Shown here: positions 1-64,000 of the stretch, piece by piece
Layout: every line of letters begins with the position of its first letter
How positions within the stretch are numbered: position 1 is the first letter of the stretch
Source of the DNA: an uncultured bacterium
GTDB lineage: Bacteria > Hydrothermota > UBA3072 > B12-G15
Assembly (NCBI GenBank): GCA_965612735.1
Contig: CBFDSV010000004.1
Location: 8,826 to 72,825 of the forward strand
DNA length: 64,000 bases
Reading direction: 5' to 3'
The notes under the pieces: model-generated
The model's database searches: none
What the model was told of the DNA's origin: nothing
Seen by the model: the letters and a program-made list of their open reading frames with translations, nothing else
Position numbers and translations under genes: made by a program

Positions 1-544
1 CATCCGGCAATCTATCCGGGTTATCATAACTTGTTTTATGTTTTGCAATGCCCTCCCGTGTCTCAAAGGTGAGGTTCAGCCCCCTGAATTTTTCATACTT
101 GTTTTCAAGATAATCAACAACCCTCAATCCCTGCATGTTGTGTTCAAACCCACCCTTGCCTTCCATTATCTCATGTAGTTTCTCCTCACCTGCATGCCCA
201 AAAGGTGTATGGCCTATGTCATGTGCAAGGCTGATTGCCTCTGCAAGGTCTTCATTCAGTCTCAATGCCCTTGCAATGGTTCTTGCCACCTGTTGCACCT
301 CAATTGTATGGGTGAGCCTTGTCCTGTAATAATCACCTTCATGATTAACAAACACCTGGGTTTTGTATTCCAGCCTTCTGAATGCGGTTGAATGAATAAT
401 TCTATCCCTGTCCCTCTGAAACTCTGTCCTGAAATGTGGTGGGTCTTCTGGATGCTTTCTTCCCCTGGTATCACTGCTCTTCATACCATAGGGAGCAAGT
501 GTCTCCCTCTCTATGTCCTCAAGCATCCTTCTATAATCCATCAT
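1..544 (-). CDS. dgt: Deoxyguanosinetriphosphate triphosphohydrolase (dGTPase, HD family), 5' part; runs off window start
   Basis: Not in ORF track. Manual translation [20 protein letters not shown]...[27 protein letters not shown]...[11 protein letters not shown]...[18 protein letters not shown]...FEHN carries the dGTPase signature motifs. ATG overlaps the pduL stop (ATGA). Confidence 0.93.
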
Positions 545-1359
545 CTTCTATCAATAATAACCCCCTTTGAAAGCCCCAATTCAAGGGCAAGGGGTGTAAT
601 TATAGTTCCCTTAACAAGTATTATCTTCAATCCCTTCTCCTCCGCCTCCCTCACATCAGCCTCTGTCACAAGCCTCCTGACCACCTCCCTTTTTTCAGGC
701 ACTTTCACCTCCCCGTTCTTCTTCAGGAGGTAGCAAAGGTCTCCTGTTTTTACCCCTGCTGAATTTGCCTCATCAAAGTCAATATGAAAGTCAAGCCTGT
801 AATTCTCGCTGACCCTTATAAGCACCTCATCAAAGATAAGTTTCCTTTCATCCCCACAAACAACCCTCACAATCTCTCCATCAACAACCTTATACTCCTC
901 TGCATCCTCAGGGGTCATGTGTATATGCCTCTTTGCAATGATAACCCCTTCTAAAATGGTTACAGAACCTGCAGGACCAACAATGGTTATACCTGGAGTA
1001 TTATCAAGGTCACCAGAATCCCTGATTGGTGGATTCAATCCAAGTTTCCTTGCATCTGTGAAGGAAATTTCAACCTGGGTTCTGCTCCTCACAGGCCCCA
1101 GTATCCTCACATTTTCAATTACACCACGAGGACCAACCAGTGTAACCCTTTCCTTTGCCGCATACTGGCCTGGTTGTGTTAAAGGCTTATCCTCTGTTAA
1201 CTGGTAATCCTTACCAAATGTTACATCAAGGTCTTCTCTGGAGATATGGAGATGCCTTCCAGAAACACCTATGGGAATGGGTCTTGATGAGGGCATCAGC
1301 CCTACAAGTTCCTGTTCAATAATCTTCTTTACAACCTCAACTATCCTGCTGTCCTTCAA
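541..1359 (-). CDS. pduL: PduL-type phosphate acyltransferase (BMC phosphotransacylase) with N-terminal encapsulation-like helix and C-terminal extension
   Basis: [46 protein letters not shown] motifs; N-terminal [13 protein letters not shown] amphipathic helix; TTG start. Confidence 0.92.
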
Positions 1360-2864
1360 CTGGAAAGTCCCCGTTCTTTCAGGAACTTCTTGACTATTGC
1401 CTCTATCTCTGCCTCTGTAAGGGTTTTCTCGGTTTCAATTGGTTTGGAGTGTTCAAGGTGTGCTATTTCCTCTGCAGGCCTCCCATCAGGAACTGCCCTC
1501 TTCTTGAACTCAAGTTCCATTGTGGGGTATGCAAGCCTCTTTATGTTCATCAGATGCATGGGGCCAACATTATCAGAGGTGATTCCACCACCCATTGCAC
1601 CACATCCAAGGGTCATTGAAGGTTCAAGCCCTGTTGTAAGGCCTATTGCACCCTGTGTTCCTCCTGTGTTCACAAGTATCCTGAATGCTGGCTTTTTCAG
1701 TGCAAACTCTCTTATTACATCCTCGTTCTGTGAATGTATCACAAGGGTATGGCCGAGTCCCCCTGTTTTCAACACCTTTATGCACAACTGACACCCTTCC
1801 TGCCAGTCCTCAACCTCAAAGTATGCAAGAACAGGGGAGAGTTTCTCCTTTGAAAGTGGAAAGTTTGGTCCAACACCTCCGGGTTCTGCTATCAGGACAA
1901 TTGTATCAGGTGGAACACTTATTCCTGCCTTGCTTGCAATGAACTGGGCGCTCTGTCCCACTATATCTGGACTGGGAAGTCCCTTGGAAGAGAAGATAAC
2001 CTTTTCAACCTTTGAAGCCTCATCAGGGGAAAGGAAATATCCACCCATCTCCCTGAAGGCTTCACGTACCTGGGGTGAGATAACCCTGTCCACAATAACA
2101 TTCTGCTCTGAGGCACAGACAGTACCATTATCGAATGTCTTACTTGCAAGGATTGCTGAAACAGCCTTCCTTATATCTGCACTCCTCTCAATGTAAGCAG
2201 GCACATTACCAGGACCAACACCTATGGCAGGCTTTCCTGAAGAATGAGCAGCCTTCACCATTGCAGAACCACCTGTTGCAAGGATAAGGTCAATGTTCGG
2301 GTCACGCATCAGGGCATTTGTCCCCTCTTTGGTTATTATATCCATGCAGAGGATTGAGCCTTCAGGTGCACCTGCCTTAACCGCTGCCTCATGGAGTATA
2401 TCTGCTGCAGCCTTTGAACAATTCACAGCCTTTGGGTGTGGAGCAAAGACAATTGTATCCCTTGCCTTGATTGCAATCAGTGCCTTGTATATAACGGTTG
2501 ATGTGGGGTTTGTTACAGGTGTAATCCCCATAAGCGTGCCCATGGGTTCTGCAATTTCGTATATCTTCCGCTCAGGGAACTCCCTTATAAATCCAACGGT
2601 CTTTATATCCTTAATCCACTGATAGACATTCTCTGTGGAAAATTTGTTCTTTGTAACCTTATCCTCATACACACCCAGTTTTGTCTCCTCAATGGCCATC
2701 TTTGCAAGCCGTTCAGCGTTCTCAAGTGCAGCATCCCTCATTGCCTTGACAATGGCATCAATCTTCTCCTGGGTGAATTCAGCAAGTATCCTCTGCGCCT
2801 CCTTTGCCCTTTTTGCAAGGTCTCTTGCCTGCTGGATTGAGAGGAGGTCTTTATCAAGGTTCAA
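1356..2864 (-). CDS. CoA-acylating aldehyde dehydrogenase (EutE/AdhE-N type), BMC-associated
   Basis: ITPVTNPTST, LATGG, GVGPGNVP, catalytic FDNGTVCASEQ, EKLSPVL, SMTLGCG; C-terminal EAEIEAIVKKFLKE encapsulation-like helix. Confidence 0.92.
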   Translation of the reverse strand: MNLDKDLLSIQQARDLAKRAKEAQRILAEFTQEKIDAIVKAMRDAALENAERLAKMAIEETKLGVYEDKVTKNKFSTENVYQWIKDIKTVGFIREFPERKIYEIAEPMGTLMGITPVTNPTSTVIYKALIAIKARDTIVFAPHPKAVNCSKAAADILHEAAVKAGAPEGSILCMDIITKEGTNALMRDPNIDLILATGGSAMVKAAHSSGKPAIGVGPGNVPAYIERSADIRKAVSAILASKTFDNGTVCASEQNVIVDRVISPQVREAFREMGGYFLSPDEASKVEKVIFSSKGLPSPDIVGQSAQFIASKAGISVPPDTIVLIAEPGGVGPNFPLSKEKLSPVLAYFEVEDWQEGCQLCIKVLKTGGLGHTLVIHSQNEDVIREFALKKPAFRILVNTGGTQGAIGLTTGLEPSMTLGCGAMGGGITSDNVGPMHLMNIKRLAYPTMELEFKKRAVPDGRPAEEIAHLEHSKPIETEKTLTEAEIEAIVKKFLKERGLSS

Positions 2865-3310
2865 TTTTTACTCCCCTTTCCCATCTCCTTGAATAACTTC
2901 AGAAGGGTTTCCTTATTAGCGTTTGAAATCTCTCTACCTGACAGAGGGAATCCATCTGTTCTCCTTGCAATCTCCCTCAATTCCTTCACAGTCATCTCTT
3001 CAAGGGGTTTTGACCCTTCCATATCAGGTCCACGGGAGATGGTTTTAATCACCTTCTCTGTTTCAACATCCGGGTTGGGTATCACATGGGCAGAGACAAG
3101 TTGTCCAACCCTGCTTGCTGCTGCTGCTCCGGCATCTACAGCAGCCTGACATGCGGCAGTGGTTCCCCTCACCTTGACCATCACCATTCCACCTGTGGTG
3201 ATTTCATAACCAACAAGGGTAACTTCTGCAGCCTTGAGCATGGCATCGGCTGCCTCAATCACCCCCACGAGTCCGAGGGTCTCCACCATTCCAAGTGCAT
3301 TCTCTTCCAA
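2861..3310 (-). CDS. BMC-H shell protein with C-terminal helical (Rho_N-like) extension
   Basis: ALGMVET...EAADAMLKAAEV...HVIPNP BMC domain followed by LEEMTVKELREIAR...ISNANKETLL. Confidence 0.9.
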   Translation of the reverse strand: MEENALGMVETLGLVGVIEAADAMLKAAEVTLVGYEITTGGMVMVKVRGTTAACQAAVDAGAAAASRVGQLVSAHVIPNPDVETEKVIKTISRGPDMEGSKPLEEMTVKELREIARRTDGFPLSGREISNANKETLLKLFKEMGKGSKN

Positions 3311-3311
3311 G

Positions 3312-3614
3312 TTATGCCTCCCTCTTTATTCCTCCACCAGGAAGAATACTCTCAACCTCAACATGGGGTCTTGGAATCACGTGGACAGATACAAGTTCCC
3401 CAACCCTGCTTGCCGCTGCTGCTCCGGCATCTGTTGCAGCCTTCACAGCACCAACATCACCTCTAACAAACACGGTCACATAACCACCACCTATCTGCTC
3501 CTTACCAATAAGGTGAACCCTTGCAGCCTTAACCATGGCATCGGCTGCCTCAATTGCACCAACCAACCCTTTTGTTTCAACCATTCCAAGGGCAATTCCC
3601 ATTTTATCTTCCAT
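3312..3614 (-). CDS. BMC-H hexameric shell protein (EutM/PduA-like)
   Basis: [24 protein letters not shown]...[20 protein letters not shown]...HVIPRPH; strong AGGAGG SD. Confidence 0.96.
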
Positions 3615-3635
3615 CAGGACCTCCTTTTTTGAATA

Positions 3636-3663
3636 ACTTTACATGAATTCAGGAGAATGTCAA
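3636..3663 (-). promoter_or_regulatory. Putative sigma70 promoter for the BMC operon
   Basis: TTGACA-16 nt-TAAAGT upstream of the SD of the first shell gene. Confidence 0.55.
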
Positions 3664-3679
3664 TAATAAACATGCCACA

Positions 3680-4357
3680 TTATGCCACCCTCCACAATGT
3701 GGCAGATGGGAGGGTGAGGGTTTCTTCTGGTGTTTCAAGAATCAGGTGTCCTTCTTTTGTTACCCCCTTTATCACTCCCTTTATTACCCTTCCTCCTGTT
3801 TCAACCCGATACTCCTTGCCTATTCCATACATCCTCTCTGTGTACAGTGAATGTATGTATTCCTGACGATGGATGAATAACAGGATGTTCTCAATGATTT
3901 CTATACCAAGTTCTGTTATGTTCCACTTCCTGCCTGTTTCTTCTTTCAGGGTTGTTATCCTTTCCCTCAAATCCACAGGGAAGTCTTCCCTCGTGGTATT
4001 GCAGTTTATCCCTATACCAATAAGATAAACCCCTTCAACCCTCTCAATAAGGATACCCCCGAGTTTCTTTCCATTCAAAATGATGTCATTGGGCCAGAGA
4101 ATTCCTGCCTCCACACCCCTTTTTATCAATGCCTCTGTTATTCCAAGCGGGACTATCATGGAAATCAGTGGGGCTTTAAACCTATCTACGTAGGTCATGT
4201 AAAGCCCACCCTCAGGAGAATGAAAAACCCTTCCCATCCTTCCCATGCCACCTGTCTGTGTTTCTGCAAATATGATTACAGGCAGGTTCAGTTTCTCAAG
4301 ATTCTCTCTTGCATAAAGGTTTGTTGATTTAATCTTCTTGAAATGTATGATATTCAA
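3680..4357 (-). CDS. birA: Biotin--[acetyl-CoA carboxylase] ligase without HTH (monofunctional)
   Basis: STN, AETQTGGMGRMGR, WPNDI, KKLGGIL, GIGIN motifs. Confidence 0.92.
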   Translation of the reverse strand: MNIIHFKKIKSTNLYARENLEKLNLPVIIFAETQTGGMGRMGRVFHSPEGGLYMTYVDRFKAPLISMIVPLGITEALIKRGVEAGILWPNDIILNGKKLGGILIERVEGVYLIGIGINCNTTREDFPVDLRERITTLKEETGRKWNITELGIEIIENILLFIHRQEYIHSLYTERMYGIGKEYRVETGGRVIKGVIKGVTKEGHLILETPEETLTLPSATLWRVA

Positions 4358-6825
4358 TGTGCCTCAGCCCAATTTTTCCCTATGTTTGCATCCACAACAA
4401 GTGGAACATCAAGTTCAACCACATGCTCCATGATGTTCTTTATATCCTCCATCAAACCCTCCTCGCCCTCTGCTATCTCAAAAAGGAGTTCATCGTGTAT
4501 CTGGAGAATCATCCTTGTTTTCCTGTCTTTTAGCAGTTTATCTATCTCAATCATTGCCTTCTTTATAATGTCTGCTGCTGTTCCCTGTATTGGTGTGTTG
4601 ATTGCAACCCTTCTTCCATACTCCTCTGTTCCCTTAACAAGCAGTTCAGGGACTGCCCTCCTCCTTCCAAAGAGTGTCTCAACATAACCGTTCTGTTTTG
4701 CAAAATCTGTAATACTCTCAACCCAGTCCCGCACACCAGAGAACTCAGCAAAGTAACTGTCTATGAATGCCTGAGCCTCAGCCTGTGATATGTTTAATTC
4801 CTTTGCAAGCCCATAGGGACTCATGCCATACATAAGACCAAAGTTCACCACCTTTGCCACCCTCCTCATCTCCCCTGTTACATCACTCTGTGGCACACCA
4901 AATATGATTGCAGCAGTCTCTGCATGGACATCCCTTCCTTCAATAAATGCCTGCCTCAATCTTTTATCACCTGTGAAGTGGGCAAGTATCCTGAGTTCGA
5001 TCTGGGAGTAATCACAGGAGAGAATCTTAAATCCATGTTCTGCAATAACCGCCTTCCTTATCTCCCTTCCAAGTTCCCCCCTTATGGGTATGGTCTGGAG
5101 GTTCGGTTCACTTGCTGACAATCTTCCTGTTGCTGCAACCGTCTGATTGAATTTGCAGTGGATTCTTCCAGTTTCAGGATTCACCATCAATGGTAGTGCA
5201 TCCGTGTATGAAGACCTCAATTTTTCAAGTTCCCTGTATTTGAGCAGCAGTCCTGCAATCTCATATTCACCTGCAAGTTTTGAAAGGGTCTCTGCATCTG
5301 TTGAATAGTGGGTTTTCCTCTTTTTCCCTGCTGGAAGACCAAGTTTTTCAAAAAGTATCCTTGAGAGTTGCTTCGGAGAACGGAGATTGAACCTCTCACC
5401 TGCAATTTCATAGATCCTCTCTGAAATCTCTCCAAGTTTCTCTGTTATGTATTCTGACAGTTCCCTCAAAAATTTTAGGTCAAACAGTATGCCTGCTTTC
5501 TCCATCCTGTAAAGCACCCCTGAAAGCGGCATCTCTATTTCTTCAAGGAGTTTCAACATGCCTGATTCCCTGATGCGCTCAAGAAGGATTTCCCTCTCTT
5601 TGAATGCATATATGCTCAATATTTTGAAATAATCAGGGGATTTTTTATCCAGAAGAAGGCCAAAATCCCTCTGCACAAGTTTGTCAAGCGAATGCCCCCT
5701 CTGGTTTGGATGTATCAGGTAATCCATTATACCCAGGTCATATATTTTATTTTCTGGATAAAACCCGATGGCATGGGCAAGTTCCTTTATATCTGATGTT
5801 ATTATCTCCCTAAATTTATTTATCCTGTCAATCATTTCCCCTTTATCAAAAACAACCTGTGTGTACTCACCATCGGATATAACAAACACGGGCTTTTCAC
5901 CCCCTGAAATTACAACACTTAACACATCACCCCTTACCTCTCCACTCTTCACACTCACACTCTCTCCAACACCCATTTCCCTGAGGAGTGAAAAGAATTC
6001 CAGTTCCCTGTAGATTTTTATGAGCCTGTCCATGTCAGGTTCAGTGGGTCTCAGGTCTTCAAGGGTGAAAGGAATCTCCTGCCTTTCCAGTTTTACAAGG
6101 GAGTATGATGATAACACAAGTTCCCTTGACCTCATAATATAGTTTCTGATGTTCTCCTCTTTTATAATTTCAGGATGTTCAACCATATCAAGGAGTGAGC
6201 CATATCTTTTAATGAGTTTTGCAGCGGTTTTAATCCCGACACCTGGAACTCCAGGTATGTTATCAGAAACATCACCTGCAAGTGCCAGAAGGTCGGGTAT
6301 CTTCTCAGGTGGAACACCATATTTTTCCCTCACAGTATCAGGGTCATACCATTCAACCCCCTTTGTCCTCATGTTCAGTATGCGAACATTCTCTGAAACA
6401 ACCTGCATAAGGTCTTTATCAAAGGTGAAGATAATAACACTGTATCCCCTTTTCTCACCCTCCTCTGCAAGTGTATAGATAATGTCATCTGCCTCAAGCC
6501 CTTCTTCCTCAAGTATCCTGTAACCCATTGCCTCTACAACATCGTGTATGATGGGAATCTGGGGTGAGAGTTCGTCTGGCATCTTCTTCCTCTTTGCCTT
6601 GTACTCCCTGAATATCTCATGCCTGAATGTGGGTCTGGCAAGGTCAAAGGCAATACCAATCAGGTCAGGGTTCACCTCTCCAACAACCATGTTCAGGCTC
6701 TTCACAAAACCATAAACAGCCGATGTATTCATCCCCTTTGAGTTTCTTAAAGGTCTGTTTGAGAAGGCATAGAAAGACCTGTATGCAAGGGAAGACCCAT
6801 CAATCAGAAGGAGGGTTTCTTTCAT
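4354..6825 (-). CDS. polA: DNA polymerase I
   Basis: [10 protein letters not shown] 5'-3' exonuclease start, [38 protein letters not shown]. Confidence 0.97.
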
Positions 6826-7304
6826 TGTTTATAACCTATCTTCCTTAAAAACTCCTTTCTCTCCTTGATATCCTCCTCCCCTTCAACACCGAGTGGGGTG
6901 AGGCCATCCATAACACCAATAACCGCCCTCTGCTCCCCTTCCTCTGCAACAACCACCTTAACTGGATTGGCAGTGGCACAGTAGATACTAACAATCTCAT
7001 CAACAGATTTAAGGTCTTTCATCACATTGATTGGATATGCATTCCCCAGAATGATTACAAATGTATGGCCTGCACCAATCCTCTCTGCATTCTCTATTGC
7101 AAGTTTTTCCAGTTCCTCATCAGTCCCACTGTGCCTTATTAATCTTTTCTGGGAAGCCTCACAGAATGCTACACCAAACTTTATTCCTGGAACAGATGTA
7201 ACAAGTGCCTCATATACATCCTCTATGGTCTTGATGAAGTGGGTATGCCCTATGATTACATTATGCTCTTCATCTTTTTTGATGTCTACAAGTTTTATCT
7301 CCAT
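6822..7304 (-). CDS. Adenosine-specific kinase family protein (DUF355-like)
   Basis: [50 protein letters not shown]; start moved to ATG 7304 (GGAGGT SD). Confidence 0.85.
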
Positions 7305-7306
7305 TC

Positions 7307-9781
7307 TCACCTCCCTGTTATTATGATTTTCCTTGTCCATCTGTATCCCTGTATGCTCCATGAGAGGAAGTAAATACTGTGTGGTAGTAAGGGTGTATCA
7401 ACAATATTGCCCTTTGAAACATAGGTTACACTTCTCACAAGCCTGCCTGTAATATCCCTGTATTCAAGTTCCACACTGACGGGTGAACCCTTGCCTTCCC
7501 TTTCAAGCATGATACTCCCTGTGGTGACATTGCTCACCAGTCTGTAAATTGCAAGGGTGTCGGGTATGCCTGTGAGATAAATAAATCTCTCATTGTAGTT
7601 TACTGTTGAAGATGTTATTGAGACATCTATGTAGTGTTCTTCAATACTCTGAGGAATTACAGCAAGCCATACCCTCTCCTTATGGCCTGGTGGAATTGTG
7701 CTGAATTTATAATTACCCCCAATCATGTAAAGCCCATCATCCCCATCAAACCTGATATTAACATTGTATGCTGTTTTATTACCTATATTTGTAATCTCAA
7801 ACTCAAGATAGTTGTATCTGTTCTGTGTAACTATATCCCTCTCCCTCTTCACCTGGAATTCAGCAACAGGGAGTTTGAGTGAAACTGTATCCCTCCATTC
7901 ATCGGTTCCAAGCCTGAAGACCATCTCCATCTCCACATTTGATGGGAATGGGGGTCCAAGCATGTAGGAGTAAACAATGGTATCAAGGGAGAATGCCTCT
8001 ATGTTATAGACAAGCATTGTTTCAGGCACAGGGGTAAATCCACTGGAAAGGGAATGCATGAGAATTGTTACTGTATCAGCATTCATGTTACCATAGTTAT
8101 GTACGGAGGAAAAAACAAGGGTATCCTCATTTACCCACGATGTATCCTCTTTCAAGAATACACCCCCAGGGATAAGAACAAATCTACCAAACCCTGGTAA
8201 TGCTGAATCAGCACCCATGTAGTAATAAACGTATCCAGTATCAAAGCCTGAAAAATCCACAAAAAGAGAACCATTTGTGGTTGAATCAAAAACAGGGGTT
8301 CCACTTTGATAAAATCCTGCATAGAATGGAACAGGTATTGAGTTCTCCTCTGCTGTTAGAAGGAGCGTGCAGGTAACAGGAAAATAAATTGGTGGTTCTG
8401 AATATGCAACCTGCCTTTCCTTACCTGAGTGAACCTTCAATAATGGGTCGCCGATTATGTTGTATGCAAAGAAGTAGTATCTCATCATGGTTGTGTCATC
8501 TGCAAAATCCTTCAGTAGAATAAGTTTTGATGTATCAATTATCTCCCCAATTGTCCATTCAGGCATATATACATCTGCCATGTGCCTCTCAAGGGAGTCA
8601 TCCTCATCCCAGTATGTGTAATTTGTCGCTCCAAAGGCAATGGCACCTGCCCTATCCTTTGCCCTTGTAAGGGCCTCTGTGAAGCATTCACTGTACCTGA
8701 ACTGTCCCGTCTGGCATGCAAAACTCCAGACCATTGCAGGTTTTCTGTTTTCAGGAAGGTCATAAACATCACCAATGGTGAAGGAAGGACCAGCCCATCC
8801 ACCTGAATATCCATGGCCTGAATATACTATCAATCCCCTTCCATCTGTGAATGCATCATCAATTGGTGTTCCAGAGGAATAATAACCCCATAGGGAGTCA
8901 CACACATATCCCCTTGCCCTTAAAACCCTCATTGTGTATGCATGTGTGCTTTCTGGTATGGCATGCCAGTATGAATCAGTAGAAGATATGAAGTAGCATC
9001 TGTTTTTATAACCATTGCTTGTTTCATACTGAAAAACCTTATCCATGACATCCACAATCGTTGTGGTATCACCGCTCAATCTTCCGTATATTCTGTTGGG
9101 TACAAAAAAACTATAAGAGAGTGAATCACAGGCATAGTAAAGGTCTCCATAACACCCGCTCAAAGTATCAGTGAAGGTGGGGATAACATCCACATCACCA
9201 ACAAGAACAACGGCATCAGGGTTTCTGCTCATAATTCCCTGCCTTATGATAGAGGTATCTGTTGTATTCACAACAAATGTATCGGTTTTGTATCCCTGGA
9301 GAAGTCTGTAAACAATCAGGTCATTAATCTTTTTCAAATACTCCTCTCTTCCAACAAAGAGCACAGAGTATATGGACTTCCTTTTTACCCCTTTTACACC
9401 CTTAATATGAACATCCTTTGGATACCTCAATATGGACTTTGCAGGATTATACCTGTGTGTATGCACTTCCACAAGGAAGAGGGGTTTCCCGTTTCTGTAT
9501 CCAAGTTTTTTTATGCTATACAGTTCTTCAGGTATAAATTTGTCTGTGGCATAAACAGATTTCTTCAAGTAGAATGGAGGTGGTGGAAGGTTTTTTCTCC
9601 TGGGTGGTTGATGGGGATAAATGGGCTCTTTCAGTAATGATTCAGCATACTCCACTTTTATGTCCAGGCCTGCTGTATCCTGTGTATAGAATCTCAGGAC
9701 AGGGATTTCAGGATACCCGGGGATTGTGATATAATCATTGTAACCAGTTATCCTGACAAAGGCAAAGAACAAAAATATCAT
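7307..9781 (-). CDS. C25 (gingipain-family) cysteine peptidase with Ig-like domains and T9SS-like C-terminal domain
   Basis: VVLVGD, DLYY, GRL, YSGHG (His), FACQTG (Cys), IIGDP; C-terminal YRDITGRLV...IYFL...RKIII; start at ATGA overlap with rlmN stop. Confidence 0.85.
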
Positions 9782-10791
9782 GTGTACATCCCCCTTAACT
9801 GGCCACATGCTGCATGGACATCCCTTCCCCTGCTCCATCTGATTGTAACGGCAGGTGCTATTGGGTAGAGGTATTCAGCAAACCTGTTAACATCATCTTC
9901 ATCTGGCGATTCATAGGGGAATCCTTCAACCTGATTGTATGGAATGATGTTTATCTTTGAAGGTATCCGTGATGCAATCGCCCCAAGTGCCTCTGCATCC
10001 TCTTCAGAGTCATTGAAATTCTTGAAAAGCACATACTCAAAGGTAACCCTGAGGTGCTTCCTTGAGTAATAATAATCAAGTGCATCCATAATATCATTTA
10101 TAGTGTATGCCTTTGCCACAGGCATTATCTTTTCACGCTTTTCCTGTATTGCTGCATTTAATGAGATGGCAAGTTTGTACTGGAAGGGCGTTTCTGCAAA
10201 CCTCTTTATCCCTGGAACAATCCCTGCTGTTGATACAGTTATCTTCCTGGCACCTATACCTATGTGTTTATTTATTATCCTCAATGCCTTTAATACCTCA
10301 TCAAGGTTTGCAAAGGGTTCACCCATTCCCATAAGCACAACATTGGTTATCCTCTCCCCTGTGATTTTCTGGACTGAAAGAACCTGGTCTGCAATCTCAT
10401 AAAAGGAAAGATTTCTGATAAGCCCTATCTTGCCTGTTGCACAGAACTTACAACCCATTCCACATCCAACCTGGGTTGAAACGCACACTGTTCTTCTCTT
10501 CCCTTCAGGGATAAATACACTCTCTATTGTCTCTCCATCCTCAAGTTTGAAGAGATACTTTATTGAACCATCCCTTGAAGTGGATACATGGGCAGGTTCA
10601 AGGGATGAGATATAGAATTCATTCTTTAATCTTTCCCTCAAGGCCTTTGATATGTCTGTCATCTTTTCAAAGTCTTCAGCCCCCTTCACCCAGAGCCACC
10701 TGAATATCTGGTCAGCCCTGAATGACTTTTCATCCATTGAGGTAAAGAGTTCCCTGAGTTCTTTCAGCGTATACCCCTTTATATTTTTCAT
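9778..10791 (-). CDS. rlmN: Radical SAM 23S rRNA A2503 C2-methyltransferase
   Basis: CVSTQVGCGMGCKFC, MGMGEP, C-terminal AACGQL; start at ATG 10791 overlapping the comEA stop. Confidence 0.95.
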   Translation of the reverse strand: MKNIKGYTLKELRELFTSMDEKSFRADQIFRWLWVKGAEDFEKMTDISKALRERLKNEFYISSLEPAHVSTSRDGSIKYLFKLEDGETIESVFIPEGKRRTVCVSTQVGCGMGCKFCATGKIGLIRNLSFYEIADQVLSVQKITGERITNVVLMGMGEPFANLDEVLKALRIINKHIGIGARKITVSTAGIVPGIKRFAETPFQYKLAISLNAAIQEKREKIMPVAKAYTINDIMDALDYYYSRKHLRVTFEYVLFKNFNDSEEDAEALGAIASRIPSKINIIPYNQVEGFPYESPDEDDVNRFAEYLYPIAPAVTIRWSRGRDVHAACGQLRGMYT

Positions 10792-11147
10792 TCCCTGCCC
10801 ACTGTGAGATACTTCTTCCATTTTTCTATCTTCTTTTTTCCTATGCCTTTTATCATCTGAAGTTCCTCAAGTTTCCTTATCCTGCCCCTTTTCTCCCTGA
10901 ACTCAATTATTGCATCTGCTGTCTTTGGTCCAATACCTGGAACCTCCTGAAGAAGTTCGCTGGATGCAGTGTTCACATCTATGGGGAATATATTCACCTC
11001 CGTTTTTTTCTCTATCTCAACCATAGTCTCCTTCTCTGGAACAAAAGACTTTACAATTCCTCCAAGTATGAGTATCCCGATTATAAAGGATATAACTATT
11101 CTTTCATTCCTTGTGAATATATTACTCCATCCCCATCCCAATGGCAA
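10788..11147 (-). CDS. comEA: ComEA-family helix-hairpin-helix DNA-binding protein with N-terminal TM helix (start uncertain)
   Basis: IDVNTAS, VPGIGPKTA, IKGIGKK HhH motifs. Confidence 0.82.
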   Translation of the reverse strand: MPLGWGWSNIFTRNERIVISFIIGILILGGIVKSFVPEKETMVEIEKKTEVNIFPIDVNTASSELLQEVPGIGPKTADAIIEFREKRGRIRKLEELQMIKGIGKKKIEKWKKYLTVGRE

Positions 11148-12075
11148 ACCTCCATTCCTTATCCGTGTTTATAAAGATACCCATTGCAGGAATTATCCAT
11201 CCCTCTGGCTTTATAAATATGCCCATTTCACCCCTGAGTTCACGTGTGGTGGTTATGTTTCTCCCTGAAACACTGGAATAAGCATAAAAATGAACCTTGC
11301 CCAGGACTTTTTCCACAGTCCCCTTAACCCCGGTTATCCGATCATCGGATATATAGAATATTTGAAGGAACCCCTTTTTAAAGAGAGCCCTGTATTTTTT
11401 TCCAAGAAGGTCAATCCTGAAGTATGTATTCAAATAGAAAAGGTCGAGGGATGCTGTGGCACTGAAACTGTATTCAGGTGTCTTGAACCACCTATCATAC
11501 ACTGGTGGCAGTAGAAAACCATACCTCACCCGCAAAAACCATTCATCATCAAAAAACATTATTCCTGCAATATCCTTACCCATGGTAAATCTCAATCGTG
11601 AGAACTGGAGGACAACCCCACCATAAAGGGAATTCCTGTAGCCACCTGTTATCCCGAAAAGGTTTCTTCCAGAAGGGTAAAACACTGTGAATGAACCTGT
11701 GGGTTTTAAGGCATTATTTAACAGATAACCAGCATTCAGGATAAAGGGAAATTTTGCATATGGATTCACACTCTCAAAAAATCCAGAGGACAAGAGGGAA
11801 TCCCATTTACCTGATATAAAGAAGCCTGACCTGAGTAATAACAGGTGCATATCAAAGCCTGCCTCAATCCCTTCAACATTTGCCCTTGAATACGGAATGA
11901 CAAATTTTGGGAAGTTCAAAAATCCAAATCCACCAGGTTCATGGGTTCCAAGAACAACCCACTCTTTCACCATTATGTTGTAAACCTCAGAGGCTGGAAC
12001 CCTCCACTCTGGTGGCACTGGTCTGGGTATAAAATCATCCTCCTCAATGGAAAGGATTATGAATAAAAATATCAT
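11122..12075 (-). CDS. Hypothetical, probable outer-membrane beta-strand protein
   Basis: Short hydrophobic N-terminus, aromatic/Gly-rich alternating strands; coupled to mtnA stop. Confidence 0.5.
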   Translation of the reverse strand: MIFLFIILSIEEDDFIPRPVPPEWRVPASEVYNIMVKEWVVLGTHEPGGFGFLNFPKFVIPYSRANVEGIEAGFDMHLLLLRSGFFISGKWDSLLSSGFFESVNPYAKFPFILNAGYLLNNALKPTGSFTVFYPSGRNLFGITGGYRNSLYGGVVLQFSRLRFTMGKDIAGIMFFDDEWFLRVRYGFLLPPVYDRWFKTPEYSFSATASLDLFYLNTYFRIDLLGKKYRALFKKGFLQIFYISDDRITGVKGTVEKVLGKVHFYAYSSVSGRNITTTRELRGEMGIFIKPEGWIIPAMGIFINTDKEWRFAIGMGME

Positions 12076-13061
12076 AGTATCTTTCTGATTGAAACAGTGT
12101 ATGGTGGATGGAGTATTCCCTTTTCCGTTATAATTCCTGAAATCAGGTGGGCAGGTGTTACATCAAAGACAGGGTTCTTCACCTTAATATTCACAGGTGC
12201 AATCCTCTTTCCGCCTATATGTGTCACCTCCTCTGATGCCCTTTCCTCAATGGGTATACCATTTCCAGAAGCAATTGCAGGATCAAAGGTGGTGATTGGG
12301 GCTACAACATAAAAGGGAACACCAAAGAAGTTTGAGGCAATAGCAAGGGACAAAGTTCCTATCTTGTTTGCTGTATCACCGTTCCCCACAATCCTGTCAG
12401 CACCAACAAAGACTGCATCAACCCCTTCCCTTTCAAGCACAATTGCCCTTGCATTGTCAGCAATCAGTATGGTCTCAATCCCGTTCTTCATGAGTTCCCA
12501 TGCAGTGAGCCTTGAACCCTGTAAAAATGGCCTTGTCTCAGGAACAAAAACCCTTATCTTTTTCCCCATCTCCTTTGCCATGTAAAAAACTGCAAGGGCA
12601 GTACCAATACCCCCTGTTGCAAGTGCACCTGCATTACATATAGTCATGCATGTTGCATTATCAGGGAGTAGTTGAGCACCGTACTCACCCATTTTCTGGC
12701 ATTTCTCCCTGTCCTCATTGTGGATTGCAATTGCTTCATCAATCAGTGAAGAAATCCCCTTCTGATTGAGTGCCTTCTCCATTCTATCAAGTGCATAAAA
12801 AAGGTTGTATGCAGTAGGCCTTGACCTCTTCAGAAGGGATATTGCCTCCCTTACCTCTTTCTCTCCCTTTTTTGAAGCAAGGGCAACCCCATATCCAGCC
12901 ACCACACCAATTGCAGGCGCACCCCTAATGGCCATATCCTTTATTGCCCTGTATACATCCTCAGGTGTGCGCAACTCAAGATAAACCTCCTCATCAGGCA
13001 GTCTTCTCTGGTCAATAATTTTAACACAATCACCCATCCATTCCACTGTCTGGAATTCCAT
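12072..13061 (-). CDS. mtnA: S-methyl-5-thioribose-1-phosphate isomerase
   Basis: IDQRRLP, IRGAPAIG, SRPTAYNL, CNAGALAT, ETRPFLQG, GADRI, NKIGT, FDVTP; ATG 13061 has a GGAGG SD (13073 is the alternative). Confidence 0.93.
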   Translation of the reverse strand: MEFQTVEWMGDCVKIIDQRRLPDEEVYLELRTPEDVYRAIKDMAIRGAPAIGVVAGYGVALASKKGEKEVREAISLLKRSRPTAYNLFYALDRMEKALNQKGISSLIDEAIAIHNEDREKCQKMGEYGAQLLPDNATCMTICNAGALATGGIGTALAVFYMAKEMGKKIRVFVPETRPFLQGSRLTAWELMKNGIETILIADNARAIVLEREGVDAVFVGADRIVGNGDTANKIGTLSLAIASNFFGVPFYVVAPITTFDPAIASGNGIPIEERASEEVTHIGGKRIAPVNIKVKNPVFDVTPAHLISGIITEKGILHPPYTVSIRKIL

Positions 13062-13082
13062 CCTCTCCTCCATTTTTTATAG

Positions 13083-13111
13083 AATATAACCACTAAAGAT
13101 AAAAATGTCAA
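13083..13111 (-). promoter_or_regulatory. Putative sigma70 promoter for the mtnA-to-birA operon
   Basis: TTGACA-17-TATATT. Confidence 0.65.
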
Positions 13112-13134
13112 AGGAATTCATTTCACATCGGGGG

Positions 13135-13163
13135 TTGACTTTGAGAAATTTTTCTCCTATGAT
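13135..13163 (+). promoter_or_regulatory. Putative sigma70 promoter for the FAD oxidoreductase
   Basis: TTGACT-17-TATGAT followed by AAGGAGG SD. Confidence 0.65.
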
Positions 13164-13182
13164 TGCCAAAAAAGGAGGATAT

Positions 13183-14400
13183 ATGGATAAGGTGATAATC
13201 ATAGGTGGTGGTATAATTGGAGGAAGTATTCTATATCATTTATATAAAAATGGTTATAGAGGAAAGGCTGTTATCATTGAGGAGATGGACGCACTTGCAC
13301 AGCGTTCAACATCCCTTTCTGCTGGAGGATTCAGGAATATATGGTCAACAGAGGTGAACATGAAACTCACTACATATTCTATTAAAAGATTTTCAGAGGC
13401 AGAGAAGGAATTTGGTGTATCAATTGGTTTTGACCAGAGGGGATACCTTTTCACATTCTATGAGGATAATTTTAATATGATAAAGGATTTCAAACCAAAC
13501 TGGGACAGGGCAGGGGTCAGGACAGAACTACTTACACCGGAGGAGATTGAGAAGATGGTTCCTGGTCTTCACACATCGCTTGAGCATCTTGACCCTGAAA
13601 TCGTTGAATTCCTTGAATTAAAACCTATTGCAGGGGGTCTGCTTGGGCTTGACTGTGGACTTGTGAATCCCACACCCCTTGCAGTTGCATACATTGAAAA
13701 AACAAAGGAGATGTATCCAGAACTGGTTGAGATTAAACTGAAAACCCATGTTGACAGAATTATCTTTGAGGGTGGGAGGACAAAGGGTGTAATTACAGGT
13801 GGTGAAACAATAGAAGGAGACATAGTTGTTCTTGCCGCAGGTGCATGGTCTGCAAAGATACTTGAAGATTCAGGTGTTCCAGATGAGCAGAATATTCCTG
13901 TTGTTCCATTGAAAAGAATGCTTTATGTTGTGAACCCACCAGAAATAGAAGGAGTGCTTGATATCCCATTCACAATTATAGACAAGGGTGTCTACTTCAG
14001 GCCGGAGGCAATGAACTGGCTTGTTGGAAAGGCAAAGGAAGAACAGGAACCAGGATTTGATACAGAACCTGAAAAAGATTACTATGAGGAGTTCATAAAC
14101 TACATTATGCAGGCAAGGATTGATGGTGCTGAATACTGCAGGATTCAATCCATGTGGGGTGGACTGTATGCACATAACACAAAGGATAAGAATGGTATTG
14201 TATCCTTCCACCCTGATTTTGAAAACCTTTTCCTTGCAACAGGATTCAGCGGGCATGGTGTCATGGAGGCACCTGGAATAGGTCAATCTGTGAGTGAGTT
14301 CCTCTTGAAGGGAAAATTTGAAACAATCCCTGAGGTCTCACAACTTGATTATAAGAGATTCAGGGAGAACAAACTGGTTAAAGAGACTATCGTGATATAG
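13183..14400 (+). CDS. FAD-dependent oxidoreductase, DAO / sarcosine oxidase beta / dye-linked proline dehydrogenase family
   Basis: IIGGGIIG, STSLSAGG, LAAGAWS, ATGFSGHG; start at ATG 13183 with SD. Confidence 0.85.
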   Translation: MDKVIIIGGGIIGGSILYHLYKNGYRGKAVIIEEMDALAQRSTSLSAGGFRNIWSTEVNMKLTTYSIKRFSEAEKEFGVSIGFDQRGYLFTFYEDNFNMIKDFKPNWDRAGVRTELLTPEEIEKMVPGLHTSLEHLDPEIVEFLELKPIAGGLLGLDCGLVNPTPLAVAYIEKTKEMYPELVEIKLKTHVDRIIFEGGRTKGVITGGETIEGDIVVLAAGAWSAKILEDSGVPDEQNIPVVPLKRMLYVVNPPEIEGVLDIPFTIIDKGVYFRPEAMNWLVGKAKEEQEPGFDTEPEKDYYEEFINYIMQARIDGAEYCRIQSMWGGLYAHNTKDKNGIVSFHPDFENLFLATGFSGHGVMEAPGIGQSVSEFLLKGKFETIPEVSQLDYKRFRENKLVKETIVI

Positions 14401-15655
14401 TCTTTACCCTGTCTTCAGGCAGGATATAGGACTGCCAGTTCGGGTCGTATGGCTCATCCTTTACAGAGGAGTAAACAAGTTCATAGTTCCCATTCTCGTC
14501 CCTGTCAACAAAAACAAATTCCATGGCTGTCCCGGTCTGGTAATACCAGATGGTGTAGGGATGTATCCCCGTTTCAAAACTCCTGTTCACAACCTCATCA
14601 GGTATCCCATACTTAATCAGAATCCTTCCTCTCTCTGTATACCTTCCTTTTATATTAAACCTTGAAAATTGCTCATCCGCATACTTCACCCTCTGTATAA
14701 ACTCATCAAGTGCTTCATTCTCCGGGGTACCTGGTGTTGGGTCAAGTTTCTTCCAGAACCTTTCAACATATATTATCTTTGCTGAATCAGACAGCATATT
14801 AAATCTTTCAAGTTCGTCAGCGGATATAAGGTAATTAAGAAACATGGCATACTCAAGTTTCTTCTCTGGTATAACCCTCACAAACTCCCTCTGTAATTTT
14901 CCAAGCAACAGAAATCCCTTTCTTCTTTTCACAGAATTTTTACTATCCTTTACACTGATTTCAATGCTGTATTCACCAGGAGGAATACCAAGCAGATTCA
15001 GGGCACCTGCAATCACCATGCTTCCACCTGGATTTTTGTACTTCTCTTTTTTTACCGCTTTTACAGGAGAATCCTCAGAAAGAATATTTATTTCAACATC
15101 AACACTATCACCCGTTAAGTTATAGGCCTCTGCATAATAGGCGAGCAGAAAACTGTTCCTTGAAAATTCCGCCTCTGGATAGGGAATTATAAAATAACCG
15201 TTCTTCACAAATGGATGGGCAAAGTCTGCTTCCTTGATTGTATGGCTCAACTGTATATCACTCAAAGCAAGGCCAGACCATCCAGGGGCAATGACCCTTA
15301 TGGATGCAGAGTCAGTATTCCCTGTCAGGCTGTCCCTGAGAACCAACTTTATTCTGTAATCATAACCCTTTATAAGGAAAATGGGTATCACGTCAACTGC
15401 ACTTGATTTTCTGTATCTTGCTGCATCGGGTGATTGAATAAACATCTTTTTGGGAAGCAAAGACCTGCTCACCTGTTTCAACTCATTGTTCTGGATATCT
15501 ATCTCCACTGTGAACTTTGCAGAGTACAGACCTCCCTCTTTTGTAAATTTAAAGAATGAATATGGCTGACTCCAGTAGATTTCACAGTAGGTTGTATCCT
15601 CTGAACCCATGAATCTTGCAGCATCCAGAAATAGTGAAAGAAGTAGTAATATCAT
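14387..15655 (-). CDS. GWxTD domain-containing protein (variant GRYTERG)
   Basis: FWKKLDPTPGTPENE...RVKYAD...GRYTERGRILIKYGIPD...WYY...FVFVD. Confidence 0.85.
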   Translation of the reverse strand: MILLLLSLFLDAARFMGSEDTTYCEIYWSQPYSFFKFTKEGGLYSAKFTVEIDIQNNELKQVSRSLLPKKMFIQSPDAARYRKSSAVDVIPIFLIKGYDYRIKLVLRDSLTGNTDSASIRVIAPGWSGLALSDIQLSHTIKEADFAHPFVKNGYFIIPYPEAEFSRNSFLLAYYAEAYNLTGDSVDVEINILSEDSPVKAVKKEKYKNPGGSMVIAGALNLLGIPPGEYSIEISVKDSKNSVKRRKGFLLLGKLQREFVRVIPEKKLEYAMFLNYLISADELERFNMLSDSAKIIYVERFWKKLDPTPGTPENEALDEFIQRVKYADEQFSRFNIKGRYTERGRILIKYGIPDEVVNRSFETGIHPYTIWYYQTGTAMEFVFVDRDENGNYELVYSSVKDEPYDPNWQSYILPEDRVKTISR

Positions 15656-16776
15656 AAATCCTCCCTTGGAGGGTTGACAAGTGTGTAGTCACCAAGGTTG
15701 TATTCATCAACAAATATTAGTCTGTAACCAAGTGTATAATAGTACCATACTTCATATGCCTTTGAATCAATGTCAAATGGGTGTCTCTCAATGGAATCAG
15801 GTGGTCCAAGTTTTATATACACCCTTCCCCTGTCAGTTCTCCACCCGGGTGAGAATGGGGAACGGAAGTGTTGATTGGCAAAATCAACCCTTCTGTAATA
15901 CTCTTCAAGGAATTCATTCTTTTCCGTCCCGGGTGTTGGGTCCTTCTCATTCCAGAACCTCTCCCAGAGTTTTTTTCTCTCATCAGGGTCTGCCTTTATA
16001 AGGCTGTCAATGAAACTCTTTTTTGCTATGTATGCCATCTCCCTTGCCCTTTCAATAAATCTTCTGGACTCAAAGAAAGGTTTCTGCACCTTGAAATCTA
16101 TAGACTTCTTGCTTTTCTTTCCCGAAGGATAACCTTTTATCATAAGGTCTGCAAGGTATTCACCCTCACTGAATCTGGAGGCAGGTATATCTATGTTATA
16201 GGTGAAAAACCTGCTCTTACCTATAAATTCCTCTTCTTTTATGAATTCAGAACCAGATGGATTTTTTACAGTGAAAAGCAAAACCACTGAATCACCCCGT
16301 GGATTGAATATGTTCAAACTCAGGCTTATTGTATCATCTATTGAGAAAATCTTGCTCACAGACCTGTTCCAGTTTATCTGCCCGAGTGTAAGATTTTTAA
16401 CATCCTTAACTTCAAACTTCTTCTCCTTTGACCAGTGCCTCAATGAATTCAAATCCCAGAGTTCAAAAATCGCCCTGAATTTTCCCTTCTCCTTGAAGGC
16501 AAACTGAATCTCTCCAGTGTCTGTTTTTTCTGCTGAAATCGTGGTCTCATATTTATCAACAGAGAATTTCCTTACCTTTGAAACACCACCCACCTGCCTT
16601 TTACCATTGAACACAACAAGGGAAACCCTGTATTTGGAGATATAAGCACTGTCCACGGAGATAAAGGTAAGTTCATTGTAATTAACAGTGTACACCACCC
16701 TTACAACAGGGTTAAGGCTGTCATCCCTGAGGATTTGAAAGTTAACATCAAGGGTCAGTAAAAGTAAAAGCATCAT
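15652..16776 (-). CDS. GWxTD domain-containing protein (start 16776 or 16773)
   Basis: FWNEKDPTPGTEKNE...RVDFAN...GWRTDRGRVYIKLGPPD...EVWYY. Confidence 0.9.
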   Translation of the reverse strand: MMLLLLLTLDVNFQILRDDSLNPVVRVVYTVNYNELTFISVDSAYISKYRVSLVVFNGKRQVGGVSKVRKFSVDKYETTISAEKTDTGEIQFAFKEKGKFRAIFELWDLNSLRHWSKEKKFEVKDVKNLTLGQINWNRSVSKIFSIDDTISLSLNIFNPRGDSVVLLFTVKNPSGSEFIKEEEFIGKSRFFTYNIDIPASRFSEGEYLADLMIKGYPSGKKSKKSIDFKVQKPFFESRRFIERAREMAYIAKKSFIDSLIKADPDERKKLWERFWNEKDPTPGTEKNEFLEEYYRRVDFANQHFRSPFSPGWRTDRGRVYIKLGPPDSIERHPFDIDSKAYEVWYYYTLGYRLIFVDEYNLGDYTLVNPPREDL

Positions 16777-16779
16777 CCT

Positions 16780-16808
16780 AATTTACATAACACAGCAGTA
16801 TAAGTCAA
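16780..16808 (-). promoter_or_regulatory. Putative promoter for the GWxTD pair (leaderless)
   Basis: TTGACT-17-TAAATT, 6 nt before ATG 16773; no SD. Confidence 0.5.
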
Positions 16809-16838
16809 GTGCACCTTTTATCATCCTCAGGGAACACC

Positions 16839-18098
16839 TCACTTCACTTCTATTTTGGATGCATCTATGTCACCACTGTTGTAAATTTCAACTGGTGTTA
16901 CAGGATCCGTTACATCACATATCCGGAGCTCCCCGACATAGGTGTAGTAAACCTTCCCCTCCTTATACACCAGCCACCTCCCCATTCCTTTATTAAAAGC
17001 CACCTTACCTTTTTCCCCCACTGTGTCTATTTTAACAGGATTCCAGGGCTCACTGATGCTAATTACATCTATCTGATCAGTAAGTACATAAATTAGAGTA
17101 TCAACAATTATCATATCTCCAGCCTCTTCTGGTACAAATCCCCTCTTCACGGGTTTTAATGGGTCACTCACATCTATGCTCCTTAAATTATTTGCTGAAT
17201 CAGGAGCACAGAAAACATAGCTCCCTGTACCAACAGTCCAATACCCATCTGTATCTATGCCACCAACCCTCACAAGTTCGTATTCCTTGGTAGAAAGTGA
17301 ACTTATCCGACTCAGGTCTTTTATCCCTCCCATCTTCAAAAACCTGTAAACCCTGCCTCCTGCATTAAGAAAATATACCCCTGAACTTAAATCCCCTGTG
17401 TAAACTCGAGACCTGTCGCCAGTAAAACTGTATTCCACTTTCATATCCCTCCCGATTATATCATACACCCTTATCCCTCCCCTGTATCCCTTCATAACAA
17501 CATAATCCCCTGTTATATACACATCCAATGAATCACCCTCTTCCACCACCATGGGTGGAAAGGTGTATATCAATAAACTGTCACCTGTCCCAACATAAAC
17601 ATATTCACCATTCACATATACATCCATGGGATTACCTGGTGGCTCAACCGCATCAAGTAACTGGAGATTTGATGGGTCTGATATGTTGTAAACAAATAAA
17701 CTCCCCTGATATACCGTGTCAGGATCCCATATACGAGTATCACTTGACACAACATAAAGCAAATCCCCCTGTAGATATATGTTCCTTACATCACCACCTG
17801 TATATATCTCACTCACAAAAACTGGATTTATACTATCACTGGCATCAAAGATGGTAACCCCACCTGACCATAAACTAATTGTTGATGGATCCCGTGTTAA
17901 GGCAATGTATAAATAATCTTTGTAAAACCATATGTCTTGTACAAACCTTGGGTATGCACCGTTTGTTGCATCAAAAGAGGCTATCTCATATACACTATCA
18001 GGGTCTGTAACATCATAAATGTAAACATCACCATAATGTCCAATATACGCTATTGTCCCATAAAGGGATATAGAGAAAAACAAAAGTACATACCTCAT
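16839..18098 (-). CDS. Secreted LVIVD-repeat beta-propeller protein with an internal CTD-like Ig segment
   Basis: Repeats IYDVTDP, IFDASDS, VYNISDP, IDVSDP, ISISEP, ICDVTDP; start at ATG 18098 with GGAGGT SD. Confidence 0.75.
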   Translation of the reverse strand: MRYVLLFFSISLYGTIAYIGHYGDVYIYDVTDPDSVYEIASFDATNGAYPRFVQDIWFYKDYLYIALTRDPSTISLWSGGVTIFDASDSINPVFVSEIYTGGDVRNIYLQGDLLYVVSSDTRIWDPDTVYQGSLFVYNISDPSNLQLLDAVEPPGNPMDVYVNGEYVYVGTGDSLLIYTFPPMVVEEGDSLDVYITGDYVVMKGYRGGIRVYDIIGRDMKVEYSFTGDRSRVYTGDLSSGVYFLNAGGRVYRFLKMGGIKDLSRISSLSTKEYELVRVGGIDTDGYWTVGTGSYVFCAPDSANNLRSIDVSDPLKPVKRGFVPEEAGDMIIVDTLIYVLTDQIDVISISEPWNPVKIDTVGEKGKVAFNKGMGRWLVYKEGKVYYTYVGELRICDVTDPVTPVEIYNSGDIDASKIEVK

Positions 18099-18297
18099 TA
18101 TTACCTCCAGATTTTTAAAAACACAATCTTTAATTTTCAACCATAACGAATCCTTCCCATGGTTGACTGCTTAATATTATTTTATCCATAATTGCACAAA
18201 TTTCAACAATACTTCCACCAATCTCTGTCTGGAATGCCTCTACTGATAGGTGGGTTAAGATGAAGCAGTTTATAGGAAGCTAAAAAATTCTTCCGTT

Positions 18298-19230
18298 CTA
18301 TATAAGAAATTTTTCTGCTTCCTGGAATGTGAATGGCTGGACTGTATACTCCTTCCCGTCAAAGACAACCTTTGTCTCTCCATATGGCTTGCAGTATCTT
18401 GCAATAATCCTAGCCGCACGAATTATGTCCTCCTCACCACCCCATTTTCTCAAAACCCCAATTGGTCCCTTTTTATCAGGTGCAGATATAAGATTTTTTC
18501 CATAGTTTTTGAGTTGTTCATTCTCAAACTGATTCCTTGCTATAACAAGGTGCATCTCCCCAAATCTGAAGTGCCTGCCTATCCTGAACAGAAGTATCTC
18601 CTCTGGCTCTATCTCATGAATAAAAGGTTTTATCCTTCTTGCAAACTGGACATCTGTAAGGATACATCCACCTGCTGGTGTATCATAGACCTTGATACCA
18701 AAATCTTCAGCGAGTTTCAGTTGTGTCTTCCTGCTCCTTCCCCTTATCCCGAGGAGTTTGTCCCTGTCAACCCACCCCTCCCTTTCAGGCAGTGTGGGAG
18801 GAAGGAGTTTTGCAGAGAGGGGCCTCAGTGTTATATCCCCAAGCCCAGTGAGTTTATCCACCTTTTTCAGTCCCTCAATTGATTGGGAGAATGGCCTTTC
18901 ACCGAGTACCTCCCCTGTTATAAGAAACCTTCCTCCAACCTCCTCCATATATTTCCCTGCCTTTTTTATCATCAGTGCATGGCAGTCTATGCAGGGATTG
19001 ATGTTTTTCCCGTATCCATAAACAGGATTTTTTACAACATTCAGATGTTCATCAGAAAAATCTATCACGTGTATATCAAGGCCATAAAGACTTCCGTATC
19101 TTTCTGCCTTTTCAGAAGAAAAGAAATAACCTTTGAATGTTACAGGAACAACCTCTATTCCCTGATTTTGAATCAATTTTATTGCAAGAAGGCTGTCAAG
19201 CCCCCCTGAAAAAAGAGCAACAGCCTTCAT
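18298..19230 (-). CDS. tRNA sulfurtransferase-like PP-loop ATPase (ThiI/MnmA-like, no THUMP) with C-terminal DUF814-like region
   Basis: LFSGGLDS, NPCIDCH, TGEVLGERPFSQ, TPAGGC, GRHFR. Confidence 0.8.
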   Translation of the reverse strand: MKAVALFSGGLDSLLAIKLIQNQGIEVVPVTFKGYFFSSEKAERYGSLYGLDIHVIDFSDEHLNVVKNPVYGYGKNINPCIDCHALMIKKAGKYMEEVGGRFLITGEVLGERPFSQSIEGLKKVDKLTGLGDITLRPLSAKLLPPTLPEREGWVDRDKLLGIRGRSRKTQLKLAEDFGIKVYDTPAGGCILTDVQFARRIKPFIHEIEPEEILLFRIGRHFRFGEMHLVIARNQFENEQLKNYGKNLISAPDKKGPIGVLRKWGGEEDIIRAARIIARYCKPYGETKVVFDGKEYTVQPFTFQEAEKFLI

Positions 19231-19856
19231 TCTCTCAAAAGGGTCACCACAATCCTTCTGTTCTTTGCCCTGCCCTCTGATGTGGAGTTATCAGCAATAG
19301 GATGATACTCTCCATAGGCAATTGCGGCAATCCTCTTCGGGTCAATCCCAACCTCCTCTATCAAAAATCTCACAACCTTCACAGCCCTTGCAGCAGAAAG
19401 TTCCCAGTTTGTCGGGTATTTCTTCTTTAATGTGCCTGAAATCCTTGAGTTGTCTGTGTGACCCTCAATGAGAATCCTTCTATTTTTAAGCCTCTTAAGT
19501 ATATTCCCAAGTTGCCTCAACAACTCTTTCCCTTCCTTACTTATCTCCACACTTCCCGGAGGAAAGAGTTTCTTTCCTGGAAGGATTATCTTTAACTGTT
19601 CATCTGTTCCAGTTATATCAATCCCTTCAAGTAGTTCCCTGAATTCTTCCTTTATTGGTATGGCTGTTGTGTCCTTCTTCTCTGTTTGTTTCACCATCTC
19701 CTTCAATCTTCCCAGTTCTTCTGCAAGCAGAAGATTCTCCTGTTTAAAGTCAGAGATCTTCTTATCCAGTGGCATGTATTTTTCAAAGTAAAAATAGGCA
19801 AACAGAATAACCCCTATAACGAGAATGATTGACAAAAACACATTTATAACCTTCAT
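19227..19856 (-). CDS. OmpA/MotB-family peptidoglycan-binding protein with N-terminal TM helix and coiled coil
   Basis: IEGHTDN, NWELSAARA, AYGEYHP, GRAKNRRI. Confidence 0.88.
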   Translation of the reverse strand: MKVINVFLSIILVIGVILFAYFYFEKYMPLDKKISDFKQENLLLAEELGRLKEMVKQTEKKDTTAIPIKEEFRELLEGIDITGTDEQLKIILPGKKLFPPGSVEISKEGKELLRQLGNILKRLKNRRILIEGHTDNSRISGTLKKKYPTNWELSAARAVKVVRFLIEEVGIDPKRIAAIAYGEYHPIADNSTSEGRAKNRRIVVTLLRE

Positions 19857-19865
19857 ATCTACCCC

Positions 19866-21956
19866 CTAAAATTCAATTCTATCCCTTCTCTCAAACAATC
19901 TTTCCTTTTTCTTCCCTGCGTGTATATCGCATTTCTCATCAGGTTCGTTCCCTTTTATAAAGACCTCTTCCCTTACCCTCGGGCAATATGGGGTGGCAAG
20001 AAGCCCTGAATCTTCACATATCACCCTTCTCACAATACTATCAGGAACAGGGAATTCAACATCTGTGGTATCCGCAACTGAATCATAAACTGCCTTCATG
20101 AATGAAACCCATAAAGGAAGAGCTGCACCCGCTCCAGTTGCATTGGTTGCAATCTTCCTGGGAACATCATATCCAACCCATACACCCGCAACATACTCTC
20201 TTGTAAATCCTATAAACCAGGCATCCTGAAAGTTGTTTGTTGTCCCTGTTTTCCCTGCCGCAGGCAACATAAACCCCATCCTTCTTGCTCCAAATGCGGT
20301 TCCGTGATTGAATACATCCATCAGCATATTTATCATAATGTATGCTGTTTGTTTTGACAGCACCCTTTCCTTTGGTGGGTCATACTCATAAACAACATTT
20401 CCAAACCTATCAATAATCTTTTTCACAATCACAGGTTCTATCCTCGTTCCATAGTTTGCCAGTGTTCCAAAGGCATCTGTCATCTCAAGCACAGTAACAC
20501 CTGAAGGACCGAGTGGTATTGAGATTACAGGGTCAAGTTTGCTCTTAACCCCCATCCTGTGTGCATAGTCTATCACCGTGAATGGACCTATTTCATACAC
20601 AAGCCTTATGGCAGCACTGTTCCTTGATAGATAGAGTGCCCTCCTCAATGTGATTTTACCCATAAAGGTGCTGTCAAAATTTGCAGGGGCATAAACCTTT
20701 TCATTTACCTGGGTGATTATGGGAAGGTCAAGGACGAAGTCTGATGGATTGTAACCATTGTCAATGGCCGCAGTATATAAAAATGCCTTGAATGATGAAC
20801 CAGCCTGCCTCTTTGCCATTGTTGCCCTGTTGAACCTGCTGTGTCTTATATTCCTTCCACCTATCATTGCAAGGACATCCCCTGTATGTGGGTCCATCAC
20901 TACCATTGCACACTGTAGATAAGGGGTATTGTCCATGGGTGGCATTGACTCAGGAAACTCACTCATTGGTTTCAACCTGTATTTCTTCTCAATCCTCTCC
21001 ATGGTAACTTCAGTCACAGAATCAGCAATCTCCTGAAGTTTCTTGTCCATACCAAGATACACCGTGTATCCACCAGTTGTAACATATGCCTTCCCGAGGA
21101 TACCTGAAAGTATCTTTTTCACCTCTTCAATATAGTACGGACCAACTGTCTTCCTCTCCTCTTTCTGTACAAATTTAAGGGTGTCATCCAGTGCCTCTCT
21201 GTACTGTGTTGAGTCAATGTAACCATCTTCCAGCATCTCTTTTAATACAATACGGATTCTCTTATCACATCTGTCTGGATGTGTATATGGTGAGTAATAT
21301 CCAGGTGACCTGATTATCCCTGCAAGGAAGGCGGCCTCTTTAAGATTCACCTGACTTACAGGCTTGCCAAGATAGAACTCAGATGCTGCCTCCACTCCAT
21401 AGTTTCCGTATCCATAATAAACCTGATTCAGGTACATCTCAAGGATATCCTTCTTTGTATAGTATCTCTCCAGTTCAATGGCAAGATACATCTCGGATAT
21501 CTTTCTTATCCAGGATTTTTCAAGGGAAAGAAGTATGTTCCTTGCGAGTTGCTGGGTGATTGTGCTGGCACCCTGAACCTTTTTTCTCTTGATTATATCA
21601 ACGATGATTGCCTTTACAATCCTTTTGTAATTCAATCCATGATGTCTGTAAAATGCCTTATCCTCAATGGATATAACTGCCTTCTGGAGGTTTTCAGGGA
21701 TTGAATCCAGTAGAACCGGTATCCTCCTGACAAGATACACATCCCTCACATGCTCACCATTCCTGTCATAGAGCCTGGTTGCAAGCACAGGATAGTAATT
21801 TTTCAATATGTCTATCTGGGGTAATGAACGGATTATCCATAGATTAAAACCAATGAATGAACCAGAACCAAAGGCAAGTATGATGTATAAAACAGGTATC
21901 CACCTTATTTTTTTTCTTTTCTTACGGTTATTTATAGGCCTGGAGTCCATCTCCAT
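19866..21956 (-). CDS. Penicillin-binding protein 1A (bifunctional transglycosylase/transpeptidase)
   Basis: EDKAFYRHHG, GASTITQQLARN, RKISE, YLNQVYYG; SSFK, SRN, KTG motifs. Confidence 0.93.
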   Translation of the reverse strand: MEMDSRPINNRKKRKKIRWIPVLYIILAFGSGSFIGFNLWIIRSLPQIDILKNYYPVLATRLYDRNGEHVRDVYLVRRIPVLLDSIPENLQKAVISIEDKAFYRHHGLNYKRIVKAIIVDIIKRKKVQGASTITQQLARNILLSLEKSWIRKISEMYLAIELERYYTKKDILEMYLNQVYYGYGNYGVEAASEFYLGKPVSQVNLKEAAFLAGIIRSPGYYSPYTHPDRCDKRIRIVLKEMLEDGYIDSTQYREALDDTLKFVQKEERKTVGPYYIEEVKKILSGILGKAYVTTGGYTVYLGMDKKLQEIADSVTEVTMERIEKKYRLKPMSEFPESMPPMDNTPYLQCAMVVMDPHTGDVLAMIGGRNIRHSRFNRATMAKRQAGSSFKAFLYTAAIDNGYNPSDFVLDLPIITQVNEKVYAPANFDSTFMGKITLRRALYLSRNSAAIRLVYEIGPFTVIDYAHRMGVKSKLDPVISIPLGPSGVTVLEMTDAFGTLANYGTRIEPVIVKKIIDRFGNVVYEYDPPKERVLSKQTAYIMINMLMDVFNHGTAFGARRMGFMLPAAGKTGTTNNFQDAWFIGFTREYVAGVWVGYDVPRKIATNATGAGAALPLWVSFMKAVYDSVADTTDVEFPVPDSIVRRVICEDSGLLATPYCPRVREEVFIKGNEPDEKCDIHAGKKKERLFERRDRIEF

Positions 21957-21957
21957 T

Positions 21958-23298
21958 CTATCTGCCAAAATACTTTTCAAATTCAGCAACAGATGGAGTT
22001 GTGCTTATCTCCCAGTATTCCCGATTTTTTATCTCTATCCACCTGTCTATCAGTTCCTCTGTAAATATTCCATCAGAGAGAAGGAAGCCTCTGTCCCTGT
22101 CCAGAGATTCAAGTGCCTCTTTCAGGCTTGATGGAAGTTCAGGGATTGAGGCTATAGCATCTATATTCCCCTTAACAGGCTCACCAGGGTCAATCCTGTT
22201 TACAATCCCATCAATCCCTGCTGCTATGATCGCGGATACAGCAAGATAAGGATTCATCAGTGCATCTGGTGGCCTGTACTCAATATCGACATTTTTCCCC
22301 TTCTGATATCCAGGTATCCTTATCGCAGCACTCCTGTTTGCCTCTGAGTATGTAATCTTTTTGGGTGCCTCAAATCCAGTGAAAAGTCTCTTGAATGAAT
22401 TTGTTCCTGGATTTGTGAACGCAGTAAGTGCACCTGCATGTTTCAAAATTCCGCCAATAAACCATCTGGCAGTCTGTGAAATAATCTCGTTCTTTTTAGA
22501 TGTATAAAAAACAGAGCCTCCATTCTTTACAAGCATCATGTGAAGATGCAGTCCACTTCCTGCCTCATTGGGAATGGGTTTGGGCATGAATGTGGTTCTC
22601 AGGTCAAACTCCACAGCAGATCTGTTAATAACAAGTTTTGAAAGCAATATATTATCAGCTGCCCCAATGGCTGGTGAGTAATCAAGTTCTATCTCATGCT
22701 GGGAGAATTTACCTCCCTCATGATGGGCATACTTGACACTTATGCCTATCTCCTTCAGGATTGTAGCGACAAATAATCTGAACTCATGGTAGGGGTCAAA
22801 TGGAACATCTCCATGGTAACTCTTCTCTGGTGCAAGGAAATCCTCGTGTGTTTCTATCTCATAATAAGATATGAATTTGTCATGCTGATAATACACATTC
22901 CTGAATATATAGAACTCCAGTTCAGGAAGGACAAGGAGTTCATCCCCTATTCCCTTTTCTCTTAAAACAGATACCGCCTTTTTAAGCACATACCTTGGAT
23001 AATGTGGGAATGGCTTATCCTCCCCTGCAAGATAAACATCACCAAACATTACAACAACAGGAACATCAGAAAATGGGTCTATAAAGAACCGTGAAGTGTC
23101 AGGAATGACTCTCATATCACTGTATTCAACACTTGCAAATCCAGGAACACTTGACCCGTCAATCCCGAACCCCTTCTTTGCAAAGGAGTCAAACCTCTCC
23201 ACAGGAAAGGTTACATGCCTCAAAAATCCGTGAAGGTCAACATACTTCACATCTATGAATTCTGCCTCTGTCTCTTTTATAAATTGCTTGATGTTCAT
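21958..23298 (-). CDS. glnA: Glutamine synthetase type I
   Basis: DGSSV, SDM, PELEF, HHE, FMPKP, GSGLHLH, GFEAP, NRSAAIRIP, EYRPPD; start at 23298 set by promoter position. Confidence 0.9.
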   Translation of the reverse strand: MNIKQFIKETEAEFIDVKYVDLHGFLRHVTFPVERFDSFAKKGFGIDGSSVPGFASVEYSDMRVIPDTSRFFIDPFSDVPVVVMFGDVYLAGEDKPFPHYPRYVLKKAVSVLREKGIGDELLVLPELEFYIFRNVYYQHDKFISYYEIETHEDFLAPEKSYHGDVPFDPYHEFRLFVATILKEIGISVKYAHHEGGKFSQHEIELDYSPAIGAADNILLSKLVINRSAVEFDLRTTFMPKPIPNEAGSGLHLHMMLVKNGGSVFYTSKKNEIISQTARWFIGGILKHAGALTAFTNPGTNSFKRLFTGFEAPKKITYSEANRSAAIRIPGYQKGKNVDIEYRPPDALMNPYLAVSAIIAAGIDGIVNRIDPGEPVKGNIDAIASIPELPSSLKEALESLDRDRGFLLSDGIFTEELIDRWIEIKNREYWEISTTPSVAEFEKYFGR

Positions 23299-23304
23299 GC
23301 CACC

Positions 23305-23333
23305 AATATAATTTAATTCATCTAAATTGTCAA
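23305..23333 (-). promoter_or_regulatory. Putative promoter for glnA (leaderless)
   Basis: TTGACA-17-TATATT-6 nt-ATG. Confidence 0.65.
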
Positions 23334-23360
23334 CAATAATATTTCCCTTTCCTGATACTG

Positions 23361-23388
23361 TTGACAATCTTCTATGCAAACTTAAAAT
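23361..23388 (+). promoter_or_regulatory. Putative promoter for the 23395 operon (leaderless)
   Basis: TTGACA-16-TAAAAT-6 nt-ATG. Confidence 0.6.
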
Positions 23389-23394
23389 TCATTT

Positions 23395-24348
23395 ATGCTG
23401 ATTCTGATACTGTCCTTCTGTGCCGCAGGTGAGGTTATCAGGGCATCCGAAAGGGTGAATGTTGTCCAATTGATAGACTCCCTTGAAAATGGCTTCACAT
23501 TCAGGTGGCATATGAAGAACAGGTTTATGAGGATGGATGCTGAAGGCGTTTACAGGGGCAGGGGTAAGGTGAATATTAAAGGAAGTATAAAATCTCCTGA
23601 AGGTACAATGGACGTTTCAGGTTATAACCCTTATGAACAGATCAAGATCGTCTGCGGTGAGAAGAGGTTTGTCTTCAAGGAGAAAAGGAGAAACACCCTC
23701 ATTTACGAATTCCCCGCAGTACTTTTCTTCCTTGACCCTGTTAAGGGGATGGGGAAAGGGCTTGTGTATATTAAGAACGGCAGGATCTTCAAAATCACTG
23801 CAGAAAATGAGAATGCAAAGTGGAGTATGGAAATTGGGATATACAGAAAACCCATCACAAAGATTCTGATTGAGTGTGATGGATGTGATATGGAGAGAAT
23901 AAAACAGAGGCTTGTGCTGTGGGGCGAAAGGGATGTTAAATTAAAAGAAAACATATTTGAATTCATTGAAGAAATTCCATTGAACAGTAAACTGTTCAAA
24001 AAAGGAACTGTGAAGTGGTATGTACTTGAAAGCAATAAGCAAGGTGAATTGAAAGACCCGCTTGATACATTATATACCTATTCCATTGATTCACTCTATA
24101 ATCCAGAGATTACCCGGATAAATTATGGAACAGACCCAAGGGGAAGACCGTCCCTCATAATAGGAATAAAGAATCCCGGGAATGGGGTAATAGGGCTTTT
24201 TGTTGATGATTCCCTTGTTTCAACATGCTACAGGAACAACCCTATGATTATTCCATTCAGGGATAGCACAGATGCAAAACTGGTTTATATTTACCTTAAA
24301 ACAGGCCAGATTGGTTCTGGCAGTATTGAAATAAGGAGGTTGAAATGA
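23395..24348 (+). CDS. Hypothetical exported protein
   Basis: 317 aa ORF, short hydrophobic N-terminus, stop overlaps the next start. Confidence 0.6.
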
Positions 24349-24509
24349 TAGATAAGGAACTCTTGAAAATTCTTGCGTGTCCCAAATGCAAGGGTGACCT
24401 TAAGTATGATGAGAAAAATGACAGACTTATATGTGAGAAGTGTAAACTCGCATATCCTATTAAGGATGGCATCCCTGTTATGCTGATTGAAGAGGCAGAA
24501 AAAATATGA
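24345..24509 (+). CDS. Trm112/YcaR-family small zinc-binding protein (54 aa)
   Basis: Missed by ORF track. [19 protein letters not shown]...[24 protein letters not shown]; ATGA overlaps at both ends. Confidence 0.92.
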
Positions 24510-27500
24510 TACTACTTCTCCTTGGCACTATAACCGTTATTTCGGACACACCTGATTCACTTATTCTTCTCTACAATGCTGAATACACGGTTGATACAAC
24601 CAATGGAATTCCACATATAAAACTCACTGATGGGGAGTGCGACCTTCCTCCCGGATATCCTGAACTACCCTATGCTGTGTATTTTGTAAGACTCCCTGAA
24701 GGAGGAGGAAATGTTGAATACAAGGTGCTTGAGAAGACCAGTGAAAACATAACACCACCTGTTGTTAAGAACGTTTATAGAGATGGTGAATATAGAACAG
24801 TGGGCTATAAACCCTCACCAGTTAAAATAGAGGTTTATGGAAAGAGAGTAAAGAAGGGAAGAGTTATTATAAATCCTTTTGTGAAAACTGGAAATAATGT
24901 TGAGGTGAGGAAGAAGATATTGATAAAAATAAGAATGAAAGGAAACTGGTTCAGGGAACGATACAAAACACCGGTGAAATTCATCAACAAAATTAGAGGA
25001 AGGATTGTATCCCTGCATCCAAAGGCGATGCCAGAAAAAGGAGGAATGTGGATAAGGCTTAAATTCACAGATGAAGGGGTTTACAGGATTGACAGGTCTG
25101 TTATTGAAGAGGCTGGAATAAACCCTGAATTGGTTGACCCTGAAAAGATTGAGGTAAGGTCTGGATACAGAAGGGTGTTCAGATTCAACCTTGCATTCTA
25201 TGATTCTTTGAAAGAACTCCCTGAAAAAATTCCAGCAATCTATCATGTTGAAAACCATAATGGTAGATTTGATGATGGAGAGTATATCCTCTTTTATGGT
25301 GTATCCCTTGAGGGATTCGAGAAAAACATATTTAAAAGATTCCCTGATTACAACCCAAGACCCTGGACAGACACATTGATGAGGTTTTACTACAATCCTT
25401 TCACAGATACAAATGTTTATTGGCTTAGGCTTGACGGTGAACCCCTTAAAATGAATAAACTCGTCTCTGGTGATGGGGAGCCAGTAACATCCTTCCAGGA
25501 TACAATGCATTTTGAGAAGGACTCATTAAATTTTTCCCGCTCAGGGCTCGCATGGACATGGGGATGCATTGTCCTTCCATCAGACGAAAACACCATTCAA
25601 AAGAAATTTCATATCATCGGGCTTGATGGCACCCGTTTTACTCTCAGGACAGGATTCTATACAATTATCAGTGGGCAAACCCACCATGTTACTTTAAGGG
25701 TGAACGATGTTGATACAACAATAACCTGCATGTCACCTCTGGGATTTTATGCAGAAAGACTGATTCTTGAAACAGACTTTGAATCTGGTCTTAATCAGGG
25801 CGAGAATACATTGACTTTCAGTGTTGATGCAGATAAGGATGAAGTATATTTTGATTTCTTTGAAATTATTTACACCAGGGCAATCTCTGATATCCACAAT
25901 GGAAGGGTCTGGTTTCCCGATTCAGGCGATAGGGTGATAAAAACAGATAAAAGAAACCTGGCACTGGGTATTGATGACCCCTACAATCCTAAGGAGTTAA
26001 CTTACAGTGAATCATCAGGTGGCTATTATTATAATGGCAAAGGAATATTCCTGTGTGATAGTCTTTTAAAGCCCCTTGAAGTAAAAATAGCAAACCCTGT
26101 CTCTCTCTGGAATGGTGGTGCTGATTGGTTGTGCATTGCAGGTGATATGTTCACAACCCAGGCAAATAAACTTGCCGAATGGCGCTCCAAACACCTTAAA
26201 GGATTCTCCAATCCAGAGGTAAAGGTGGTGAATATCTCTGAAGTATATGATAACTTTTCATACGGTGTTGCAGACCCTGGTGCAATAAAGAGATTCCTTC
26301 TCTATGCGAGCCAGAACTGGTCTCCTCCACCTTCTTATGTACTTCTACTGGGGAAGGGGACATATGACTATAAAAACCATACCGGTCTTGAAAGGTCAGA
26401 AAATATCATCCCAATACATACAAATGGTGCAGATGTTGGGATATTTACACTTCTGAGCAGAAATCCAACGGACGATGTCTGGTATGTTGATTTTGACGGT
26501 GATACGAGACCCGAAATCCCCATAGGGAGAGTTACCGCCACAACACAGGAGGAAGCAGAGGAATGGGTTGAAAAACTTATTGAATATGAAAAATCTCCTG
26601 GCCTATGGAGGCAAAAAGCCCTGATACTTGCTGATGATGAATATACAAGTAGTTCAAGCAATGAACTCCTGCATACAAGGGATGCTGAAAATACAAGTAG
26701 ATACTTACCAGATTGGTTGAAACCCGAGAAGGTTTATATGGTTCTTTATCCATTTGAAGGAAACCAGAAACCCACTGCACATAGGGATTTTATGAGTAGG
26801 CTCTCATCAGGTGCAATTATTGGATTTTTCTATGGACATGGAAATATTTACCAATTAACACACGAAAAGGTATTAACCCTTGATGATATCTCCTCATTTT
26901 CAAACTGGAGGAAATGTCCTTTCTTTTATTTTGCCACCTGCAATTCAGGGTATTTTGAAAGACCAGGGGAGAGGTCACTTGGTGATTATTTCACCCTTTA
27001 TCCTGATGGAGGTTCAATTATATCCATTGCTGCCACAAGGGCTACTTATCCTGGTGCAAACTATGCACTTGGAAGGACAATTATACAGAATATAGCCACT
27101 TCTCCAACTGCTGGTGATGCCTATGTGGCTGGAATAACAAGGTATGGTGATACCACCTATACGTTTTTTGGAGACCCTGCCACTATCCTGTTCAAAGAAT
27201 TTTTTGATACCACAATTAATGCTCCAGATACATTGCTTGGAAACAGGATATATTCCATGATTCTTCCTGTAAAACTGGATAGGGCCTATTTAATTGTAAC
27301 TGAGAAGAACATTGACACAACATACGAATCACCTGCTGGCGGAAGTATAAACTTCACCCTATCCGGAGATGAACTTTTCAGGGGTGTATTCAAAAACACC
27401 GATACTATAAAATTTACTGTTCCCTTTGATGTGAAGTCCGGGTGGGCTAAGGTGAGATTATACGGAATACTGGGTGACAGGGAAATGAGAAAGACCATCC

Positions 27501-28147
27501 CGGTATATATGAGAAGTGCTGAACCAGTTGAATCAAATCCACCTGTGATTACAGTTAACTTTGAGGGTGATGAACTGAAGGAATTAAGCCCAATACCCAA
27601 AGAGGGAACCTTCACCATTAAAATTCATGATGAAAGCGGCATTGATATAAGAAAACCCCAGAATGTATCGGTATCCCTCAATGGCTATTCACATCCACTT
27701 TATATAGGTGACAGGGTTGAATTTTATACAGGCTCATATAAAAACGGTTTCATCACCTTTGATTATTCATTTGAATCTGAAAACGGGGATACTGTATTCA
27801 TTGATATATACGCCCTTGATAATGCGGGTAATGTGGGAAGGAAGTTCCTTAGACTTGTTGTCGCTCCCGAAAACACGGTCTGGGGAATATACAACTACCC
27901 CAACCCCATGTCAGAAAAAACAACCTTCATATTTCATCTATTGAAATCAATGGATGTTGAACTTATAATATTCAGTGTAACAGGGAAACCTGTTTGGAAG
28001 AAATCCATAAATGGTGTTGCTGGAAGAAACTACATTCATTGGAATGGAACAGATATGTATGGCAGGAAACTGGGGAATGGTGTTTACTACTATGTTCTGA
28101 AAACAGGTGGTGTGAAAAAAATTAAAAAACTGGTTATAGTAAGATGA
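24506..28147 (+). CDS. Large C25 peptidase, PorU (T9SS sortase)-like, with C-terminal FlgD-Ig/CTD
   Basis: [70 protein letters not shown]...WNGTD...GVYYY. Confidence 0.82.
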
Positions 28148-28602
28148 AAATCATTGGTGTAATAGGTGGCTCTCTGGTTTCAGAAAATATTTATGAAACT
28201 GCAAGGAAGGTGGGAAATCTCATTGCTGAAAGGGGTTACCCTGTTTTATCTGGGGGGCTTGGTGGAGTGATGGAAGCAGTATCAAAGGGTGCAAAGGAAA
28301 AAAACGGGCTTGTGATAGGTGTCCTTCCAGGGAATTCAAAATCAGAAGCAAATCCTTACATTGACATTCCCATTGTTACAGGAATGGGTGAAATGAGGAA
28401 TGTTATCATTGTGAAGACCTCTGATGTTCTTATTGCCGTTGATGGTTCTTATGGAACCATGACCGAGATTGCATTTGCACTAAAATTGGGGAAAAAGGTG
28501 ATTGGTATTGAATGTGACCTTCCATTTGAAAAGGTTGAAAGGGCCATATCACCTGAAGAGGCAGTTGAAAAGGCCATAAAATATCTGGAAAATGAAGATT
28601 AA
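28144..28602 (+). CDS. TIGR00725 / LOG-family nucleotide-binding protein
   Basis: IGVIGG, SGGLGGVMEA, GVLPG, TGMGEMRN, GSYGTMTE. Confidence 0.88.
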   Translation: MKIIGVIGGSLVSENIYETARKVGNLIAERGYPVLSGGLGGVMEAVSKGAKEKNGLVIGVLPGNSKSEANPYIDIPIVTGMGEMRNVIIVKTSDVLIAVDGSYGTMTEIAFALKLGKKVIGIECDLPFEKVERAISPEEAVEKAIKYLENED

Positions 28603-30247
28603 GTTAACAGGCTTCATCACAGGTGTCCTTGGATTCGTCATAATTTTCTTAATAAAACCAACCAGTGGAATGGTTGTTGAGGCATCCAATGTTGTTTTGA
28701 AACACTCCCAGAAACAGGTGGTTGAGGCTGCAGGGGTTAAAAGGGTAACACTGGAAAACCTTGAAGAATTCTTACAAACTGCAGGGCAAATTCATGTGAA
28801 GATACCAAAGGACTTTTCAAAATCTGGCACAAGGGGAATTGCCATCAGTAATAAAGGAACCACATTGCTTGATGCAGTTTATCTTCAGGCAAAGGGATTA
28901 AAAAGAACCCTTGCCATTGCAGTGCTGATGGGCATATTCTGGATAACAGAGGCACTTCCAATACCAATAACTGCACTTATCCCTGTTGTCTTCTTCCCCC
29001 TTTTCAGGATTGCAAGCCCCACTTCCTCTTCAATGCCAGGATATTTCAACGCCTTCACCCCATACATGCACTATCTCATAGTTCTGTTTATTGCAGGCTT
29101 CACCATTGCTGAGGCAATGAAAAAGTGGGGACTTCACGAAAGGATAGCCTTGAACTTCATAAGTAAAGTTGGGTTTTCCAGAAGAAAACTCATATTTGCC
29201 TTTATGGTTACCACTGCCTTTATCTCCATGTTTATCTCAAACACTGCAACAACTGCCATGATGATGCCCATTGCACTTGCAATCCTCTTATCAATGAATG
29301 AGATTGAGACAAACTTTGGTAAGGCAATGATGCTCTCAATAGCATATGGAGCATCCATAGGTGGTATAGGCACACTGATTGGCACTCCACCCAATGTTGT
29401 GCTTGCAGGATTTGCAGATACATTGCTTGGAGTAAAGATAACATTTGCAGGATGGTTAAAAATAGGCCTCCCTGTGGTTGTAATCCTTCTACCATCAGCA
29501 TTCTTCATAATATTGAAGGTGTTTCCGTACAAAGGAAGAGATACAGGTGAATCAAAAAATATCATAACGGAGAAACTCGGCACACTGGGAAGAATGAAGA
29601 AAGGAGAGATAAATACCCTTGTTATCTTCATGATAACTGCACTCCTCTGGATATTCTCAAAGCAGATAAAGACCCATCTCCACATTCCATGGATGAACGA
29701 TGCTGTGGTAGGGATGATTGGTGTATTTCTATTTTATGTAGTTCCTGTGAACATAAAAAAATGGGAATTCACACTTGACTGGAAGACCAATGAGAAAATA
29801 CCGTGGGGAACATTGATTTTGTTCGGTGGCGGTATCGCACTTGGAAAGGCATTGAACAACACTGGGGCTGCATCATTCATAGCCAGCCATCTAATTTTGG
29901 CAGGGAAGGCACCATTCATTCTTCTCCTGTTCTTTGTTGTTCTTCTGGTGGACTTTCTTACAGAGATAACCTCCAACACTGCAACCACCAACATGCTTAT
30001 GCCCATACTCTTTGCACTGGGAATGGCCATCGGGAGAAACCCTCTAACACTGATGATTGGTGGTGCAGTTGCTGCATCAATGGCATTCATGCTACCTGTT
30101 GCAACACCACCAAATGCAATAGTTTATGGCACAGGAGCAATCAAAATCAGGGATATGGTGAAGGTTGGAATCATACTGGATATTGTTGCAGCAACACTCT
30201 GGACACTCCTCCTCTACCTTTTTCATGCATTAAAAATCCTACCCTAA
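28592..30247 (+). CDS. DASS/SLC13 sodium-coupled anion (dicarboxylate/sulfate) symporter
   Basis: WITEALP, SMFISNTAT, TLIGTPPN, TEITSNTAT, AFMLPVATPPNAI. Confidence 0.92.
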   Translation: MKIKLTGFITGVLGFVIIFLIKPTSGMVVEASNVVLKHSQKQVVEAAGVKRVTLENLEEFLQTAGQIHVKIPKDFSKSGTRGIAISNKGTTLLDAVYLQAKGLKRTLAIAVLMGIFWITEALPIPITALIPVVFFPLFRIASPTSSSMPGYFNAFTPYMHYLIVLFIAGFTIAEAMKKWGLHERIALNFISKVGFSRRKLIFAFMVTTAFISMFISNTATTAMMMPIALAILLSMNEIETNFGKAMMLSIAYGASIGGIGTLIGTPPNVVLAGFADTLLGVKITFAGWLKIGLPVVVILLPSAFFIILKVFPYKGRDTGESKNIITEKLGTLGRMKKGEINTLVIFMITALLWIFSKQIKTHLHIPWMNDAVVGMIGVFLFYVVPVNIKKWEFTLDWKTNEKIPWGTLILFGGGIALGKALNNTGAASFIASHLILAGKAPFILLLFFVVLLVDFLTEITSNTATTNMLMPILFALGMAIGRNPLTLMIGGAVAASMAFMLPVATPPNAIVYGTGAIKIRDMVKVGIILDIVAATLWTLLLYLFHALKILP

Positions 30248-30276
30248 CCCCCTTTGGGGACGGAGGTTGACTTTTT
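30246..30276 (+). terminator. Possible intrinsic terminator between convergent genes
   Basis: Imperfect GC-rich hairpin AACCCCC...GGAGGTT followed by a T tract. Confidence 0.3.
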
Positions 30277-30330
30277 GACATTTTCCTTATCCATCTAATT
30301 TTCAGTTAGATAAAGGATAGATTTATAGAT

Positions 30331-31617
30331 TTATCCCCCGTCCCTGGAGAGGAGGGATTTGAGTTTTTCGCCTGCTTTTCTTATATTTATCATGTCGTTT
30401 CCATCTAAAAATGTGAATTCTCCCTCCATGTATATAATCCTTCCATTGGAAATTGTGATGTATGAGGATTCGGGTATGAGTCCAAAAATCAGGTGATATA
30501 TGATTGATTCTGGTGTTTCAGGGATTGAAGCAGGAATATAGTCAAACACAACAATATCGGCAAGGTTTCCCTCTTTAATTTCACCTGTATCAGGGAAGAA
30601 TTTCTTCAGTATCCGTGCAGACCTTTTGAAGAATATATTGTAGAGTTCTGATGGGTCTTCGTCCTTCCCCTTTCCAGACAGATAAAGTGCCTTCAACGAC
30701 AATACAACGCTTGAACCAAAACCATCAGTGCCAAGAACAAAGTCCTTTATTCTATCCCTGTTTATCAGTCCAACCCTGTTGTTCAGATTCGAATGGGGGT
30801 TTGAGACAACAATGGGATTTACATCTTCAAGAATCCTGTAGTCCTCTTCAGAAAGATGTATGCAGTGTGCAAGGATACTTCTTTCATCAAGGAGACCATG
30901 GGAGTGCAACCTATGGAGTATCCCACTGTAACCTTTTTCAAGTGCATATTCAAGGTCTATTCTGTCCTCACCACAGTGTATATGGATTGGCATTTTCTCT
31001 GGTCTTTCCTTTGAAATTCTATCGAGTGTTTTTTCGGACAATGTAAAGTTTGCATGAAGGCCAAACACACCCCTTATATATCTGTCATCCCGATGTTTCT
31101 CAAAGAATTCAATGTTTTCTGCTATATGCTCCTCAACATTCCCCCTGTCTGATGTCTCAAAGCAGAGCACCCCTTTTATTCCTGCCTTTTTTAAAACCCC
31201 CTCAATGATGGATAGTGATCCTTTTACATATCCCATTGAGGCGTGGTGGTCAAAGATTGTTGTTACCCCTGATTTTACACCCTGTAAAATACCGTTCAAT
31301 GCAGAATAATAGATTGTCTCTTCATCAAGCACCCTGTCCAGTCTCCACCAGAGGTTCTCAAGTATCTCCCTGAAGTTCCTCATCGGTGATTTTGTCCCGA
31401 TACCCGGGGCAAGTGAGGAGTAAAGGTGGTGGTGGAAATTCACAATCCCTGGAAGTATCAGTCTCCCTCCAGCATCAACGGTTTCCTCAAACTCCTTCTT
31501 TATTCCACTGGAGGAGGCCACCCTGACAATCCTCTCACCCTCAATCCCTATCCCACCATCAGGAATGACCTTATCCCCTGCAAGTATTACACCACCTGTT
31601 ATTCCCCATTTTTTCAT
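30331..31617 (-). CDS. Metal-dependent amidohydrolase, SsnA-like (nucleobase/nucleoside deaminase superfamily)
   Basis: PGIVNFHHHLYS, LWWRLD, GVTTIFDHH, GLHA, HIHCGE, AHCIH, LGTDG. Confidence 0.85.
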   Translation of the reverse strand: MKKWGITGGVILAGDKVIPDGGIGIEGERIVRVASSSGIKKEFEETVDAGGRLILPGIVNFHHHLYSSLAPGIGTKSPMRNFREILENLWWRLDRVLDEETIYYSALNGILQGVKSGVTTIFDHHASMGYVKGSLSIIEGVLKKAGIKGVLCFETSDRGNVEEHIAENIEFFEKHRDDRYIRGVFGLHANFTLSEKTLDRISKERPEKMPIHIHCGEDRIDLEYALEKGYSGILHRLHSHGLLDERSILAHCIHLSEEDYRILEDVNPIVVSNPHSNLNNRVGLINRDRIKDFVLGTDGFGSSVVLSLKALYLSGKGKDEDPSELYNIFFKRSARILKKFFPDTGEIKEGNLADIVVFDYIPASIPETPESIIYHLIFGLIPESSYITISNGRIIYMEGEFTFLDGNDMINIRKAGEKLKSLLSRDGG

Positions 31618-33960
31618 TTATTTCACCTTCATTGCCAGTTTTAGTGCCTGGTCAACATTCTCCACATAGTGAAATTTCATGCCCTTCCTCTGTCTGGCGG
31701 GAATCATCTTTACATCCTTCCTGTTCTCTTCGGGAAGAATAACATGGTTTATACCCGCCATCTTTGCTGCAAGAACCTTCTCTTTTATTCCACCCACTGG
31801 CAACACCTCTCCCCTCAGTGTAATCTCCCCTGTCATTGCAATGTCTGTTCTCACTGGCTTCTCTGAAAGCACGGAGACCACTGCTACGCACATAGTTATC
31901 CCTGCAGACGGTCCATCCTTCGGGATAGCACCTTCAGGAATGTGTATATGTATATCATATTTATCAAAGAAGTTCGGGTCTATGCCAAATTTCTTTGCAT
32001 TTGACCTTATGTAGGAAAGGCCTGCCTGAGCAGATTCCTGCATCACATCGCCCAGTTGACCTGTGAGTATAAGATTCCTCTTCCCCTTCATCTTTGTTGC
32101 CTCAACAAAGAGAATATCTCCACCAAATGGTGTCCAGGCAAGACCTGTTGCCACACCAATCCTGGGCTTTTCAAGCCTCTTCTCCTTTGGATACCTGATT
32201 GGTCCAAGATATTTCTCTATATCATCCACATCAACACTGAATGGGCCTTTATCACCCATTGTTATCCTTTTTGCAACCTTCCTTGCAATCTTCCCGATCT
32301 CCCTTTCAAGGTTTCTGACACCCGCCTCCCTCGTGTACCTTGTGATTATATGGACTATTGCATCATCAGTGATTTCAAGGTCTTTCCTGGAAAGTCCATT
32401 CTCCTTTATCTGCCTTGGCAACAGGTATTTTCTGGCAATTTTCAATTTATCATCCACTGTGTATCCAGGTATGCTGATAACCTCCATCCTGTCAAGGAGT
32501 GCAGGTGGTATGGTGTGGGTAACATTCGCAGTGGTGATGAACATCACACGGGAAAGGTCAAAGGGTACATCAAGGTAGTGGTCCATGAAGGTGTTGTTCT
32601 GCTCAGGGTCAAGCACCTCAAGGAGTGCACTTGCAGGGTCTCCTCTGAAATCCATACCAATCTTGTCAACCTCATCAAGCATGAACACAGGGTTCTTTGA
32701 GCCTGCCCTTCTTATGCTCTGGATTATCCTCCCTGGTAACGCACCCACATATGTCCTTCTGTGTCCCCTTATCTCTGCCTCATCCTTCACACCACCAAGG
32801 GACATCCTTATAAACTTTCTTCCCAGTGCCCTTGCAATAGACCTTCCAAGGGATGTCTTCCCAACACCAGGAGGTCCAACAAAACAGAGTATTGGACCTT
32901 TTGAATCCTTTTTCAATTTTCTCACTGCAAGGAATTCAAGTATCCTTTCCTTCACATCCTGCAGGTCATAGTGGTCTGCATCAAGTATCCTCTTTGCCCT
33001 CTTTATATCAAGGTTATCCTCGGTTTCTTTACTCCAGGGCAATTCAATGAGCCAGTCAAGGTATGTTCTTATAACCGTGTATTCTGCTGCCTGGGGAGGC
33101 ATCATCTTCATCCTGTCAAGTTCCTTCAGTGCAACCTTCTTAACCTCCTCCGGCATACCTGCCTTTTCAATCCTTTCAGAGAGTTCCTTAAACTCTGCCT
33201 CTCTCTCATCCTCCTCACCAAGTTCCTTTTTTATTGCCTTCAATTGCTCCCTGAGGAGATACTCCCTCTGTGCCTTTTCCATTTCATTCTTTATCTTGTT
33301 CCTCAGTTCTTCACCAAGTTTCAGAACATCCAGTTCCTTTGTAAGGATGGCAAGTATCTTTTTCAGTCTCTCCTTCACATCAAGGGTCTCAAGTATCTCC
33401 TGCCTCTGTTCTGTTTCCATTTTTGTGTTGGTTGCAATGAAGTCTGCCAGTCGTGCAGGGTCTTCTATGTTCATCACAACCGCTGAAAGTTCCTCTGGAA
33501 GATACGGGGAGAGGTTTACAAGTTCCTGATACACCCTCACAATGTCCTTTGCAAGTGCCTCAAGTTCCATGTCCTTCTTCACAATCTCCTTCAGTATCTC
33601 AATCTCTGCAACATAGTACGGGTCATTGGAAACAAACTCCTTTATCCTGAACCTTTCAAGCCCCTTCACAAGGATTCTCAAACTTCCATCAGGAAGCCTG
33701 AACATCCTGAATATAACCCCTGCTGTCCCCACCCTGTAAAGGTTTTCAGGTGAAGGAAATTCCTCTTCCCCTTTCTGTAAGACAAGCCCTATTATCTTGT
33801 CGCTGTTCAGGGCATCATCCACAAGTTTTATATTCCTCGGAAGTGTGATTGCCATGGGATTCAATATATGTGGAAAGGCAACTGCATCCCTCAATGGGAG
33901 TACAGGGATTCGTGACGGTATCCTTATTTCTTCCTTTTCAAGGCTGAGTTCCATCTCCAT
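31618..33960 (-). CDS. lon: ATP-dependent protease La (LonA)
   Basis: PVLPLRD N-domain, [40 protein letters not shown]. Confidence 0.97.
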
Positions 33961-33973
33961 ATTTTCCTCCTTT

Positions 33974-34393
33974 TTATTCCACCTCTATAATTCTCTCCAC
34001 CTTCACCTTCTTTGGAAGATAGACCTTTAAGAATCCGTTCTCTGTCTCAACCCTTGCCCCTGTGTATTCAACCTCCACAGGAAGCCTTATCACCCTTTCA
34101 AATGCTCCAAAGTCAATCTCCATCACATAGAAGTTTTTACCGCTCTCCTTGAAGGGGTCTCTCCTTATACCCCTTATCACAAGGTTATTCCCCTCAAGCA
34201 TGATTTTTATATCCTCTGATGAAACACCCGCTGCCTCAATAAGGACAACAAGGTTTTCCTCTGTCTCAAAAACATTCACAGATGGGTTCCACTGGTGATG
34301 GTATGAAACAGGGTGCCTTGGATGGAGAAAACTCTCAAGCAGGAGTTCCATCTCCCTCTCAAACTTCTTCATTTCATCAAATATATCACCCAT
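33974..34393 (-). CDS. Hsp20/alpha-crystallin small heat-shock protein
   Basis: [28 protein letters not shown]; directly upstream of lon. Confidence 0.9.
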
Positions 34394-35126
34394 GATACCT
34401 CCTTATTTTTATCCTGTCACCTATCTTACCTTTGAAAAAAGCCTCTGCACTACCCTGATTTATTCCTATCTCAAGAAGACCATAACTGTTGACCAGTGCA
34501 AGGGGTTTACCCGGTTCAACATCTGAGTATGACATCACAATCGGTATCTCATATCCCCGGTATTCAACAAAATCGCCTTCTCCTATATTATCAGAGGGTA
34601 TGTTTGTTATGAGGTTTCCAAATCTGTCAATGATTATCACCTCTCCTGTGATATTATCCTGATTAACAACAGGAACAGGAAAATTAATCCTGACAGGGTC
34701 ATATATCCTTTCTCCTATCTTCTCCAGAGGCTCTCCCAGTAATAATTCACCCGCAACAGGTGAAAACACATCCCTTCCATGAAATGTGTGCGATGCTGGT
34801 TCTCTATCTATCCTATAGACCTCACCAAGCACAGGTGTTAAAACCCCATTGTCAGGGGCAACAAAGTAGTGCCCTTTATACAGACTCACAATTCCCCGTC
34901 TCTCACTTCCAACAGTTGGGTCAACAACAATAAGATGCACTGTTCCTTCAGGGAAGTAAAAGGGGTAGTATTTGAGGAAGAATGCAGCACGTCTGATATC
35001 TCCATGGGGAATTTCATGGGTAATGTCCACAATGTGGGTATCCACCATGGAGAGCACCACGCCCTTCATAATACCCACATATGGGTCTTTGTTCCCAAAA
35101 TCTGTAAGTAGTGTAAGGATTCTCAT
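34386..35126 (-). CDS. SAM hydrolase / SAM-dependent halogenase family protein (DUF62)
   Basis: LLTDFG, DITH, VVDPTVGSER, APDNG, TFHGRDVF, IDRFGNLITN. Confidence 0.9.
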   Translation of the reverse strand: MRILTLLTDFGNKDPYVGIMKGVVLSMVDTHIVDITHEIPHGDIRRAAFFLKYYPFYFPEGTVHLIVVDPTVGSERRGIVSLYKGHYFVAPDNGVLTPVLGEVYRIDREPASHTFHGRDVFSPVAGELLLGEPLEKIGERIYDPVRINFPVPVVNQDNITGEVIIIDRFGNLITNIPSDNIGEGDFVEYRGYEIPIVMSYSDVEPGKPLALVNSYGLLEIGINQGSAEAFFKGKIGDRIKIRRYHG

Positions 35127-35130
35127 ACTC

Positions 35131-35796
35131 TTAATATATATGCAATTTTTCAGGTGGCAAGAAGGAAATTATAAGCAGGATTATACCTATACTGAAAATC
35201 AGCAGGTTAAACCCACCACCAGCGTAAGAACTGAACCCATGAATTCCTGATGTTAAGAGTATCTTAACAGGGATGAATATGAAGGAAAGCAACAGGATAA
35301 ATACAGAGAGAAGAAAGAGGTAAAGTTGAAGACTTGAAAATGTGAGCCCTTTATAAAGGTAGAATATCGCTCCAATGATGAAGATGGAAGAGACCATAAC
35401 CGGTGCATATACTGGTGCAATCCATGGAATGGGTATGAGGAAAAGAATATCATACTCCACCAGACCTGAGGGCCAGTTTATCAGTAACTTCAGAAAGAGA
35501 TAATAGGTAATATCCCATATACCAAAGAGAAGTATGAAGATAAAGGGAACCTCTCTCAATTTTCTGGAGATGGCAAAACTTGCACCTGATAAAAACACTA
35601 TGGTGGCTATCTCTCTGTAAACCTCTGTTCTGTATATGTGAGGACTCATGGGTTTTAATGGAAAAAGGGAATGAATTCCTGGATAGAATAGTTCTCTCAG
35701 GTAAACAACACATACCGCCTCTATAAACCCAAAGGCAATGCCTGTAAAGAGTATGGAGAGAAAAACACGCGGGAGTTCATCCCTTTTCATATTCAA
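35131..35796 (-). CDS. Hypothetical integral membrane protein (~6 TM)
   Basis: EAVCVVYLR, REIAT, WDITYY, DILFLIPIPW; hydrophobic throughout; start TTG 35796 or ATG 35790. Confidence 0.7.
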   Translation of the reverse strand: MNMKRDELPRVFLSILFTGIAFGFIEAVCVVYLRELFYPGIHSLFPLKPMSPHIYRTEVYREIATIVFLSGASFAISRKLREVPFIFILLFGIWDITYYLFLKLLINWPSGLVEYDILFLIPIPWIAPVYAPVMVSSIFIIGAIFYLYKGLTFSSLQLYLFLLSVFILLLSFIFIPVKILLTSGIHGFSSYAGGGFNLLIFSIGIILLIISFLPPEKLHIY

Positions 35797-37715
35797 TAGG
35801 GGAGAATTTCAAATATTGTGATTTCTTCTGTTTTGCCCCTGAGCCTGACCTTCCCCAGATTCCTGAAGTTGTACTCTTCTTTTAACTGCTTCATTGTGAA
35901 TTCGGAAATCAGGATGTTTGTCCTGTAATCCTTGTTAAGTGGTTCTATCCTTGCAGCGGTGTTCACAGTATCACCGATTGCTGTGTATTCCATTCTGAGG
36001 GTTGAACCCACATTACCCACAATTGCAATACCTGTGTTTATGCCAATACCTATCTCAAATGTTCTGCCCTTCTCCTTCATCCATTCCCTGTTTATATCCC
36101 TTGCCTTTTTCACCATTTCAACAGCAGCGGCAACTGCCTTATCGGCATGACCTGGATACTGGATGGGAGCACCAAATATTGCCATTATTCCATCACCCAT
36201 AAACTTATCAATCATTCCATTGTGTTTGAATATGATTTTTGACATCTCTTCAAAATACTCATTCAACTCTTTGACAACCTCTTCTGGATAACTGCTCTCC
36301 ACATAACCCGTGTAGTTCCTTATATCACAGAACAGGACAGTAATCTCCCTTCTCTCACCCTTTATTGTTATGTCCTTGCTCTTAATAATCTTATCCACAA
36401 TCTCAGGTGGCACATACCTTGAGAATGTCTCCTTAAGTTTCCTCCTCTCAAACTCTATGGTGGAAAGCCTGACCCTGAGCCCAATCAAAAAACTGAAGAC
36501 CATACCAAGTAGTGGTCTGAATACCTCAACCATTAACAGTTTCCCCATGAATAAGAAAAAGGATAGAATGAGATAACCAGCAAGCATGAATACAAGAAGT
36601 GCAACTGAGCCACCTGTGGGCATCCTGTAGGCAATAAGGACAAGGAGGAATATAAGGATAAAACCAACAAGGTAATTCAAAAATGGTTCAACCACATGAA
36701 CAAAGTCTCCCCTTAAAATATCTGATATTGTGTTTGCATGGATTTCAACGCCTGGAAGTGAAGCAAAGAAGGGAACGGGTCTTATATCCGATAGACCGGA
36801 GACGGATGTCCCGAACAGGACAATCTTTCCTGTAAAGAAATCTTCAGGCACCCTTCCTGAAAACACATCACTGAATGATACATACTCAAATGTCCTGAAA
36901 CCTCCCCTGTAATTCACATATACATCCCCATTTGAATTTATCCTGATGTCCTTTCCACCTATGGAGATATACCCATTATGCAGTGTATATCCGTTTGAGA
37001 TAACCGATACAACAGCAAGTGGAAAGGATGGAAGGAGTTTTCCCCGATAGTTAAAAACAAGGGGAACCCTCCTTATCACACCATCAGGGTCTGGATGCAT
37101 ATTTATGATGCCTGGTTTTGCTCCTGCAATAATCAGGCCATCTATGGGTGAAATAAACCCAGGATAGACAGGTGAAAGCCACTCAGGTGCATCAGGAAGT
37201 TTCAGCAGTTTCAATGTTGCATCGCTTATATTTGTAATGGTATCATTTGTGAGCATGCCTGCAAAAACAGGGTTTCCTGCCTTTTCCACGGATAAAATAA
37301 GGTATCTGTCAAATGAGAGGTATGAGAGCACTGAATCAACCAGATAATCCTTTTTTAATGTTGATAAAAGGAAGGTTCTATAAATGTTTCTCATAATACC
37401 AGGCAATGTATCAGGTTCAGTGAATAGAAAGTCTATACCGATAACAAGTGGTTTCTGTAAGGATATTGCGTCAATCACCTTTGAAAAGTTGTATCTTGGC
37501 CAATCATAGAACCTTCCAAGTTCCTTTAAGGACTTTTCATCAACATCCACTATGACTATGTCAGGAATCCTTTTGTTTTCAACATTAAGATACATCCTGA
37601 TGTCGTAGAACTTTCTTTCAATGGGTTTATAAAGAACCGGAAAAAACTCCCCAAGAGGGAATATTACAATGAAAACAACCAGACTGATTATTAGAACCTT
37701 AAAGATATCTTTCAT
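35793..37715 (-). CDS. CHASE2-domain membrane adenylate/guanylate cyclase (class III)
   Basis: IVIVDVDE, WPR, DPDGVIRR, PGVEIHA (CHASE2); 3 TM; FCDIRNYT, DKFMGDG, YTAIGDTVNTAARIE. Confidence 0.93.
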   Translation of the reverse strand: MKDIFKVLIISLVVFIVIFPLGEFFPVLYKPIERKFYDIRMYLNVENKRIPDIVIVDVDEKSLKELGRFYDWPRYNFSKVIDAISLQKPLVIGIDFLFTEPDTLPGIMRNIYRTFLLSTLKKDYLVDSVLSYLSFDRYLILSVEKAGNPVFAGMLTNDTITNISDATLKLLKLPDAPEWLSPVYPGFISPIDGLIIAGAKPGIINMHPDPDGVIRRVPLVFNYRGKLLPSFPLAVVSVISNGYTLHNGYISIGGKDIRINSNGDVYVNYRGGFRTFEYVSFSDVFSGRVPEDFFTGKIVLFGTSVSGLSDIRPVPFFASLPGVEIHANTISDILRGDFVHVVEPFLNYLVGFILIFLLVLIAYRMPTGGSVALLVFMLAGYLILSFFLFMGKLLMVEVFRPLLGMVFSFLIGLRVRLSTIEFERRKLKETFSRYVPPEIVDKIIKSKDITIKGERREITVLFCDIRNYTGYVESSYPEEVVKELNEYFEEMSKIIFKHNGMIDKFMGDGIMAIFGAPIQYPGHADKAVAAAVEMVKKARDINREWMKEKGRTFEIGIGINTGIAIVGNVGSTLRMEYTAIGDTVNTAARIEPLNKDYRTNILISEFTMKQLKEEYNFRNLGKVRLRGKTEEITIFEILPY

Positions 37716-37722
37716 TTGGGAT

Positions 37723-37751
37723 ATTATGACATGCTCTTAACCATATGTCAA
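37723..37751 (-). promoter_or_regulatory. Putative promoter for the cyclase operon (leaderless)
   Basis: TTGACA-17-CATAAT-7 nt-ATG. Confidence 0.6.
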
Positions 37752-37789
37752 GATATCTTAATTCTTTTAGACTTTTGTCAAACTTATGC

Positions 37790-40420
37790 CTATTGCATAG
37801 ATACATATTTTATTACTTTTGTCTCTTCAGAGGTTGTAAGCTTTATGAAGAAAAGGCCAGTGTGAAGATTCTCTCTGTTCCATTTAACACTATGGAGCCC
37901 TTTATTTTTATAGCCTTTATAAATCTCTTTCACAACTCTTCCAACAACGTCCAGGAGTTCAAGAGAAACGATACCGGATTTTTTCAACTGGAATAAAATC
38001 CTGTCTTTCTCAACCCAAAGTACCCCATTCGCATGTTTTTCCTGAATACCTGTCGGGTTCAATTTGTATCCCACAATCCAGTATTTAGTGGAATCCAGAA
38101 GAGAAACAATCCTTATAGTATCCCCACTTGAATCTACTCGTATCCTATTCTGGATGTCGTCACTTCTTATGTCATCACCAACCCCTGACTCAGCTACTTC
38201 AAGTTGCCCAGTGAAAAATCCTGAAGATGTATCAGATTCTACAAGACCAACAACTATCCCCTCTGGATAAATGCTTGACTTTACCAGAAGGCCTGCGGCA
38301 TCCATTAACCCAGAATTCCTGTCCTTACCAAAAAGTGATAGATACAAAATACATTCTTCACCTATAGAATCCACGCATGTTTCATAGAGAGAATCCGAGA
38401 AGGCTCTTACAGAATCAACTTTTTCAGGTTCCCCTGGCACTCCCACAACAAATGATGTATCTATGGGAAAAATGTATGCTGGTCCAATAACCAGAGATTC
38501 AACCGTTTGAGAATCCACTGTCCACCAGTAGTTATTCTGTAATAAAATTGAATCAGAAGAATTATTCAGTATTTCAACATCTTTTTGGTATGTATTAAAA
38601 TAAAGATTACAATTTTCAAGCACAACGGTTGAATCAGTATCCGCATCAGTACTTACATAGAGAACACCTGAGTTTACATCCAATGTGCTACCATTATCAA
38701 GAATAAGTGAATTTCTGATAATGAGTGCTGAATGGGTTGTATCTCCAAATGCACCGCCTTTATTTCCCTTGTTTCTTACAAAGATGGAATAACTGGCCGT
38801 TACCAGGGAAGAATCACTTACAACGATTGCACCACCTCCTGAACCACCATTATTCCCTTCAAAGAGACATTTATTTAGATATGCTTCAGCACGAAGATTT
38901 AAGCATAAACCGCCTCCTCCACCATTGGCACTGTTGTTTCTAAAAACGTCAAGAAATGAATTTATACCAGCATCCTGATACACAAGTATTCCTCCACCAT
39001 TCAAAAATGTAGTATTTCCATATACTTTGTTAAAACTGAGTTCAGGGTAAGAATTGAACTGGATAAACATTGCACCACCGTATAGGTAAGAGGAATTTCC
39101 AATTATTTTGTTACCTGAAATAACAGGATTACTGTAATTGTCAATATAAAGGCCACCTCCATAATAGCTGGCAGTATTGTCCCTGATGTAATTTGAATCT
39201 ATTTCAGGAGAAGCGTGATTGTAGACAAATATACCCCCTCCTGCTATACCTGCTGAATTATTTTCAATGATATTCCCTTTAATAGTAGGGGACGTATACC
39301 CATATACAAATATCCCACCACCAAGAGAATCCACCTGATTATTCTCAATCCTGTTTCCTATCACACTTATCCCTATGGAGTAACTAAATCCAATACCACC
39401 GCCATTTCTGGCATCATTATTGTATATATTACAATATAAGATTTCAAAAGAACCTGTAGAATCTTGAAGGTCATTTGCATATATTCCACCGCCTATGTGA
39501 TTTTCGCTTGTATTAGAATAAATATTGCATCCTATTATGGTAAGATAAGAACTATCCGCTCTTATCCCTGCCCCATGGGAACCTGTTGTTTTGTTATCAT
39601 GGATATAACAGCTTTCCACAACAACACCAACACTATCAGAAATCCCTCTGAATCGGATTCCTCCTCCACCAAGAGTGTTCGCTTCATTAAAACAAAATGT
39701 ATCATTCTTAAAAAGACCACCTCCCACAAAGTAGACATTCATACCTCCGCCACCACTGGTAGCATAATTACTATCAAGCTTGGAGCCAGTCAACTCAACA
39801 TTTGAATATGTACCCAAATGGATACCTCCTCCAACCCTATTTGCTCTGTTATTTGTTATACGGCAGTTTTTAATAACAGGGGAGCAATCCCCCCAGATGT
39901 AAATACCTCCTCCATAATATTCTGCATAGTTATTTACTATTTTACAATTCTCTATGGTTGGAGAGAAATTATATATGTATATTCCACCTCCATTACCCCA
40001 TCTTCCTCCATACACATCCCTTGCCCAGCCATCCATGATTGTAAGACCAACAACCCTGGCCTCCTTTCTTAATGTCCCTCCTGAATATGCATAGAAGTAT
40101 ATAACATGATATGAAGAATCAGTCCCATCTTCACTTATCCCGCTAATGATGCAGGAGTCTCTATCCACACCCATCAGTACTACTGAATCTCTCATTACTA
40201 TACCCACGGAAGCATTAATGTTACCCAAATGATAAATACCGGGAGCCAGAAGAACAGTATCAATAACACCATTACTGGCAGCATGGGCATTAGCATTATC
40301 AATGGCTGTCTGTAGAGATTCTCCTTCATACCCGGTGGTGTCAACATACCAGATAAAACCATAAACATTTAGAGATAAAATAAATCCAAGGAATGAGAAA
40401 GAAAACCTTTTAACCATCAT
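37790..40420 (-). CDS. Secreted right-handed parallel beta-helix repeat protein with T9SS-like CTD
   Basis: Signal peptide; many N-x-A-x-x-GGGIY/F repeats; C-terminal LLDVVGRVV...GLFFIKL...KYV; SD AGGAG before ATG 40420. Confidence 0.82.
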   Translation of the reverse strand: MMVKRFSFSFLGFILSLNVYGFIWYVDTTGYEGESLQTAIDNANAHAASNGVIDTVLLAPGIYHLGNINASVGIVMRDSVVLMGVDRDSCIISGISEDGTDSSYHVIYFYAYSGGTLRKEARVVGLTIMDGWARDVYGGRWGNGGGIYIYNFSPTIENCKIVNNYAEYYGGGIYIWGDCSPVIKNCRITNNRANRVGGGIHLGTYSNVELTGSKLDSNYATSGGGGMNVYFVGGGLFKNDTFCFNEANTLGGGGIRFRGISDSVGVVVESCYIHDNKTTGSHGAGIRADSSYLTIIGCNIYSNTSENHIGGGIYANDLQDSTGSFEILYCNIYNNDARNGGGIGFSYSIGISVIGNRIENNQVDSLGGGIFVYGYTSPTIKGNIIENNSAGIAGGGIFVYNHASPEIDSNYIRDNTASYYGGGLYIDNYSNPVISGNKIIGNSSYLYGGAMFIQFNSYPELSFNKVYGNTTFLNGGGILVYQDAGINSFLDVFRNNSANGGGGGLCLNLRAEAYLNKCLFEGNNGGSGGGAIVVSDSSLVTASYSIFVRNKGNKGGAFGDTTHSALIIRNSLILDNGSTLDVNSGVLYVSTDADTDSTVVLENCNLYFNTYQKDVEILNNSSDSILLQNNYWWTVDSQTVESLVIGPAYIFPIDTSFVVGVPGEPEKVDSVRAFSDSLYETCVDSIGEECILYLSLFGKDRNSGLMDAAGLLVKSSIYPEGIVVGLVESDTSSGFFTGQLEVAESGVGDDIRSDDIQNRIRVDSSGDTIRIVSLLDSTKYWIVGYKLNPTGIQEKHANGVLWVEKDRILFQLKKSGIVSLELLDVVGRVVKEIYKGYKNKGLHSVKWNRENLHTGLFFIKLTTSEETKVIKYVSMQ

Positions 40421-40441
40421 AACCACTCCTTTTTTTAATAA

Positions 40442-40469
40442 ATTTTATCCAAAGATTTTCTTATGTCAA
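40442..40469 (-). promoter_or_regulatory. Putative promoter for the beta-helix gene
   Basis: TTGACA-16-TAAAAT. Confidence 0.55.
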
Positions 40470-40492
40470 CAAATGACTCTCCATATTTGACC

Positions 40493-41590
40493 TCAGGAAA
40501 GATAGATTCTTGGAAGCCTCTTTCCCATCCTTGATACAACCTCATAGGGAATTGTCTGTATGAGACCAGCAATATCCCAGGCACTTATGTTTTCACCCAG
40601 TATAAGGACTTCATCACCCACCCTTGCCTCGGGCACACCTGTCAGGTCAATCATTGTTGCATCCATTGTCACATTGCCAATAATGGATGCCCTCTTCCCA
40701 TGAACAACCATGTATCCCCTATTTGAAAGGTGCCTGTCATATCCATCAGCATACCCTATTGGAACAACGCCAACCCTGGTTGGCCTCTTTGCAATGAATG
40801 TCCTTGAATAACTCACAGAGTGTCCAGGTGGTATGGTCTTAATGAAGGAGATTTTACTTTTAACCCTCATCACAGGTCTGTAGGGAAGTTTCATACCTGG
40901 AATTGGGGGTATGCCGTAAAGCACAAGACCAAGCCTGTGGAGATTGAAGTTTTTCAGTTTTTCTGAATGATTCAGGAATGCTGCACTGTTTGCAATAGAT
41001 CTGTATTTCAATTTTATACCTATTGATTCAGCAATGTTGAGGAGATTATTGAAAAGCCCCAACTGTTCATCTGTGAACTCCGGGTCTGTGTCTGCTGATG
41101 GTAGATGGCTCATTGCACCTATCACAACTATATTATCAAGCCCCCTTGCTGTTTTCAGAAAGTAAATAAACTCCTCTGGTAGAACACCATACCTTCCCAT
41201 GCCAGTGTCCACCATCACCATAACTGGTATCTTCTTCTTCTGCCTCTCACCCTCCCTCTGCAGGGCAAAGAGAAAACCCCTTGAGCAAACTGTTGGTATA
41301 AGGTCAAAACGCACTATCTCCTCGACCCTCTCCTCAAGTTCCTGGGATAGTATCTGGATTGGTGAAGTAATCCCTGCATTTCTCAACTCAATCCCCTCCT
41401 CAACTATGCCAACACCAAGCCAGTCTGCACCTGCGGATATTGCCCTTATAGAGATTGCAACTGCGCCATGGCCATAGGCATCTGCCTTCACAACAGCCAT
41501 GAGGTGCTTATTATCACCTATGGTCTCCCTTGCCTTTCTTACATTCTCTTCAAAATCTGATAGATTTATTTCAACCCGTGATGGTCTCAT
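40493..41590 (-). CDS. alr: Alanine racemase
   Basis: AVVKADAYGHG, VDTGMGRYG, SHLPSAD, ANSA, GYADG, TIPYE. Confidence 0.96.
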   Translation of the reverse strand: MRPSRVEINLSDFEENVRKARETIGDNKHLMAVVKADAYGHGAVAISIRAISAGADWLGVGIVEEGIELRNAGITSPIQILSQELEERVEEIVRFDLIPTVCSRGFLFALQREGERQKKKIPVMVMVDTGMGRYGVLPEEFIYFLKTARGLDNIVVIGAMSHLPSADTDPEFTDEQLGLFNNLLNIAESIGIKLKYRSIANSAAFLNHSEKLKNFNLHRLGLVLYGIPPIPGMKLPYRPVMRVKSKISFIKTIPPGHSVSYSRTFIAKRPTRVGVVPIGYADGYDRHLSNRGYMVVHGKRASIIGNVTMDATMIDLTGVPEARVGDEVLILGENISAWDIAGLIQTIPYEVVSRMGKRLPRIYLS

Positions 41591-41596
41591 AGAGGG

Positions 41597-41624
41597 ATTA
41601 TAACACTTTATCCCTTGACATCAA
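41597..41624 (-). promoter_or_regulatory. Putative extended -10 promoter for alr (leaderless)
   Basis: TTGATG-16 nt-TATAAT with TGn extension, 6 nt before ATG. Confidence 0.55.
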
Positions 41625-41643
41625 TACCATAAGTGAATAAAAT
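41615..41643 (+). promoter_or_regulatory. Putative promoter for the lipoprotein gene (leaderless)
   Basis: TTGACA-17-TAAAAT-5 nt-ATG. Confidence 0.6.
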
Positions 41644-41648
41644 CTGGT

Positions 41649-42272
41649 ATGAGAACTTTTTATATAGCAGGTGTCCTGATACTCGTACTCTTATCTGGAT
41701 GTGAATCTCAGGAAGGATTGTTAATTCATGCAGTCTTTGAATACTGTGATGGGAATGGATACTTTTTTGGGTATTTTCTTGATGACTGGGGAAGAAACAT
41801 CACTGGTGATGTCCAGATAACAATAAATGACTCAAGGAGTTTCACACCAGTGGATACATCAAGATACTATTTAAGTGAAGTTTATCCTGGTGCACAGTTC
41901 AAGGTGAAGTTCTCAAATTCCGATTACCCAGATGTGGAAACAACTGTTAGAATACCCGATGGCTTCTCACTTGTAAAATTTGACGGTGTGATAAATTCTG
42001 GTGAAAAGGACACGATTGTCTGGGAAACATCAGGAGAACTTCCCCAGTACTGGGAGATATTTATTCAAAACAGGGAGAGTGGATTCACATGGTACAGGTA
42101 TTATAATTCTGAAGATACAATGGCAATAATAGAGGATAATATATTCAACTTCTCTGGAACATATCAGATTATAATTGAGGCATTGAACTTTTCTGACATT
42201 GATAAGGCATCTTCCCAGTCAACAATTGTGGGGGTCTATTCAATAGAACGAAATTACACGGTTAATCGCTGA
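41649..42272 (+). CDS. Hypothetical lipoprotein
   Basis: MRTFYIAGVLILVLLSGC lipobox signal. Confidence 0.75.
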   Translation: MRTFYIAGVLILVLLSGCESQEGLLIHAVFEYCDGNGYFFGYFLDDWGRNITGDVQITINDSRSFTPVDTSRYYLSEVYPGAQFKVKFSNSDYPDVETTVRIPDGFSLVKFDGVINSGEKDTIVWETSGELPQYWEIFIQNRESGFTWYRYYNSEDTMAIIEDNIFNFSGTYQIIIEALNFSDIDKASSQSTIVGVYSIERNYTVNR

Positions 42273-44037
42273 GAAACCCTTCCACTGTTTTAATTAGTTT
42301 TTGAATGGTGTATGGCTTTGGAAGGCAAGCCTTGAACCCATATTTTGTGTATTCTGAAAGAACAATATCATCGGAATAACCACTTGATACAATTAGGTTT
42401 GCTTCAGGGTGAATCTTAAGAATCATTCTTGCAGCCTCAACACCACCCATCCCTCCAGGCACAGTCAGGTCAAGGAGAACTGCGTTGTATGGAGAACCAG
42501 ATTCAAGTGCCTTTCTGTAATTTTGAACTGCCTCCTCTCCATCGGATGCAACATCAACAGAGATACCGTTTTTCTCCAATCCTCTCTTCACAAGATCCCT
42601 CACAAGTTCCTCGTCATCCATAACAAGCACCTTTCCCCTTACCATTCTTGGAGAGTCACCTTCTTTTCTACTTTCAGTGGGTTTCCCCTCCTCAAGGGGC
42701 AGATACACATGAACTGCTGTTCCCTTCCCTTCTTCAGATTCCACTTCAATGTGTCCATTATGATTCTTCACAATCCTGTAACAAACTGAGAGTCCAAGCC
42801 CAGAACCCTTCTCTTTTGTTGTGAAGAATGGGTCAAATATTTTCCCGAGATGTTCTTCAGGTATGCCTTTCCCGTTGTCCACTATGGATATCTTTATGTA
42901 CTTTCCTGGCATCAAAGGCAGTGGATAGTTTTCATTCACATCAACCACAACCACGTATATCCTCACAACACCACCCTCTGGCATGGCCTGTGAGGCATTG
43001 ATAACAAGATTCTGTATAACCTGGCTAATCTGGACAGGGTCTATTCTCACTATGGGTAGGTTCTTCTGGAAGTGGAATTCACATCTGGACTTAGAACCCC
43101 GCAAAGAAAATTCTGCTGATTCCTTAATGATTTTCTCTATGGATGTTGCCTCCTTCACAGGGGTTCCACTTCTGGTAAAATTCATTAGTTGTGCAGTCAA
43201 CCCTCTTGCCTTCTCACATGCCTCAAGTGCCTCATCAAGGATTTCAATTATTTCTCTATTTTTCATATGTTTCATTTCCATTTTGAGGATGGAGAGATTT
43301 CCCATAATACCTGTAAGAAAATTATTGAAGTCATGTGCAATACCACCTGCAAGTATGGTAAGGGACTTTAATTTTTCCTGCTTGAGGAGTTCGTTCTGCA
43401 TTGTCTCAAAATCAGTAATATCCTTTATTGTTCCCATCACAGCAAGTCTTCCTTCATGCCTTATAATTTTTGCGTTGAAAAGGACTATAAGTGTATTTTT
43501 GTCCTTCCTTAATATCCTTAACTTGAGGGAGTTCAATGACCCCTGCTCTTTCAAGGTCTTTACTGCATTGATTATCCTGGGAACCTCTTGAGGATGTATC
43601 AATCTAAAGGGATTTATACTGAGAAGTTCCTCCTGGGTATAACCTGTAATATCCATCATCCTTTCGTTCACAAAGAGAAACTTCTTTCTATCCGTGATAA
43701 AAATCCCATCGTTGCTCTCCTCCACCAGTATCCTGTACCGCTCCTCACTCTCCACAAGCAGGGTTTCCTCCTTCCTTGAGAAGAGCGTGAAGAAGAAGAG
43801 GAAAAGAACGAATGGAAGGAGTATCATTATGTATTCTGAGAACTTAAGGAGTTCATACCCATAACCAAACAATGTAAGGCATTGACTGAATGGAAGAAAT
43901 CCAAGTAAAAGGAGAACTGCGATGCCAAGAAATCGGATGTCCCTGAGATATGGTCTATTCCAGTATTTTATGATGATAATAATCACAGCCATTATGAATC
44001 CCAGCCCCATGAAACCAATCACGCTCAGGGGTATCAT
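42262..44037 (-). CDS. Membrane hybrid sensor histidine kinase (3 TM-PAS-HisKA-HATPase-REC)
   Basis: ESEERYR PAS, LAGGIAHDFNN, NLVINA, DNGKGI, PFFTTK..GSGLGL, VMDDE...LLDL receiver. Confidence 0.93.
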   Translation of the reverse strand: MIPLSVIGFMGLGFIMAVIIIIIKYWNRPYLRDIRFLGIAVLLLLGFLPFSQCLTLFGYGYELLKFSEYIMILLPFVLFLFFFTLFSRKEETLLVESEERYRILVEESNDGIFITDRKKFLFVNERMMDITGYTQEELLSINPFRLIHPQEVPRIINAVKTLKEQGSLNSLKLRILRKDKNTLIVLFNAKIIRHEGRLAVMGTIKDITDFETMQNELLKQEKLKSLTILAGGIAHDFNNFLTGIMGNLSILKMEMKHMKNREIIEILDEALEACEKARGLTAQLMNFTRSGTPVKEATSIEKIIKESAEFSLRGSKSRCEFHFQKNLPIVRIDPVQISQVIQNLVINASQAMPEGGVVRIYVVVVDVNENYPLPLMPGKYIKISIVDNGKGIPEEHLGKIFDPFFTTKEKGSGLGLSVCYRIVKNHNGHIEVESEEGKGTAVHVYLPLEEGKPTESRKEGDSPRMVRGKVLVMDDEELVRDLVKRGLEKNGISVDVASDGEEAVQNYRKALESGSPYNAVLLDLTVPGGMGGVEAARMILKIHPEANLIVSSGYSDDIVLSEYTKYGFKACLPKPYTIQKLIKTVEGFLSD

Positions 44038-45113
44038 AGTTTACCCTCTTCCCTCATTACGATTAATAAAAACCATGCTCCGATAAAAACAGCACTCACC
44101 ATAAAAAGTACGAGATCAAAATAAAAGATGTATGGGTTCCTTGTAAGTAGAAGAACAAAATCTGTAATCCATGCAATGAGTGAAAATCCAAGACCACATA
44201 AAAGCAACCAGTAGCCCTGTATCTTGAGCATAATCTTCCATTTTTTTGTAATATATATGATAAGTAAAAGTATCAGGATTACCCTGAAATAGAGGTTCAA
44301 TTTCTCTGCCGTAAAGGCATTCAGAATCTTTGGCCTTTCTGCACCTGAAAAATATTTATCAATCAACCTGTAATAAATAGACTCTTTATCCTCCTTCATG
44401 CGCTTCAGATCTTCATCTATATCATTTATTATCTCCTTTCTTTTGAAATTCTTTGGAAAGGCAAATTTTACAGGTGTGAGATTGAAAACTATTGATGTCC
44501 TCTCAACCCTGTATTTATCCTCCATCAACTGGCCAAAGATTCTGTTAACCACACCTGCATCCGCATTACCATTTGAGATTGCATCAAACACCTCCATATA
44601 GTTGCTACACTCAACATAGTCACAATGGACACCAAGTTGTTTAAGGGTGTTTTTTATGTAAACCCCATGAATACTTCTTCTCCATATAGCAAGTCTTTTA
44701 CCTTCAAGGTCATAGAATGACTGAATGTTTTCACCAGGCCTTTTGTATATCAATGCCCAGTTGTAAAACACAGGTTCCCTGTTGAACAGATAGAGGGATT
44801 CTCTCTTGATAGATGGAGCAAGGTCAGGAAGAATATCAATATCTCCATTTTTAAGGGCTTCAAGGCAGGAATCAAAGGGCATATGTACATATTCAATCCT
44901 CCATTCCCTGTTTCTTGCAATGTATTCAATTAATTCAGGCCAGAAACCTGTAACTTTACCATCTTCTGTGAATAAAAACTTTGGGGGATTATCATACACA
45001 CCCACCTTTAAGATGCCCTTTTCACTCCCTTTGAGAAGGGGGGTAATTGTAAGGATGCTCAAAATCATTAGCAATGCAGGATTCATTCCCTTGATAATTG
45101 AACCTCTGTTCAT
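44034..45113 (-). CDS. Family 3 (amino-acid type) solute-binding domain protein with C-terminal TM helices
   Basis: LKVGVYDNPP, GFWPELI, LKNGDID, DLEGKR, GNADAGV; 3 C-terminal TM; start 45113 set by promoter. Confidence 0.8.
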   Translation of the reverse strand: MNRGSIIKGMNPALLMILSILTITPLLKGSEKGILKVGVYDNPPKFLFTEDGKVTGFWPELIEYIARNREWRIEYVHMPFDSCLEALKNGDIDILPDLAPSIKRESLYLFNREPVFYNWALIYKRPGENIQSFYDLEGKRLAIWRRSIHGVYIKNTLKQLGVHCDYVECSNYMEVFDAISNGNADAGVVNRIFGQLMEDKYRVERTSIVFNLTPVKFAFPKNFKRKEIINDIDEDLKRMKEDKESIYYRLIDKYFSGAERPKILNAFTAEKLNLYFRVILILLLIIYITKKWKIMLKIQGYWLLLCGLGFSLIAWITDFVLLLTRNPYIFYFDLVLFMVSAVFIGAWFLLIVMREEGKL

Positions 45114-45119
45114 GATTTT

Positions 45120-45148
45120 ATTATAATAAAAACCCTGTGAAGTGTCAA
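45120..45148 (-). promoter_or_regulatory. Consensus sigma70 promoter for the SBP/kinase pair (leaderless)
   Basis: Perfect TTGACA-17-TATAAT-6 nt-ATG(45113). Confidence 0.75.
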
Positions 45149-45179
45149 TGAACCCGCAGTGATTTATCAAAACATATAC

Positions 45180-45208
45180 TTGACATCAAAGAATTTATAG
45201 GTTAAGTT
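45180..45208 (+). promoter_or_regulatory. Putative promoter for the chemosensory operon (leaderless)
   Basis: TTGACA-17-TAAGTT-6 nt-ATG(45215). Confidence 0.55.
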
Positions 45209-45214
45209 TTACAT

Positions 45215-48200
45215 ATGGAAATGACCGGAGAAAAAACCTTGAAGGAGATAGAACTCCACCTTCAGGAGATAATGAGAACTATTGAAGATATTTCCTCTTC
45301 AACAGAGGTGATATACAATACAAATCTGAAATTTTCTGGAGAGATTGAGGAAATTAACAAGATCCTTGAAAACATGTTTGCAAAAATCCAGTTGTTTGTT
45401 GAGGCTGCAGGAACCATCGTTGATAGGGTGAGCAGTAGCAGAATAACACTGGAAAAGACAACTTCCACACTTGAAAAAATAGTTTCATACTATAAAGCCT
45501 TGCTTTCTTCATCTGAAAAGGCCCTGAAAGGATTTGAGGAACTTGAGACAATGGGCACAAGGATTTTTGAATTACTTGAGAGGCTTGAATCAATCAACAA
45601 AACAAGTCTTTCCACAGCAAGAAATGCTGAGATTAAGGCCTACCATGCAGGTGAAGGAGGAAAAGGGTTTGAGATTGTTGCAAGGGAACTGGGCGAGTTC
45701 ACAAAGAAATCAATCGCCCTTGTTGAAGATATTATGGAAACAATAAAAACACTCAAGGAAGAATCAATTCTGGTAAGGGAACACTTCAAGAAGTTTGAAG
45801 AACCCATACAGAAACTTGAGAAAGGGGTGGCTTCCCTTAACGATGGAATTGAGTATATTAAGGAGAGTTTCAAGAGTATTGAGGAGTACTCAAAACTTGT
45901 TGGTGAGGAGGGGGAAAAGCAGGACAGAATGAGGGCAGAACTTCAGAGGTTCACAGGTGAATTATCCACACTTTCACAGAAACTTCTTCTCAACAGTAGC
46001 AGGGCTAATTTTATAACTGGACAGAAGATTACAATGGGTGAGATTCTTTCATTCCTGTTTGAACAACTGAGAAATACCTCTGGTAATGAAACCCTTGAGG
46101 GGATAGCAAAGAAGAAGTTTGTTGCACATTTAGTCATTCTTTCATCCCTTATTGATATTATAATCACAGAACTCAGTTCAATTGATGTGAGTAAAATGAG
46201 GCAAAGTTTGAAGTTAAAAGATATTGACAGATTGAAGGAAATCATAGTCAGGCAGGAAAATCTTTCAAAGGAGATAGCATCATATGCAGACGAGGCCATA
46301 GGTGCAGCAAAACAATTGGGTGAAAATCTTGAAAAGATGGAGGAGATGAATAAATCCCTATTGGAAAAAATTGAAGAGATTGATAAAAGCCTACAGAGGG
46401 TGATAGAAGGCTTTAACCAACTTAAAAAACAGGGGAGGAATACTGTTTCTGCAACAGAGAATTTGAGGATTCTCTCTCTCTATGCAAAACTGGAGGCAGT
46501 CAGGGCAGAGGATGAAAACCTCCTGGTAATTGTTGAACAGATGGCTGAACTTTCATCCCAGTTTAAATCTGCCTCAAGAGAAATAGAAGACTTTGTTAAA
46601 GGCATCAAGGAAAGCATATTCTCCACCAACGAGGGTATATCTGAAATGGGTGCATATGTTGGGGAGACCGGGAAAAACTTACTTCAATCAGAGCAATTGC
46701 TTTCAGAGGCTGAAGAAGGTATATCCTACATAACAAGTATATCAAATGAACTAATTGACACAATAAACCAGCAAAAGGAAATAACCGACAGTTTCCTTGG
46801 AACAATCACAAGGATTTCATCTGAAATGGAGAGCAATATCAGGATCTATTCTGACCTTCAATCTGGACTCAGAGAGGAAAAAGGAGAGGTTGGGGCATTG
46901 ACCTCTCTTCTGCCTTTTAGAGAATTCCACATCCCTGAAAAAACATTCACACTTTACCTCAACTCGGATGGAGACCCTATTAATCTGGACCCTGCATATA
47001 TAGGGGATGCAACCTCCAACTTTTTTGTCAACCAACTTTACAGGGGTCTATTTGAATTTGGTTTCTCTGCACGGGTTTATGCTACCCTTCCAGAATTCGT
47101 AAAGATATCCGAGAATGGACGGAGAATAAGCATAAGATTAAAGAGGGGGATAAAGGCACACAACGGTTCTCTAATAACTGCTGAGGATGTTGTATTCAGT
47201 TTTAAGAGGGTGATGAACTCACCAAATGCCGTCTTCTTTGAGGCTGTGGATGATATTAAAGTTATTGATAACTTCACATTTGAAATTTCATTGAAGTATC
47301 CATACATTCCCCTGTTCTCAAACCTTGCCACCATAGCCGGCTCCATCATACCGCAGGATGCAGGAAACCTTGACCTTCACCCGATTGGTATTGGCCCTTA
47401 CAGATTTGTTGAATGGCAAAAAGGGAAGGAGTTCAGATTGGAAAGGTTTTCTGAATATACAGGTGGTTCTGGGTATGCTGATGAAATAGTGATAAAAATT
47501 ATACCTGATAATGATGAGGTTATTGAACGATTTAAGGCAGGGGAACTGGACATAGTTTCCCTTGGACTTTCTTCCATACCAAAACTTGAAAAAGACCCTG
47601 AGTTAAAAGCACGAATGATAAGGGTTAACAGTCTTGACATTCAATATTTTGGGTTCTGCTTTAACAAAATAGATGAAACCCCTTTCAAAGACGTCAGGGT
47701 GAGAAGGGCAATGTCCTACATGATTGATAGAGAAAAATATCTTGAAATACTGTACATGGGGCATGGTATTCCTGCCAAGGGGCTTTTCCCGCCCGGGCTT
47801 GACACCTATAATCCATCCCTCAGGGGATACGAATACAATCCTGAAAAGGCACGGGAGCTTTTAAGGGAAGCAGGTTATCCAGATGGACTTCCTGATAAAT
47901 ACTATCTTGATATCAGTAGTTCAAAGGTGAATATTAGAAGGGCGGAGGTTCTGGCTGACCAGTTCAAACAGTTCGGTATAAATCTTGAAATAAGAACAAG
48001 ACCATGGGGTGAATTTCTTGACTTTGTCCACAGGGGAGAAGCAATCATGTTCCTACTTGGATGGAATACTGATAATGGGGATCCAGACAACTTTCTTTTC
48101 CCTCTTTTCCACTCAAAAAGTATCGGTGAGGGTGGAAATTCTACCTATTATTCTAACCCTGAAGTTGACAGACTGATTGAACTTGGCATGCAGGAATTAA

Positions 48201-48379
48201 ATCCCCAGAGAAGGATTGAAATATACAGGGAAGCAGAGAGAAAAATCCTTGAAGATGCACCCATGATTTTTCTGAGCCATAAGTATGACATCTATCTTGT
48301 TCAGGATGACATAATGGGATTCAAGCCCAATCCAATATCCCATGGGACGCATTACGAACATGTCTACAAGGAGTTATAA
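45215..48379 (+). CDS. Soluble chemoreceptor-like protein: two degenerate MCP coiled-coil hairpins fused to a C-terminal family 5 (DppA/OppA) solute-binding domain
   Basis: Hairpin tips ARNAEIKAYHAGEGGKGFEIVA and ILSLYAKLEAVRAED; SBP5 motifs INLDPA, ITAEDVVFSF, PIGIGPY, DVRVRRA, YNPEKARELL, YSNPEVD; no TM or signal peptide. Confidence 0.8.
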   Translation: MEMTGEKTLKEIELHLQEIMRTIEDISSSTEVIYNTNLKFSGEIEEINKILENMFAKIQLFVEAAGTIVDRVSSSRITLEKTTSTLEKIVSYYKALLSSSEKALKGFEELETMGTRIFELLERLESINKTSLSTARNAEIKAYHAGEGGKGFEIVARELGEFTKKSIALVEDIMETIKTLKEESILVREHFKKFEEPIQKLEKGVASLNDGIEYIKESFKSIEEYSKLVGEEGEKQDRMRAELQRFTGELSTLSQKLLLNSSRANFITGQKITMGEILSFLFEQLRNTSGNETLEGIAKKKFVAHLVILSSLIDIIITELSSIDVSKMRQSLKLKDIDRLKEIIVRQENLSKEIASYADEAIGAAKQLGENLEKMEEMNKSLLEKIEEIDKSLQRVIEGFNQLKKQGRNTVSATENLRILSLYAKLEAVRAEDENLLVIVEQMAELSSQFKSASREIEDFVKGIKESIFSTNEGISEMGAYVGETGKNLLQSEQLLSEAEEGISYITSISNELIDTINQQKEITDSFLGTITRISSEMESNIRIYSDLQSGLREEKGEVGALTSLLPFREFHIPEKTFTLYLNSDGDPINLDPAYIGDATSNFFVNQLYRGLFEFGFSARVYATLPEFVKISENGRRISIRLKRGIKAHNGSLITAEDVVFSFKRVMNSPNAVFFEAVDDIKVIDNFTFEISLKYPYIPLFSNLATIAGSIIPQDAGNLDLHPIGIGPYRFVEWQKGKEFRLERFSEYTGGSGYADEIVIKIIPDNDEVIERFKAGELDIVSLGLSSIPKLEKDPELKARMIRVNSLDIQYFGFCFNKIDETPFKDVRVRRAMSYMIDREKYLEILYMGHGIPAKGLFPPGLDTYNPSLRGYEYNPEKARELLREAGYPDGLPDKYYLDISSSKVNIRRAEVLADQFKQFGINLEIRTRPWGEFLDFVHRGEAIMFLLGWNTDNGDPDNFLFPLFHSKSIGEGGNSTYYSNPEVDRLIELGMQELNPQRRIEIYREAERKILEDAPMIFLSHKYDIYLVQDDIMGFKPNPISHGTHYEHVYKEL

Positions 48380-48799
48380 ATGGAAGTATTGACATTTTAT
48401 CTGGAGGAAGAGCCATACGGAATTGATGTGAGGAATATTGTTGAAATAGTGGAGAAACTTGAGCCTGTGAAGGTTCCCCTATCACCCCCCTATGTTGAAG
48501 GTATAGCAAATTTAAGGGGAGAGATTGTGCCCATTGTGAATCTAAAAAAAAGGTTCGGTGCAAAAAAATCAGGAGGACAATCCATAGTTGTTATAATACT
48601 TCATAAAGGTGAGAAGGTTGGTATAATGATTGACAGAATTTCAGGGATTCAAAATGTTCAGGAAACAGAACTGAAGAAACCAACCAGACGGTTGAAGAAA
48701 CTCATCCCCCCTGAATTCCTTGCAGGTGTCTTTTCGGTTGGTAAAACCAGGTATCTTTTGCTTGACATTGATAAAATCTTAGAAGAAAAAGGAGGATAA
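48380..48799 (+). CDS. cheW: Chemotaxis coupling protein CheW
   Basis: TFYL...YGID, VP..PPYVEGIANLRGEIVPIVNL, LLDIDKIL. Confidence 0.93.
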   Translation: MEVLTFYLEEEPYGIDVRNIVEIVEKLEPVKVPLSPPYVEGIANLRGEIVPIVNLKKRFGAKKSGGQSIVVIILHKGEKVGIMIDRISGIQNVQETELKKPTRRLKKLIPPEFLAGVFSVGKTRYLLLDIDKILEEKGG

Positions 48800-49165
48800 A
48801 TGGGCGTAAGGGTTTTAGTCGTTGATGACGCTATTTTTATGAGAAAGATGCTTGGGGATATACTCAGAAAAGAGGGATACGAAATCGTGGCAGAGGCTGA
48901 AAATGGCAAGGAGGCTGTTGAAAAGTACAAGGAATTAAAACCAGACCTTGTGACAATGGACATCATCATGCCTGATATGAGCGGGATTGATGCTGTGAAG
49001 GAGATTATCAAAATTGACCCCGATGCAAAGATAATAATGGTAAGCGCAATGGGACACCAGACCCTTGTAATTGAGGCAATACAGGCAGGTGCAAAGGACT
49101 ATGTGGTTAAACCTTTCCAGCCTTCAAGGGTTCTTGAAGCCGTACAGAGGGTGCTGAAACTGTAA
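48800..49165 (+). CDS. cheY: Chemotaxis response regulator CheY
   Basis: VLVVDDAIFMR, DLVTMDIIMP, MVSAMG, VKPF; single domain within che cluster. Confidence 0.93.
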   Translation: MGVRVLVVDDAIFMRKMLGDILRKEGYEIVAEAENGKEAVEKYKELKPDLVTMDIIMPDMSGIDAVKEIIKIDPDAKIIMVSAMGHQTLVIEAIQAGAKDYVVKPFQPSRVLEAVQRVLKL

Positions 49166-49170
49166 AAGAT

Positions 49171-50922
49171 ATGATTGATAATTCTGTTGGTGAAGAGTAC
49201 AAAAAACTGTTTAAGAGCGAGGTTATATCTTACCTTGACAACCTCAACAACCTTGTGGTGGAACTTGAAAAACACCCTGAGAGGAAGGATGTTATTGATG
49301 AAATCTTCAGGATTTTCCACACGATCAAAAGTATGGCAGGAACAATGGGTTATGAAGAGATGTCACAACTCTGCCACAGAATTGAAGACCTTCTGTTTCC
49401 TGTAAGAAACGGAGAAGAAAAGGTATCCCAGAATCTCATTGATGAAATCCTGAATGGAATAGACTTTATTGAAAATTTCGTCACCGGTGAGAAGAAAACC
49501 ATTAACAGGCTAAAAATAACGTTGAATAAAGAGACACCTCTTCCTGGCGCAAGATTCTTCACAATACTCAATAACCTGAAATCCATTACCGATGTGGAAC
49601 TTCTTGAACCAGGTATTGAGGAACTTACAGGTGAAGAGGATATCTTCCAGTTTGTGATTTCCACAGGCAACCCAGAGAAGATTCAGGAAGAACTAAGAAA
49701 ATACTCAGAGGTTGAAAAGGTTGAATTGCTTGCTGAAGAGGAAAAGGAACACGTTGTAAAGGATGAGTCAAAAAAACCAAGAGAGTTGAGGGTTGATATT
49801 GAGGACCTTGATGCCCTCCAGAATATTCTTGCCGAACTTGTCATCACAAGGGAAAGGCTGAAGGAACTCATTAAAGAGAGGGGTGATGCTGATTTGAATT
49901 CTGCAATGGAATTCCACTCAAGGGCAATCTCAGACCTTCAAAACATAGTTATGAAGATAAGGATGGTTCCACTTTCACACATATTTGACAGATTTCCCAG
50001 GTATGTGAGAGACCTGGCAAAAAACCTGGGCAAAAAAATCAACCTGAAAATAATCGGGAGTGATATTGAACTTGACAGGTCACTCATTGAAAGTATTTCA
50101 GACCCATTGCATCACCTTGTGAGAAATGCAGTTGACCATGGGATTGAACCCCCTGAAGAGAGAAAAAGGATGGGGAAAAATGAAGAAGGAACAATTGAGA
50201 TTAAGGCATCAAGGGAGAAGGGTTTCATAAAGATTACAATCTCGGATGATGGGAGTGGCATAGATACCGAGAACATAAAAATTATGGCTTTAAAGAAGGG
50301 ATTGATAAAGGAAGAGCAGGCAGGAAGGCTGAGTGAAAGGGAACTTATTTCCTTCCTGTTTCTACCTGGATTCAGTACAAGAGAAGAGGTGAGTGACCTT
50401 TCAGGCAGGGGTGTTGGGCTTGATGTGGTTAGGGAAGCCATGAGGAAGATTGGAGGAAATGTGGAGCTCCATTCTGTTCAGGGAAAGGGTACAACAATAA
50501 ACCTTTACATCCCCCTCACCATGGCAATAATCAAGGCTTACATTATAAGGGTAGAAAATGAATTCTATGCAATACCTTTAACCTTTTTGATAGAGACCAC
50601 ATCCGTTGATAAAAACAGAGTATCATTCATCCATGGAAAACCACTTGTCATCTTGAGAAACGAGGTGATGCCCCTCTACAATCTGAGAAAGATATTGAGT
50701 CTTAAAGACAGAAATGGAGATGGAACAGATATGCCTACCCTGGTGTTGAATGTTGAGGGCAAAAGATTTATATTATTGGCAGATGAACTGATAACATCTG
50801 GAGATATTGTGGTTAAACATCTTCCTGTGATAATAAGAGATATCAGACAATATACGGGTGTAACCATAATGGGCGATGGATATCCCTGTCTTATACTTGA
50901 TGTGCCAAATCTTGTTCAATAG
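49171..50922 (+). CDS. cheA: Chemotaxis histidine kinase CheA
   Basis: Hpt IFRIFHTIKSMAG, P2-like region, RMVP, HLVRNAVDHGIE, SDDGSG, SGRGVGLDVV, C-terminal CheW domain. Confidence 0.96.
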   Translation: MIDNSVGEEYKKLFKSEVISYLDNLNNLVVELEKHPERKDVIDEIFRIFHTIKSMAGTMGYEEMSQLCHRIEDLLFPVRNGEEKVSQNLIDEILNGIDFIENFVTGEKKTINRLKITLNKETPLPGARFFTILNNLKSITDVELLEPGIEELTGEEDIFQFVISTGNPEKIQEELRKYSEVEKVELLAEEEKEHVVKDESKKPRELRVDIEDLDALQNILAELVITRERLKELIKERGDADLNSAMEFHSRAISDLQNIVMKIRMVPLSHIFDRFPRYVRDLAKNLGKKINLKIIGSDIELDRSLIESISDPLHHLVRNAVDHGIEPPEERKRMGKNEEGTIEIKASREKGFIKITISDDGSGIDTENIKIMALKKGLIKEEQAGRLSERELISFLFLPGFSTREEVSDLSGRGVGLDVVREAMRKIGGNVELHSVQGKGTTINLYIPLTMAIIKAYIIRVENEFYAIPLTFLIETTSVDKNRVSFIHGKPLVILRNEVMPLYNLRKILSLKDRNGDGTDMPTLVLNVEGKRFILLADELITSGDIVVKHLPVIIRDIRQYTGVTIMGDGYPCLILDVPNLVQ

Positions 50923-50933
50923 GAGGAACCTAT

Positions 50934-51557
50934 ATGAGGTTAAAGGACTTAAACAAATTACATCTGGATGGAATTAAAGAGGCAGCAAATATAGGTAGTG
51001 GACATGCAGCCACTGCCCTTTCCCAGATGATGGGGAAGAGTATCATGGTGAGTGTTCCAGAGGTTAAAGTTTTGAAACTGGAGGAAGTTCCGTATATATT
51101 TGGTGAAAAAACACCTGTTGTTGCAGCAGTGCTCACCAACTTTTTCGGGGACATAACAGGTAGAAACCTCCTTGTTTTCCCTGAGGATAAAGCACGCCTC
51201 CTTGTGGACATCCTTCTGGCAAAAAATCCAGGTGAAACTGTTGGTTTTGGAGAGATGGAAATATCATCCCTCAAGGAGATAGCAAACATAGTTTCAAGTT
51301 CCTACCTGAGTGCTATCTCTGAATTTTTAGGGATAATGGTGCTGCCCTCTGTTCCATCCTTCACACTTGATGACCTTGCAGCAGTTCTCACAAGCGTTTA
51401 TCTACAGTTTACTGACGAGGATGATAGGGAGTATGCATTCTGTGTTGAGACAAGTTTTTACTTCACCGAAGAGGCTGTTAAACTGGAGGGATACCTTCTT
51501 ATGATACCTGACAAAATGGGACTTGAAAGAATGTTAAAAAGCCTTGGACTTCTGTAA
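50934..51557 (+). CDS. cheC: CheY-P phosphatase CheC
   Basis: DGIKEAANIGSGHAATALS and SSLKEIANI (two ExxN motifs). Confidence 0.92.
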   Translation: MRLKDLNKLHLDGIKEAANIGSGHAATALSQMMGKSIMVSVPEVKVLKLEEVPYIFGEKTPVVAAVLTNFFGDITGRNLLVFPEDKARLLVDILLAKNPGETVGFGEMEISSLKEIANIVSSSYLSAISEFLGIMVLPSVPSFTLDDLAAVLTSVYLQFTDEDDREYAFCVETSFYFTEEAVKLEGYLLMIPDKMGLERMLKSLGLL

Positions 51558-54196
51558 TGGGAATAAGTGAACAGGAAGCAAGGATTTTAAAACTTTTTGC
51601 AAGCAAGATTGACCCCAATGATGCGGGGGCCCACAACAATCTTGCTGTTGTGTACTTCAACAAAGGCCTGTATGAAGAGGCAATTAAGGAGTTAAAAAAG
51701 GCGCTTGAAATAGACCCACACTTCACACTTGCCAGAAACAATCTGGAGTTCATTTATAAAAAGATTGGTTATTATGATAGGACAATTCAGGAACTTCAAG
51801 AAAAAATCAATGAAAACCCTGATGACCTTGAGTCCCTGAAACAACTTGCAGAGGCATACAAAAACACAGGGCAGTACTTCAAGGCAATCAGAATATACAA
51901 ACAGTACCTTAATAAAAACCCTGAGGATGTTGAGGCAATTGAAAACTATGGTGTTTCCCTGAAGGCAATTGGATTTTATGACGATGCAGCAGATGTTTTC
52001 AGAAGATTATCAAAGATAATTCCTGATTCAAGCCATATAAGAAGACACCTTGGTGAGGTTTATTATAATCTGGGGCTCCTTGACAGGGCAATATCTGAAT
52101 TCAAGGAAGCCATTAAGATAGACCCCAATGATGCTCAGGCACATTTCCTTCTTGCCTTTGTATATGGTGAAAAGGGCGATTTCCAGAGGGCAAAAGAGGA
52201 GACAAAGATAGCAATAAAACTGAACCCCACCCTTGCAAAGACAAAGCCAAATCTTGGGCTTGATTTTTACTCACAGGAAGGATACTCAGGATTTGTAAGT
52301 GTTGAGGATACGGAAAGCAACACCTTCCTCACACATTATTCGCTTGGTATTGCCTTCAGAAATAAGGGGCTCTTCAATGAGGCATTAAAGGAGTTTCAGC
52401 AGGCATTAAAGGTTGACCCTGAAAATGTTATAGTGAGGAAACAACTGGGAGAGATTTATCTCCTGAAAAATGAAAATGAGAAGGCCATTGCAGAGTATGT
52501 TGAGGCAATGAGACAGGATACATCTTCGCCCAAGATTCCAAACGACATTGGTGTAGCATGCCACAGGCTAGGGAAACTTGAGGAGGCACTCTCATGGTAC
52601 AACAAGGCACTTGAGATTGACCCTTCTTATGTTGTTTCATACAACAACCTTGGAATTGTTCACTATCATCTTGGTGATAAAGAAAAATCCATTGAATTTT
52701 TCAAAAAGGCCATTGAGATAGAACCAGATTATCACGACGCATATCTTAATCTCGGACTTGTATATATGCAGGAAGGGGATTTTGACAGGGCAATTGAACT
52801 CTTCAGGAAGGTTATTGAACTCAGAGAAGACTATCCCCTTGCCTATAACTATCTCGGGCTTGTGTATCTTAACAATGGAATGTTTGATGAGGCAATTTAC
52901 AACTTTAAAGAGGCAATTAAGAGAGACCCACAGTTTGCAGAGGCCTACTACAACCTTGGTTTTGCCCTATCCCGTATTGGCAAGTATGACGAGGCACTAA
53001 AGGCAACAAGGAAGGCCCTGGAGATTAACCCATACTATACAAGCAACAGGTTCAAACTTGGAATTGATGTATATTCTGAAAAACTTGAGGTTCTCATATC
53101 AAGGGAACTAACACAGGAAATGGAGATGGAATTTGTTACAGCTGAACCTGAAAGGGACGAGGAGAGCATCTTTGAAGACATATTTGTTGAACCTGAGGGC
53201 CCATCCCTTGATATAGAGACAACCCTTAAAGAAGCACAGAATTTGTTTACACAGGGGCTTTACGACCTTGCCATTGAAAAACTACAGGAGATTGTACGTA
53301 TAGAACCTCAGAATACAGAGGCCTCACTTCTGCTTGCGAGAATTTACAGGATAAAGAAACTCTACGGTGAGGCTTCAGATATACTGAAGAGAATTCAGAG
53401 TGAAAGCAAGGAGGCAGTGAAGGAACTCGCAAGGGTCTTCATTGATACAGGGGATTTCTTCAATGCAAAAATGAAGATTGAATCCCTTCTTGAGAAAGAC
53501 CCTGGTGATGTGGAGAGTTATAAACTCCTCGCATATCTGGCTGAAAAGGAAGGGGATTATGATTCTGCTGTTTACACACTGGAAAAACTGCTCAAGATTG
53601 AAAGGAGTGAAGATATACTGAAAGAACTTGGAAGGTTGTTGATAGAGAAGAAAGAATTTGATAAGGCAGCAGACTATCTAAAAGAGGCATTGGAACTGGG
53701 AAAGGATGTTCATATCTACTATCTGCTCGGCAAAATCATGTATCTGAAAGAGAATTACATTGACAGTAAGTCATATCTTGAAGAGGCAATAAAAATTTCA
53801 CCAGACAATTCTGATGTAAATAAACTTCTTGCAAAGGTTCAACTGAACCTCGGAGAGTTTGAAAGTGCTTTGAAAACAGTGGAGCATCTTAAAGAAAAGG
53901 TCTCTGGAGACAGTGAAATTTATTTGATAGAGGGAAACATCTATACAAGGATTGGTGATAACAGGGCAGCAATTAACTCCTTTGAAAAGGCAATAAGCCT
54001 TGATGAAAACAATATCACTGCTTATAAACTCCTTGCCTCACTCCTTACAAAAACTGGAGAACTTGAGAAATCTATAAAGGTCTGGCAGGAGATACAGAGA
54101 AGATGGCCTGAATCATCTGTTGCAGAAGAGGCAAAACAGGCCATTGAAGCAGCAAAGAAACTTATTGAACTCACTGGAGGATTGGGATGGCAATAG
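51557..54196 (+). CDS. Large multi-TPR protein
   Basis: Many TPR units (AHNNLAVVY, SYNNLGIVH, AYLNLG, AYYNLG); no signal peptide. Confidence 0.9.
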   Translation: MGISEQEARILKLFASKIDPNDAGAHNNLAVVYFNKGLYEEAIKELKKALEIDPHFTLARNNLEFIYKKIGYYDRTIQELQEKINENPDDLESLKQLAEAYKNTGQYFKAIRIYKQYLNKNPEDVEAIENYGVSLKAIGFYDDAADVFRRLSKIIPDSSHIRRHLGEVYYNLGLLDRAISEFKEAIKIDPNDAQAHFLLAFVYGEKGDFQRAKEETKIAIKLNPTLAKTKPNLGLDFYSQEGYSGFVSVEDTESNTFLTHYSLGIAFRNKGLFNEALKEFQQALKVDPENVIVRKQLGEIYLLKNENEKAIAEYVEAMRQDTSSPKIPNDIGVACHRLGKLEEALSWYNKALEIDPSYVVSYNNLGIVHYHLGDKEKSIEFFKKAIEIEPDYHDAYLNLGLVYMQEGDFDRAIELFRKVIELREDYPLAYNYLGLVYLNNGMFDEAIYNFKEAIKRDPQFAEAYYNLGFALSRIGKYDEALKATRKALEINPYYTSNRFKLGIDVYSEKLEVLISRELTQEMEMEFVTAEPERDEESIFEDIFVEPEGPSLDIETTLKEAQNLFTQGLYDLAIEKLQEIVRIEPQNTEASLLLARIYRIKKLYGEASDILKRIQSESKEAVKELARVFIDTGDFFNAKMKIESLLEKDPGDVESYKLLAYLAEKEGDYDSAVYTLEKLLKIERSEDILKELGRLLIEKKEFDKAADYLKEALELGKDVHIYYLLGKIMYLKENYIDSKSYLEEAIKISPDNSDVNKLLAKVQLNLGEFESALKTVEHLKEKVSGDSEIYLIEGNIYTRIGDNRAAINSFEKAISLDENNITAYKLLASLLTKTGELEKSIKVWQEIQRRWPESSVAEEAKQAIEAAKKLIELTGGLGWQ

Positions 54197-55167
54197 AAGG
54201 ACCAATCAAGGAACTCGGGCTTTTTGAACTATTCCAGTTAATATCCTTTGCAAAAAAAAGTGGAAAATTAACAATTAAAAGAACAGGGGAAGATACACAC
54301 ACTTTGTTCTTCAGGGATGGTCTCTTAATTCACATGGAACTTGAGGATAGATTGGGTGATGAATTAAAGAAAAGGGGACTTCTTGGTGAAGATGAATCCA
54401 TTAAAGATGCCATAGATTCAGGTAAATTGAAGCCCAACCAAATCTACCCACTCTTTGCCACAATGGTTGAAAATGCAGTTTTTACCCTTCTCAAACTCAA
54501 GGATGGGTATTTTACATTCACAGAGGAAGATGTTTCGTCACCATGGGGTATGGAACTCAATTTGAGGATTGAAAACCTCCTTATGGAGGGAGCAAGAAGG
54601 ATTGATGAGATAACAAAAATGAGTTCAGTGCTTGAACCTGACAAATGCATCCCTGTAATCTCTGAAGAGATAGAAAAAATGAATTACATAAACCTCTCTC
54701 CAGAGGAATGGGAGATCCTATCCCTGATAGATGGAGAAAAGACAATCAGTGAGATATGCAGGGAGAGAGGTGATGAATTCAAGACAATAAAGGTTTTATA
54801 CGGACTTTTTATGGCAGGGGTTATAAAAAAGTCAGAAGTCGCTTCAGAAATAACCCCTCCCACTGCAGAAGAGGAAGGTCTTGCAAGAGGAATTGAACTT
54901 GCAGATAATCTGTGGAAGGAAGCAAATTATCGGGAAGGCATTGAACTCCTGCTCAGGTTGAGAGAGAGATTTCCGGATGAACCTGTGATTGATTATAATC
55001 TTGGTTTTTTTTACCTCAGAATGGGCAAATGGGGAGAGGCACTCACAGAATTTTCCCGTTTCATCTCCAGAACAAAGGATGGAAATGCAAAAGAAGAAGT
55101 AAGACAATTGCTGGATAAACTGAAGGAAATCTTTGAGCATGAAAAGAAGGAGGGATACATTGGATAA
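54187..55167 (+). CDS. DUF4388 (PATAN-like) domain protein with C-terminal TPR
   Basis: MAIEGPIKELGLFELFQLI...KKSGKLTI...LFFRDG; GYFTF; LLMEGARRIDE; LSPEEWEILSLIDG. Confidence 0.85.
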   Translation: MAIEGPIKELGLFELFQLISFAKKSGKLTIKRTGEDTHTLFFRDGLLIHMELEDRLGDELKKRGLLGEDESIKDAIDSGKLKPNQIYPLFATMVENAVFTLLKLKDGYFTFTEEDVSSPWGMELNLRIENLLMEGARRIDEITKMSSVLEPDKCIPVISEEIEKMNYINLSPEEWEILSLIDGEKTISEICRERGDEFKTIKVLYGLFMAGVIKKSEVASEITPPTAEEEGLARGIELADNLWKEANYREGIELLLRLRERFPDEPVIDYNLGFFYLRMGKWGEALTEFSRFISRTKDGNAKEEVRQLLDKLKEIFEHEKKEGYIG

Positions 55168-55999
55168 TGATGGACTGAAAAGCGCCCCTGGCTCCATTGA
55201 TGTTATGATTTCACTTGCTGACCTCTACATCCAGAACAACCTGCTTGACCAGGCGGTTGAACTTCTCTCAGGTGTGTATAGTGAAAACCCTGATGAACCA
55301 CGGATAATTGAGAAATTGATAGAACTTTATATCCTTAAAGGGAATGAAACAAAGGCAAAAATTCTTCTTCAGCAAGGCTTGTCTGTTGATAAAAATTACG
55401 AGGGCTTTCAAAAATATATGAAATTAATAGAAGAGGAAAAAACAGCCGATAGAATAAGAGAGGTGATTGCAGAGGCAGTGGAAGCAACCGAAGAAGTGAT
55501 ACCGCTTGAGGAACTTGAAGAGGCCAAAACCCCTGCAGAAAAAACAGCAGAGGAACAGGTAGAGAAGGTTGAAGAGGTTGAAAAACCTCTGATAGAGGTA
55601 CCTGAAAAAGAGATTGAACAAAAGGTGGAAGAAGAGGCTGGCGTTGACCCAATAAAAAGGGTGCTCTCAGCTTTATATGAGATAGATGAAGTGCTTGGAA
55701 TGATTTTATCAGATGAAACAGGTCTTTTAATTGCAGAAAACGTGAGGGTGACAATAGATACAGAAAGCACAGGTGCACTTCTCTCCTCAATCTATACAGA
55801 AACTGTTTCCACACTGGAGAGGTTAAATCTGGGTGGATTTGATTATATCATATTTGAATTCCCAAGGGGAGTTGTTCTAATCCTCGCCTCTCCACCAATT
55901 ATTCTCACAGTCATGTGCAAAAAGGACGTTCAGGAAGGGCTTCTGCTGTTGAAGGCAAAAAGTGTTATGGATGAACTGAAAAATATGCTGGGGGTATAG
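55160..55999 (+). CDS. TPR + acidic linker + roadblock/LC7 domain protein
   Basis: SLADLY TPR; Glu-rich linker; VLGMILSDETGLLIAE...GALLSSI...LNLG roadblock; TTG 55160 has GGAGG SD (track start 55133). Confidence 0.8.
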   Translation: MDNDGLKSAPGSIDVMISLADLYIQNNLLDQAVELLSGVYSENPDEPRIIEKLIELYILKGNETKAKILLQQGLSVDKNYEGFQKYMKLIEEEKTADRIREVIAEAVEATEEVIPLEELEEAKTPAEKTAEEQVEKVEEVEKPLIEVPEKEIEQKVEEEAGVDPIKRVLSALYEIDEVLGMILSDETGLLIAENVRVTIDTESTGALLSSIYTETVSTLERLNLGGFDYIIFEFPRGVVLILASPPIILTVMCKKDVQEGLLLLKAKSVMDELKNMLGV

Positions 56000-56000
56000 G

Positions 56001-56339
56001 ATGAAAAAGGAACTTGAACCTTTAATCCAGCTGGACGAAATTTATGGTGTGATTGCCGCATCAACTGATGGTATAATCATTGAATCAGCAACAAGAAAGG
56101 AAATAGACGAGGAGACAGCTGCTGCACTTACTGCAAGAATCTCAAAAGAGGTTGCTGACAAAACAGGGATAAAAAAGAATGTTCTCTCTATTATCAAGGG
56201 TGAAAACGGATATCTTATTTTTACAATAAAAAAGGATTTTGTCCTTGGCATCATTGGTGGAAATGATGTAAATCTAGGAGAGGTTAAACAGGTTTTAAGA
56301 AAGGTTGCTGACAGGATACAGGGCATATTAAGTGGCTGA
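56001..56339 (+). CDS. Roadblock/LC7 domain protein
   Basis: IYGVIAASTDGIIIES...ETAAALTA...IKGENG...VNLG. Confidence 0.85.
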   Translation: MKKELEPLIQLDEIYGVIAASTDGIIIESATRKEIDEETAAALTARISKEVADKTGIKKNVLSIIKGENGYLIFTIKKDFVLGIIGGNDVNLGEVKQVLRKVADRIQGILSG

Positions 56340-56817
56340 GGAAATCCTTTTAGGGGTTGAAACATCCCGAAAAATAGAGGATATACTGAATGGGTTTTTA
56401 AGGGCTTCAGGTGCAAGATGCGTTTTCCTTGTTTCCAGAAGTGGACAACTCATAAGTGAACTGGGATTCACAAGGGACCTGAAGGTTCTCTCAATCGTGG
56501 CACTTCTGTCTGGTATCTTTTCTGCAACGGAAAAGATAGCAAGGCTTATAAAAGAGGAACTTTCAGAACTACTACTTGAAGGGAAGGAGTGGAATGTATA
56601 TTTTAAATACATTGGTAAATCATATGTATTCATAACAATGTACAAGGAAAACTCCATCCTTGGTGTGATAAAGGTTGAATCAAAGATTGCGTGTAAAAAA
56701 CTTCTTGAAATCCTTACAGAGGAAGTACCAATACCAAGGGTTGAAAAATTTGAGGAAGATACAGAAGGAATAACAAAATTAATATCAAAATTCTTTGAGG
56801 AAACATGGGAAGACTGA
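56332..56817 (+). CDS. mglB: MglB-like roadblock protein
   Basis: ARCVFLVSRSGQLIS...VALLSGIFSATEKIARLIKE...LEG matches the pattern of myxobacterial MglB, with an acidic C-terminal helix; GTG start. Confidence 0.75.
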   Translation: MAEEILLGVETSRKIEDILNGFLRASGARCVFLVSRSGQLISELGFTRDLKVLSIVALLSGIFSATEKIARLIKEELSELLLEGKEWNVYFKYIGKSYVFITMYKENSILGVIKVESKIACKKLLEILTEEVPIPRVEKFEEDTEGITKLISKFFEETWED

Positions 56818-59800
56818 TAGCTCTCCTCGTAATTCTATTTCTGATAATAACAATAACCCTACTATCGCCAACAATATATAAGTTCATGTTTAAAAAACTG
56901 GAAAGTGCCATTTTAGAGGCACTACCAGAGGGAAGTTATTTTGAAAAGATGGAATGGAATGTGGTGAGTGAACTGAGGATTAAAAATATACATATAGAAG
57001 GGCTTGGTGACGCAAGTGAGATACTGATAAATTACTTCCCCACAGCAATTCTGAGCAGGAGGATAAGGAGTGTCTATATTGACGGTGCACGGATAAAAAT
57101 CACAGGTTCAGGAGGCGGAGAGAAGAAAGAAAGAACATTTCCTTTATTTTACATAAGAAATTTTATGCTACATAATGCAAGATTGGAATATGGAAATCAT
57201 TTTGTACAGGGTGATTTAAGGGCTAGTGTACGGGGGAGTAAGAGCAGAATGGATATAAGTATCAAATCCTTTTCAGGTTTGTTTGACTCAATACCGGTGG
57301 CGGAATTCAGGACAGATATTGGTCTAAGGGGAAATAAAATCTATTACAACATTTATTCTTTGAGATTCAACCATTCTTCTGCCCATGGCAAGGGAGAGGA
57401 CGACAGGTTTGATTTTTCCCTTGACCTTGACCTCTCCATACCTGGAAAATTTCTGGGAAAAGAAATAAGCGGAAGAGGGGTATTCAACATCAAGGGTAAA
57501 GGAAAAAACTTCAAGGTTAAAGGGATACTCAAACAGGTGTTTTATGATGGATACTATATTGACTCCATGAGTGTATCTGGTATCACTGATTCAATTTACC
57601 TCAAATCAGAAGGGATAACTGCAGTCATTCTCAACAGGGACATTCTCACTCTTAAATTGAACCTGGATAACTTTGACATCAGCCGTATTGACACAGCCCT
57701 TCCACCAACCTCCCTATCAGGCTTGGTTAATCTGAGTAAGAAGGGTGCTGTATACCTTTTCAAAGGTGACCTGAAGGGAAATCTTGCCTTTCTGAAATCC
57801 GATGCCATTTACTTTGACGGACTGCTTGATGGCGAGAATCTGAATATAAGAAAATTCATGCTTCTGTCTCCAGATGGTAATATAACTGTAAATGGCAATT
57901 ATTCTCTTAAAAAACGGACACTTGAAGGATTTGTAAATATAAACAACCTGAATGTTGAAAAACTCCATTACTCTCACATTGTCCCATTCAAGGGCAGGCT
58001 CTCACTTGAGATGAAGGCAACGGGTAAAAGGGCAACAGGTTCCTTCTGGATAGAGGATGGAAGGATTGGAGAATATCAGGCAAGGTATGCTGGCGGAAAT
58101 TTTGACCTGACCGATATTTTTAAACCCAAGGGCGAACTTGACATCTTCTTTCAGGACCTGAAACTCCCCTGGACAGGAATTGGTGCTATTTATTATTCTG
58201 GAAGATTCAATGGAAAGAAGGCAAGGTTCAAGGGTTTCACAAAGGGAAAGGGCTGGAAGGCAAACACTGTGTTTGAGGTTGATGCCACAACAAATTTGTC
58301 CGTCAAACTTGCAAACTTCAACATAACAATGCCTGAATACTCAATTTACCTCTCCTCCACACCAACATTCAAAAAAACAGAAAATGGATGGTCCCTTTCC
58401 TCTCTAACCATAACAGATGGAGACAAATTTACTGCTGGCATTGTAGCAAATGTAGATACATCTTCAGAAATAAATGGCAGTATTTCAATCATTGGGCTTG
58501 ACCTGAAAAAAATAGGTTTGACTCGGGGGATTGACCTGAAGGGTTCTGTTGATGCAATAATAAGGATTCATGGGAAAACAACAAGGCCTGTTTTCAGCGT
58601 CCTTCTCAACGGTGTGGGGGTTGGTAGCGAATACACCATAGGAGATTCCCTTAAATTGACAGGGGAAATAACAAGGGAAAAATTTGTTATTGATAAACTT
58701 ACAATTCTTGAAGGAGGCGCAAAATCCACCATAAATGGTTCCTACACCTTCAAGAACAGATATCTCTCTTTTCTGATTGAGTTGAACGATGCTGGTCCAT
58801 GGCTTTTCACCATAATTAGAGATAGGTTAAAAACCAAGAATTGTCAATTAACAGGTGTTGTCAGGGTGAATGGTAATATAAATTCACCTGAACTTTATGG
58901 AAAGTTGAGAATAAAAAATGGTCTGTTTGTTGAACCATCAACAGGAACAATTCTCAAGAACATTCTTGGGAGTGTGGAGTTAAAGAGGAACAGGGTGTAT
59001 ATAAAGAGTATCAAAGGGAATATAGGTGAGGGAACTTTTTCTTCAAAGGGGAATTTCTATATAAAAGAGAAATCTTATTCAATCTCTGCCAGTTTCAGGA
59101 ATACCCCATTCACCTATGGTTATGTATCATCCATTCTCAATGGTGATTTCAAGATAAATGGCAGGGGAGAGGATATAAAAATAGATGGGGGGATCACCAT
59201 TGACCAGGCTACAATAACTATGCCTTTCAGGATGAAACAGGAAGAAACAGGTAAAAGGCCAGAGAACCTTGTTATAAACCTGGGGATTGATGCAACAAAC
59301 TACAATGTCTGGTTGAAGAATGAAAATGCAGATATAGAACTGGGTGGTAAGGTTAACTTTCAGTATAAGAGGGGAGATATACTCCTTCAGGGCGAACTTG
59401 ATACAAAGCAGGGCAAGTTTAATTATCTCTATACAGACTTCACAATAAAACAGGGTAAATTTATATTCAGAAGTTCTGCTGTTGTTGACCCTGAAATCAA
59501 CCTGCTTGCATACACCACACCAACCCAGTCAGACTCTGTTTTCCTGAATGTTTCTGGAACAATGAGGAATCCCGTATTCAATATTTACTCAAAGCCACCA
59601 AGAAGCCTCAATGAAATCATCGTTCTCCTTGGATTAAATCTTGAATGGGAAGACCTGCTTTCCGTGAGCAAGGTAGAAGACGCCATTTCTTCCTCAGCCT
59701 TCAGGGCATTTGATTACTGGGCAAGGTCAAAACTGGCACAGGAATTCAAGAAAAGGTTTGGGTTTGACATCGCTCAGGTTGAAAAGGGAAGGGCTTATAA

Positions 59801-59981
59801 ACTGGTTGTTGGAAAGTATATATCCAAAAACCTCTACATAAGAGTGGGAACAGAGGTGTTCCCACAACTCAGGCTTGAGTATCAGGCAAACTATAAATTT
59901 GCTCCCTGGGGCATGATCTCTGCCGAGGAAGATAAGTTTGGGAGCAGAAAAATTCTCCTGAGATTCGTGTTCAGGTATTAA
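56805..59981 (+). CDS. tamB: Translocation and assembly module TamB / AsmA-like protein
   Basis: N-terminal TM anchor, long beta-rich repeats, C-terminal DPEINLLA...VSGTMRNP...VGKYISKNLYI...FRY. Confidence 0.82.
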   Translation: MGRLIALLVILFLIITITLLSPTIYKFMFKKLESAILEALPEGSYFEKMEWNVVSELRIKNIHIEGLGDASEILINYFPTAILSRRIRSVYIDGARIKITGSGGGEKKERTFPLFYIRNFMLHNARLEYGNHFVQGDLRASVRGSKSRMDISIKSFSGLFDSIPVAEFRTDIGLRGNKIYYNIYSLRFNHSSAHGKGEDDRFDFSLDLDLSIPGKFLGKEISGRGVFNIKGKGKNFKVKGILKQVFYDGYYIDSMSVSGITDSIYLKSEGITAVILNRDILTLKLNLDNFDISRIDTALPPTSLSGLVNLSKKGAVYLFKGDLKGNLAFLKSDAIYFDGLLDGENLNIRKFMLLSPDGNITVNGNYSLKKRTLEGFVNINNLNVEKLHYSHIVPFKGRLSLEMKATGKRATGSFWIEDGRIGEYQARYAGGNFDLTDIFKPKGELDIFFQDLKLPWTGIGAIYYSGRFNGKKARFKGFTKGKGWKANTVFEVDATTNLSVKLANFNITMPEYSIYLSSTPTFKKTENGWSLSSLTITDGDKFTAGIVANVDTSSEINGSISIIGLDLKKIGLTRGIDLKGSVDAIIRIHGKTTRPVFSVLLNGVGVGSEYTIGDSLKLTGEITREKFVIDKLTILEGGAKSTINGSYTFKNRYLSFLIELNDAGPWLFTIIRDRLKTKNCQLTGVVRVNGNINSPELYGKLRIKNGLFVEPSTGTILKNILGSVELKRNRVYIKSIKGNIGEGTFSSKGNFYIKEKSYSISASFRNTPFTYGYVSSILNGDFKINGRGEDIKIDGGITIDQATITMPFRMKQEETGKRPENLVINLGIDATNYNVWLKNENADIELGGKVNFQYKRGDILLQGELDTKQGKFNYLYTDFTIKQGKFIFRSSAVVDPEINLLAYTTPTQSDSVFLNVSGTMRNPVFNIYSKPPRSLNEIIVLLGLNLEWEDLLSVSKVEDAISSSAFRAFDYWARSKLAQEFKKRFGFDIAQVEKGRAYKLVVGKYISKNLYIRVGTEVFPQLRLEYQANYKFAPWGMISAEEDKFGSRKILLRFVFRY

Positions 59982-61612
59982 GGCTCCATCATAAATGGAT
60001 ACCTGTAATCCTCTGGTGGATTTAGATTCTCCTTGATTGCTCGTGGTGTTGTCCACCTTATCAGGTTGAGATAACTTCCTGCCTTATCATTGGTTCCTGA
60101 TGCCCTGCTTCCACCAAAGGGTTGCTGCCCAACAACTGCTCCTGTTGGCTTGTCATTGATATAGAAGTTACCTGCTGCATGTGTGAGTATTTTTTCTGCA
60201 AGAATTATTGCCTTTCTATCAAGTGCAAAGATTGAACCTGTAAGTCCATAGGGTGATGTTTCATTGCAGAGATTTAACACATCTTCGTATTCATTGTCCT
60301 TATAAACATATATTGTCACAACAGGTCCAAATATCTCCTCAACCATGGTTTTGAACTTTGGATTTGTTGTGAGAATGATTGTGGGTCTTATGAAATAGCC
60401 CTTTGAATCATCATACTCACCACCAGCAACAATCTCTGCCTCACTGGAAGATTTTGCATATTCTATATAGGACACAATTGAATCAAAGGCAGGTTTGTCT
60501 ATCACTGCAGTCATGAAGTTTGTGAAGTCTTCAGGAGAACCCATCTTTATATTCTCTGTTTCCTGAATGAGTTCATCCTTGAATGAACTGTTCCACCAGG
60601 ATTCAGGCAAATATACCCTTGATGCTGCAGAGCACTTCTGACCCTGGTATTCAAAGGCACCCCTTATGATTGCTGTTAAAGTTACCTTCTTGTTGGCACT
60701 GGGGTGAACTACGATGAAGTCCTTTCCACCTGTTTCACCAACTATCCTTGGATAACTCTTGTAATTCTTTATATTCTCACCCACTATCCTCCACATGGTC
60801 TGGAATGTGTTTGTGGAGCCAGTGAAGTGTATTCCTGCAAGTTCAGGATGTCTGAGTATGATGTTACCAAGTTTACTACCTGAACCAGGGATAAAGTTAA
60901 TCACACCATCAGGAAGACCTGCCTCCTGAAAGAGTTTCATTATCCAGTATGCAGTATATACTGCACTTGAAGCAGGTTTCCACAGAACCACATTCCCCAT
61001 CATTGCAGGTGAAGATGGAAGATTACCAGCAATGGAGGCAAAATTAAAGGGTGTTACAGCAAATATAAAACCTTCAAGTGGGCGATATTCAAGCCTGTTG
61101 TATGCTGGCATAGCAGAGTCTGGCTGGTCTTCATAAATCTTTCTCATATAGTATGTATTAAATCTAAAGAAGTCTATAAGTTCACATGCAGAATCAATCT
61201 CTGCCTGGAAGACAGTTTTGCTCTGGCAATGCATACATGCTGCATTCAGGGTGCTTCTCCAAGAGGTTGACAGCAGTTCAGCAGCACGCATAAATATGGA
61301 AGCCCTGTGTTCCCACGACATCTGGCTCCATTCCTTATATGCCTTTCTTGCAGCCTCTATGGCCATCTCCACTTCCTTCTCCCCGGCCTTATGATAAATA
61401 CCAATCTTTGTCCCATGCTCATGAGGTATTATGCAATCTCCAGTATCCCCAGTCCTTACCTCTTTACCACCAATAATAAGGGGAATATCTATAACCTGTG
61501 ACTTTAACTCTTTCAGTTTTTCTTTGAGTTGCACTTTTTCTTTACTTTTAGGGGCATAAGAAAGAACTGGCTCATTTTTAGGCTTTTCAAGTTTAAATAT
61601 ACCGTTTCCCAT
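59978..61612 (-). CDS. pruA: L-glutamate gamma-semialdehyde (P5C) dehydrogenase
   Basis: NEPVLSY, QAEIDSACELIDF, PFNF, FTGS, GETGGKDF, FEYQGQKCSA, EEIFGP, NDKPTGAVVGQQPFGG. Confidence 0.95.
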   Translation of the reverse strand: MGNGIFKLEKPKNEPVLSYAPKSKEKVQLKEKLKELKSQVIDIPLIIGGKEVRTGDTGDCIIPHEHGTKIGIYHKAGEKEVEMAIEAARKAYKEWSQMSWEHRASIFMRAAELLSTSWRSTLNAACMHCQSKTVFQAEIDSACELIDFFRFNTYYMRKIYEDQPDSAMPAYNRLEYRPLEGFIFAVTPFNFASIAGNLPSSPAMMGNVVLWKPASSAVYTAYWIMKLFQEAGLPDGVINFIPGSGSKLGNIILRHPELAGIHFTGSTNTFQTMWRIVGENIKNYKSYPRIVGETGGKDFIVVHPSANKKVTLTAIIRGAFEYQGQKCSAASRVYLPESWWNSSFKDELIQETENIKMGSPEDFTNFMTAVIDKPAFDSIVSYIEYAKSSSEAEIVAGGEYDDSKGYFIRPTIILTTNPKFKTMVEEIFGPVVTIYVYKDNEYEDVLNLCNETSPYGLTGSIFALDRKAIILAEKILTHAAGNFYINDKPTGAVVGQQPFGGSRASGTNDKAGSYLNLIRWTTPRAIKENLNPPEDYRYPFMMEP

Positions 61613-61643
61613 CCGTTCACCTCCTTTTTTATTTTCCTGTGTG

Positions 61644-61672
61644 ATAATATGTTAAAAAGGGATATATGTCAA
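61644..61672 (-). promoter_or_regulatory. Putative promoter for pruA
   Basis: TTGACA-17-TATTAT, followed by GGAGGT SD. Confidence 0.6.
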
Positions 61673-61726
61673 GGATTGAAGAATAATATATCAGTTTTTT
61701 CTAACCATCAGGCAGTCAAAATCTTG

Positions 61727-61755
61727 TTGACATATCCGATAATTCTCTATATAAT
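61727..61755 (+). promoter_or_regulatory. Consensus sigma70 promoter for the diguanylate cyclase (leaderless)
   Basis: Perfect TTGACA-17-TATAAT-6 nt-ATG(61762). Confidence 0.75.
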
Positions 61756-61761
61756 TTAAAT

Positions 61762-63498
61762 ATGGAGATTGAAAAAAAACTTTCCGACTTTCTTTACACG
61801 ACTCTTGGTTCCTTCAGCATTGAAAGGATTGTTTTAAAAAAGAAATCAAAAAAAATCTTTGAAAAAGGGAAAACCCATAAAAGAAAAACCAAGCTTGAGT
61901 ATAAATCCAATTCTAAAACCCTGATACTCTATGCCTCTGAAACCATCAAGGGGAATAAAAGAAGGGAATTGGAGAGGATCGTAAAACACTTCTTCACACT
62001 GCTGGAATCCGCAGAAGAGATAGAGGGTAAACTTGAATCATTCAAGACTCTCCTTAATTTATCCGGGAATATCATCTCTGATCTAAACATAAAAGAGGTG
62101 ATAAAAAGATTATTGCTGGCAGGTCTTGAAATAACAGGTGTAAAACATGTGAGCATTCTCTTAATTGAGAACGACCGTTCAGGCTTTGCCTACGAAATGT
62201 ACAGATCTGACAAAAAACTGAAAACTTACCACAGCACTGCCAGAATGAAAAAGGGAATCTCTGGAAGGGTCTTGAAAACAGGAAAACCCGTTCTCGTGAG
62301 GGATATACTGAAATTAAAGGATGTCAACCCTACTGCAGTAAAAAAGGGGAGAAGAAGCCTGATAGCAGTTCCACTATTCCATACGAATAGAATAATAGGG
62401 ATTTTCTATGTTGATTCTGATGTGCCTGATGCCTTTGACCAGGAAGTCCTTGAAAGGGTTCAGTTTGTTGCAAATCATGCTGCTATTGCACTTGGAAATG
62501 CTAAACTCTTCAATGAGATAAAAAAACTTGCAGACAGGCAGGCACTTCTCTACAACCTTTCTCTCTCGCTTATTTCCTCAATTGAACTGAAGAAAATGTT
62601 GAAAAATCTTCTATTGCAACTCAAGAAAAACCTTGGCATAGAATATGGTGCCATTGTTCAGTACGATAAAGAAAAAAGTATAAACATCCCAATTGCCTGG
62701 ATAGGTTACAAGGGCTTAAAAAATCTGGTCTTTCAGATCAAGACCCCCCCTGATTCACTTGTTGCCTATGCCATAGCCCGCAAAAAAATGATATACGCAG
62801 AGGATGTAACAAAGAATAAATTCTACTACAATATGGTTGATGATATACAATCAGAGGTTGCCATTCCTCTGATTCTTGGCGAAGAGATTGTTGGTGCCAT
62901 GGTTCTTTCAAGGACTGTAAAGAACGGATTTGACCAGGAGGACCTGGAACTCCTTCTCACAATCTCCAGTTCTGTTGCCATGGCAATCAAGAATGCAGAA
63001 CTCTATGAAAAAACAAGGATTTATGCTATAACAGACCCCCTCACTGGCGTTGCAAACAGGAGAAGGATTGAGGAGATTATTGACAGGGAAATCAGCAGGA
63101 GTATAAGGTACTCAAGGATGTTCAGTCTTCTATTTATTGACCTTGATAACTTCAAGGTTTTCAATGACACCTATGGGCATACAGTGGGAGATGAAGCCCT
63201 TAAAGAGTTTGCAAATATTTTAAGAACAGCGGTGAGGAAAATAGATTCTGTTGGCAGATACGGTGGTGATGAATTCATTGTTGTTCTGGTTGAAACCGAT
63301 ATCTCAAAGGCACTTTCTACAGGTAATAGGGTAAGGAAATTGGTTCAGGAAAAGATGAAAGAGTATGGAATTACCCTCAGCATTGGTGTCTCAACATATC
63401 CCCTTCATGGAACAAAAAAATCGCAACTCGTACAGGCAGCAGACAATGCCTGTTACAGGGCAAAAAAACTGGGGGGTAACAGGGTAGCCCACCCGTGA
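61762..63498 (+). CDS. GAF-GAF-GGDEF diguanylate cyclase
   Basis: Two GAF domains (SLIAVPL, SEVAIPL); TDPLTG, DLDNFK, RKID I-site, GRYGGDEF. Confidence 0.94.
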   Translation: MEIEKKLSDFLYTTLGSFSIERIVLKKKSKKIFEKGKTHKRKTKLEYKSNSKTLILYASETIKGNKRRELERIVKHFFTLLESAEEIEGKLESFKTLLNLSGNIISDLNIKEVIKRLLLAGLEITGVKHVSILLIENDRSGFAYEMYRSDKKLKTYHSTARMKKGISGRVLKTGKPVLVRDILKLKDVNPTAVKKGRRSLIAVPLFHTNRIIGIFYVDSDVPDAFDQEVLERVQFVANHAAIALGNAKLFNEIKKLADRQALLYNLSLSLISSIELKKMLKNLLLQLKKNLGIEYGAIVQYDKEKSINIPIAWIGYKGLKNLVFQIKTPPDSLVAYAIARKKMIYAEDVTKNKFYYNMVDDIQSEVAIPLILGEEIVGAMVLSRTVKNGFDQEDLELLLTISSSVAMAIKNAELYEKTRIYAITDPLTGVANRRRIEEIIDREISRSIRYSRMFSLLFIDLDNFKVFNDTYGHTVGDEALKEFANILRTAVRKIDSVGRYGGDEFIVVLVETDISKALSTGNRVRKLVQEKMKEYGITLSIGVSTYPLHGTKKSQLVQAADNACYRAKKLGGNRVAHP

Positions 63499-63503
63499 AA
63501 TTT

Positions 63504-64000
63504 TCATTTATTCAGCCCCTTTAATATCGTATCAAGAACCTGAGAAGCAGAGCCTTCAAGGTGCAGGTCTATATGAGGGGTTAGAGGGGTTTCCTCTATG
63601 TTTATCTCCACAACAAAACCTCCGTTCTCCTTTGCAAAAAAGGGAAGGGAGGCAGCAGGATAAACAATCCCTGATGTTCCAACAAGGAAGAAGACATCGG
63701 CATTCCTTGACCATTCAAGTGCCAGGGATATATCTTCCTCCTTCAATGGCTCACCAAACCACACAACATCAGGTCTTATAAAGCCACCACATTCACAGAT
63801 GGGAATTTTCTTGCTTTGAATATCCCCGTACATTTTACCACACCTGCTGCACCTGTTCCTGAAGATATTTCCATGCAGTTCAACAAGGTTCTTTACACCT
63901 GTCTTCTCATGGAGTCCATCCACATTCTGGGTGATAACGTAAACATTAAAGTTTTTCTCAAATTCCTTTATTGTTAGATGGGCTTTGTTTGGTTCAGCCT
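63504..64000 (-). CDS. cobB: NAD-dependent protein deacylase (Sir2 family), 3' part; starts beyond window
   Basis: AEPNKAH...ITQNVDGLH, ELHG, CxxC...CxC, RPDVVWFGE, VGTSGIVYPAA. Confidence 0.93.
   Translation of the reverse strand, partial: AEPNKAHLTIKEFEKNFNVYVITQNVDGLHEKTGVKNLVELHGNIFRNRCSRCGKMYGDIQSKKIPICECGGFIRPDVVWFGEPLKEEDISLALEWSRNADVFFLVGTSGIVYPAASLPFFAKENGGFVVEINIEETPLTPHIDLHLEGSASQVLDTILKGLNK

Follow-up and report, generated by a model that had tools for sequence, protein, structure and literature searches.

The window, the whole 64,000-nucleotide stretch of contig CBFDSV010000004.1 that was analysed, carries six genes whose products begin with a methionine and a short uncharged hydrophobic run, two promoter-like elements directly in front of such genes, and two comparator genes with canonical signals:

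7307..9781, minus strand: C25-family peptidase gene (Pfam Peptidase_C25, 100.3 bits), in ATGA overlap with the rlmN stop
11122..12075, minus strand: 317-aa protein without known family, beginning MIFLFIILS then IEEDDFIP; ATGA overlap with the upstream gene
14387..15655, minus strand: GWxTD-domain protein 1 (TIGR04514, 89.8 bits); ATGA overlap with the gene upstream
15652..16776, minus strand: GWxTD-domain protein 2 (TIGR04514, 120.1 bits); stop 2 codons upstream
16780..16808, minus strand: sigma-70-like promoter TTGACT-17-TAAATT, its -10 ending 3 nt upstream of ATG 16776 and 6 nt upstream of ATG 16773
23361..23388, plus strand: sigma-70-like promoter TTGACA-16-TAAAAT (11 of 12 matches), ending 6 nt before ATG 23395
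23395..24348, plus strand: 317-aa probable lipoprotein, MLILILSF (8 residues) before a conserved Cys; stop 3 codons upstream
24506..28147, plus strand: PorU-like T9SS sortase that itself carries a C-terminal sorting domain; short N-terminus then DTPDSL; ATGA overlap
37790..40426, minus strand: comparator CTD protein with canonical signal MVMMVKRFSFSFLGFILSLNVYG
41649..42272, plus strand: comparator lipoprotein with canonical signal MRTFYIAGVLILVLLSGC

The original prediction had proposed short export signals lacking a basic n-region on six envelope proteins, and all six N-termini were recovered at 9781(-), 12075(-), 15655(-), 16776(-), 23395(+) and 24506(+), with MIFLFIILSIEE being that of the 12075(-) protein. 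None of the six has K or R before the core, and each contains an uncharged 8-residue window with a mean Kyte-Doolittle hydropathy of at least 2.0 from residue 2-3, as in an h-region. The C25 peptidase begins MIFLFFAFV(R), encoded at 9781-9752, GWxTD-1 begins MILLLLSLFL then DAARF, and GWxTD-2 begins M(M)LLLLLTL then DVNFQ. That canonical signals also occur in the window was likewise confirmed for the two comparators. With Arg before the core in 0/6 N-termini, no Tat twin-arginine motif was found. Class III (prepilin-type) signals have a short charged leader, a cleavage site between G and F/M, and then about 20 hydrophobic residues; this type was rejected, as a charged leader is missing and the uncharged runs of the short class mostly end at residue 9-16. 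Only the 23395 protein has a Cys at the lipobox position.

The PorU-like protein scored 419.3 bits against NF033707 (cut-off 420) and 34.5 bits against TIGR04183 (cut-off 23), and carries the C-terminal Por_Secre_tail of a T9SS type A cargo. The C25 peptidase (g95) belongs to our home-made CTD set, built with an iterated profile, and has no Pfam Por_Secre_tail match at E 0.01. No Pfam or NCBIfam family matched the 12075 protein, and its earlier designation as OMP-like was not borne out; the ESM Atlas returned only weak leads to a beta-barrel porin (0.84-0.85). The 23395 protein also matched no Pfam or NCBIfam family, and a weak MucB/RseB-like lead (0.84) was obtained within the set formed by these two proteins without family.

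The start sites had been described as well constrained, and this held. The ATGA overlaps are present at 9781, 12075, 15655 and 24506, and the two remaining starts abut promoters, 23395 lying 6 nt past its -10 element and 16776/16773 lying 3/6 nt past theirs; an mRNA initiated from the 23361..23388 promoter would be leaderless. Leaderless starts as a trait of the short class were rejected after a crude scan (11/161 short, 17/284 canonical, 103/1878 of all ORFs). The nearest in-frame stop lies 2, 3, 5 and 11 codons upstream of 16776, 23395, 24506 and 15655, respectively. It is barely credible, and already largely refuted, that the starts are miscalled, with true starts upstream giving ordinary signals or with a stop that is read through or reassigned. 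Such a reading could draw on the frames that are open for 29 (12075) and 31 (C25) codons upstream, and on about 30 further ORFs of our set that appear over-extended at their 5' ends. However, 62 of the 116 ORFs opening with M[ILFVM]{4} have an in-frame stop no more than 5 codons upstream, Shine-Dalgarno motifs or promoters lie directly in front of short starts, and the same short N-termini with nearby stops recur in MAGs of different studies. All three stop codons occur upstream of the 116 (TAA 59, TGA 43, TAG 14), and stop-codon reassignment was rejected on this count. Between 12075 and its upstream stop there is no ATG, GTG or TTG. For the C25 gene, the alternative ATG at 9838, 19 codons upstream of 9781, likewise yields no signal-like sequence, and 9781 is supported because a C25 orthologue in the relative G002 begins with Met directly after a stop (MLFMVLSYY).

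The motif is not confined to these six genes. In a home-made ORF set (n=1878; longest ORFs, each read from its first start), M[ILFVM]{5} opens 101 ORFs (5.4%), compared with 30 of 13443 internal Met positions (0.22%), and M[ILFVM]{4} opens 116 compared with 92 internal positions. Positions 2-6 are nearly all L, I, F, V or M, and a basic n-region is absent from all 161 ORFs of the short class genome-wide. The uncharged runs are most commonly 9-10 residues long and end most often at residue 10; the first charged residue has a median position of 14, versus 24 in canonical signals, and is acidic in 101/161 versus 137/284. A stronger core compensating for the missing charge was rejected, since the best 7-residue Kyte-Doolittle means within the genome are 3.06 (short) and 3.14 (canonical). 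A lipobox-like motif was found in 1/161 short and 43/284 canonical N-termini; lipoproteins almost never have the short form, so that Sec signals have not been relaxed across the board. Overall, roughly one third of exported-looking proteins bear short signals, beside others with ordinary MKK/MRR signals. In this WOR-3 bacterium and related genomes, many proteins destined for export thus open with Met and just 6-13 hydrophobic residues, where a signal peptide would normally have about 20 residues.

The test against exported families suggested in the original prediction gave an enrichment: by a home-made CTD profile, the short uncharged class accounts for 26 of the 80 complete T9SS-CTD proteins, compared with 185 of 1765 other proteins (p = 2e-7; odds ratio 4.1). 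This enrichment bears on a reading without any export role, in which the motif is a gene-start effect of hydrophobic first beta-strands, of AT-rich codons favouring initiation or of the constraint from ATGA coupling. Such an effect would fit the doubled frequency of ATGA overlaps in the short class (53/161, compared with 45/284 in canonical and 214/1171 in other ORFs), although Lys at position 2 is also compatible with an ATGA overlap. Shine-Dalgarno motifs are equally frequent in the three groups (78/161, 131/284 and 498/1171). A gene-start effect would also fit part of a Pfam run on 40 ORFs drawn at random from the 116 with M[ILFVM]{4}, where 25 had no family and 3 were cytoplasmic, the motif forming beta-strand 1 of a Rossmann, P-loop or CheY fold; with 3/40 cytoplasmic, the motif alone is unspecific. 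The other members of the 15 with a family comprised 4 ambiguous cases and 8 envelope types (Por_Secre_tail twice, POTRA+Omp85, Plug/CarboxypepD_reg, SurA-type rotamase, Redoxin+TPR, Sortilin/BNR and Beta_helix). However, the short form is borne not only by CTD proteins but also by a SurA-like PPIase, a TonB-dependent receptor and BamA (495.6 bits; its start, MLFLIIAAF, lies 3 codons after a stop), a canonical signal occupies exactly the same place in outgroup orthologues, and the class is missing from two AT-rich control genomes. We therefore regard a pure gene-start effect as very improbable. Skp of the same genome has a canonical signal.

Comparison with orthologues placed the short form in an evolutionary context. 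In 19/19 complete PorU-like orthologues from families f1 and f2, no basic residue precedes the hydrophobic core and [SAC] precedes an invariant D; the invariant columns begin at D14, after [VI]-x-[SAC]. PorU orthologues of the outgroups (Ignavibacteria, Bacteroidota, Calditrichota, KSB1 and one Stahlbacteria MAG) carry MKSK/MKK signals of about 20 residues, so that the proposed alignment with Bacteroidota N-termini returned ordinary signals there and the short form in the WOR-3 order. The sortase family and its need of Sec export before T9SS are the same on both sides, whereas the Lys-rich n-regions and ..AQ/..PQ ends of the outgroups are replaced in the WOR-3 order by M plus 12-13 uncharged residues and [SAC]↓D (↓, would-be cleavage site). 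Signals of PorU orthologues and T9SS cargo in Bacteroidota and Ignavibacteria, of the MKSKIS...LYAQ type, follow a rule of Q after the cleavage site.

For GWxTD-2, M plus 8-11 uncharged residues precede the conserved (I/L)(N/D)VDFQ in 21 of 23 orthologues, with invariant columns from V11, and an AlphaFold2 model leaves residues 1-9 unstructured (residues 1-7 at pLDDT <50) and begins its first strand at residue 10. In GWxTD-1 orthologues, LNLDIAQF follows an opening of M plus 6-9 uncharged residues. Comparisons of the C25 and 12075 proteins were restricted to G001, G002 and G010, because synteny based on rlmN (E <= 1e-40) gave loci in 6 of the 27 genomes searched, the present one (G000) included, and hence in only 5 relatives. 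In G002, the 12075 orthologue begins MIFFILCIEEDKFIP, and the nearest stop precedes it by 3 codons. The short form is retained order-wide, in PorU-like and GWxTD-2 orthologues as well as in the C25 and 12075 proteins of G002. The 23395 orthologues begin MFFFIFISFC and MVIIFLISC in f1 and MRRIVFVLFILSC, MMRWITILLFIFGC and MRWTILLMLILSC in f2; Cys9 aligns with their ILSC, LISC and FGC, and its conservation as a predicted lipobox was missed in the original prediction.

By strict motif, the share of ORFs is 6.2% in the present genome, 9.6% and 13.8% in two family-level relatives, 6.8% in G032 and 0% in G031, G029, G028 and G027, each relative being represented by a small sample of 21 to 178 ORFs; in the two AT-rich controls it is 1.9% and 0.6%. 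The DNA patterns ATG ATH YTN x4 and ATG NTN x5 were rejected as trait markers, with 10.7 matches per Mb in G000 versus 5 and 10 in controls. The claim that minimal export signals form a lineage-specific class is supported by the genome-wide occurrence of the class, its enrichment on CTD and outer-membrane proteins, its retention across the order, the canonical outgroup signals and its rarity in controls. What the data show is that such a class exists with fixed starts, that it prefers proteins which have to pass through the inner membrane, and that the order has kept it.

Modified Sec, SRP or signal-peptidase recognition, which had been suggested as the counterpart of such signals, did not find support: SecA, SecY, Ffh, LepB and LspA are each an ordinary single gene above the curated cut-off, LepB being a typical 241-aa ORF with 149.2 bits (cut-off 47). 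A link of the trait to anionic lipids was also considered: no pgsA above cut-off was found in the 5 WOR-3 genomes searched, which offers no contrast as 3 have the trait and 2 lack it by sampled ORFs.

Based on these sequence comparisons, we consider it rather probable that the short N-termini are working Sec-type export signals without a basic n-region, with putative cleavage. Such a signal would open with Met and continue with a core of about 5-9 residues rich in Leu/Ile/Phe and, as a rule, one small residue (mostly Ser), after which the mature protein has an acidic or polar start; the conserved mature part would thus be preceded by about 7-14 residues. The nascent N-terminus would be delivered to SecYEG by Ffh or SecA and, uncharged and possibly still formylated, would lie within the bilayer rather than being held at the cytoplasmic face. 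The single LepB would then mostly cut behind the small residue, for example at VIS↓DTPDSL in the PorU-like protein. The earlier statement that no clear AxA site exists fails for the PorU-like protein, where V-I-S precedes the conserved DTPDSL; GWxTD-1, C25 and the 12075 protein offer no convincing position for a -3/-1 site. The c-region rule (small at -1, small or aliphatic at -3) fits both the PorU-like [VI]-x-[SAC]↓D and GWxTD-2, whose orthologues have [GTSA] before INVDFQ.

Alternatively, the hydrophobic N-terminus could be retained, opening SecYEG while being too short for the bilayer; the protein would then exit the membrane unaided and keep the tag, perhaps as a weak membrane or chaperone handle. 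GWxTD-1 in f1, with F or L at the would-be -1 (SLF↓LD and SLL↓LD), and the 12075 protein (ILS↓IEEDD; ILC↓IEED in its G002 orthologue) lend themselves to this reading, as do the commonest length of the uncharged runs, only 9-10 residues, and the full-length signals of lipoproteins, which are anchored until modified. We nevertheless judge retention to be unlikely, given the typical LepB, the small residue kept just before the mature start of PorU and GWxTD-2 orthologues, and a classical SFA↓Q site after the 11-residue N-terminus of the BamA neighbour.

Compared with classical Sec/SPase I signals, the short N-termini keep the N-terminal position, the Leu/Ile/Phe-rich core, the association with inner-membrane-crossing proteins and, in some, the small residue before the mature start, but lack the basic n-region, span about 7-14 instead of about 20 residues and in several proteins offer no clear cleavage site. 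To our knowledge, no bacterial signal peptide as short as 7-10 residues has been validated. Idealised poly-Leu cores in E. coli signal peptides are reportedly the subject of older work. In the study of Zalucki, Power and Jennings (2007, PMC2034453), positive charge at position 2 was dispensable for the export of two E. coli model proteins, indicating that Sec export without an N-terminal basic residue is possible; however, those signals were engineered and full-length on two proteins, whereas the present ones are natural, 10 residues shorter, proteome-wide and order-conserved. The 23395 protein resembles lipoprotein (SPase II) substrates in its conserved Cys, with LspA present, but differs in having only 8 residues before the Cys, none basic, and Phe at -1. 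Full-text literature searches returned no description of such short export signals, and the available portions of two WOR-3 papers (one being PMC12285271) hold no word starting with 'signal' or 'secret'. More tentatively, a clade of WOR-3 bacteria may possess a second Sec mode, in which uncharged signals of 7-10 residues suffice to open the translocon although they cannot span the membrane, and are cut by LepB within the bilayer or left uncut. They would then be the shortest natural export signals known, and an n-region would be required only for precursors that have to remain anchored, such as lipoproteins. That lipoproteins retain the n-region would hint at its purpose.

Standard signal-peptide prediction rules would probably miss these short signals; the region-labelling rules given in the Methods of the SignalP 6.0 paper demand an n-region of at least 2 residues. 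If about one third of the exported proteins of this lineage use 7-14 uncharged residues, the secretome and the surface proteins of WOR-3 MAGs are probably underestimated by prediction. A WOR-3 isolate in culture, described in PMC12285271, is a possible test organism. If true, the short signals would demonstrate in nature that the Sec pathway can work with a small part of the textbook signal peptide, and they are candidates for natural minimal secretion tags.

All six N-termini quoted in the original prediction, which read them as very short, uncharged export signals, are present in the sequence, and its tight bounds on their starts were borne out by in-frame stops, ATGA overlaps, abutting promoters and, for the C25 gene (9781, minus strand), an orthologue in the related genome G002. 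Counting upstream from each start to the nearest in-frame stop, the distance is 2 codons for 16776 (GWxTD-2, minus strand), 3 for 23395 (plus strand), 5 for 24506 (PorU-like, plus strand) and 11 for 15655 (GWxTD-1, minus strand); for 12075 (minus strand) it is 29 codons, with no intervening ATG, GTG or TTG. The C25 gene has a further ATG at 9838, and the Met of the G002 orthologue sits right after a stop. As predicted, four starts (9781, 12075, 15655 and 24506) share an ATGA with the preceding gene's stop codon, and sigma-70-like sites place a -10 box just before the other two:

Sigma-70-like promoters abutting start codons
23361-23395 including the start, plus strand: TTGACA-16-TAAAAT, -10 hexamer ending 6 nt before the ATG at 23395
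16808-16773 including the starts, minus strand: TTGACT-17-TAAATT, -10 hexamer ending 3 nt before the ATG at 16776 and 6 nt before the ATG at 16773

Because these good promoters end 3-6 nt before the start codons, the 23395 and 16776/16773 mRNAs would be leaderless. In a crude genome-wide scan of 1878 open reading frames (ORFs), promoters abutted the start in 103, with no excess in the short class. At 24491-24509, a small upstream ORF ends in the ATGA that also holds the PorU-like start; its product is a putative Trm112-type zinc-ribbon protein. The family labels of the prediction held for four of the six proteins, namely C25 (Peptidase_C25, 100.3 bits), the two GWxTD proteins (TIGR04514, 89.8 and 120.1 bits) and the PorU-like sortase (24506-28147, plus strand; NF033707, 419.3 bits, just below the cut-off of 420); the 12075 and 23395 proteins have no family match. 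The sortase bears its own type IX secretion (T9SS) type A sorting domain, and its closest named record, 89% identical, is from a 'candidate division WOR-3 bacterium'.

The short N-termini are not confined to these six genes, as the proteome-wide count proposed earlier revealed. The genome (G000; 2.16 Mb, 74 contigs) was searched with crude ORF calling (first ATG/GTG/TTG, at least 90 codons, longest ORFs picked greedily), yielding 1878 ORFs that together span 93% of the sequence. The strict motif M[ILFVM]{4} begins 116 of these and M[ILFVM]{5} begins 101, compared with 92 and 30, respectively, of 13443 internal Met, so that the longer motif is about 24-fold rarer internally than at starts. The consensus of the 116 ORFs is M-I-L-L-L-L-S-L, with Ser most frequent at position 7 (41/116), and an in-frame stop lies within 5 codons upstream in 62. 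Reassignment of a stop codon that lengthens the short N-termini was ruled out: TAA (59), TGA (43) and TAG (14) all occur upstream, and therefore no single reassigned codon could extend them. About 30 further ORFs seem over-extended at the 5' end, an internal start after a Shine-Dalgarno sequence yielding the same type of N-terminus, versus 2 such starts in a control stretch deeper in genes, some of the 30 being TTG/GTG codons within ordinary signals. A broader definition (uncharged hydrophobic window from residue 2-3, no K/R/D/E before it, no later membrane segment) gives a short class of 161 ORFs, versus 284 with a canonical-looking signal. Shine-Dalgarno sequences are similarly frequent before short (78/161), canonical (131/284) and other ORFs (498/1171).

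The predicted enrichment on exported families is supported by proteins carrying the T9SS C-terminal sorting domain (CTD), detected with a profile iterated from the C-terminus of the PorU-like protein (89 proteins, 80 uncut by contig ends). Among these 80 proteins, 26 belong to the short uncharged class; for all other ORFs the figure is 185 of 1765, giving an odds ratio of 4.1 (p = 2e-7). Canonical-looking signals begin 42 of the 80, about 10 of which, on a by-eye reading of the list, have a Shine-Dalgarno sequence followed by an internal Met-plus-hydrophobic start. When 40 strict-motif ORFs, drawn at random from the 116, were compared with Pfam, 25 had no family and 15 had one. Eight of the 15 are envelope types (Por_Secre_tail twice, POTRA+Omp85, CarboxypepD_reg+Plug, PPIC-type rotamase, Redoxin+TPR, Sortilin/BNR and Beta_helix/NosD, the last with a canonical signal because K and R come after MVMMV), four are ambiguous (HEAT, DUF6754, Peptidase_M1, CBM48) and three are cytoplasmic (saccharopine dehydrogenase, NTPase_1 and a response regulator), their hydrophobic run being the first beta-strand. 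BamA itself (495.6 bits, cut-off 297) has the N-terminus MLFLIIAAF and an in-frame stop 3 codons before it, and is found in the following locus:

G000 contig C21, 12135-19647 (loci L305 and L308), shared orientation: BamA, a 300-aa barrel-like protein, then Skp

The barrel-like protein begins MILLIFASSFA|Q and Skp has an ordinary MRK signal, MRKVSVILVLFSMFLFAG; thus the two signal types are intermixed among adjoining genes. A lipobox-like motif occurs in 43 of 284 canonical versus 1 of 161 short-class proteins, and the 23395 protein belongs to the few short-form exceptions among lipobox-like proteins. Elsewhere in the genome, one open frame (contig C28, 24903-27200) combines Sm_multidrug_ex (residues 35-148), POTRA repeats and an Omp85 barrel, and could represent either a fusion or a pair of genes joined by the first-start ORF rule.

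Within the order, the short form is conserved between orthologues. All 19 complete PorU-like orthologues, from two families, start with M (one V) followed by 12-14 residues, none of them basic ahead of the core, [VI]-x-[SAC] precedes the invariant D of DTPDSL, and in-frame stops lie 2-14 codons upstream. GWxTD-2 orthologues have M and 8-11 uncharged residues before a conserved (I/L)(N/D)VDFQ in 21 of 23 cases; in the remaining two a similar Met lies a few codons into a frame that extends further upstream. The GWxTD-1, C25 and 12075 proteins follow the same short pattern in those relatives compared. The rlmN gene, which adjoins C25, was matched at E <= 1e-40 in just one of the 20 f2 genomes (relatives G004-G026); the threshold or a first-look filter may account for so low a count. 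The copy of G003 has one in-frame TGA. The 23395 orthologues of f2 have ordinary lipoprotein signals (MRRIVFVLFILSC, MMRWITILLFIFGC, MRWTILLMLILSC) and those of three genera of family f1 have the short form up to the Cys (MLILILSFC, MFFFIFISFC and MVIIFLISC); judged from these sequences, the n-region of this protein was lost inside the order and the Cys retained. The proposed alignment with Bacteroidota orthologues gave the expected difference, PorU there having an ordinary signal, unlike the short form of this order. The PorU signals of the outgroups are all of the ordinary kind, e.g. MKSKISLFFLLAFSIPLYAQ and MKKINLYLLFAATAIWAQ (Ignavibacteria, Bacteroidota, Calditrichota, KSB1 and one 'Stahlbacteria' MAG).

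The same ORF pipeline was applied to small samples (21-178 ORFs each) of other genomes, the related ones being non-independent.

Share of ORFs starting with the strict motif
G000: 6.2%
Two family-level relatives: 9.6% and 13.8%
Five f2 genomes: 0-8.8%
G025 (family f4), class-level relative: 5.0%
G032 (family f11): 6.8%
G034 (family f12): 3.9%
Genomes G040, G038 and G030: 1.8, 1.4 and 0.6%, respectively
Genomes G031, G029, G028 and G027: 0%
'Hydrothermus pacificus': 0.8%
Ignavibacteriota chromosome (control): 1.9%
'Tepidiaquacella' chromosome (control): 0.6%

The few matches in the two control chromosomes are not signal-like in appearance. Judged from these samples, the trait belongs to parts of WOR-3 and not to the entire phylum.

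Based on these features, we propose that the short N-termini are probably Sec signals stripped of their n-region. The first charged residue lies at a median position of 14 in the short versus 24 in the canonical class and is acidic in 101/161 versus 137/284. Core hydrophobicity is not higher in the short class (3.06 versus 3.14), and ATGA coupling is twice as common (53/161 versus 45/284). SecA (1050 bits), SecY (385), Ffh (538, with an FtsY-like second match), one LepB (149) and LspA (102) all score over their cut-offs, and the LepB ORF has 241 residues and a single N-terminal hydrophobic segment; judged on gene presence, profile scores and LepB layout, nothing points to unusual Sec machinery. 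pgsA was over its curated cut-off in none of five WOR-3 genomes (G000, G002, G032, G031, G029), which have weak 20-40 bit matches to CDP-alcohol phosphatidyltransferases. In an AlphaFold2 model of GWxTD-2 (18 orthologues as input, mean pLDDT 75), residues 1-9 are unstructured (pLDDT <50 for residues 1-7) and the first strand begins at residue 10, which places the hydrophobic run outside the predicted fold. The uncharged N-terminus could enter the lateral gate of SecY, unpinned at the cytoplasmic face, and LepB would cut behind a small residue where one is present, as in the PorU-like protein, GWxTD-2 and the BamA neighbour (MILLIFASSFA|Q). The main rival to such cleavage is that many short N-termini are never cut.

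Idealised signal peptides were the subject of older work. We are not aware of any case in nature where signals so short and without an n-region are conserved and used across a proteome. A full-text literature search likewise returned no description of such use, and recent WOR-3 papers, in the text consulted, contain no word starting with 'signal' or 'secret'. For WOR-3, 181 MAGs are covered by PMC12542636 and a cultured isolate, strain sy37, by PMC12285271. PMC2034453 reports that, in two E. coli model systems, export does not require position 2 to be positively charged. Classed as probable Sec signal peptides, the short N-termini differ from the known kind in lacking the n-region.

Follow-up and report, generated by a model that had tools for sequence, protein, structure and literature searches.

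A chemosensory pathway divided between two gene loci in a non-flagellated WOR-3 bacterium, and its probable link to type IV pili

A 64,000-nucleotide stretch of DNA (hereafter, the window) from an uncultured, non-flagellated WOR-3 bacterium carries a cluster of 11 genes in which the organism's only chemotaxis kinase is encoded. The genome's one CheA pathway is divided between this cluster and a second locus, on contig C6. We think it probable that the cluster is the signalling half of this single chemosensory pathway and that it steers type IV pilus (twitching) motility via an MglA/MglB-type polarity switch. If this is true, Frz-Mgl-like control and control of the cyanobacterial PATAN kind would be packed here as a compact regulon.

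Results

The gene cluster

An ORF check of the window returned 11 plus-strand frames in 45215..59981, exactly where a sequence-only reading of this DNA had placed 11 abutting or overlapping genes:

45098..45127, + strand: promoter-like site (sigma-70 consensus, a 10-of-12 match only), 88 bases 5' of the first gene
45215..48379, + strand: chemoreceptor, predicted cytoplasmic, 1054 aa (Pfam MCPsignal + SBP_bac_5)
48380..48799, + strand: CheW coupling protein (Pfam CheW, 4e-30)
48800..49165, + strand: stand-alone CheY (Pfam Response_reg, 4e-33)
49171..50922, + strand: CheA (Pfam Hpt, P2, dimerisation, HATPase and CheW-like domains)
50934..51557, + strand: predicted CheC-type CheY-P phosphatase (Pfam CheC, 6e-20)
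51557..54196, + strand: large TPR protein, predicted cytoplasmic, 879 aa (Pfam TPR families)
54187..55167, + strand: PATAN (DUF4388) domain with about three TPR repeats, 326 aa (Pfam DUF4388, 4e-24)
55133..55999, + strand: TPR-roadblock fusion, 288 aa (Pfam TPR_19, plus Robl_LC7 at the cut-off)
56001..56339, + strand: short roadblock protein, Robl2, 112 aa (Pfam Robl_LC7)
56332..56817, + strand: MglB-like roadblock protein, Robl3, 161 aa (Pfam Robl_LC7)
56805..59981, + strand: TamB-family protein, 1058 aa (Pfam TamB, 7e-31)

The successive gaps between these genes are 0, 0, 5, 11, –1, –10, –35, 1, –8 and –13 bases, and the Pfam domains follow one another in the order listed. The weakest domain call is the Robl_LC7 of the TPR-roadblock fusion (23.2 bits versus a cut-off of 23). 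It is backed by profile-profile comparison with hhalign, which matched this domain to the orthologues of Robl2, its nearest paralogue, with 98.8% probability (E 6e-17) and to those of the MglB-like protein with 96.1% probability (E 3e-9). Coordinates, gaps and Pfam results all agree with the earlier description; the 11-gene cluster and its domain calls, including that third roadblock domain, are real. A GAF-GAF-GGDEF cyclase is encoded just 3' of the cluster.

The same reading had put all the genes under one promoter. The tight packing and the promoter-like site agree with a single predicted transcription unit. The region contains 56 promoter-like sites against 42.0 ± 6.5 expected; terminator-like sites are not enriched there (20 versus 15.1 ± 4.4 expected), and co-transcription stays a prediction. 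A search of RNA runs turned up none that contains this DNA.

As had also been noticed, cheR, cheB, cheD, flagellar and pilus genes are all absent from the window among the ORFs scanned with Pfam, namely 15 that included the cluster's own genes and, out of 39 ORFs of at least 150 aa listed for positions 1–43000, 29 (the 10 skipped in that interval overlapped larger ORFs or ran off the window's end).

The Che proteins

In the chemoreceptor (MCPsignal match 5e-14), a pair of MCP-type helical hairpins stands in tandem, one turning at residue 145 and the other at residues 432–433. C-terminal to them, residues 579–1054 make up a complete DppA/OppA-type SBP5 domain. Both hairpin tips are invariant across 29 orthologues. 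In the structure model (pLDDT 86.6), the conserved tip forms a hairpin turn at residue 145, and the top Foldseek match of the model is 5u4o (E 6e-36, TM 0.89 on the target). Sequence prediction gave neither a signal peptide nor a convincing membrane helix. We thus predict a cytoplasmic MCP that combines a double hairpin with a DppA-like binding domain in one chain, and such a location would fit the sensing of an internal ligand, in line with the internal-status sensing proposed earlier.

CheY is intact at the acidic pocket (D9/D10), the phospho-acceptor D54, S82 and K104, residues that are invariant in 40 orthologues 61–91% identical to the window's CheY. CheA, single-copy in the genome, shows no fused receiver domain in Pfam. 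Its closest solved structures are 1b3q (4e-97), from Thermotoga, and then, almost equal, 6s1k (1.5e-92). CheC, also single-copy, carries both copies of the active-site motif, starting at residues 12 and 111; against the NCBIfam Thermotogales CheC model it scored 165 bits, under the cut-off of 250.

A second locus with MglA and the adaptation genes

Contig C6 holds cheR, cheD, cheB, mglA, two AAA ATPase genes, a gene for a protein with two PATAN domains and TPR repeats (2xPATAN-TPR), two cheW genes and an MCP gene, with pilT alongside. cheR, cheD and cheB are located solely there, cheR and cheB once each. Taken together, the two loci encode a complete pathway with a single CheA, three CheW proteins, roughly three receptors, and CheY, CheC, CheD, CheR and CheB. 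Both loci also encode PATAN and TPR proteins plus either roadblock proteins or MglA.

Among the 41 WOR-3 genomes sampled, the roadblock fusion of the first locus occurs in 34 and the 2xPATAN-TPR protein of the second in 34, and the 34 are identical; in one genome, G035 (neighbourhood L037), the two loci are contiguous. The label "adaptation-less", given to the pathway from the window alone, is therefore wrong.

An MglA is recognized by a P-loop, an NKxD motif and a Thr replacing Asp in the G3 motif, and all three are found both in the C6 GTPase and in that of a canonical mglB-mglA pair on contig C36, separate from the C6 MglA and Robl3. The Thr-for-Asp feature is named in the abstract of PMC3000849. 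Against solved MglA, the C6 GTPase gave 4e-72.

The top solved matches of Robl3 are the MglB entries 6h5b and 6izw (6e-12), and its paralogue within its own genome is the C36 MglB (5e-14); with the NCBIfam MglB model (cut-off 200), Robl3 scored 47 bits and the C36 protein 100. The short roadblock protein has the Robl_LC7 protein 7f8m as its top solved match (1e-4). On sequence grounds, Robl3 is a candidate GTPase-activating protein for the C6 MglA paralogue. The suggested tie to a roadblock/MglA GTPase module is borne out at the genomic level, Robl3 matching MglB best and the partner locus on C6 being headed by MglA.

Apart from the Che genes, the gene for the 879-aa TPR protein, which has no predicted membrane helix, is the best conserved in the cluster (E 0 to 1e-124 in relatives). 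By analogy with SgmX and Bd2492, this protein may serve as a scaffold or as an MglA effector (PMC7519303, PMC3983030). The PATAN-TPR protein (structure model with pLDDT 86.2) is a candidate link to the pilus motor, by analogy with PATAN in Synechocystis (bioRxiv 10.1101/2021.06.11.447907). The genome encodes five PATAN proteins, and no receiver domain was found in any of them. PATAN-TPR is therefore not a PatA-type response regulator, in which a receiver domain is fused C-terminally to PATAN; it may behave like one.

Conservation of the cluster

A synteny survey, suggested as a check along with the sequence-only reading, covered 19 WOR-3 neighbourhoods. The pairs cheA-cheC, cheC-TPR and TPR-PATAN are each adjacent in 18/19, and at least one roadblock gene lies downstream in all 19. 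The gene order of the cluster is kept far beyond chance.

Two genomes depart from the pattern. G029 gave no CheA match but retains cheY and the genes for the TPR, PATAN and roadblock proteins, so the module can operate without Che input. The only CheA found without the module belongs to G032, where it sits in an ordinary che cluster; G032 is one of the two FliM-positive genomes.

A shorter core, cheA-cheC-cheY-TPR-PATAN, is present in Krumholzibacteriota and Latescibacterota, and we know of no description of these clusters. Four of the five core genomes there have a single CheA and no FliM, and the remaining one encodes FliM along with a second CheA. Gemmatimonadota, for which the sequence-only reading had suggested a similar gene order, is absent from the few sources that carried a name. 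A quick CheA tree, with long branches, does not decide between one and several lineages for the TPR/PATAN-linked CheAs.

The place of TamB

The cluster's TamB has one N-terminal membrane anchor (residues 4–22), and its gene shares 13 bases with the last roadblock gene. In the sequence-only reading, TamB is an integral part of the system: an adaptation-less circuit would inform a polarity GTPase switch of the cell's internal nutrient status, with localised outer-membrane assembly through TamB as the possible effector. The predicted cytoplasmic receptor agrees with the first half of this proposal. As for the effector, 13 of 19 WOR-3 neighbourhoods have tamB after the roadblock genes, and in 18 of 20 genomes of family f2 no TamB other than the cluster copy was detected. 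There is also a published precedent in Bdellovibrio, where tamB and tamA share a transcript with the gene for the MglA-binding TPR protein Bd2492; the same synteny is reported for Myxococcus (PMC3983030).

However, all 13 of those neighbourhoods come from one class, and the six that lack tamB in the cluster all come from other classes of the phylum; nor did Pfam find tamB in the Krumholzibacteriota-type clusters examined, whose downstream genes encode an S46 peptidase and an EamA transporter instead. The window's genome has a separate canonical pair on contig C22, a tamB gene (its product 25% identical to the cluster TamB) coming after a tamA gene, whereas none of the genome's three Omp85 genes lies near the cluster tamB, which has no adjacent tamA (POTRA-Omp85). 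To judge from these comparisons, the cluster tamB is a class-specific paralogue outside the conserved core. With cheR, cheD and cheB being part of the system as well, we regard the proposal as a whole as quite improbable, and the role of TamB as an integral component is weakened; a link to the envelope may still exist, given the MglA-tied TPR-tamAB operon published for Bdellovibrio (PMC3983030).

The likely output

Neither FliM nor FlhA was matched in the window's genome (97.6% complete), and a real FliM match occurs in just 2 of the 41 WOR-3 genomes, which agrees with the non-flagellar circuit proposed earlier. A genome-wide search for other genes named in that proposal found mglA, cheR, cheB and pil genes, and no GldM. 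The likely output, type IV pili, had been overlooked. The genome encodes a full type IVa pilus machine on contig C38 as well as seven PilB/PilT-family ATPases, and one PATAN-only paralogue lies immediately 5' of an operon for minor pilins and a PilY1-like protein. Around the second locus, pilT is at most three genes from mglA in 12 of 15 neighbourhoods (PilT 463 bits versus an NCBIfam cut-off of 319), and G031 and G037 share the arrangement pilM, pilN, pilO, pilQ, pilT, mglA, AAA, 2xPATAN, cheR, cheD, cheB.

Some observations temper this picture. PilM-family genes occur in 40/41 WOR-3 genomes, module-less ones included, so that the presence of pili does not discriminate. The closeness of pilT and mglA may be incidental, because accC and thiE intervene in most relatives. 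Finally, CheA (classical five-domain, with CheC and CheD) looks more like F1-type flagellar/archaellar systems than like Chp/Pix pilus systems.

A pilus-independent gliding output, by a Myxococcus-like Agl/Glt motor or by Bacteroidetes-type T9SS gliding, seems very unlikely to us. A proton channel of the ExbB/ExbD type is the motor type of Myxococcus gliding, and a PATAN paralogue on contig C28 is five genes from such a pair; the genome also encodes proteins with T9SS sorting tails. In Myxococcus, MglA governs both gliding and pili (PMC7519303). However, neither che locus adjoins gliding genes, whereas pilT and pilMNO-pilQ do adjoin one. The genome gave no match to GldM, a weak negative because control genomes likewise gave none above the cut-off.

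The module might instead serve a function other than motility: it could control development, cell division or patterning, or the formation of biofilm and exopolysaccharide via second messengers. The first description of PATAN concerned PatA, which regulates heterocyst patterning. In the 2xPATAN-TPR protein, an MshE-related c-di-GMP-binding motif scored 62 bits (NCBIfam cut-off 38), and the cyclase gene lies just downstream of the cluster. The AAA_22 protein resembles a PEP-CTERM/exopolysaccharide-associated ATPase (220 bits, under the model's cut-off of 324), and G029 retains the module without CheA. Against this stand the pilT and pilMNO-pilQ genes adjoining the second locus, the PATAN paralogue next to minor pilins, and the fact that this is the organism's sole Che pathway, with a full adaptation set; moreover, MglA and MglB, as far as studied, regulate motility and pilus polarity. 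On balance we consider such a function unlikely.

Discussion

A possible mechanism for pilus control

Control of type IV pili through an MglA/MglB-type switch would find precedents in studied systems. In Synechocystis, PATAN is an output domain that binds PilB and PilC and is enough alone to reverse phototaxis (bioRxiv 10.1101/2021.06.11.447907). In Myxococcus, MglA-GTP places PilB at the pole through the TPR protein SgmX (PMC7519303). Some genomes have PATAN genes in the vicinity of mglA and mglB.

In the mechanism that we propose, receptors, including the cytoplasmic one with its peptide-binding-protein-like sensor, would control CheA. CheY-P, reset by CheC, would dock onto the TPR and PATAN-TPR scaffold; as a result, the MglB-like protein and the two roadblock proteins that partner it would change in where they sit or in how they act on the dedicated MglA. 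MglA-GTP, together with the large TPR protein and PATAN domains, would then place or activate PilB/PilT motors at one pole. Adaptation would come from CheR, CheB and CheD, and c-di-GMP input may enter via the MshE-like motif of the 2xPATAN-TPR protein.

Comparison with known systems

The Krumholzibacteriota and Latescibacterota clusters share with the window the core order and a CheY that is 61–66% identical. They differ in having cheR, MCP, cheW, cheD and cheB genes within the same operon and a shorter TPR protein (about 600–640 aa, versus 879 aa in the window), and in lacking roadblock genes and tamB, a canonical mglB-mglA pair being found elsewhere in the genome.

With the Frz/MglA-MglB-MglC-RomR system of Myxococcus xanthus, the WOR-3 system has in common a Che-type pathway with a cytoplasmic receptor, a Thr-type G3 MglA, an MglB-like roadblock protein with more roadblock paralogues (compare MglC), a large cytoplasmic TPR protein (likened by type to SgmX) and type IV pili as the likely target. 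In Frz, CheA is fused to a CheY-like receiver (FrzE), whereas here it has no fused receiver, and CheC and CheD are present. The Myxococcus components are dispersed, with mglA away from its partners, whereas two conserved clusters are found here; the system here also incorporates PATAN-TPR proteins and two AAA ATPases as integral components, and a second, dedicated MglA/MglB-like pair exists beside the canonical C36 mglB-mglA.

The cyanobacterial Tax/Pix systems with PatA-type regulators likewise combine a Che-like pathway, PATAN and type IV pili. There, however, PATAN is joined to a receiver, while here it is joined to TPR and CheY is separate; MglA and roadblock proteins are encoded in the clusters here, and the receptors are unlike.

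The MglA-Bd2492-TamAB hub of Bdellovibrio bacteriovorus, linked to pilus function at one pole (PMC3983030), also features an MglA-tied TPR protein in an operon with tamB. That operon contains the essential tamA-tamB pair but is free of che, PATAN and roadblock genes, and Bdellovibrio has lost mglB; the window's tamB, in contrast, has no neighbouring tamA and is limited to one WOR-3 class.

Finally, the F1-type systems of Bacillus, Thermotoga and archaea have the same Che set, including a two-site CheC and CheD, and the top solved CheA match is 1b3q from Thermotoga, with 6s1k nearly equal. They differ from the WOR-3 system in that no flagellum or archaellum marker was found here, and that the clusters here include TPR, PATAN, roadblock and MglA genes.

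An Eleven-Gene che Operon

The eleven-gene operon described in the sequence-only reading was borne out within the window by ORF positions, Pfam domains and roadblock alignments. All its ORFs lie on the + strand, at window positions 45215-59981.

Genes of the operon, in order, with Pfam domain assignments
Gene 1: 45215-48379, + strand, 1054 aa, N-terminal MCP signalling domain and C-terminal SBP_bac_5
Gene 2: + strand, CheW
Gene 3: + strand, CheY, single receiver domain
Gene 4: + strand, CheA, five domains
Gene 5: + strand, CheC
Gene 6: + strand, TPR protein, 879 aa
Gene 7: + strand, DUF4388 (PATAN domain) with TPR repeats
Gene 8: + strand, TPR-roadblock fusion
Gene 9: + strand, roadblock protein, 112 aa
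Gene 10: + strand, roadblock protein, 161 aa
Gene 11: + strand, TamB-family protein, 1058 aa

From gene 1 to gene 11, the successive intergenic gaps measure 0, 0, 5, 11, -1, -10, -35, 1, -8 and -13 bases. A promoter-like site precedes the first gene by 88 bases, and terminator-like sites within the operon did not exceed the frequency seen in shuffled sequence. The roadblock domain of the gene 8 fusion scored right at the Pfam cut-off; this borderline call was settled because alignments of 34-35 orthologues matched it to both other roadblock proteins, the 112-aa one (98.8% probability, E = 6e-17) and the MglB-like one of gene 10 (96.1% probability, E = 3e-9).

The CheC of the operon keeps both active-site motifs, and all 40 orthologues of its CheY show 61-91% identity. 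CheA matched the solved CheAs 1b3q (4e-97) and 6s1k (1.5e-92), with match strengths that do not discriminate its class. Matches to the DNA of the window were found in 19 runs, mostly of hydrothermal-vent metagenomes, and no RNA run with this DNA was among the 23 runs listed.

A gene for a GAF-GAF-GGDEF cyclase (window 61762-63498) is located just downstream of the operon, and one for a CHASE2-adenylate cyclase (window 35793-37715) 8 kb upstream. The window also encodes two large peptidases of family C25 (gingipain family) and two GWxTD-domain proteins (spans 7307-9838, - strand, and 24506-28147, + strand), which are unrelated to the operon.

The Receptor

The product of gene 1 lacks a signal peptide, and its one hydrophobic segment includes charged residues. 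In a model built on 29 orthologues (pLDDT 86.6), residues 5-565 are predicted to fold into a tandem pair of antiparallel helical hairpins that turn at 145 and 432-433, and a complete binding-protein fold begins at residue 579. Both turns are invariant sequence blocks in the 29 orthologues, the first being a canonical MCP tip and the second a degenerate copy of it. The C-terminal half resembles proteins of the DppA, GbpA and OppA types (best E = 6e-36; TM = 0.89, target). From these features, we infer that the receptor is a cytoplasmic sensor of a peptide-like ligand. With its two hairpins, one chain might give the four-helix bundle for which a dimer is normally required.

A word-based search for the combination of MCP and SBP5 domains returned five proteins, all close to WOR-3 sequences. 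Another cytoplasmic-looking use of the binding-protein fold was seen in P0006, a 1300-aa protein labelled Thermoanaerobaculia, which joins SBP5 to AAA_22 and AAA_16 domains.

A Second Locus Completes the Che Pathway

The assembly of the window's genome comprises 2.16 Mb in 74 contigs, with an estimated completeness of 97.6%; a locus with 90% identity bears the label candidate division WOR-3. The single CheA and the single CheC of this genome are both encoded in the window; cheR, cheD and cheB are present once each and adjoin one another on contig C6.

Order of the C6 locus
Part 1: small GTPase, 629-aa DnaA-like AAA protein, 531-aa 2xPATAN-TPR protein, cheR, cheD, cheB
Part 2, after cheB: TPR protein, AAA_22 ATPase, cheW, membrane MCP with HAMP, cheW

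A third MCP of the genome is encoded on contig C72. The two loci are complementary, with CheA, CheY and CheC in the first and CheR, CheD and CheB in the second, and the pathway was therefore wrongly described as adaptation-less when the window was read by itself.

Within the first PATAN domain of the 2xPATAN-TPR protein (gene at L008:13114-14709 in the extracted C6 locus), residues 57-110 match the NCBI MshE-related c-di-GMP-binding motif with 62 bits, the cut-off being 38. No such motif was found in the window's own PATAN-TPR protein.

MglA and MglB-Like Proteins

The search of the genome for mglA, which the sequence-only reading had proposed, yielded two genes, on contigs C6 and C36. The C6 GTPase matched solved MglA at 4e-72, and both GTPases have the P-loop, the NKRD motif and a G3 motif with Thr for Asp, a substitution that marks MglA (PMC3000849). 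By these sequence features, the two GTPases are assigned as MglA proteins. The C36 gene sits after a gene for a 162-aa roadblock protein, the canonical mglB-mglA arrangement, and a gene for a cNMP-binding protein (L009:8828-9271) directly follows the pair.

The 161-aa roadblock protein of the window appears most like MglB: it matched MglB entries among solved structures at 6e-12 and the MglB encoded on C36 at 5e-14, with a score far under the cut-off of the NCBI MglB model. Besides a canonical mglB-mglA pair, the genome thus has another MglA and this MglB-like protein, each encoded in a different che locus.

Pili, Flagella and Gliding

FliM and FlhA gave no match in the window's genome, in agreement with the non-flagellar circuit first suggested from the operon. 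A complete type IVa pilus set was found on contig C38 (PilB, a second PilB, PilT, PilC, a PilS/R-like pair, PilQ, PilO, PilN and PilM). GldM was not matched in the genome either, a negative that carries little weight because the control genomes also gave no match above the cut-off.

The genome encodes seven PilB/PilT-family ATPases. A bona fide PilT (463 bits against a cut-off of 319) is encoded beside the second locus. Across 15 neighbourhoods of that locus, pilT lies at most three genes from mglA in 12, usually with accC and thiE intervening. In two relatives (G031 and G037), pilT directly abuts mglA, and pilM, pilN, pilO and pilQ lie four ORFs beyond, almost all on the same strand. In the window's genome, a gene for a PATAN-only protein is located directly upstream of an operon with two pilin-like genes and a PilY1-like gene.

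On C6, pilT is flanked by accB (biotin carrier) and accC (biotin carboxylase), with thiE and mglA coming next (L137:2121-3724 and L008:17180-19121); this is an odd site for a pilus motor gene. Most of the 15 WOR-3 neighbourhoods retain the order pilT-accC-(thiE)-mglA, and in them a short, unlabelled ORF of ~155 aa lies upstream of pilT; accB was identified in the window's genome only.

Other PATAN genes were seen in the same genome. On contig C28 (L132:3769-7650), the gene for a 274-aa PATAN protein precedes those for four small proteins without a Pfam match and, after these, for an ExbB/ExbD-type proton-channel pair; this could be another PATAN-linked machine. On contig C37 (L133:4815-9836), a 301-aa PATAN protein adjoins a 625-aa TPR protein, and its other neighbours are a 213-aa protein whose family is unknown and one bearing a C-terminal sorting tail of the T9SS type. 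Structure comparisons with the PATAN-TPR model were dominated by its TPR part: Foldseek returned only TPR rows and none for PATAN at E ≤ 0.001, and the list from a wide VIA-align search was filled by residues 220-326.

Conservation across WOR-3

In a sample of 41 WOR-3 genomes, the roadblock fusion was matched in 34, and the 2xPATAN-TPR protein, at E ≤ 1e-20, in the identical 34, so that both are missing from the same seven. The adjacency of che genes and the TPR/roadblock block seen in the window proved to be conserved: cheA-cheC, cheC-TPR and TPR-PATAN each adjoin in 18 of the 19 first-locus neighbourhoods, all 19 have one or more roadblock genes downstream, and 17 keep the full order. Of the 15 second-locus neighbourhoods, 14 have cheR-cheD-cheB after the 2xPATAN-TPR gene, and 12 have a gene of mglA type ahead of the AAA gene. 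Since these relatives are not independent, the genome counts describe the association and do not test it.

Several exceptions deserve mention. The two blocks are fused in one genome (G035, locus L037), which reads cheA, cheC, TPR, PATAN, three roadblock genes, AAA, 2xPATAN-TPR, cheR, cheD, cheB; in another (G040, locus L154), an MglB-like gene occupies the usual place of mglA. A real FliM match was obtained in 2/41 genomes, and one of these, G032, contains the only CheA without accompanying TPR/PATAN/roadblock genes, in an ordinary che cluster. The 97% complete genome G029 gave no CheA match and has no cheR, cheD or cheB at its locus; it retains cheY, TPR, PATAN and roadblock genes together with AAA, 2xPATAN and TPR genes (L043 and L155), meaning that the PATAN/TPR/roadblock part can persist without the kinase. 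Its CheY may be served by another kinase.

TamB

The window's TamB has an N-terminal anchor, and its gene overlaps the last roadblock gene. In 13 of 19 neighbourhoods, all of the window's own class, tamB comes after the roadblock genes; in the remaining 6, all from other classes, the cluster lacks it. On contig C22, a gene for TamA (3xPOTRA-Omp85) is followed by one for a 1110-aa TamB, 25% identical to the operon copy. Both paralogues are present in the WOR-3 families f1, f3 and f4; in family f2 the operon copy is the sole TamB detected (18/20 genomes), and the rest of the phylum has the canonical type only. The class-limited distribution and the paralogue pattern indicate that TamB is not core.

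In Bdellovibrio, the MglA-binding TPR protein Bd2492, which is homologous to SgmX, shares a transcript with tamB and tamA, and the same TPR-tamAB synteny is stated for Myxococcus (PMC3983030). Given the Bdellovibrio precedent and the paralogue pattern, the idea that TamB is an accidental neighbour was dropped. Because the TPR-tamAB association recurs, we retain a link to the envelope as a minority reading.

Related Loci beyond WOR-3

A profile built from 14 orthologues of PATAN-TPR was run against species-representative genomes, and the best 80 of 510 related loci were kept. Loci labelled Krumholzibacteriota or Latescibacterota carry cheR, MCP, cheW, cheD, cheB, cheA, cheC, cheY, TPR and PATAN-TPR genes, the TPR protein being ~600-640 aa and the PATAN-TPR protein 375 aa long, with unrelated genes (peptidase S46, EamA transporter) downstream. 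Of the five genomes with this core, four have no FliM and a single CheA; in the remaining one FliM is present, as is a second CheA. A canonical mglB-mglA pair occurs elsewhere in all five. The same genomes (G042, locus L167, and four others) contain a second MglA inside a longer ORF of ~375-423 aa, which in L167 is near a CheY-like gene.

In a quick tree of 63 CheAs, three 'extra' CheAs fell together on one side of a branch (SH-aLRT 96), and the WOR-3-type and Krumholzibacteriota-type CheAs formed two further groups; the tree, in which branches are long, leaves the relation of the three groups unsettled. The PATAN-TPR family is large, with 4151 proteins at E ≤ 1e-10 among 8000 scored. As to the gene order mentioned for Gemmatimonadota in the initial annotation, no name of that phylum occurred among the named records of the best 80 of 510 loci or the best 120 of 4151 proteins, which is not evidence of absence. 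Three loci labelled Actinomycetota (L098, L117 and L130) have a roadblock gene and proteins best matching 2xPATAN-TPR; phmmer found no che genes in them.

Proposed Mechanism and Significance

The components, their conservation and their neighbourhoods were computed, and the steps of the mechanism are drawn by analogy with published systems. A Synechocystis study found that PATAN attaches to the N-terminal parts of both PilB and PilC, and that PATAN alone suffices for phototaxis reversal (bioRxiv 10.1101/2021.06.11.447907). According to PMC7519303, the TPR protein SgmX, bound by MglA-GTP, is required for polar PilB, and MglB blocks the action of MglA-GTP and SgmX at the opposite pole. Other studies place PATAN genes near mglA and mglB in some genomes (PMC4316618), and PATAN and TPR proteins among the candidates considered in a study of SgmX partners in Myxococcus (PMC11580455).

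By analogy, we propose a path from the receptors to the pilus. CheA activity would be set by the receptors, themselves subject to adaptation by CheR, CheB and CheD. CheY-P, reset by CheC, would bind the TPR and PATAN-TPR scaffold and thereby move the MglB-like protein, along with its roadblock partners, with respect to the dedicated MglA. Where PilB and PilT act would then be decided by MglA-GTP together with the large TPR protein and the PATAN domains, and the MshE-like c-di-GMP motif of the 2xPATAN-TPR protein may serve as a second input.

A broader reading, unlikely as a whole in our estimation, is that WOR-3 and related phyla encode an ancient 'chemotactic polarity' machine as one compact regulon. 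Here the receptor would be a single-chain, pseudo-dimeric MCP reading a cytoplasmic peptide-like ligand; docking of the stand-alone CheY-P on the PATAN-TPR and TPR scaffold would flip the dedicated MglA/MglB pair, with help from a heterodimer that the two extra roadblock domains would form; the flip would relocate the pilus motors; and in one class the TamB paralogue would be the trans-envelope partner at the piliated pole.

To our knowledge, signal transfer from a chemotaxis-type pathway to a Ras-like polarity switch is understood in Myxococcus only, and there in part. The Myxococcus genes are scattered, and the adaptors were found singly. The two conserved operons offer a candidate chain (receptor, CheA, CheY, CheC, TPR/PATAN scaffolds, roadblock proteins, MglA and pilT) in a genome that is small and has only one Che pathway, and hence a short, explicit list of proteins for the CheY-to-GTPase and PATAN-to-pilus-motor steps. 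Uncultured WOR-3 bacteria of vents may use it for directed twitching, as may Krumholzibacteriota and Latescibacterota with their shorter core. If the broader reading is true, the conserved TPR, PATAN and roadblock genes encode the adaptors still missing between the output of Che and the GTPase switch, and the Frz-Mgl coupling of Myxococcus is an old, widespread design and not a myxobacterial speciality.

We found no published che-TPR-PATAN-roadblock-mglA cluster in the literature on PATAN/DUF4388, WOR-3 and MglA; the supplementary neighbourhood table of PMC4316618 may bear on this point. The parts and the logic are already familiar; the novelty lies in encoding them together in a compact, conserved form, in a separate CheY alongside a PATAN-TPR protein, in the additional roadblock pair, in the dedicated MglA and in the type of receptor.

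Follow-up and report, generated by a model that had tools for sequence, protein, structure and literature searches.

A conserved cytoplasmic chemoreceptor family with two diverged MCP hairpins and a C-terminal SBP5 domain

We analysed a 64,000-nucleotide stretch of DNA (the window) from an uncultured bacterium, in which an open reading frame on the forward strand (45215..48379) encodes a chemoreceptor fused to a substrate-binding domain. The frame starts with ATG, and only three more codons are open upstream of it. The gene and its parts are as follows:

45215..48379, + strand: whole gene (P0001), a 1054-aa soluble double-hairpin MCP-SBP5 fusion (ORF and translation; Pfam MCPsignal twice and SBP_bac_5)
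45215..46078, + strand: hairpin 1, residues 1-288, with N-arm 5-144, turn 145 and C-arm 146-288 (AF2 helices; MCPsignal 47.5 bits)
45611..45694, + strand: tip 1 (residues 133-160), whose consensus in the family reads aRNaeIKayhaG..G.GFevvA (tip table; alignment A2)
46079..46102, + strand: loop joining the two hairpins (residues 289-296), non-helical in AF2
46103..46909, + strand: hairpin 2, residues 297-565, with N-arm 297-431, turn 432-433 and C-arm 434-565 (AF2; hhalign; MCPsignal 23.3 bits)
46457..46552, + strand: tip 2 (residues 415-446), whose consensus in the family reads lSlYa..Eaar.g.....L.viv.....Ls (tip table; alignment A2)
46910..46948, + strand: short linker (residues 566-578) that joins the hairpin 2 C-arm with SBP5 (AF2 secondary structure; junction table)
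46949..48376, + strand: DppA/HbpA-like SBP_bac_5 domain, residues 579-1054 (Pfam, PDB sequence matches, Foldseek)

The receptor heads an operon, in which CheW, CheY, CheA and CheC/X are spaced by gaps of 0-11 bases or by overlaps:

48380..48799, + strand: single-domain CheW of 139 aa that starts directly after the receptor stop codon (Pfam CheW, 104.6 bits)
48800..49165, + strand: CheY-like receiver, 121 aa (Pfam Response_reg, 114 bits)
49171..50922, + strand: CheA (Hpt-P2-dimerisation-HATPase-P5; Pfam)
50934..51557, + strand: CheC/CheX-family phosphatase, 207 aa (Pfam CheC 71 bits, CheX 32 bits)
51557..54196, + strand: TPR protein, 879 aa (Pfam; same position in relatives)
54187..55167, + strand: DUF4388 protein, 326 aa (Pfam DUF4388, 85.6 bits; same position in the related locus L018)
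55133-55999, + strand: TPR-Robl protein (Pfam Robl_LC7; same in L009 and L018)
56332-56817, + strand: Robl (Roadblock/LC7) protein (Pfam Robl_LC7; same in L009 and L018)

The Pfam profile MCPsignal (PF00015, cut-off 34.6 bits) matched the whole protein with 52.9 bits, spread over two stretches. Scored alone, residues 103-231 in hairpin 1 reached 47.5 bits, and residues ~366-535 in hairpin 2 reached 23.3 bits (E 6.4e-5), which is under the cut-off. SBP_bac_5 matched residues 629-970 with 283 bits (283-286 across scans); this domain is complete, since the match spans profile positions 10-366 of 368. The N-terminus of the receptor is hydrophilic and carries no signal peptide. Its sole hydrophobic stretch (residues 302-320, Kyte-Doolittle 19-residue mean 2.01) occurs only in P0001 and its 88%-identical relative (1.74), and because maxima in the remaining 15 members are just 1.10-1.48, there is no conserved membrane segment in the family. 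The protein is a cytoplasmic receptor whose domain order is inverted: the signalling module precedes the sensor. A preceding sequence-only reading had proposed this architecture, naming a chain free of transmembrane segments and signal peptide, two MCP hairpins and a complete DppA/OppA-like domain, and the analysis bears it out on each point; we place the start of the SBP domain at ~residue 579 (nt ~46949). The two tip-like motifs also lie where that reading had placed them: NAEIKAYHAGEGGKGFEIVA at residues 137-156 (nt 45623-45682) and LSLYAKLEAVRAED at residues 420-433 (nt 46472-46513).

The adjoining CheW and CheA that it had named were likewise identified by Pfam 3' of the receptor. The genome holds four CheW-domain matches; besides the operon CheW these are ORFs of 138 and 224 aa and CheA-P5, and this census turned up no second P5 domain of the CheA type. 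We take DUF4388 to be the PATAN domain, and the Roadblock/LC7 proteins of the operon are presumably comparable to MglB. The same gene order was confirmed by Pfam at L009 and L018 and in part at L065 (CheA confirmed, no CheW or CheY ORF found at the locus), and by ORF sizes it appears to recur at L006, L010, L014 and L019. At 6 of the 13 related loci examined (L011, L012, L013, L020, L021 and L029) no CheY/CheA cluster follows the receptor, and at L012 only a CheW adjoins it. Flagellin and FlhA were not found in the genome, which is 97.6% complete; FlhA exceeded the cut-off in 6 of the 201 sampled genomes of the phylum, none of them in a receptor-bearing family. Eight T2SSE ATPase matches were detected in the genome, seven over the Pfam cut-off. 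From the gene neighbourhood, we infer a link of the receptor to type IV pili or polarity proteins.

We then consider the distribution of this architecture. Five of six matches from a word-index search shared it, at 39-99% identity. An exhaustive phmmer search with residues 1-580 against a library of 1.8 billion proteins (E<=1e-10) yielded 16 clusters, of which 15 are 1048-1137 aa long and align over nearly all 580 aa. MCPsignal and a C-terminal SBP_bac_5 were present in all 14 newly scanned long members (two MCPsignal stretches in 13), and the fifteenth, P0002, has PF00015 and PF00496 in a precomputed domain list. Among the 201 sampled genomes, 46 carry the receptor, one copy each (23 of 90 genera), with an open frame of 1052-1136 aa in 42 of the 46. 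The fusion is thus real: an assembly artefact does not account for a protein that recurs in 15 clusters and 46 genomes. We conclude that this is a conserved receptor family, most of whose members come from WOR-3-type genomes. The literature library searched yielded no account of an MCP-SBP5 fusion, nor of a pseudo-dimeric receptor in nature.

Comparison of hairpin 1 with hairpin 2 by hhalign (98.1% probability, E 9.5e-14) aligned 242 columns, residues 12-259 onto 302-543, leaving single gaps of 4 residues in the N-arm and 2 residues at the tip. To judge by this profile match, the two hairpins are an internal duplication. Similarity to the DosM-type receptors P0022 and P0023 (E ~1e-10, phmmer) is no better than to ordinary MCPs, so the duplication may be independent of theirs. 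The junction between the hairpins is indel-rich, its length in columns 283-303 ranging among family members from 16 to 40 aa, and AF2 predicts kinks at residues 322-333 in the N-arm of hairpin 2.

In an alignment of 17 members (A2, 24-41% identity; a smaller one, A1, holds 6 sequences of 37-41% identity), the tip motifs are the most conserved columns, far beyond chance. The top-conserved residues are R136, N137, I140, K141, G146, G149, G151, F152 and A156 in tip 1, and S421, Y423, E427, L436 and L446 in tip 2. Neither tip holds the whole canonical consensus found in the genome's other three MCPs (LLALNAxIEAARAGExGxGFAVVA), in keeping with the earlier remark that both lie far from it. Tip 1 (ARNAEIKAYHAGExGKGFEVVA) retains the C-helix motif G-x-G-F-x-V-V-A, and its N-helix displays a family-specific face, R-N-A-E-I-K-A-Y-H-A-G. 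In tip 2 (LSLYAKLEAxRAxxxxLxVIV) the G-x-G-F motif is absent and the turn lacks 2 residues relative to distant members; this 2-aa deletion is shared by the closest relatives (5 of 17 rows in A2), and P0009 lacks one residue there. For mapping, we assumed a Tsr numbering whose residue letters match those in Table 1 of PMC13098124. Tip 2 retains the N-helix equivalents of Tsr I377, L380, V384, E385 and R388, which that table gives as CheA-P5 and CheW contacts. On the alignment evidence, the tips have diverged in complementary ways and would divide the labour between them. The consensus for methylation sites is [ASTG]2-x2-[EQ]2-x2-[ASTG]2. A motif scan found it in 0 of the 17 family members, with 7 occurrences in P0023, a canonical double-tip receptor, and 6, 4 and 0 in the genome's other three MCPs. 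CheR, CheB and CheD are encoded elsewhere in the genome.

To obtain a topology, single-chain AF2 runs were made on shallow alignments of 14-17 sequences, and the bundle was read from structural matches of the best model. Residues 1-578 (pLDDT 85.2, pTM 0.62; whole protein 86 and 0.67) are predicted to form a single intrachain bundle of four helices, the two tips lying together at one end. VIA-align matched this model to compact single-chain four-helix bundles over ranges that cover both hairpins: 6z0c_A (Z 19.2, rmsd 2.3, 199 of 199 residues, model 95..485), 1yo7_B (Z 13.2, rmsd 1.7, model 117..460) and 1x8z_A (rmsd 1.7, model 7..567). The MCP fold expected for the N-terminal half was recovered by Foldseek, where a hairpin matched 2ch7_A (TMt 0.77) and 3zx6_B (TMt 0.73, rmsd 3.0) with probability 1.00 and weak E-values of 1e-2. 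Monomer AF2 runs have a bias towards fold-back of long amphipathic hairpins. Side-chain volume compensation at symmetry-related core positions gave a null result (0.013 versus -0.035 to 0.10 in shifted controls). The predicted fold-back favours a single-chain pseudo-dimer over a DosM-like rod. Of the two arrangements offered by the sequence-only reading, the pseudo-dimer is the one AF2 predicts, and a bridge between array layers is the less likely alternative.

In such a rod, the hairpins would point in opposite directions and two parallel chains would form four helices of ~40 nm with one tip per end. The rod would connect the two CheA/CheW baseplates of a sandwich array lying wholly in the cytoplasm, with SBP5 in the mid-plane. 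In its favour, the receptor is soluble and its arms of 132-143 aa resemble those of the soluble double-tip P0023 (tips at ~196 and ~496 of 644 aa). DosM (VC1403) of the Vibrio cholerae F9 systems carries two tandem signalling domains in one receptor (parts of PMC7534058 and PMC9321776). It is the only experimentally characterised receptor of this kind, and cryo-ET showed it as an extended rod integrated into both baseplates (PMC7534058, in part). Yet each tip of a rod would need the full trimer and CheA/CheW contacts, and here complementary halves of the motif are lost, unlike in P0022 and P0023, which retain the canonical motif at both tips. F9 hallmarks are also missing: DosM-type proteins are paired with a triple-CheW protein (PMC9321776, in part), whereas the CheW here is single-domain and none of the genome's four CheW-domain matches is a triple CheW. 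Moreover, the receptor is the genome's only MCP without a hydrophobic N-terminus, so no other soluble receptor could fill a sandwich array. With AF2 predicting fold-back as well, we regard the rod as unlikely.

The complementary divergence of the tips would be explained equally well if extended chains paired head to tail in an antiparallel, domain-swapped homodimer, hairpin 1 packing against hairpin 2 of the other chain so that each rod end held one tip 1 and one tip 2. DosM-like length would be kept, but AF2 closes the bundle within a single chain, and in place of a continuous helix the junction has a loop whose length varies from 16 to 40 aa. We consider this arrangement improbable.

We next turn to the SBP5 domain. 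It matched 5u4o (E 3.6e-68) and 1dpp (E 1.3e-57) among PDB sequences, and Foldseek gave TMt values of 0.82-0.85 (5u4o, E 4.5e-37; 1dpp_A, TMt 0.85, rmsd 2.7). AF2 models it as a closed, ligand-type clamshell (rmsd 2.7 to 1dpp versus 6.2 to the open 1dpe). DppA Arg355 contacts the ligand carboxylate. Its equivalent here is S902, Ser or Asp in this clade with an Arg one column earlier in just 4 of 17 members, so a classical dipeptide ligand is not assured. D953 aligns to DppA D408, is present in all 17 members and lies in a conserved G-W-x-x-D-x-G-D-P-D-N-F motif, in which W950, D953, P957 and F960 are invariant (17/17); DppA D408 forms a salt bridge with the ligand's charged terminus (PMC3295651, in part). 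The domain has no export signal, being internal and behind 578 residues of soluble coiled coil; its nearest SBP-only relatives have hydrophobic, signal- or lipobox-like N-termini (11 of 11 checked). The 17 fused SBP5 domains form one side of a branch against 17 SBP-only relatives (SH-aLRT 100, after removal of two long-branch rows). Annotation of the neighbouring genes across 37790-63498 shows no cognate ABC permease or ATPase.

SBP5 could instead serve as a protein-docking or localisation module on a structural, scaffolding receptor that senses no ligand, a role proposed for DosM. Canonical methylation sites are absent and the R355 equivalent is not conserved, as such a role would allow; 98% of DosM homologues are sensorless scaffolds (PMC9321776, in part). 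Elsewhere in the genome an SBP5 has a TonB C-terminal domain as its fusion partner, so these domains are reused in unusual ways there. However, the receptor's domain is complete at 283 bits, its Asp408 equivalent and surrounding motif are kept, with four residues invariant among proteins of 24-41% identity, and the model is closed like 1dpp. We give the scaffold little credence.

We therefore favour, among these readings, a single-chain bundle receptor that senses through a cytoplasmic SBP5 and controls CheA with a non-flagellar output. An internally duplicated MCP hairpin pair of ~20 heptads per arm leads straight into a DppA-like SBP5 clamshell whose export signal was lost. Side by side, the two hairpins would form one antiparallel four-helix bundle of ~20 nm, with the tips at one end and one SBP5 at the other. 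The cleft may bind a small peptide-like ligand with a free amino group in the cytoplasm. Its closure would pull on the C-arm of hairpin 2 through the linker of ~13 residues, altering bundle packing at the tips and, via CheW, the activity of the operon CheA. The target of phosphorylated CheY might then be a motility or polarity apparatus other than flagella, such as type IV pili or a gliding system, with PATAN, Roadblock and MglA-like proteins. Adaptation would proceed by other means than canonical methylation of the receptor. Architecture, conservation, duplication, tip divergence, operon and the lack of flagellar genes are established, whereas the topology is a prediction and ligand, path and output are more conjectural; as a whole we hold the scheme to be evenly poised between right and wrong. 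The sequence-only interpretation, taken as a whole, is partly supported; the peptide or metabolite ligand that it proposed is putative, as is a CheW interface.

What is understood of chemoreceptor signalling comes from symmetric homodimers, in which the same tip residues make trimer or CheA/CheW contacts depending on which way the subunit faces. A natural single-chain 'dimer' with non-equivalent tips, one offering a CheA/CheW/trimer-contact face and one a new conserved face, would break the rule of symmetric homodimeric signalling units and fix the orientation of each bundle in trimer and array. Two different tips would split the trimer and CheA/CheW roles genetically, and would therefore provide a ready-made tool for studying face function and the propagation of asymmetry in arrays. 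The family also has a Venus-flytrap SBP5 recruited into the cytoplasm as an MCP sensor and joined to the last helix, not the first, an input geometry that differs from the HAMP-to-N-helix route. The peptide-like pool read by the fused clamshell could signal that products of secreted proteases are being taken up, and steer pilus or gliding movement in a flagella-less phylum. We offer this wider reading tentatively, as somewhat likelier to fail than to hold. The family itself marks a conserved chemosensory pathway in a metagenome-only phylum, with flagellar genes absent and PATAN, Roadblock and small-GTPase genes linked, and gives a concrete entry point to the movement of these organisms and the targets they seek.

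Among known systems, the SBP5 domain resembles the cluster C proteins DppA, HbpA (GbpA) and GsiB in its full-length domain and fold, the G-W-x-x-D-N-G-D-P-D-N-F motif and the Asp408 equivalent. It differs in lacking a signal peptide or lipobox, in its C-terminal place on a cytoplasmic protein and in the absence of adjacent ABC genes; the equivalents of DppA R355 and Y357 are both absent in this clade. SgrR is a cytoplasmic transcription factor with an SBP_bac_5 domain. It shares the use of SBP5 as a sensor module inside the cytoplasm, but its output is a DNA-binding domain, here an MCP, and the SgrR NCBIfam match is only partial (E 2.2e-11, residues 641-768). The sequence-only reading, which took one tip and an extracytoplasmic SBP5 as the usual background, had omitted SgrR, as well as DosM with its two signalling domains.

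In the pairs DppA-Tap and AibA-TlpB, an SBP feeds ligand information to a chemoreceptor (PMC8050422, in its table); there a separate periplasmic SBP docks on a transmembrane receptor, whereas here SBP5 lies in the cytoplasm as a covalent part of the receptor. Single-chain receptor 'dimers' have been engineered as Tar/Tm14 foldons, which bind both CheA and CheW and exert kinase control (bioRxiv 10.1101/2020.03.27.011866, in part). They too have two hairpins per chain, which form a four-helix bundle like the one predicted here, but are artificial, with 71 residues per unit and identical tips; this receptor is natural and full-length, a predicted pseudo-dimer with specialised tips. DosM and the F9 receptors are likewise soluble, with two tandem MCP signalling domains per chain and similar arm lengths. 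They differ in having two canonical tips (P0022, P0023) where this family has two diverged, complementary ones, in the partner CheW3 of three concatenated CheW domains where a single-domain CheW of 139 aa occurs here, and in mostly lacking a sensor where this family carries SBP5 and no methylation motifs. DosM forms an extended rod, whereas this receptor is predicted to fold back on itself.

The receptor gene (window 45215-48379, forward strand) is a single unbroken ORF of 1054 aa. Pfam placed MCPsignal in two stretches of the protein (52.9 bits; cut-off 34.6) and a complete SBP_bac_5 domain behind them (283 bits, residues 629-970, profile positions 10-366 of 368), which bears out the MCP plus SBP5 architecture of the sequence-only reading; both tip motifs were likewise found where that reading had placed them. 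Scanned separately, residues 1-279 gave MCPsignal at 47.5 bits and residues 581-1054 SBP_bac_5 at 286 bits, while residues 280-580 gave MCPsignal at 23.3 bits (E 6.4e-5), below the cut-off. Among NCBIfam models, the last domain is closest to DppA, GsiB and Opp4A, all far under their equivalog cut-offs, and it partially matches SgrR, a cytoplasmic regulator. In the spacer ahead of the gene (45180-45214), TTGACA is followed by 17 bases and TAAGTT, which ends 6 bases ahead of the ATG at 45215, and two close relatives (P0002 and P0003) begin at the third codon of the receptor frame. Going by these sequences, the mRNA may be leaderless, or translation may start from the next Met.

The N-terminus of the receptor is hydrophilic. 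Its sole hydrophobic stretch (residues 302-320, Kyte-Doolittle 2.01) is shared only with an 88%-identical relative, and the remaining 15 members of the family alignment peak at 1.48 or lower. A membrane segment at 302-320, which would place hairpin 2 and the SBP5 domain outside the cell, was rejected: 15 of the 17 members lack the stretch, which includes Asp, Ser and Glu and occurs only in two near-identical sequences. Since the N-terminus is hydrophilic and the hydrophobic stretch is limited to two relatives, the SBP5 domain must be cytoplasmic, in agreement with the earlier claim that the protein has neither transmembrane segment nor signal peptide.

A word-index search returned six proteins, five of which were 1051-1054 aa long, carried PF00015 and PF00496 and were 39-99% identical; the sixth was an unrelated SBP5-AAA protein. 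Exhaustive phmmer comparison of residues 1-580 with 1.84 billion representatives yielded 2276 matches at E<=0.001 and 16 at E<=1e-10, of which 15 were 1048-1137 aa long and covered nearly all 580 residues. MCPsignal and a C-terminal SBP_bac_5 were present in all 14 newly scanned long matches, with two MCPsignal stretches in 13 of them. The sixteenth match (P0013, 307 aa, MCPsignal 34.0 bits) is hairpin-1-like, 29% identical to hairpin 1, and could be either a free-standing single hairpin or a truncated one. On rescan, one protein, P0005, did not show its precomputed Pfam label PF26039, and the Protein Atlas returned generic MCP clusters only. Across GTDB species genomes 79 loci matched: 17 near-full-length, 2 cut by contig ends, and 60 in the SBP5 part only. 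The full-length and cut loci are labelled candidate division WOR-3 (8), Candidatus Edwardsbacteria (1), UBP2 (1) or otherwise plain 'bacterium'.

We sampled 201 genomes evenly across the window's phylum and counted a match at E<=1e-15 as presence; 46 genomes, from 23 of 90 genera, had exactly one receptor copy. Presence tracks taxonomic families (3/3, 19/20, 6/6 and 12/14 genomes in some, 0 in many others). The open frame measured 1052-1136 aa in 42 of the 46; the other four frames were shorter (232-577 aa), and three of these four matches start less than 200 bases from a contig end. The survey proposed by the sequence-only reading thus found the architecture conserved, both in these genomes and in the 15 long clusters. 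An assembly artefact would, by that reading, have refuted the fusion; such an artefact or chimeric ORF was rejected because the same single ORF recurs in many independent assemblies. The fusion is real, and we hold the architecture and its conservation to be solid, with high confidence.

The nearest stand-alone SBP5 relatives had hydrophobic, signal- or lipobox-like N-termini in 11 of 11 cases checked. Including the two further SBP5 proteins of the genome in a careful SBP5 tree gave 2 changes for the fused group; the cause was a single branch of great length, L086_own_C15 (5.4 changes per site), placed next to proteins P0014, P0015 and P0019. When both long-branch rows were dropped, a quick tree split 17 fused from 17 stand-alone domains by one branch (SH-aLRT 100). 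This quick tree is consistent with a single fusion event for MCP-SBP5.

We then compared the two halves of the signalling region. Profile-profile alignment of residues 1-292 with 293-578 gave 98.1% probability (E 9.5e-14, 242 columns), with one gap of 4 residues in the N-arm and one of 2 residues at the tip. The two hairpins are therefore an internal duplication with equal arms. Of 242 aligned positions, 43 carry hydrophobic residues in hairpin 1 as well as hairpin 2, spaced 3/4/7; comparing side-chain volumes at symmetry-related core positions gave no sign of compensation between the hairpins and was uninformative. In the 17-member alignment no columns are better conserved than those of the tips, yet the two tips are unlike each other (tip 1 consensus aRNaeIKayhaG..G.GFevvA; tip 2 consensus lSlYa..Eaar.g.....L.viv.....Ls). 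All three other MCPs of the genome have the ordinary tip LLALNAxIEAARxGExGKGF, which neither receptor tip has; the two tips are diverged, as had been claimed. In our own alignment to Tsr, in a numbering that agrees with the residue letters in Table 1 of a 2026 review, the positions correspond as follows.

Tsr positions and their equivalents in the two receptor tips
Tsr I377: tip 1 S133, tip 2 I419
Tsr L380: tip 1 R136, tip 2 L422
Tsr N381: tip 1 N137, tip 2 Y423
Tsr V384: tip 1 I140, tip 2 L426
Tsr E385: tip 1 K141, tip 2 E427
Tsr R388: tip 1 H144, tip 2 R430

According to that table, Q374, I377, L380, N381, V384 and R388 of Tsr, and also F373, L378, A383, E385, A387 and R404, lie within 4 Å of CheA-P5 and CheW (PMC13098124, Table 1). 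By this mapping, tip 2 retains most of the N-helix contact face and has lost G-x-G-F. Tip 1 retains G-x-G-F-x-V-V-A and the N381 equivalent and has a new invariant R..IK..H face. Tsr E385K/R is reported to lock the kinase ON (PMC6681711); tip 1 naturally has a residue of this kind (K141), a parallel that we offer as an analogy only.

Methylation sites, scanned with the consensus motif, were found in 0 of 17 family members. The same scan gave 7 sites in a double-tip protein with canonical tips (P0023), and 6 and 4 in two of the genome's other three MCPs. On contig 15 of the window's genome, a GAF-domain MCP of 680 aa (L086:5362-7404, reverse strand) has a canonical tip and likewise no methylation motif; a 451-aa SBP5 protein is encoded two genes downstream of it.

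How the two hairpins pack was approached with AlphaFold2. The whole receptor was modelled with a mean pLDDT of 86.0 and a pTM of 0.67 (17-sequence alignment), with helices at 2-144, 146-287, 292-321, 325-330, 335-431 and 434-565 followed by the SBP fold; the N-terminal 578 residues gave 85.2 and 0.62 (14 sequences). The helix arrangement was read indirectly, through structural matches of the N-terminal model, the best of five built from shallow alignments. This model superposes on compact single-chain four-helix bundles, and the matched ranges span both hairpins.

Structural matches of the N-terminal model
199-residue maquette 6z0c_A: Z 19.2, rmsd 2.3, 199 aligned, model 95..485
Single-chain ROP 1yo7_B: Z 13.2, rmsd 1.7, 115 aligned, model 117..460
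Ccsp 6q6b_B: Z 12.0, rmsd 2.3, model 116..457
PMEI 1x8z_A, at the opposite end of the bundle: Z 13.7, rmsd 1.7, 116 aligned, model 7..567

Such matches require four long helices side by side with both turns at one end, and the predicted structure is therefore an intrachain four-helix bundle. Single hairpins matched solved MCP cytoplasmic domains with weak E-values (2ch7_A at TMt 0.77 and 3zx6_B at TMt 0.73, rmsd 3.0). The bundle is physically reasonable, since engineered single-chain receptor dimers are reported to fold, to bind CheA and CheW and to control the kinase (bioRxiv 10.1101/2020.03.27.011866). AlphaFold2 thus predicts the pseudo-dimer raised by the sequence-only reading; as a prediction from a monomer, which is biased towards fold-back, this topology is the best supported one at roughly even confidence. 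We consider it ahead of an extended two-chain rod as in DosM, the one studied double-domain receptor, which spans two baseplates (PMC7534058). Such a rod seems less likely here: the two tips have lost canonical features in a complementary way, which suits pairing of tip 1 with tip 2 more than it suits two homotypic ends. This complementarity would also be satisfied by an antiparallel swapped dimer, with tip 1 pairing with tip 2 between chains.

By sequence, the best solved relatives of the SBP5 domain are 5u4o (E 3.6e-68), HbpA/GbpA 3m8u and DppA 1dpp (E 1.3e-57), and its model matched solved folds with TMt 0.82-0.85. The model fits the liganded forms better than the open ones, both for DppA (rmsd 2.7 to 1dpp versus 6.2 to 1dpe) and for MppA (2.7 to 3o9p versus 6.0 to 4toz). 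In the 1dpp alignment, S902 stands opposite DppA R355, which contacts the ligand carboxylate, and Y357 falls in a gap; 4 of 17 members have an Arg one column before the R355 position. DppA D408 (in G-W-T-G-D-N-G-D-P-D-N-F) corresponds to D953 and is kept in 17 of 17 members. D408 is described as a strictly conserved residue that forms a salt bridge with the charged terminus of the ligand (PMC3295651). With the D408 equivalent kept and the R355 equivalent not, the ligand plausibly has a free amino group and may not be a standard dipeptide. The SBP5 domain starts about 13 residues past the last hairpin helix, and clamshell closure could act directly on the C-arm of hairpin 2 through this linker. 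A cytoplasmic sensing role of the receptor is likely.

Several genes around receptor loci concern amino-acid racemization or murein:

L020:7979-8872 and L021:7145-7975 (two distant relatives): Asp/Glu-racemase-family gene directly upstream of the receptor gene
L029:1267-2097: 276-aa ORF, a candidate counterpart of these two genes
Window 40493-41590, reverse strand: alanine racemase close upstream of the receptor gene

An N-acetylmuramoyl-L-alanine amidase is also nearby in L020. Such neighbours may hint at D-amino-acid or murein-peptide ligands. No classical Opp/Dpp operon was found around the genome's three SBP5 proteins in the neighbourhoods inspected. On contig 12 an unusual 699-aa fusion (L087:3063-5162, forward strand) joins SBP_bac_5 (75-425, 255 bits) to a C-terminal TonB_C (620-694).

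The stop codon of the receptor gene abuts a gene for CheW (139 aa), followed by CheY, CheA (P1-P5), CheC/X, an 879-aa TPR protein, a DUF4388 protein, a TPR-Roadblock protein and a Roadblock protein; spacing is mostly 0-11 bases or overlap, with 333 bases ahead of the last Roadblock gene. Pfam confirmed this order in L009, in L018 and, in part, in L065 (CheA confirmed, no CheW or CheY ORF found); judged from ORF sizes, L006, L010, L014 and L019 share it too. In L012, CheW alone lies 3' of the receptor gene. In two loci (L011:11966-15761, L013:12114-15043) the receptor gene is followed by genes for a 726-729-aa coiled-coil protein and a TonB_C protein, with no che genes, and none adjoin it in L020 and L021. 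Further genes in the window include:

42262-45170, reverse: SBP_bac_3/phosphonate-binding-like protein (378 aa) and PAS-HisKA-HATPase-REC hybrid kinase (591 aa), divergent from the receptor gene over a 44-base spacer; same pair in L006 by ORF sizes
35793-37715, reverse: CHASE2-adenylate/guanylate cyclase, flanking the operon
61762-63498, forward: GAF-GAF-GGDEF diguanylate cyclase, also flanking it
24506-28147, forward: 1213-aa Peptidase_C25 (gingipain-like) protein
37790-40426, reverse: 878-aa beta-helix protein

Both of the last two have weak matches, under the cut-off, to the C-terminal sorting domains of type IX secretion, which fits a secreted-protease lifestyle.

In this genome of 2.16 Mb (97.6% complete) we counted 4 MCP genes, one CheR, one CheB and four CheW-domain matches, the sole kinase among the latter being the window's CheA. 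It also has eight T2SSE-family ATPase matches, seven over cut-off. A second, kinase-less chemosensory locus lies on contig 6:

L085:3527-14193, reverse: small Ras/Arf-like GTPase, DnaA-like ATPase, DUF4388-TPR, CheR, CheD, CheB, TPR, AAA_22, 224-aa CheW-domain protein, HAMP-MCP, CheW
L085:16121-17215: PilT-size T2SSE ATPase near this locus

Neither CheA nor CheY was found at this second locus. No flagellin or FlhA was found in the 97.6%-complete genome, and FlhA exceeded the cut-off in 6 of the 201 phylum genomes, none of them in receptor-carrying families; the pathway therefore most likely controls something non-flagellar. By association, the nearby DUF4388/PATAN, Roadblock, small GTPase and pilus ATPase genes point to pilus- or gliding-type motility and polarity as its output; PATAN is another name for DUF4388, and the Roadblock and small-GTPase proteins are comparable to MglB and MglA. 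A literature search on motility in WOR-3 yielded no usable account.

By domain and fold the receptor is a member of the MCP superfamily that fails its canonical tip and methylation features, and its last domain is an SBP_bac_5 by sequence and fold that fails the usual location and transporter context. Our search of openly accessible literature returned no description of an MCP-SBP5 fusion or of a natural pseudo-dimeric receptor. The nearest known kind is the DosM class, which likewise has two tandem signalling domains in one soluble chain. Sequence similarity does not place the receptor nearer to double-tip proteins than to ordinary MCPs. DosM-class receptors have a CheW3 partner, which this receptor lacks, and 98% of DosM homologues are reported to be without a sensor (PMC9321776), whereas this receptor has an SBP5 sensor. 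It further differs from that class in its diverged tips, its lack of methylation motifs and its predicted fold-back topology.
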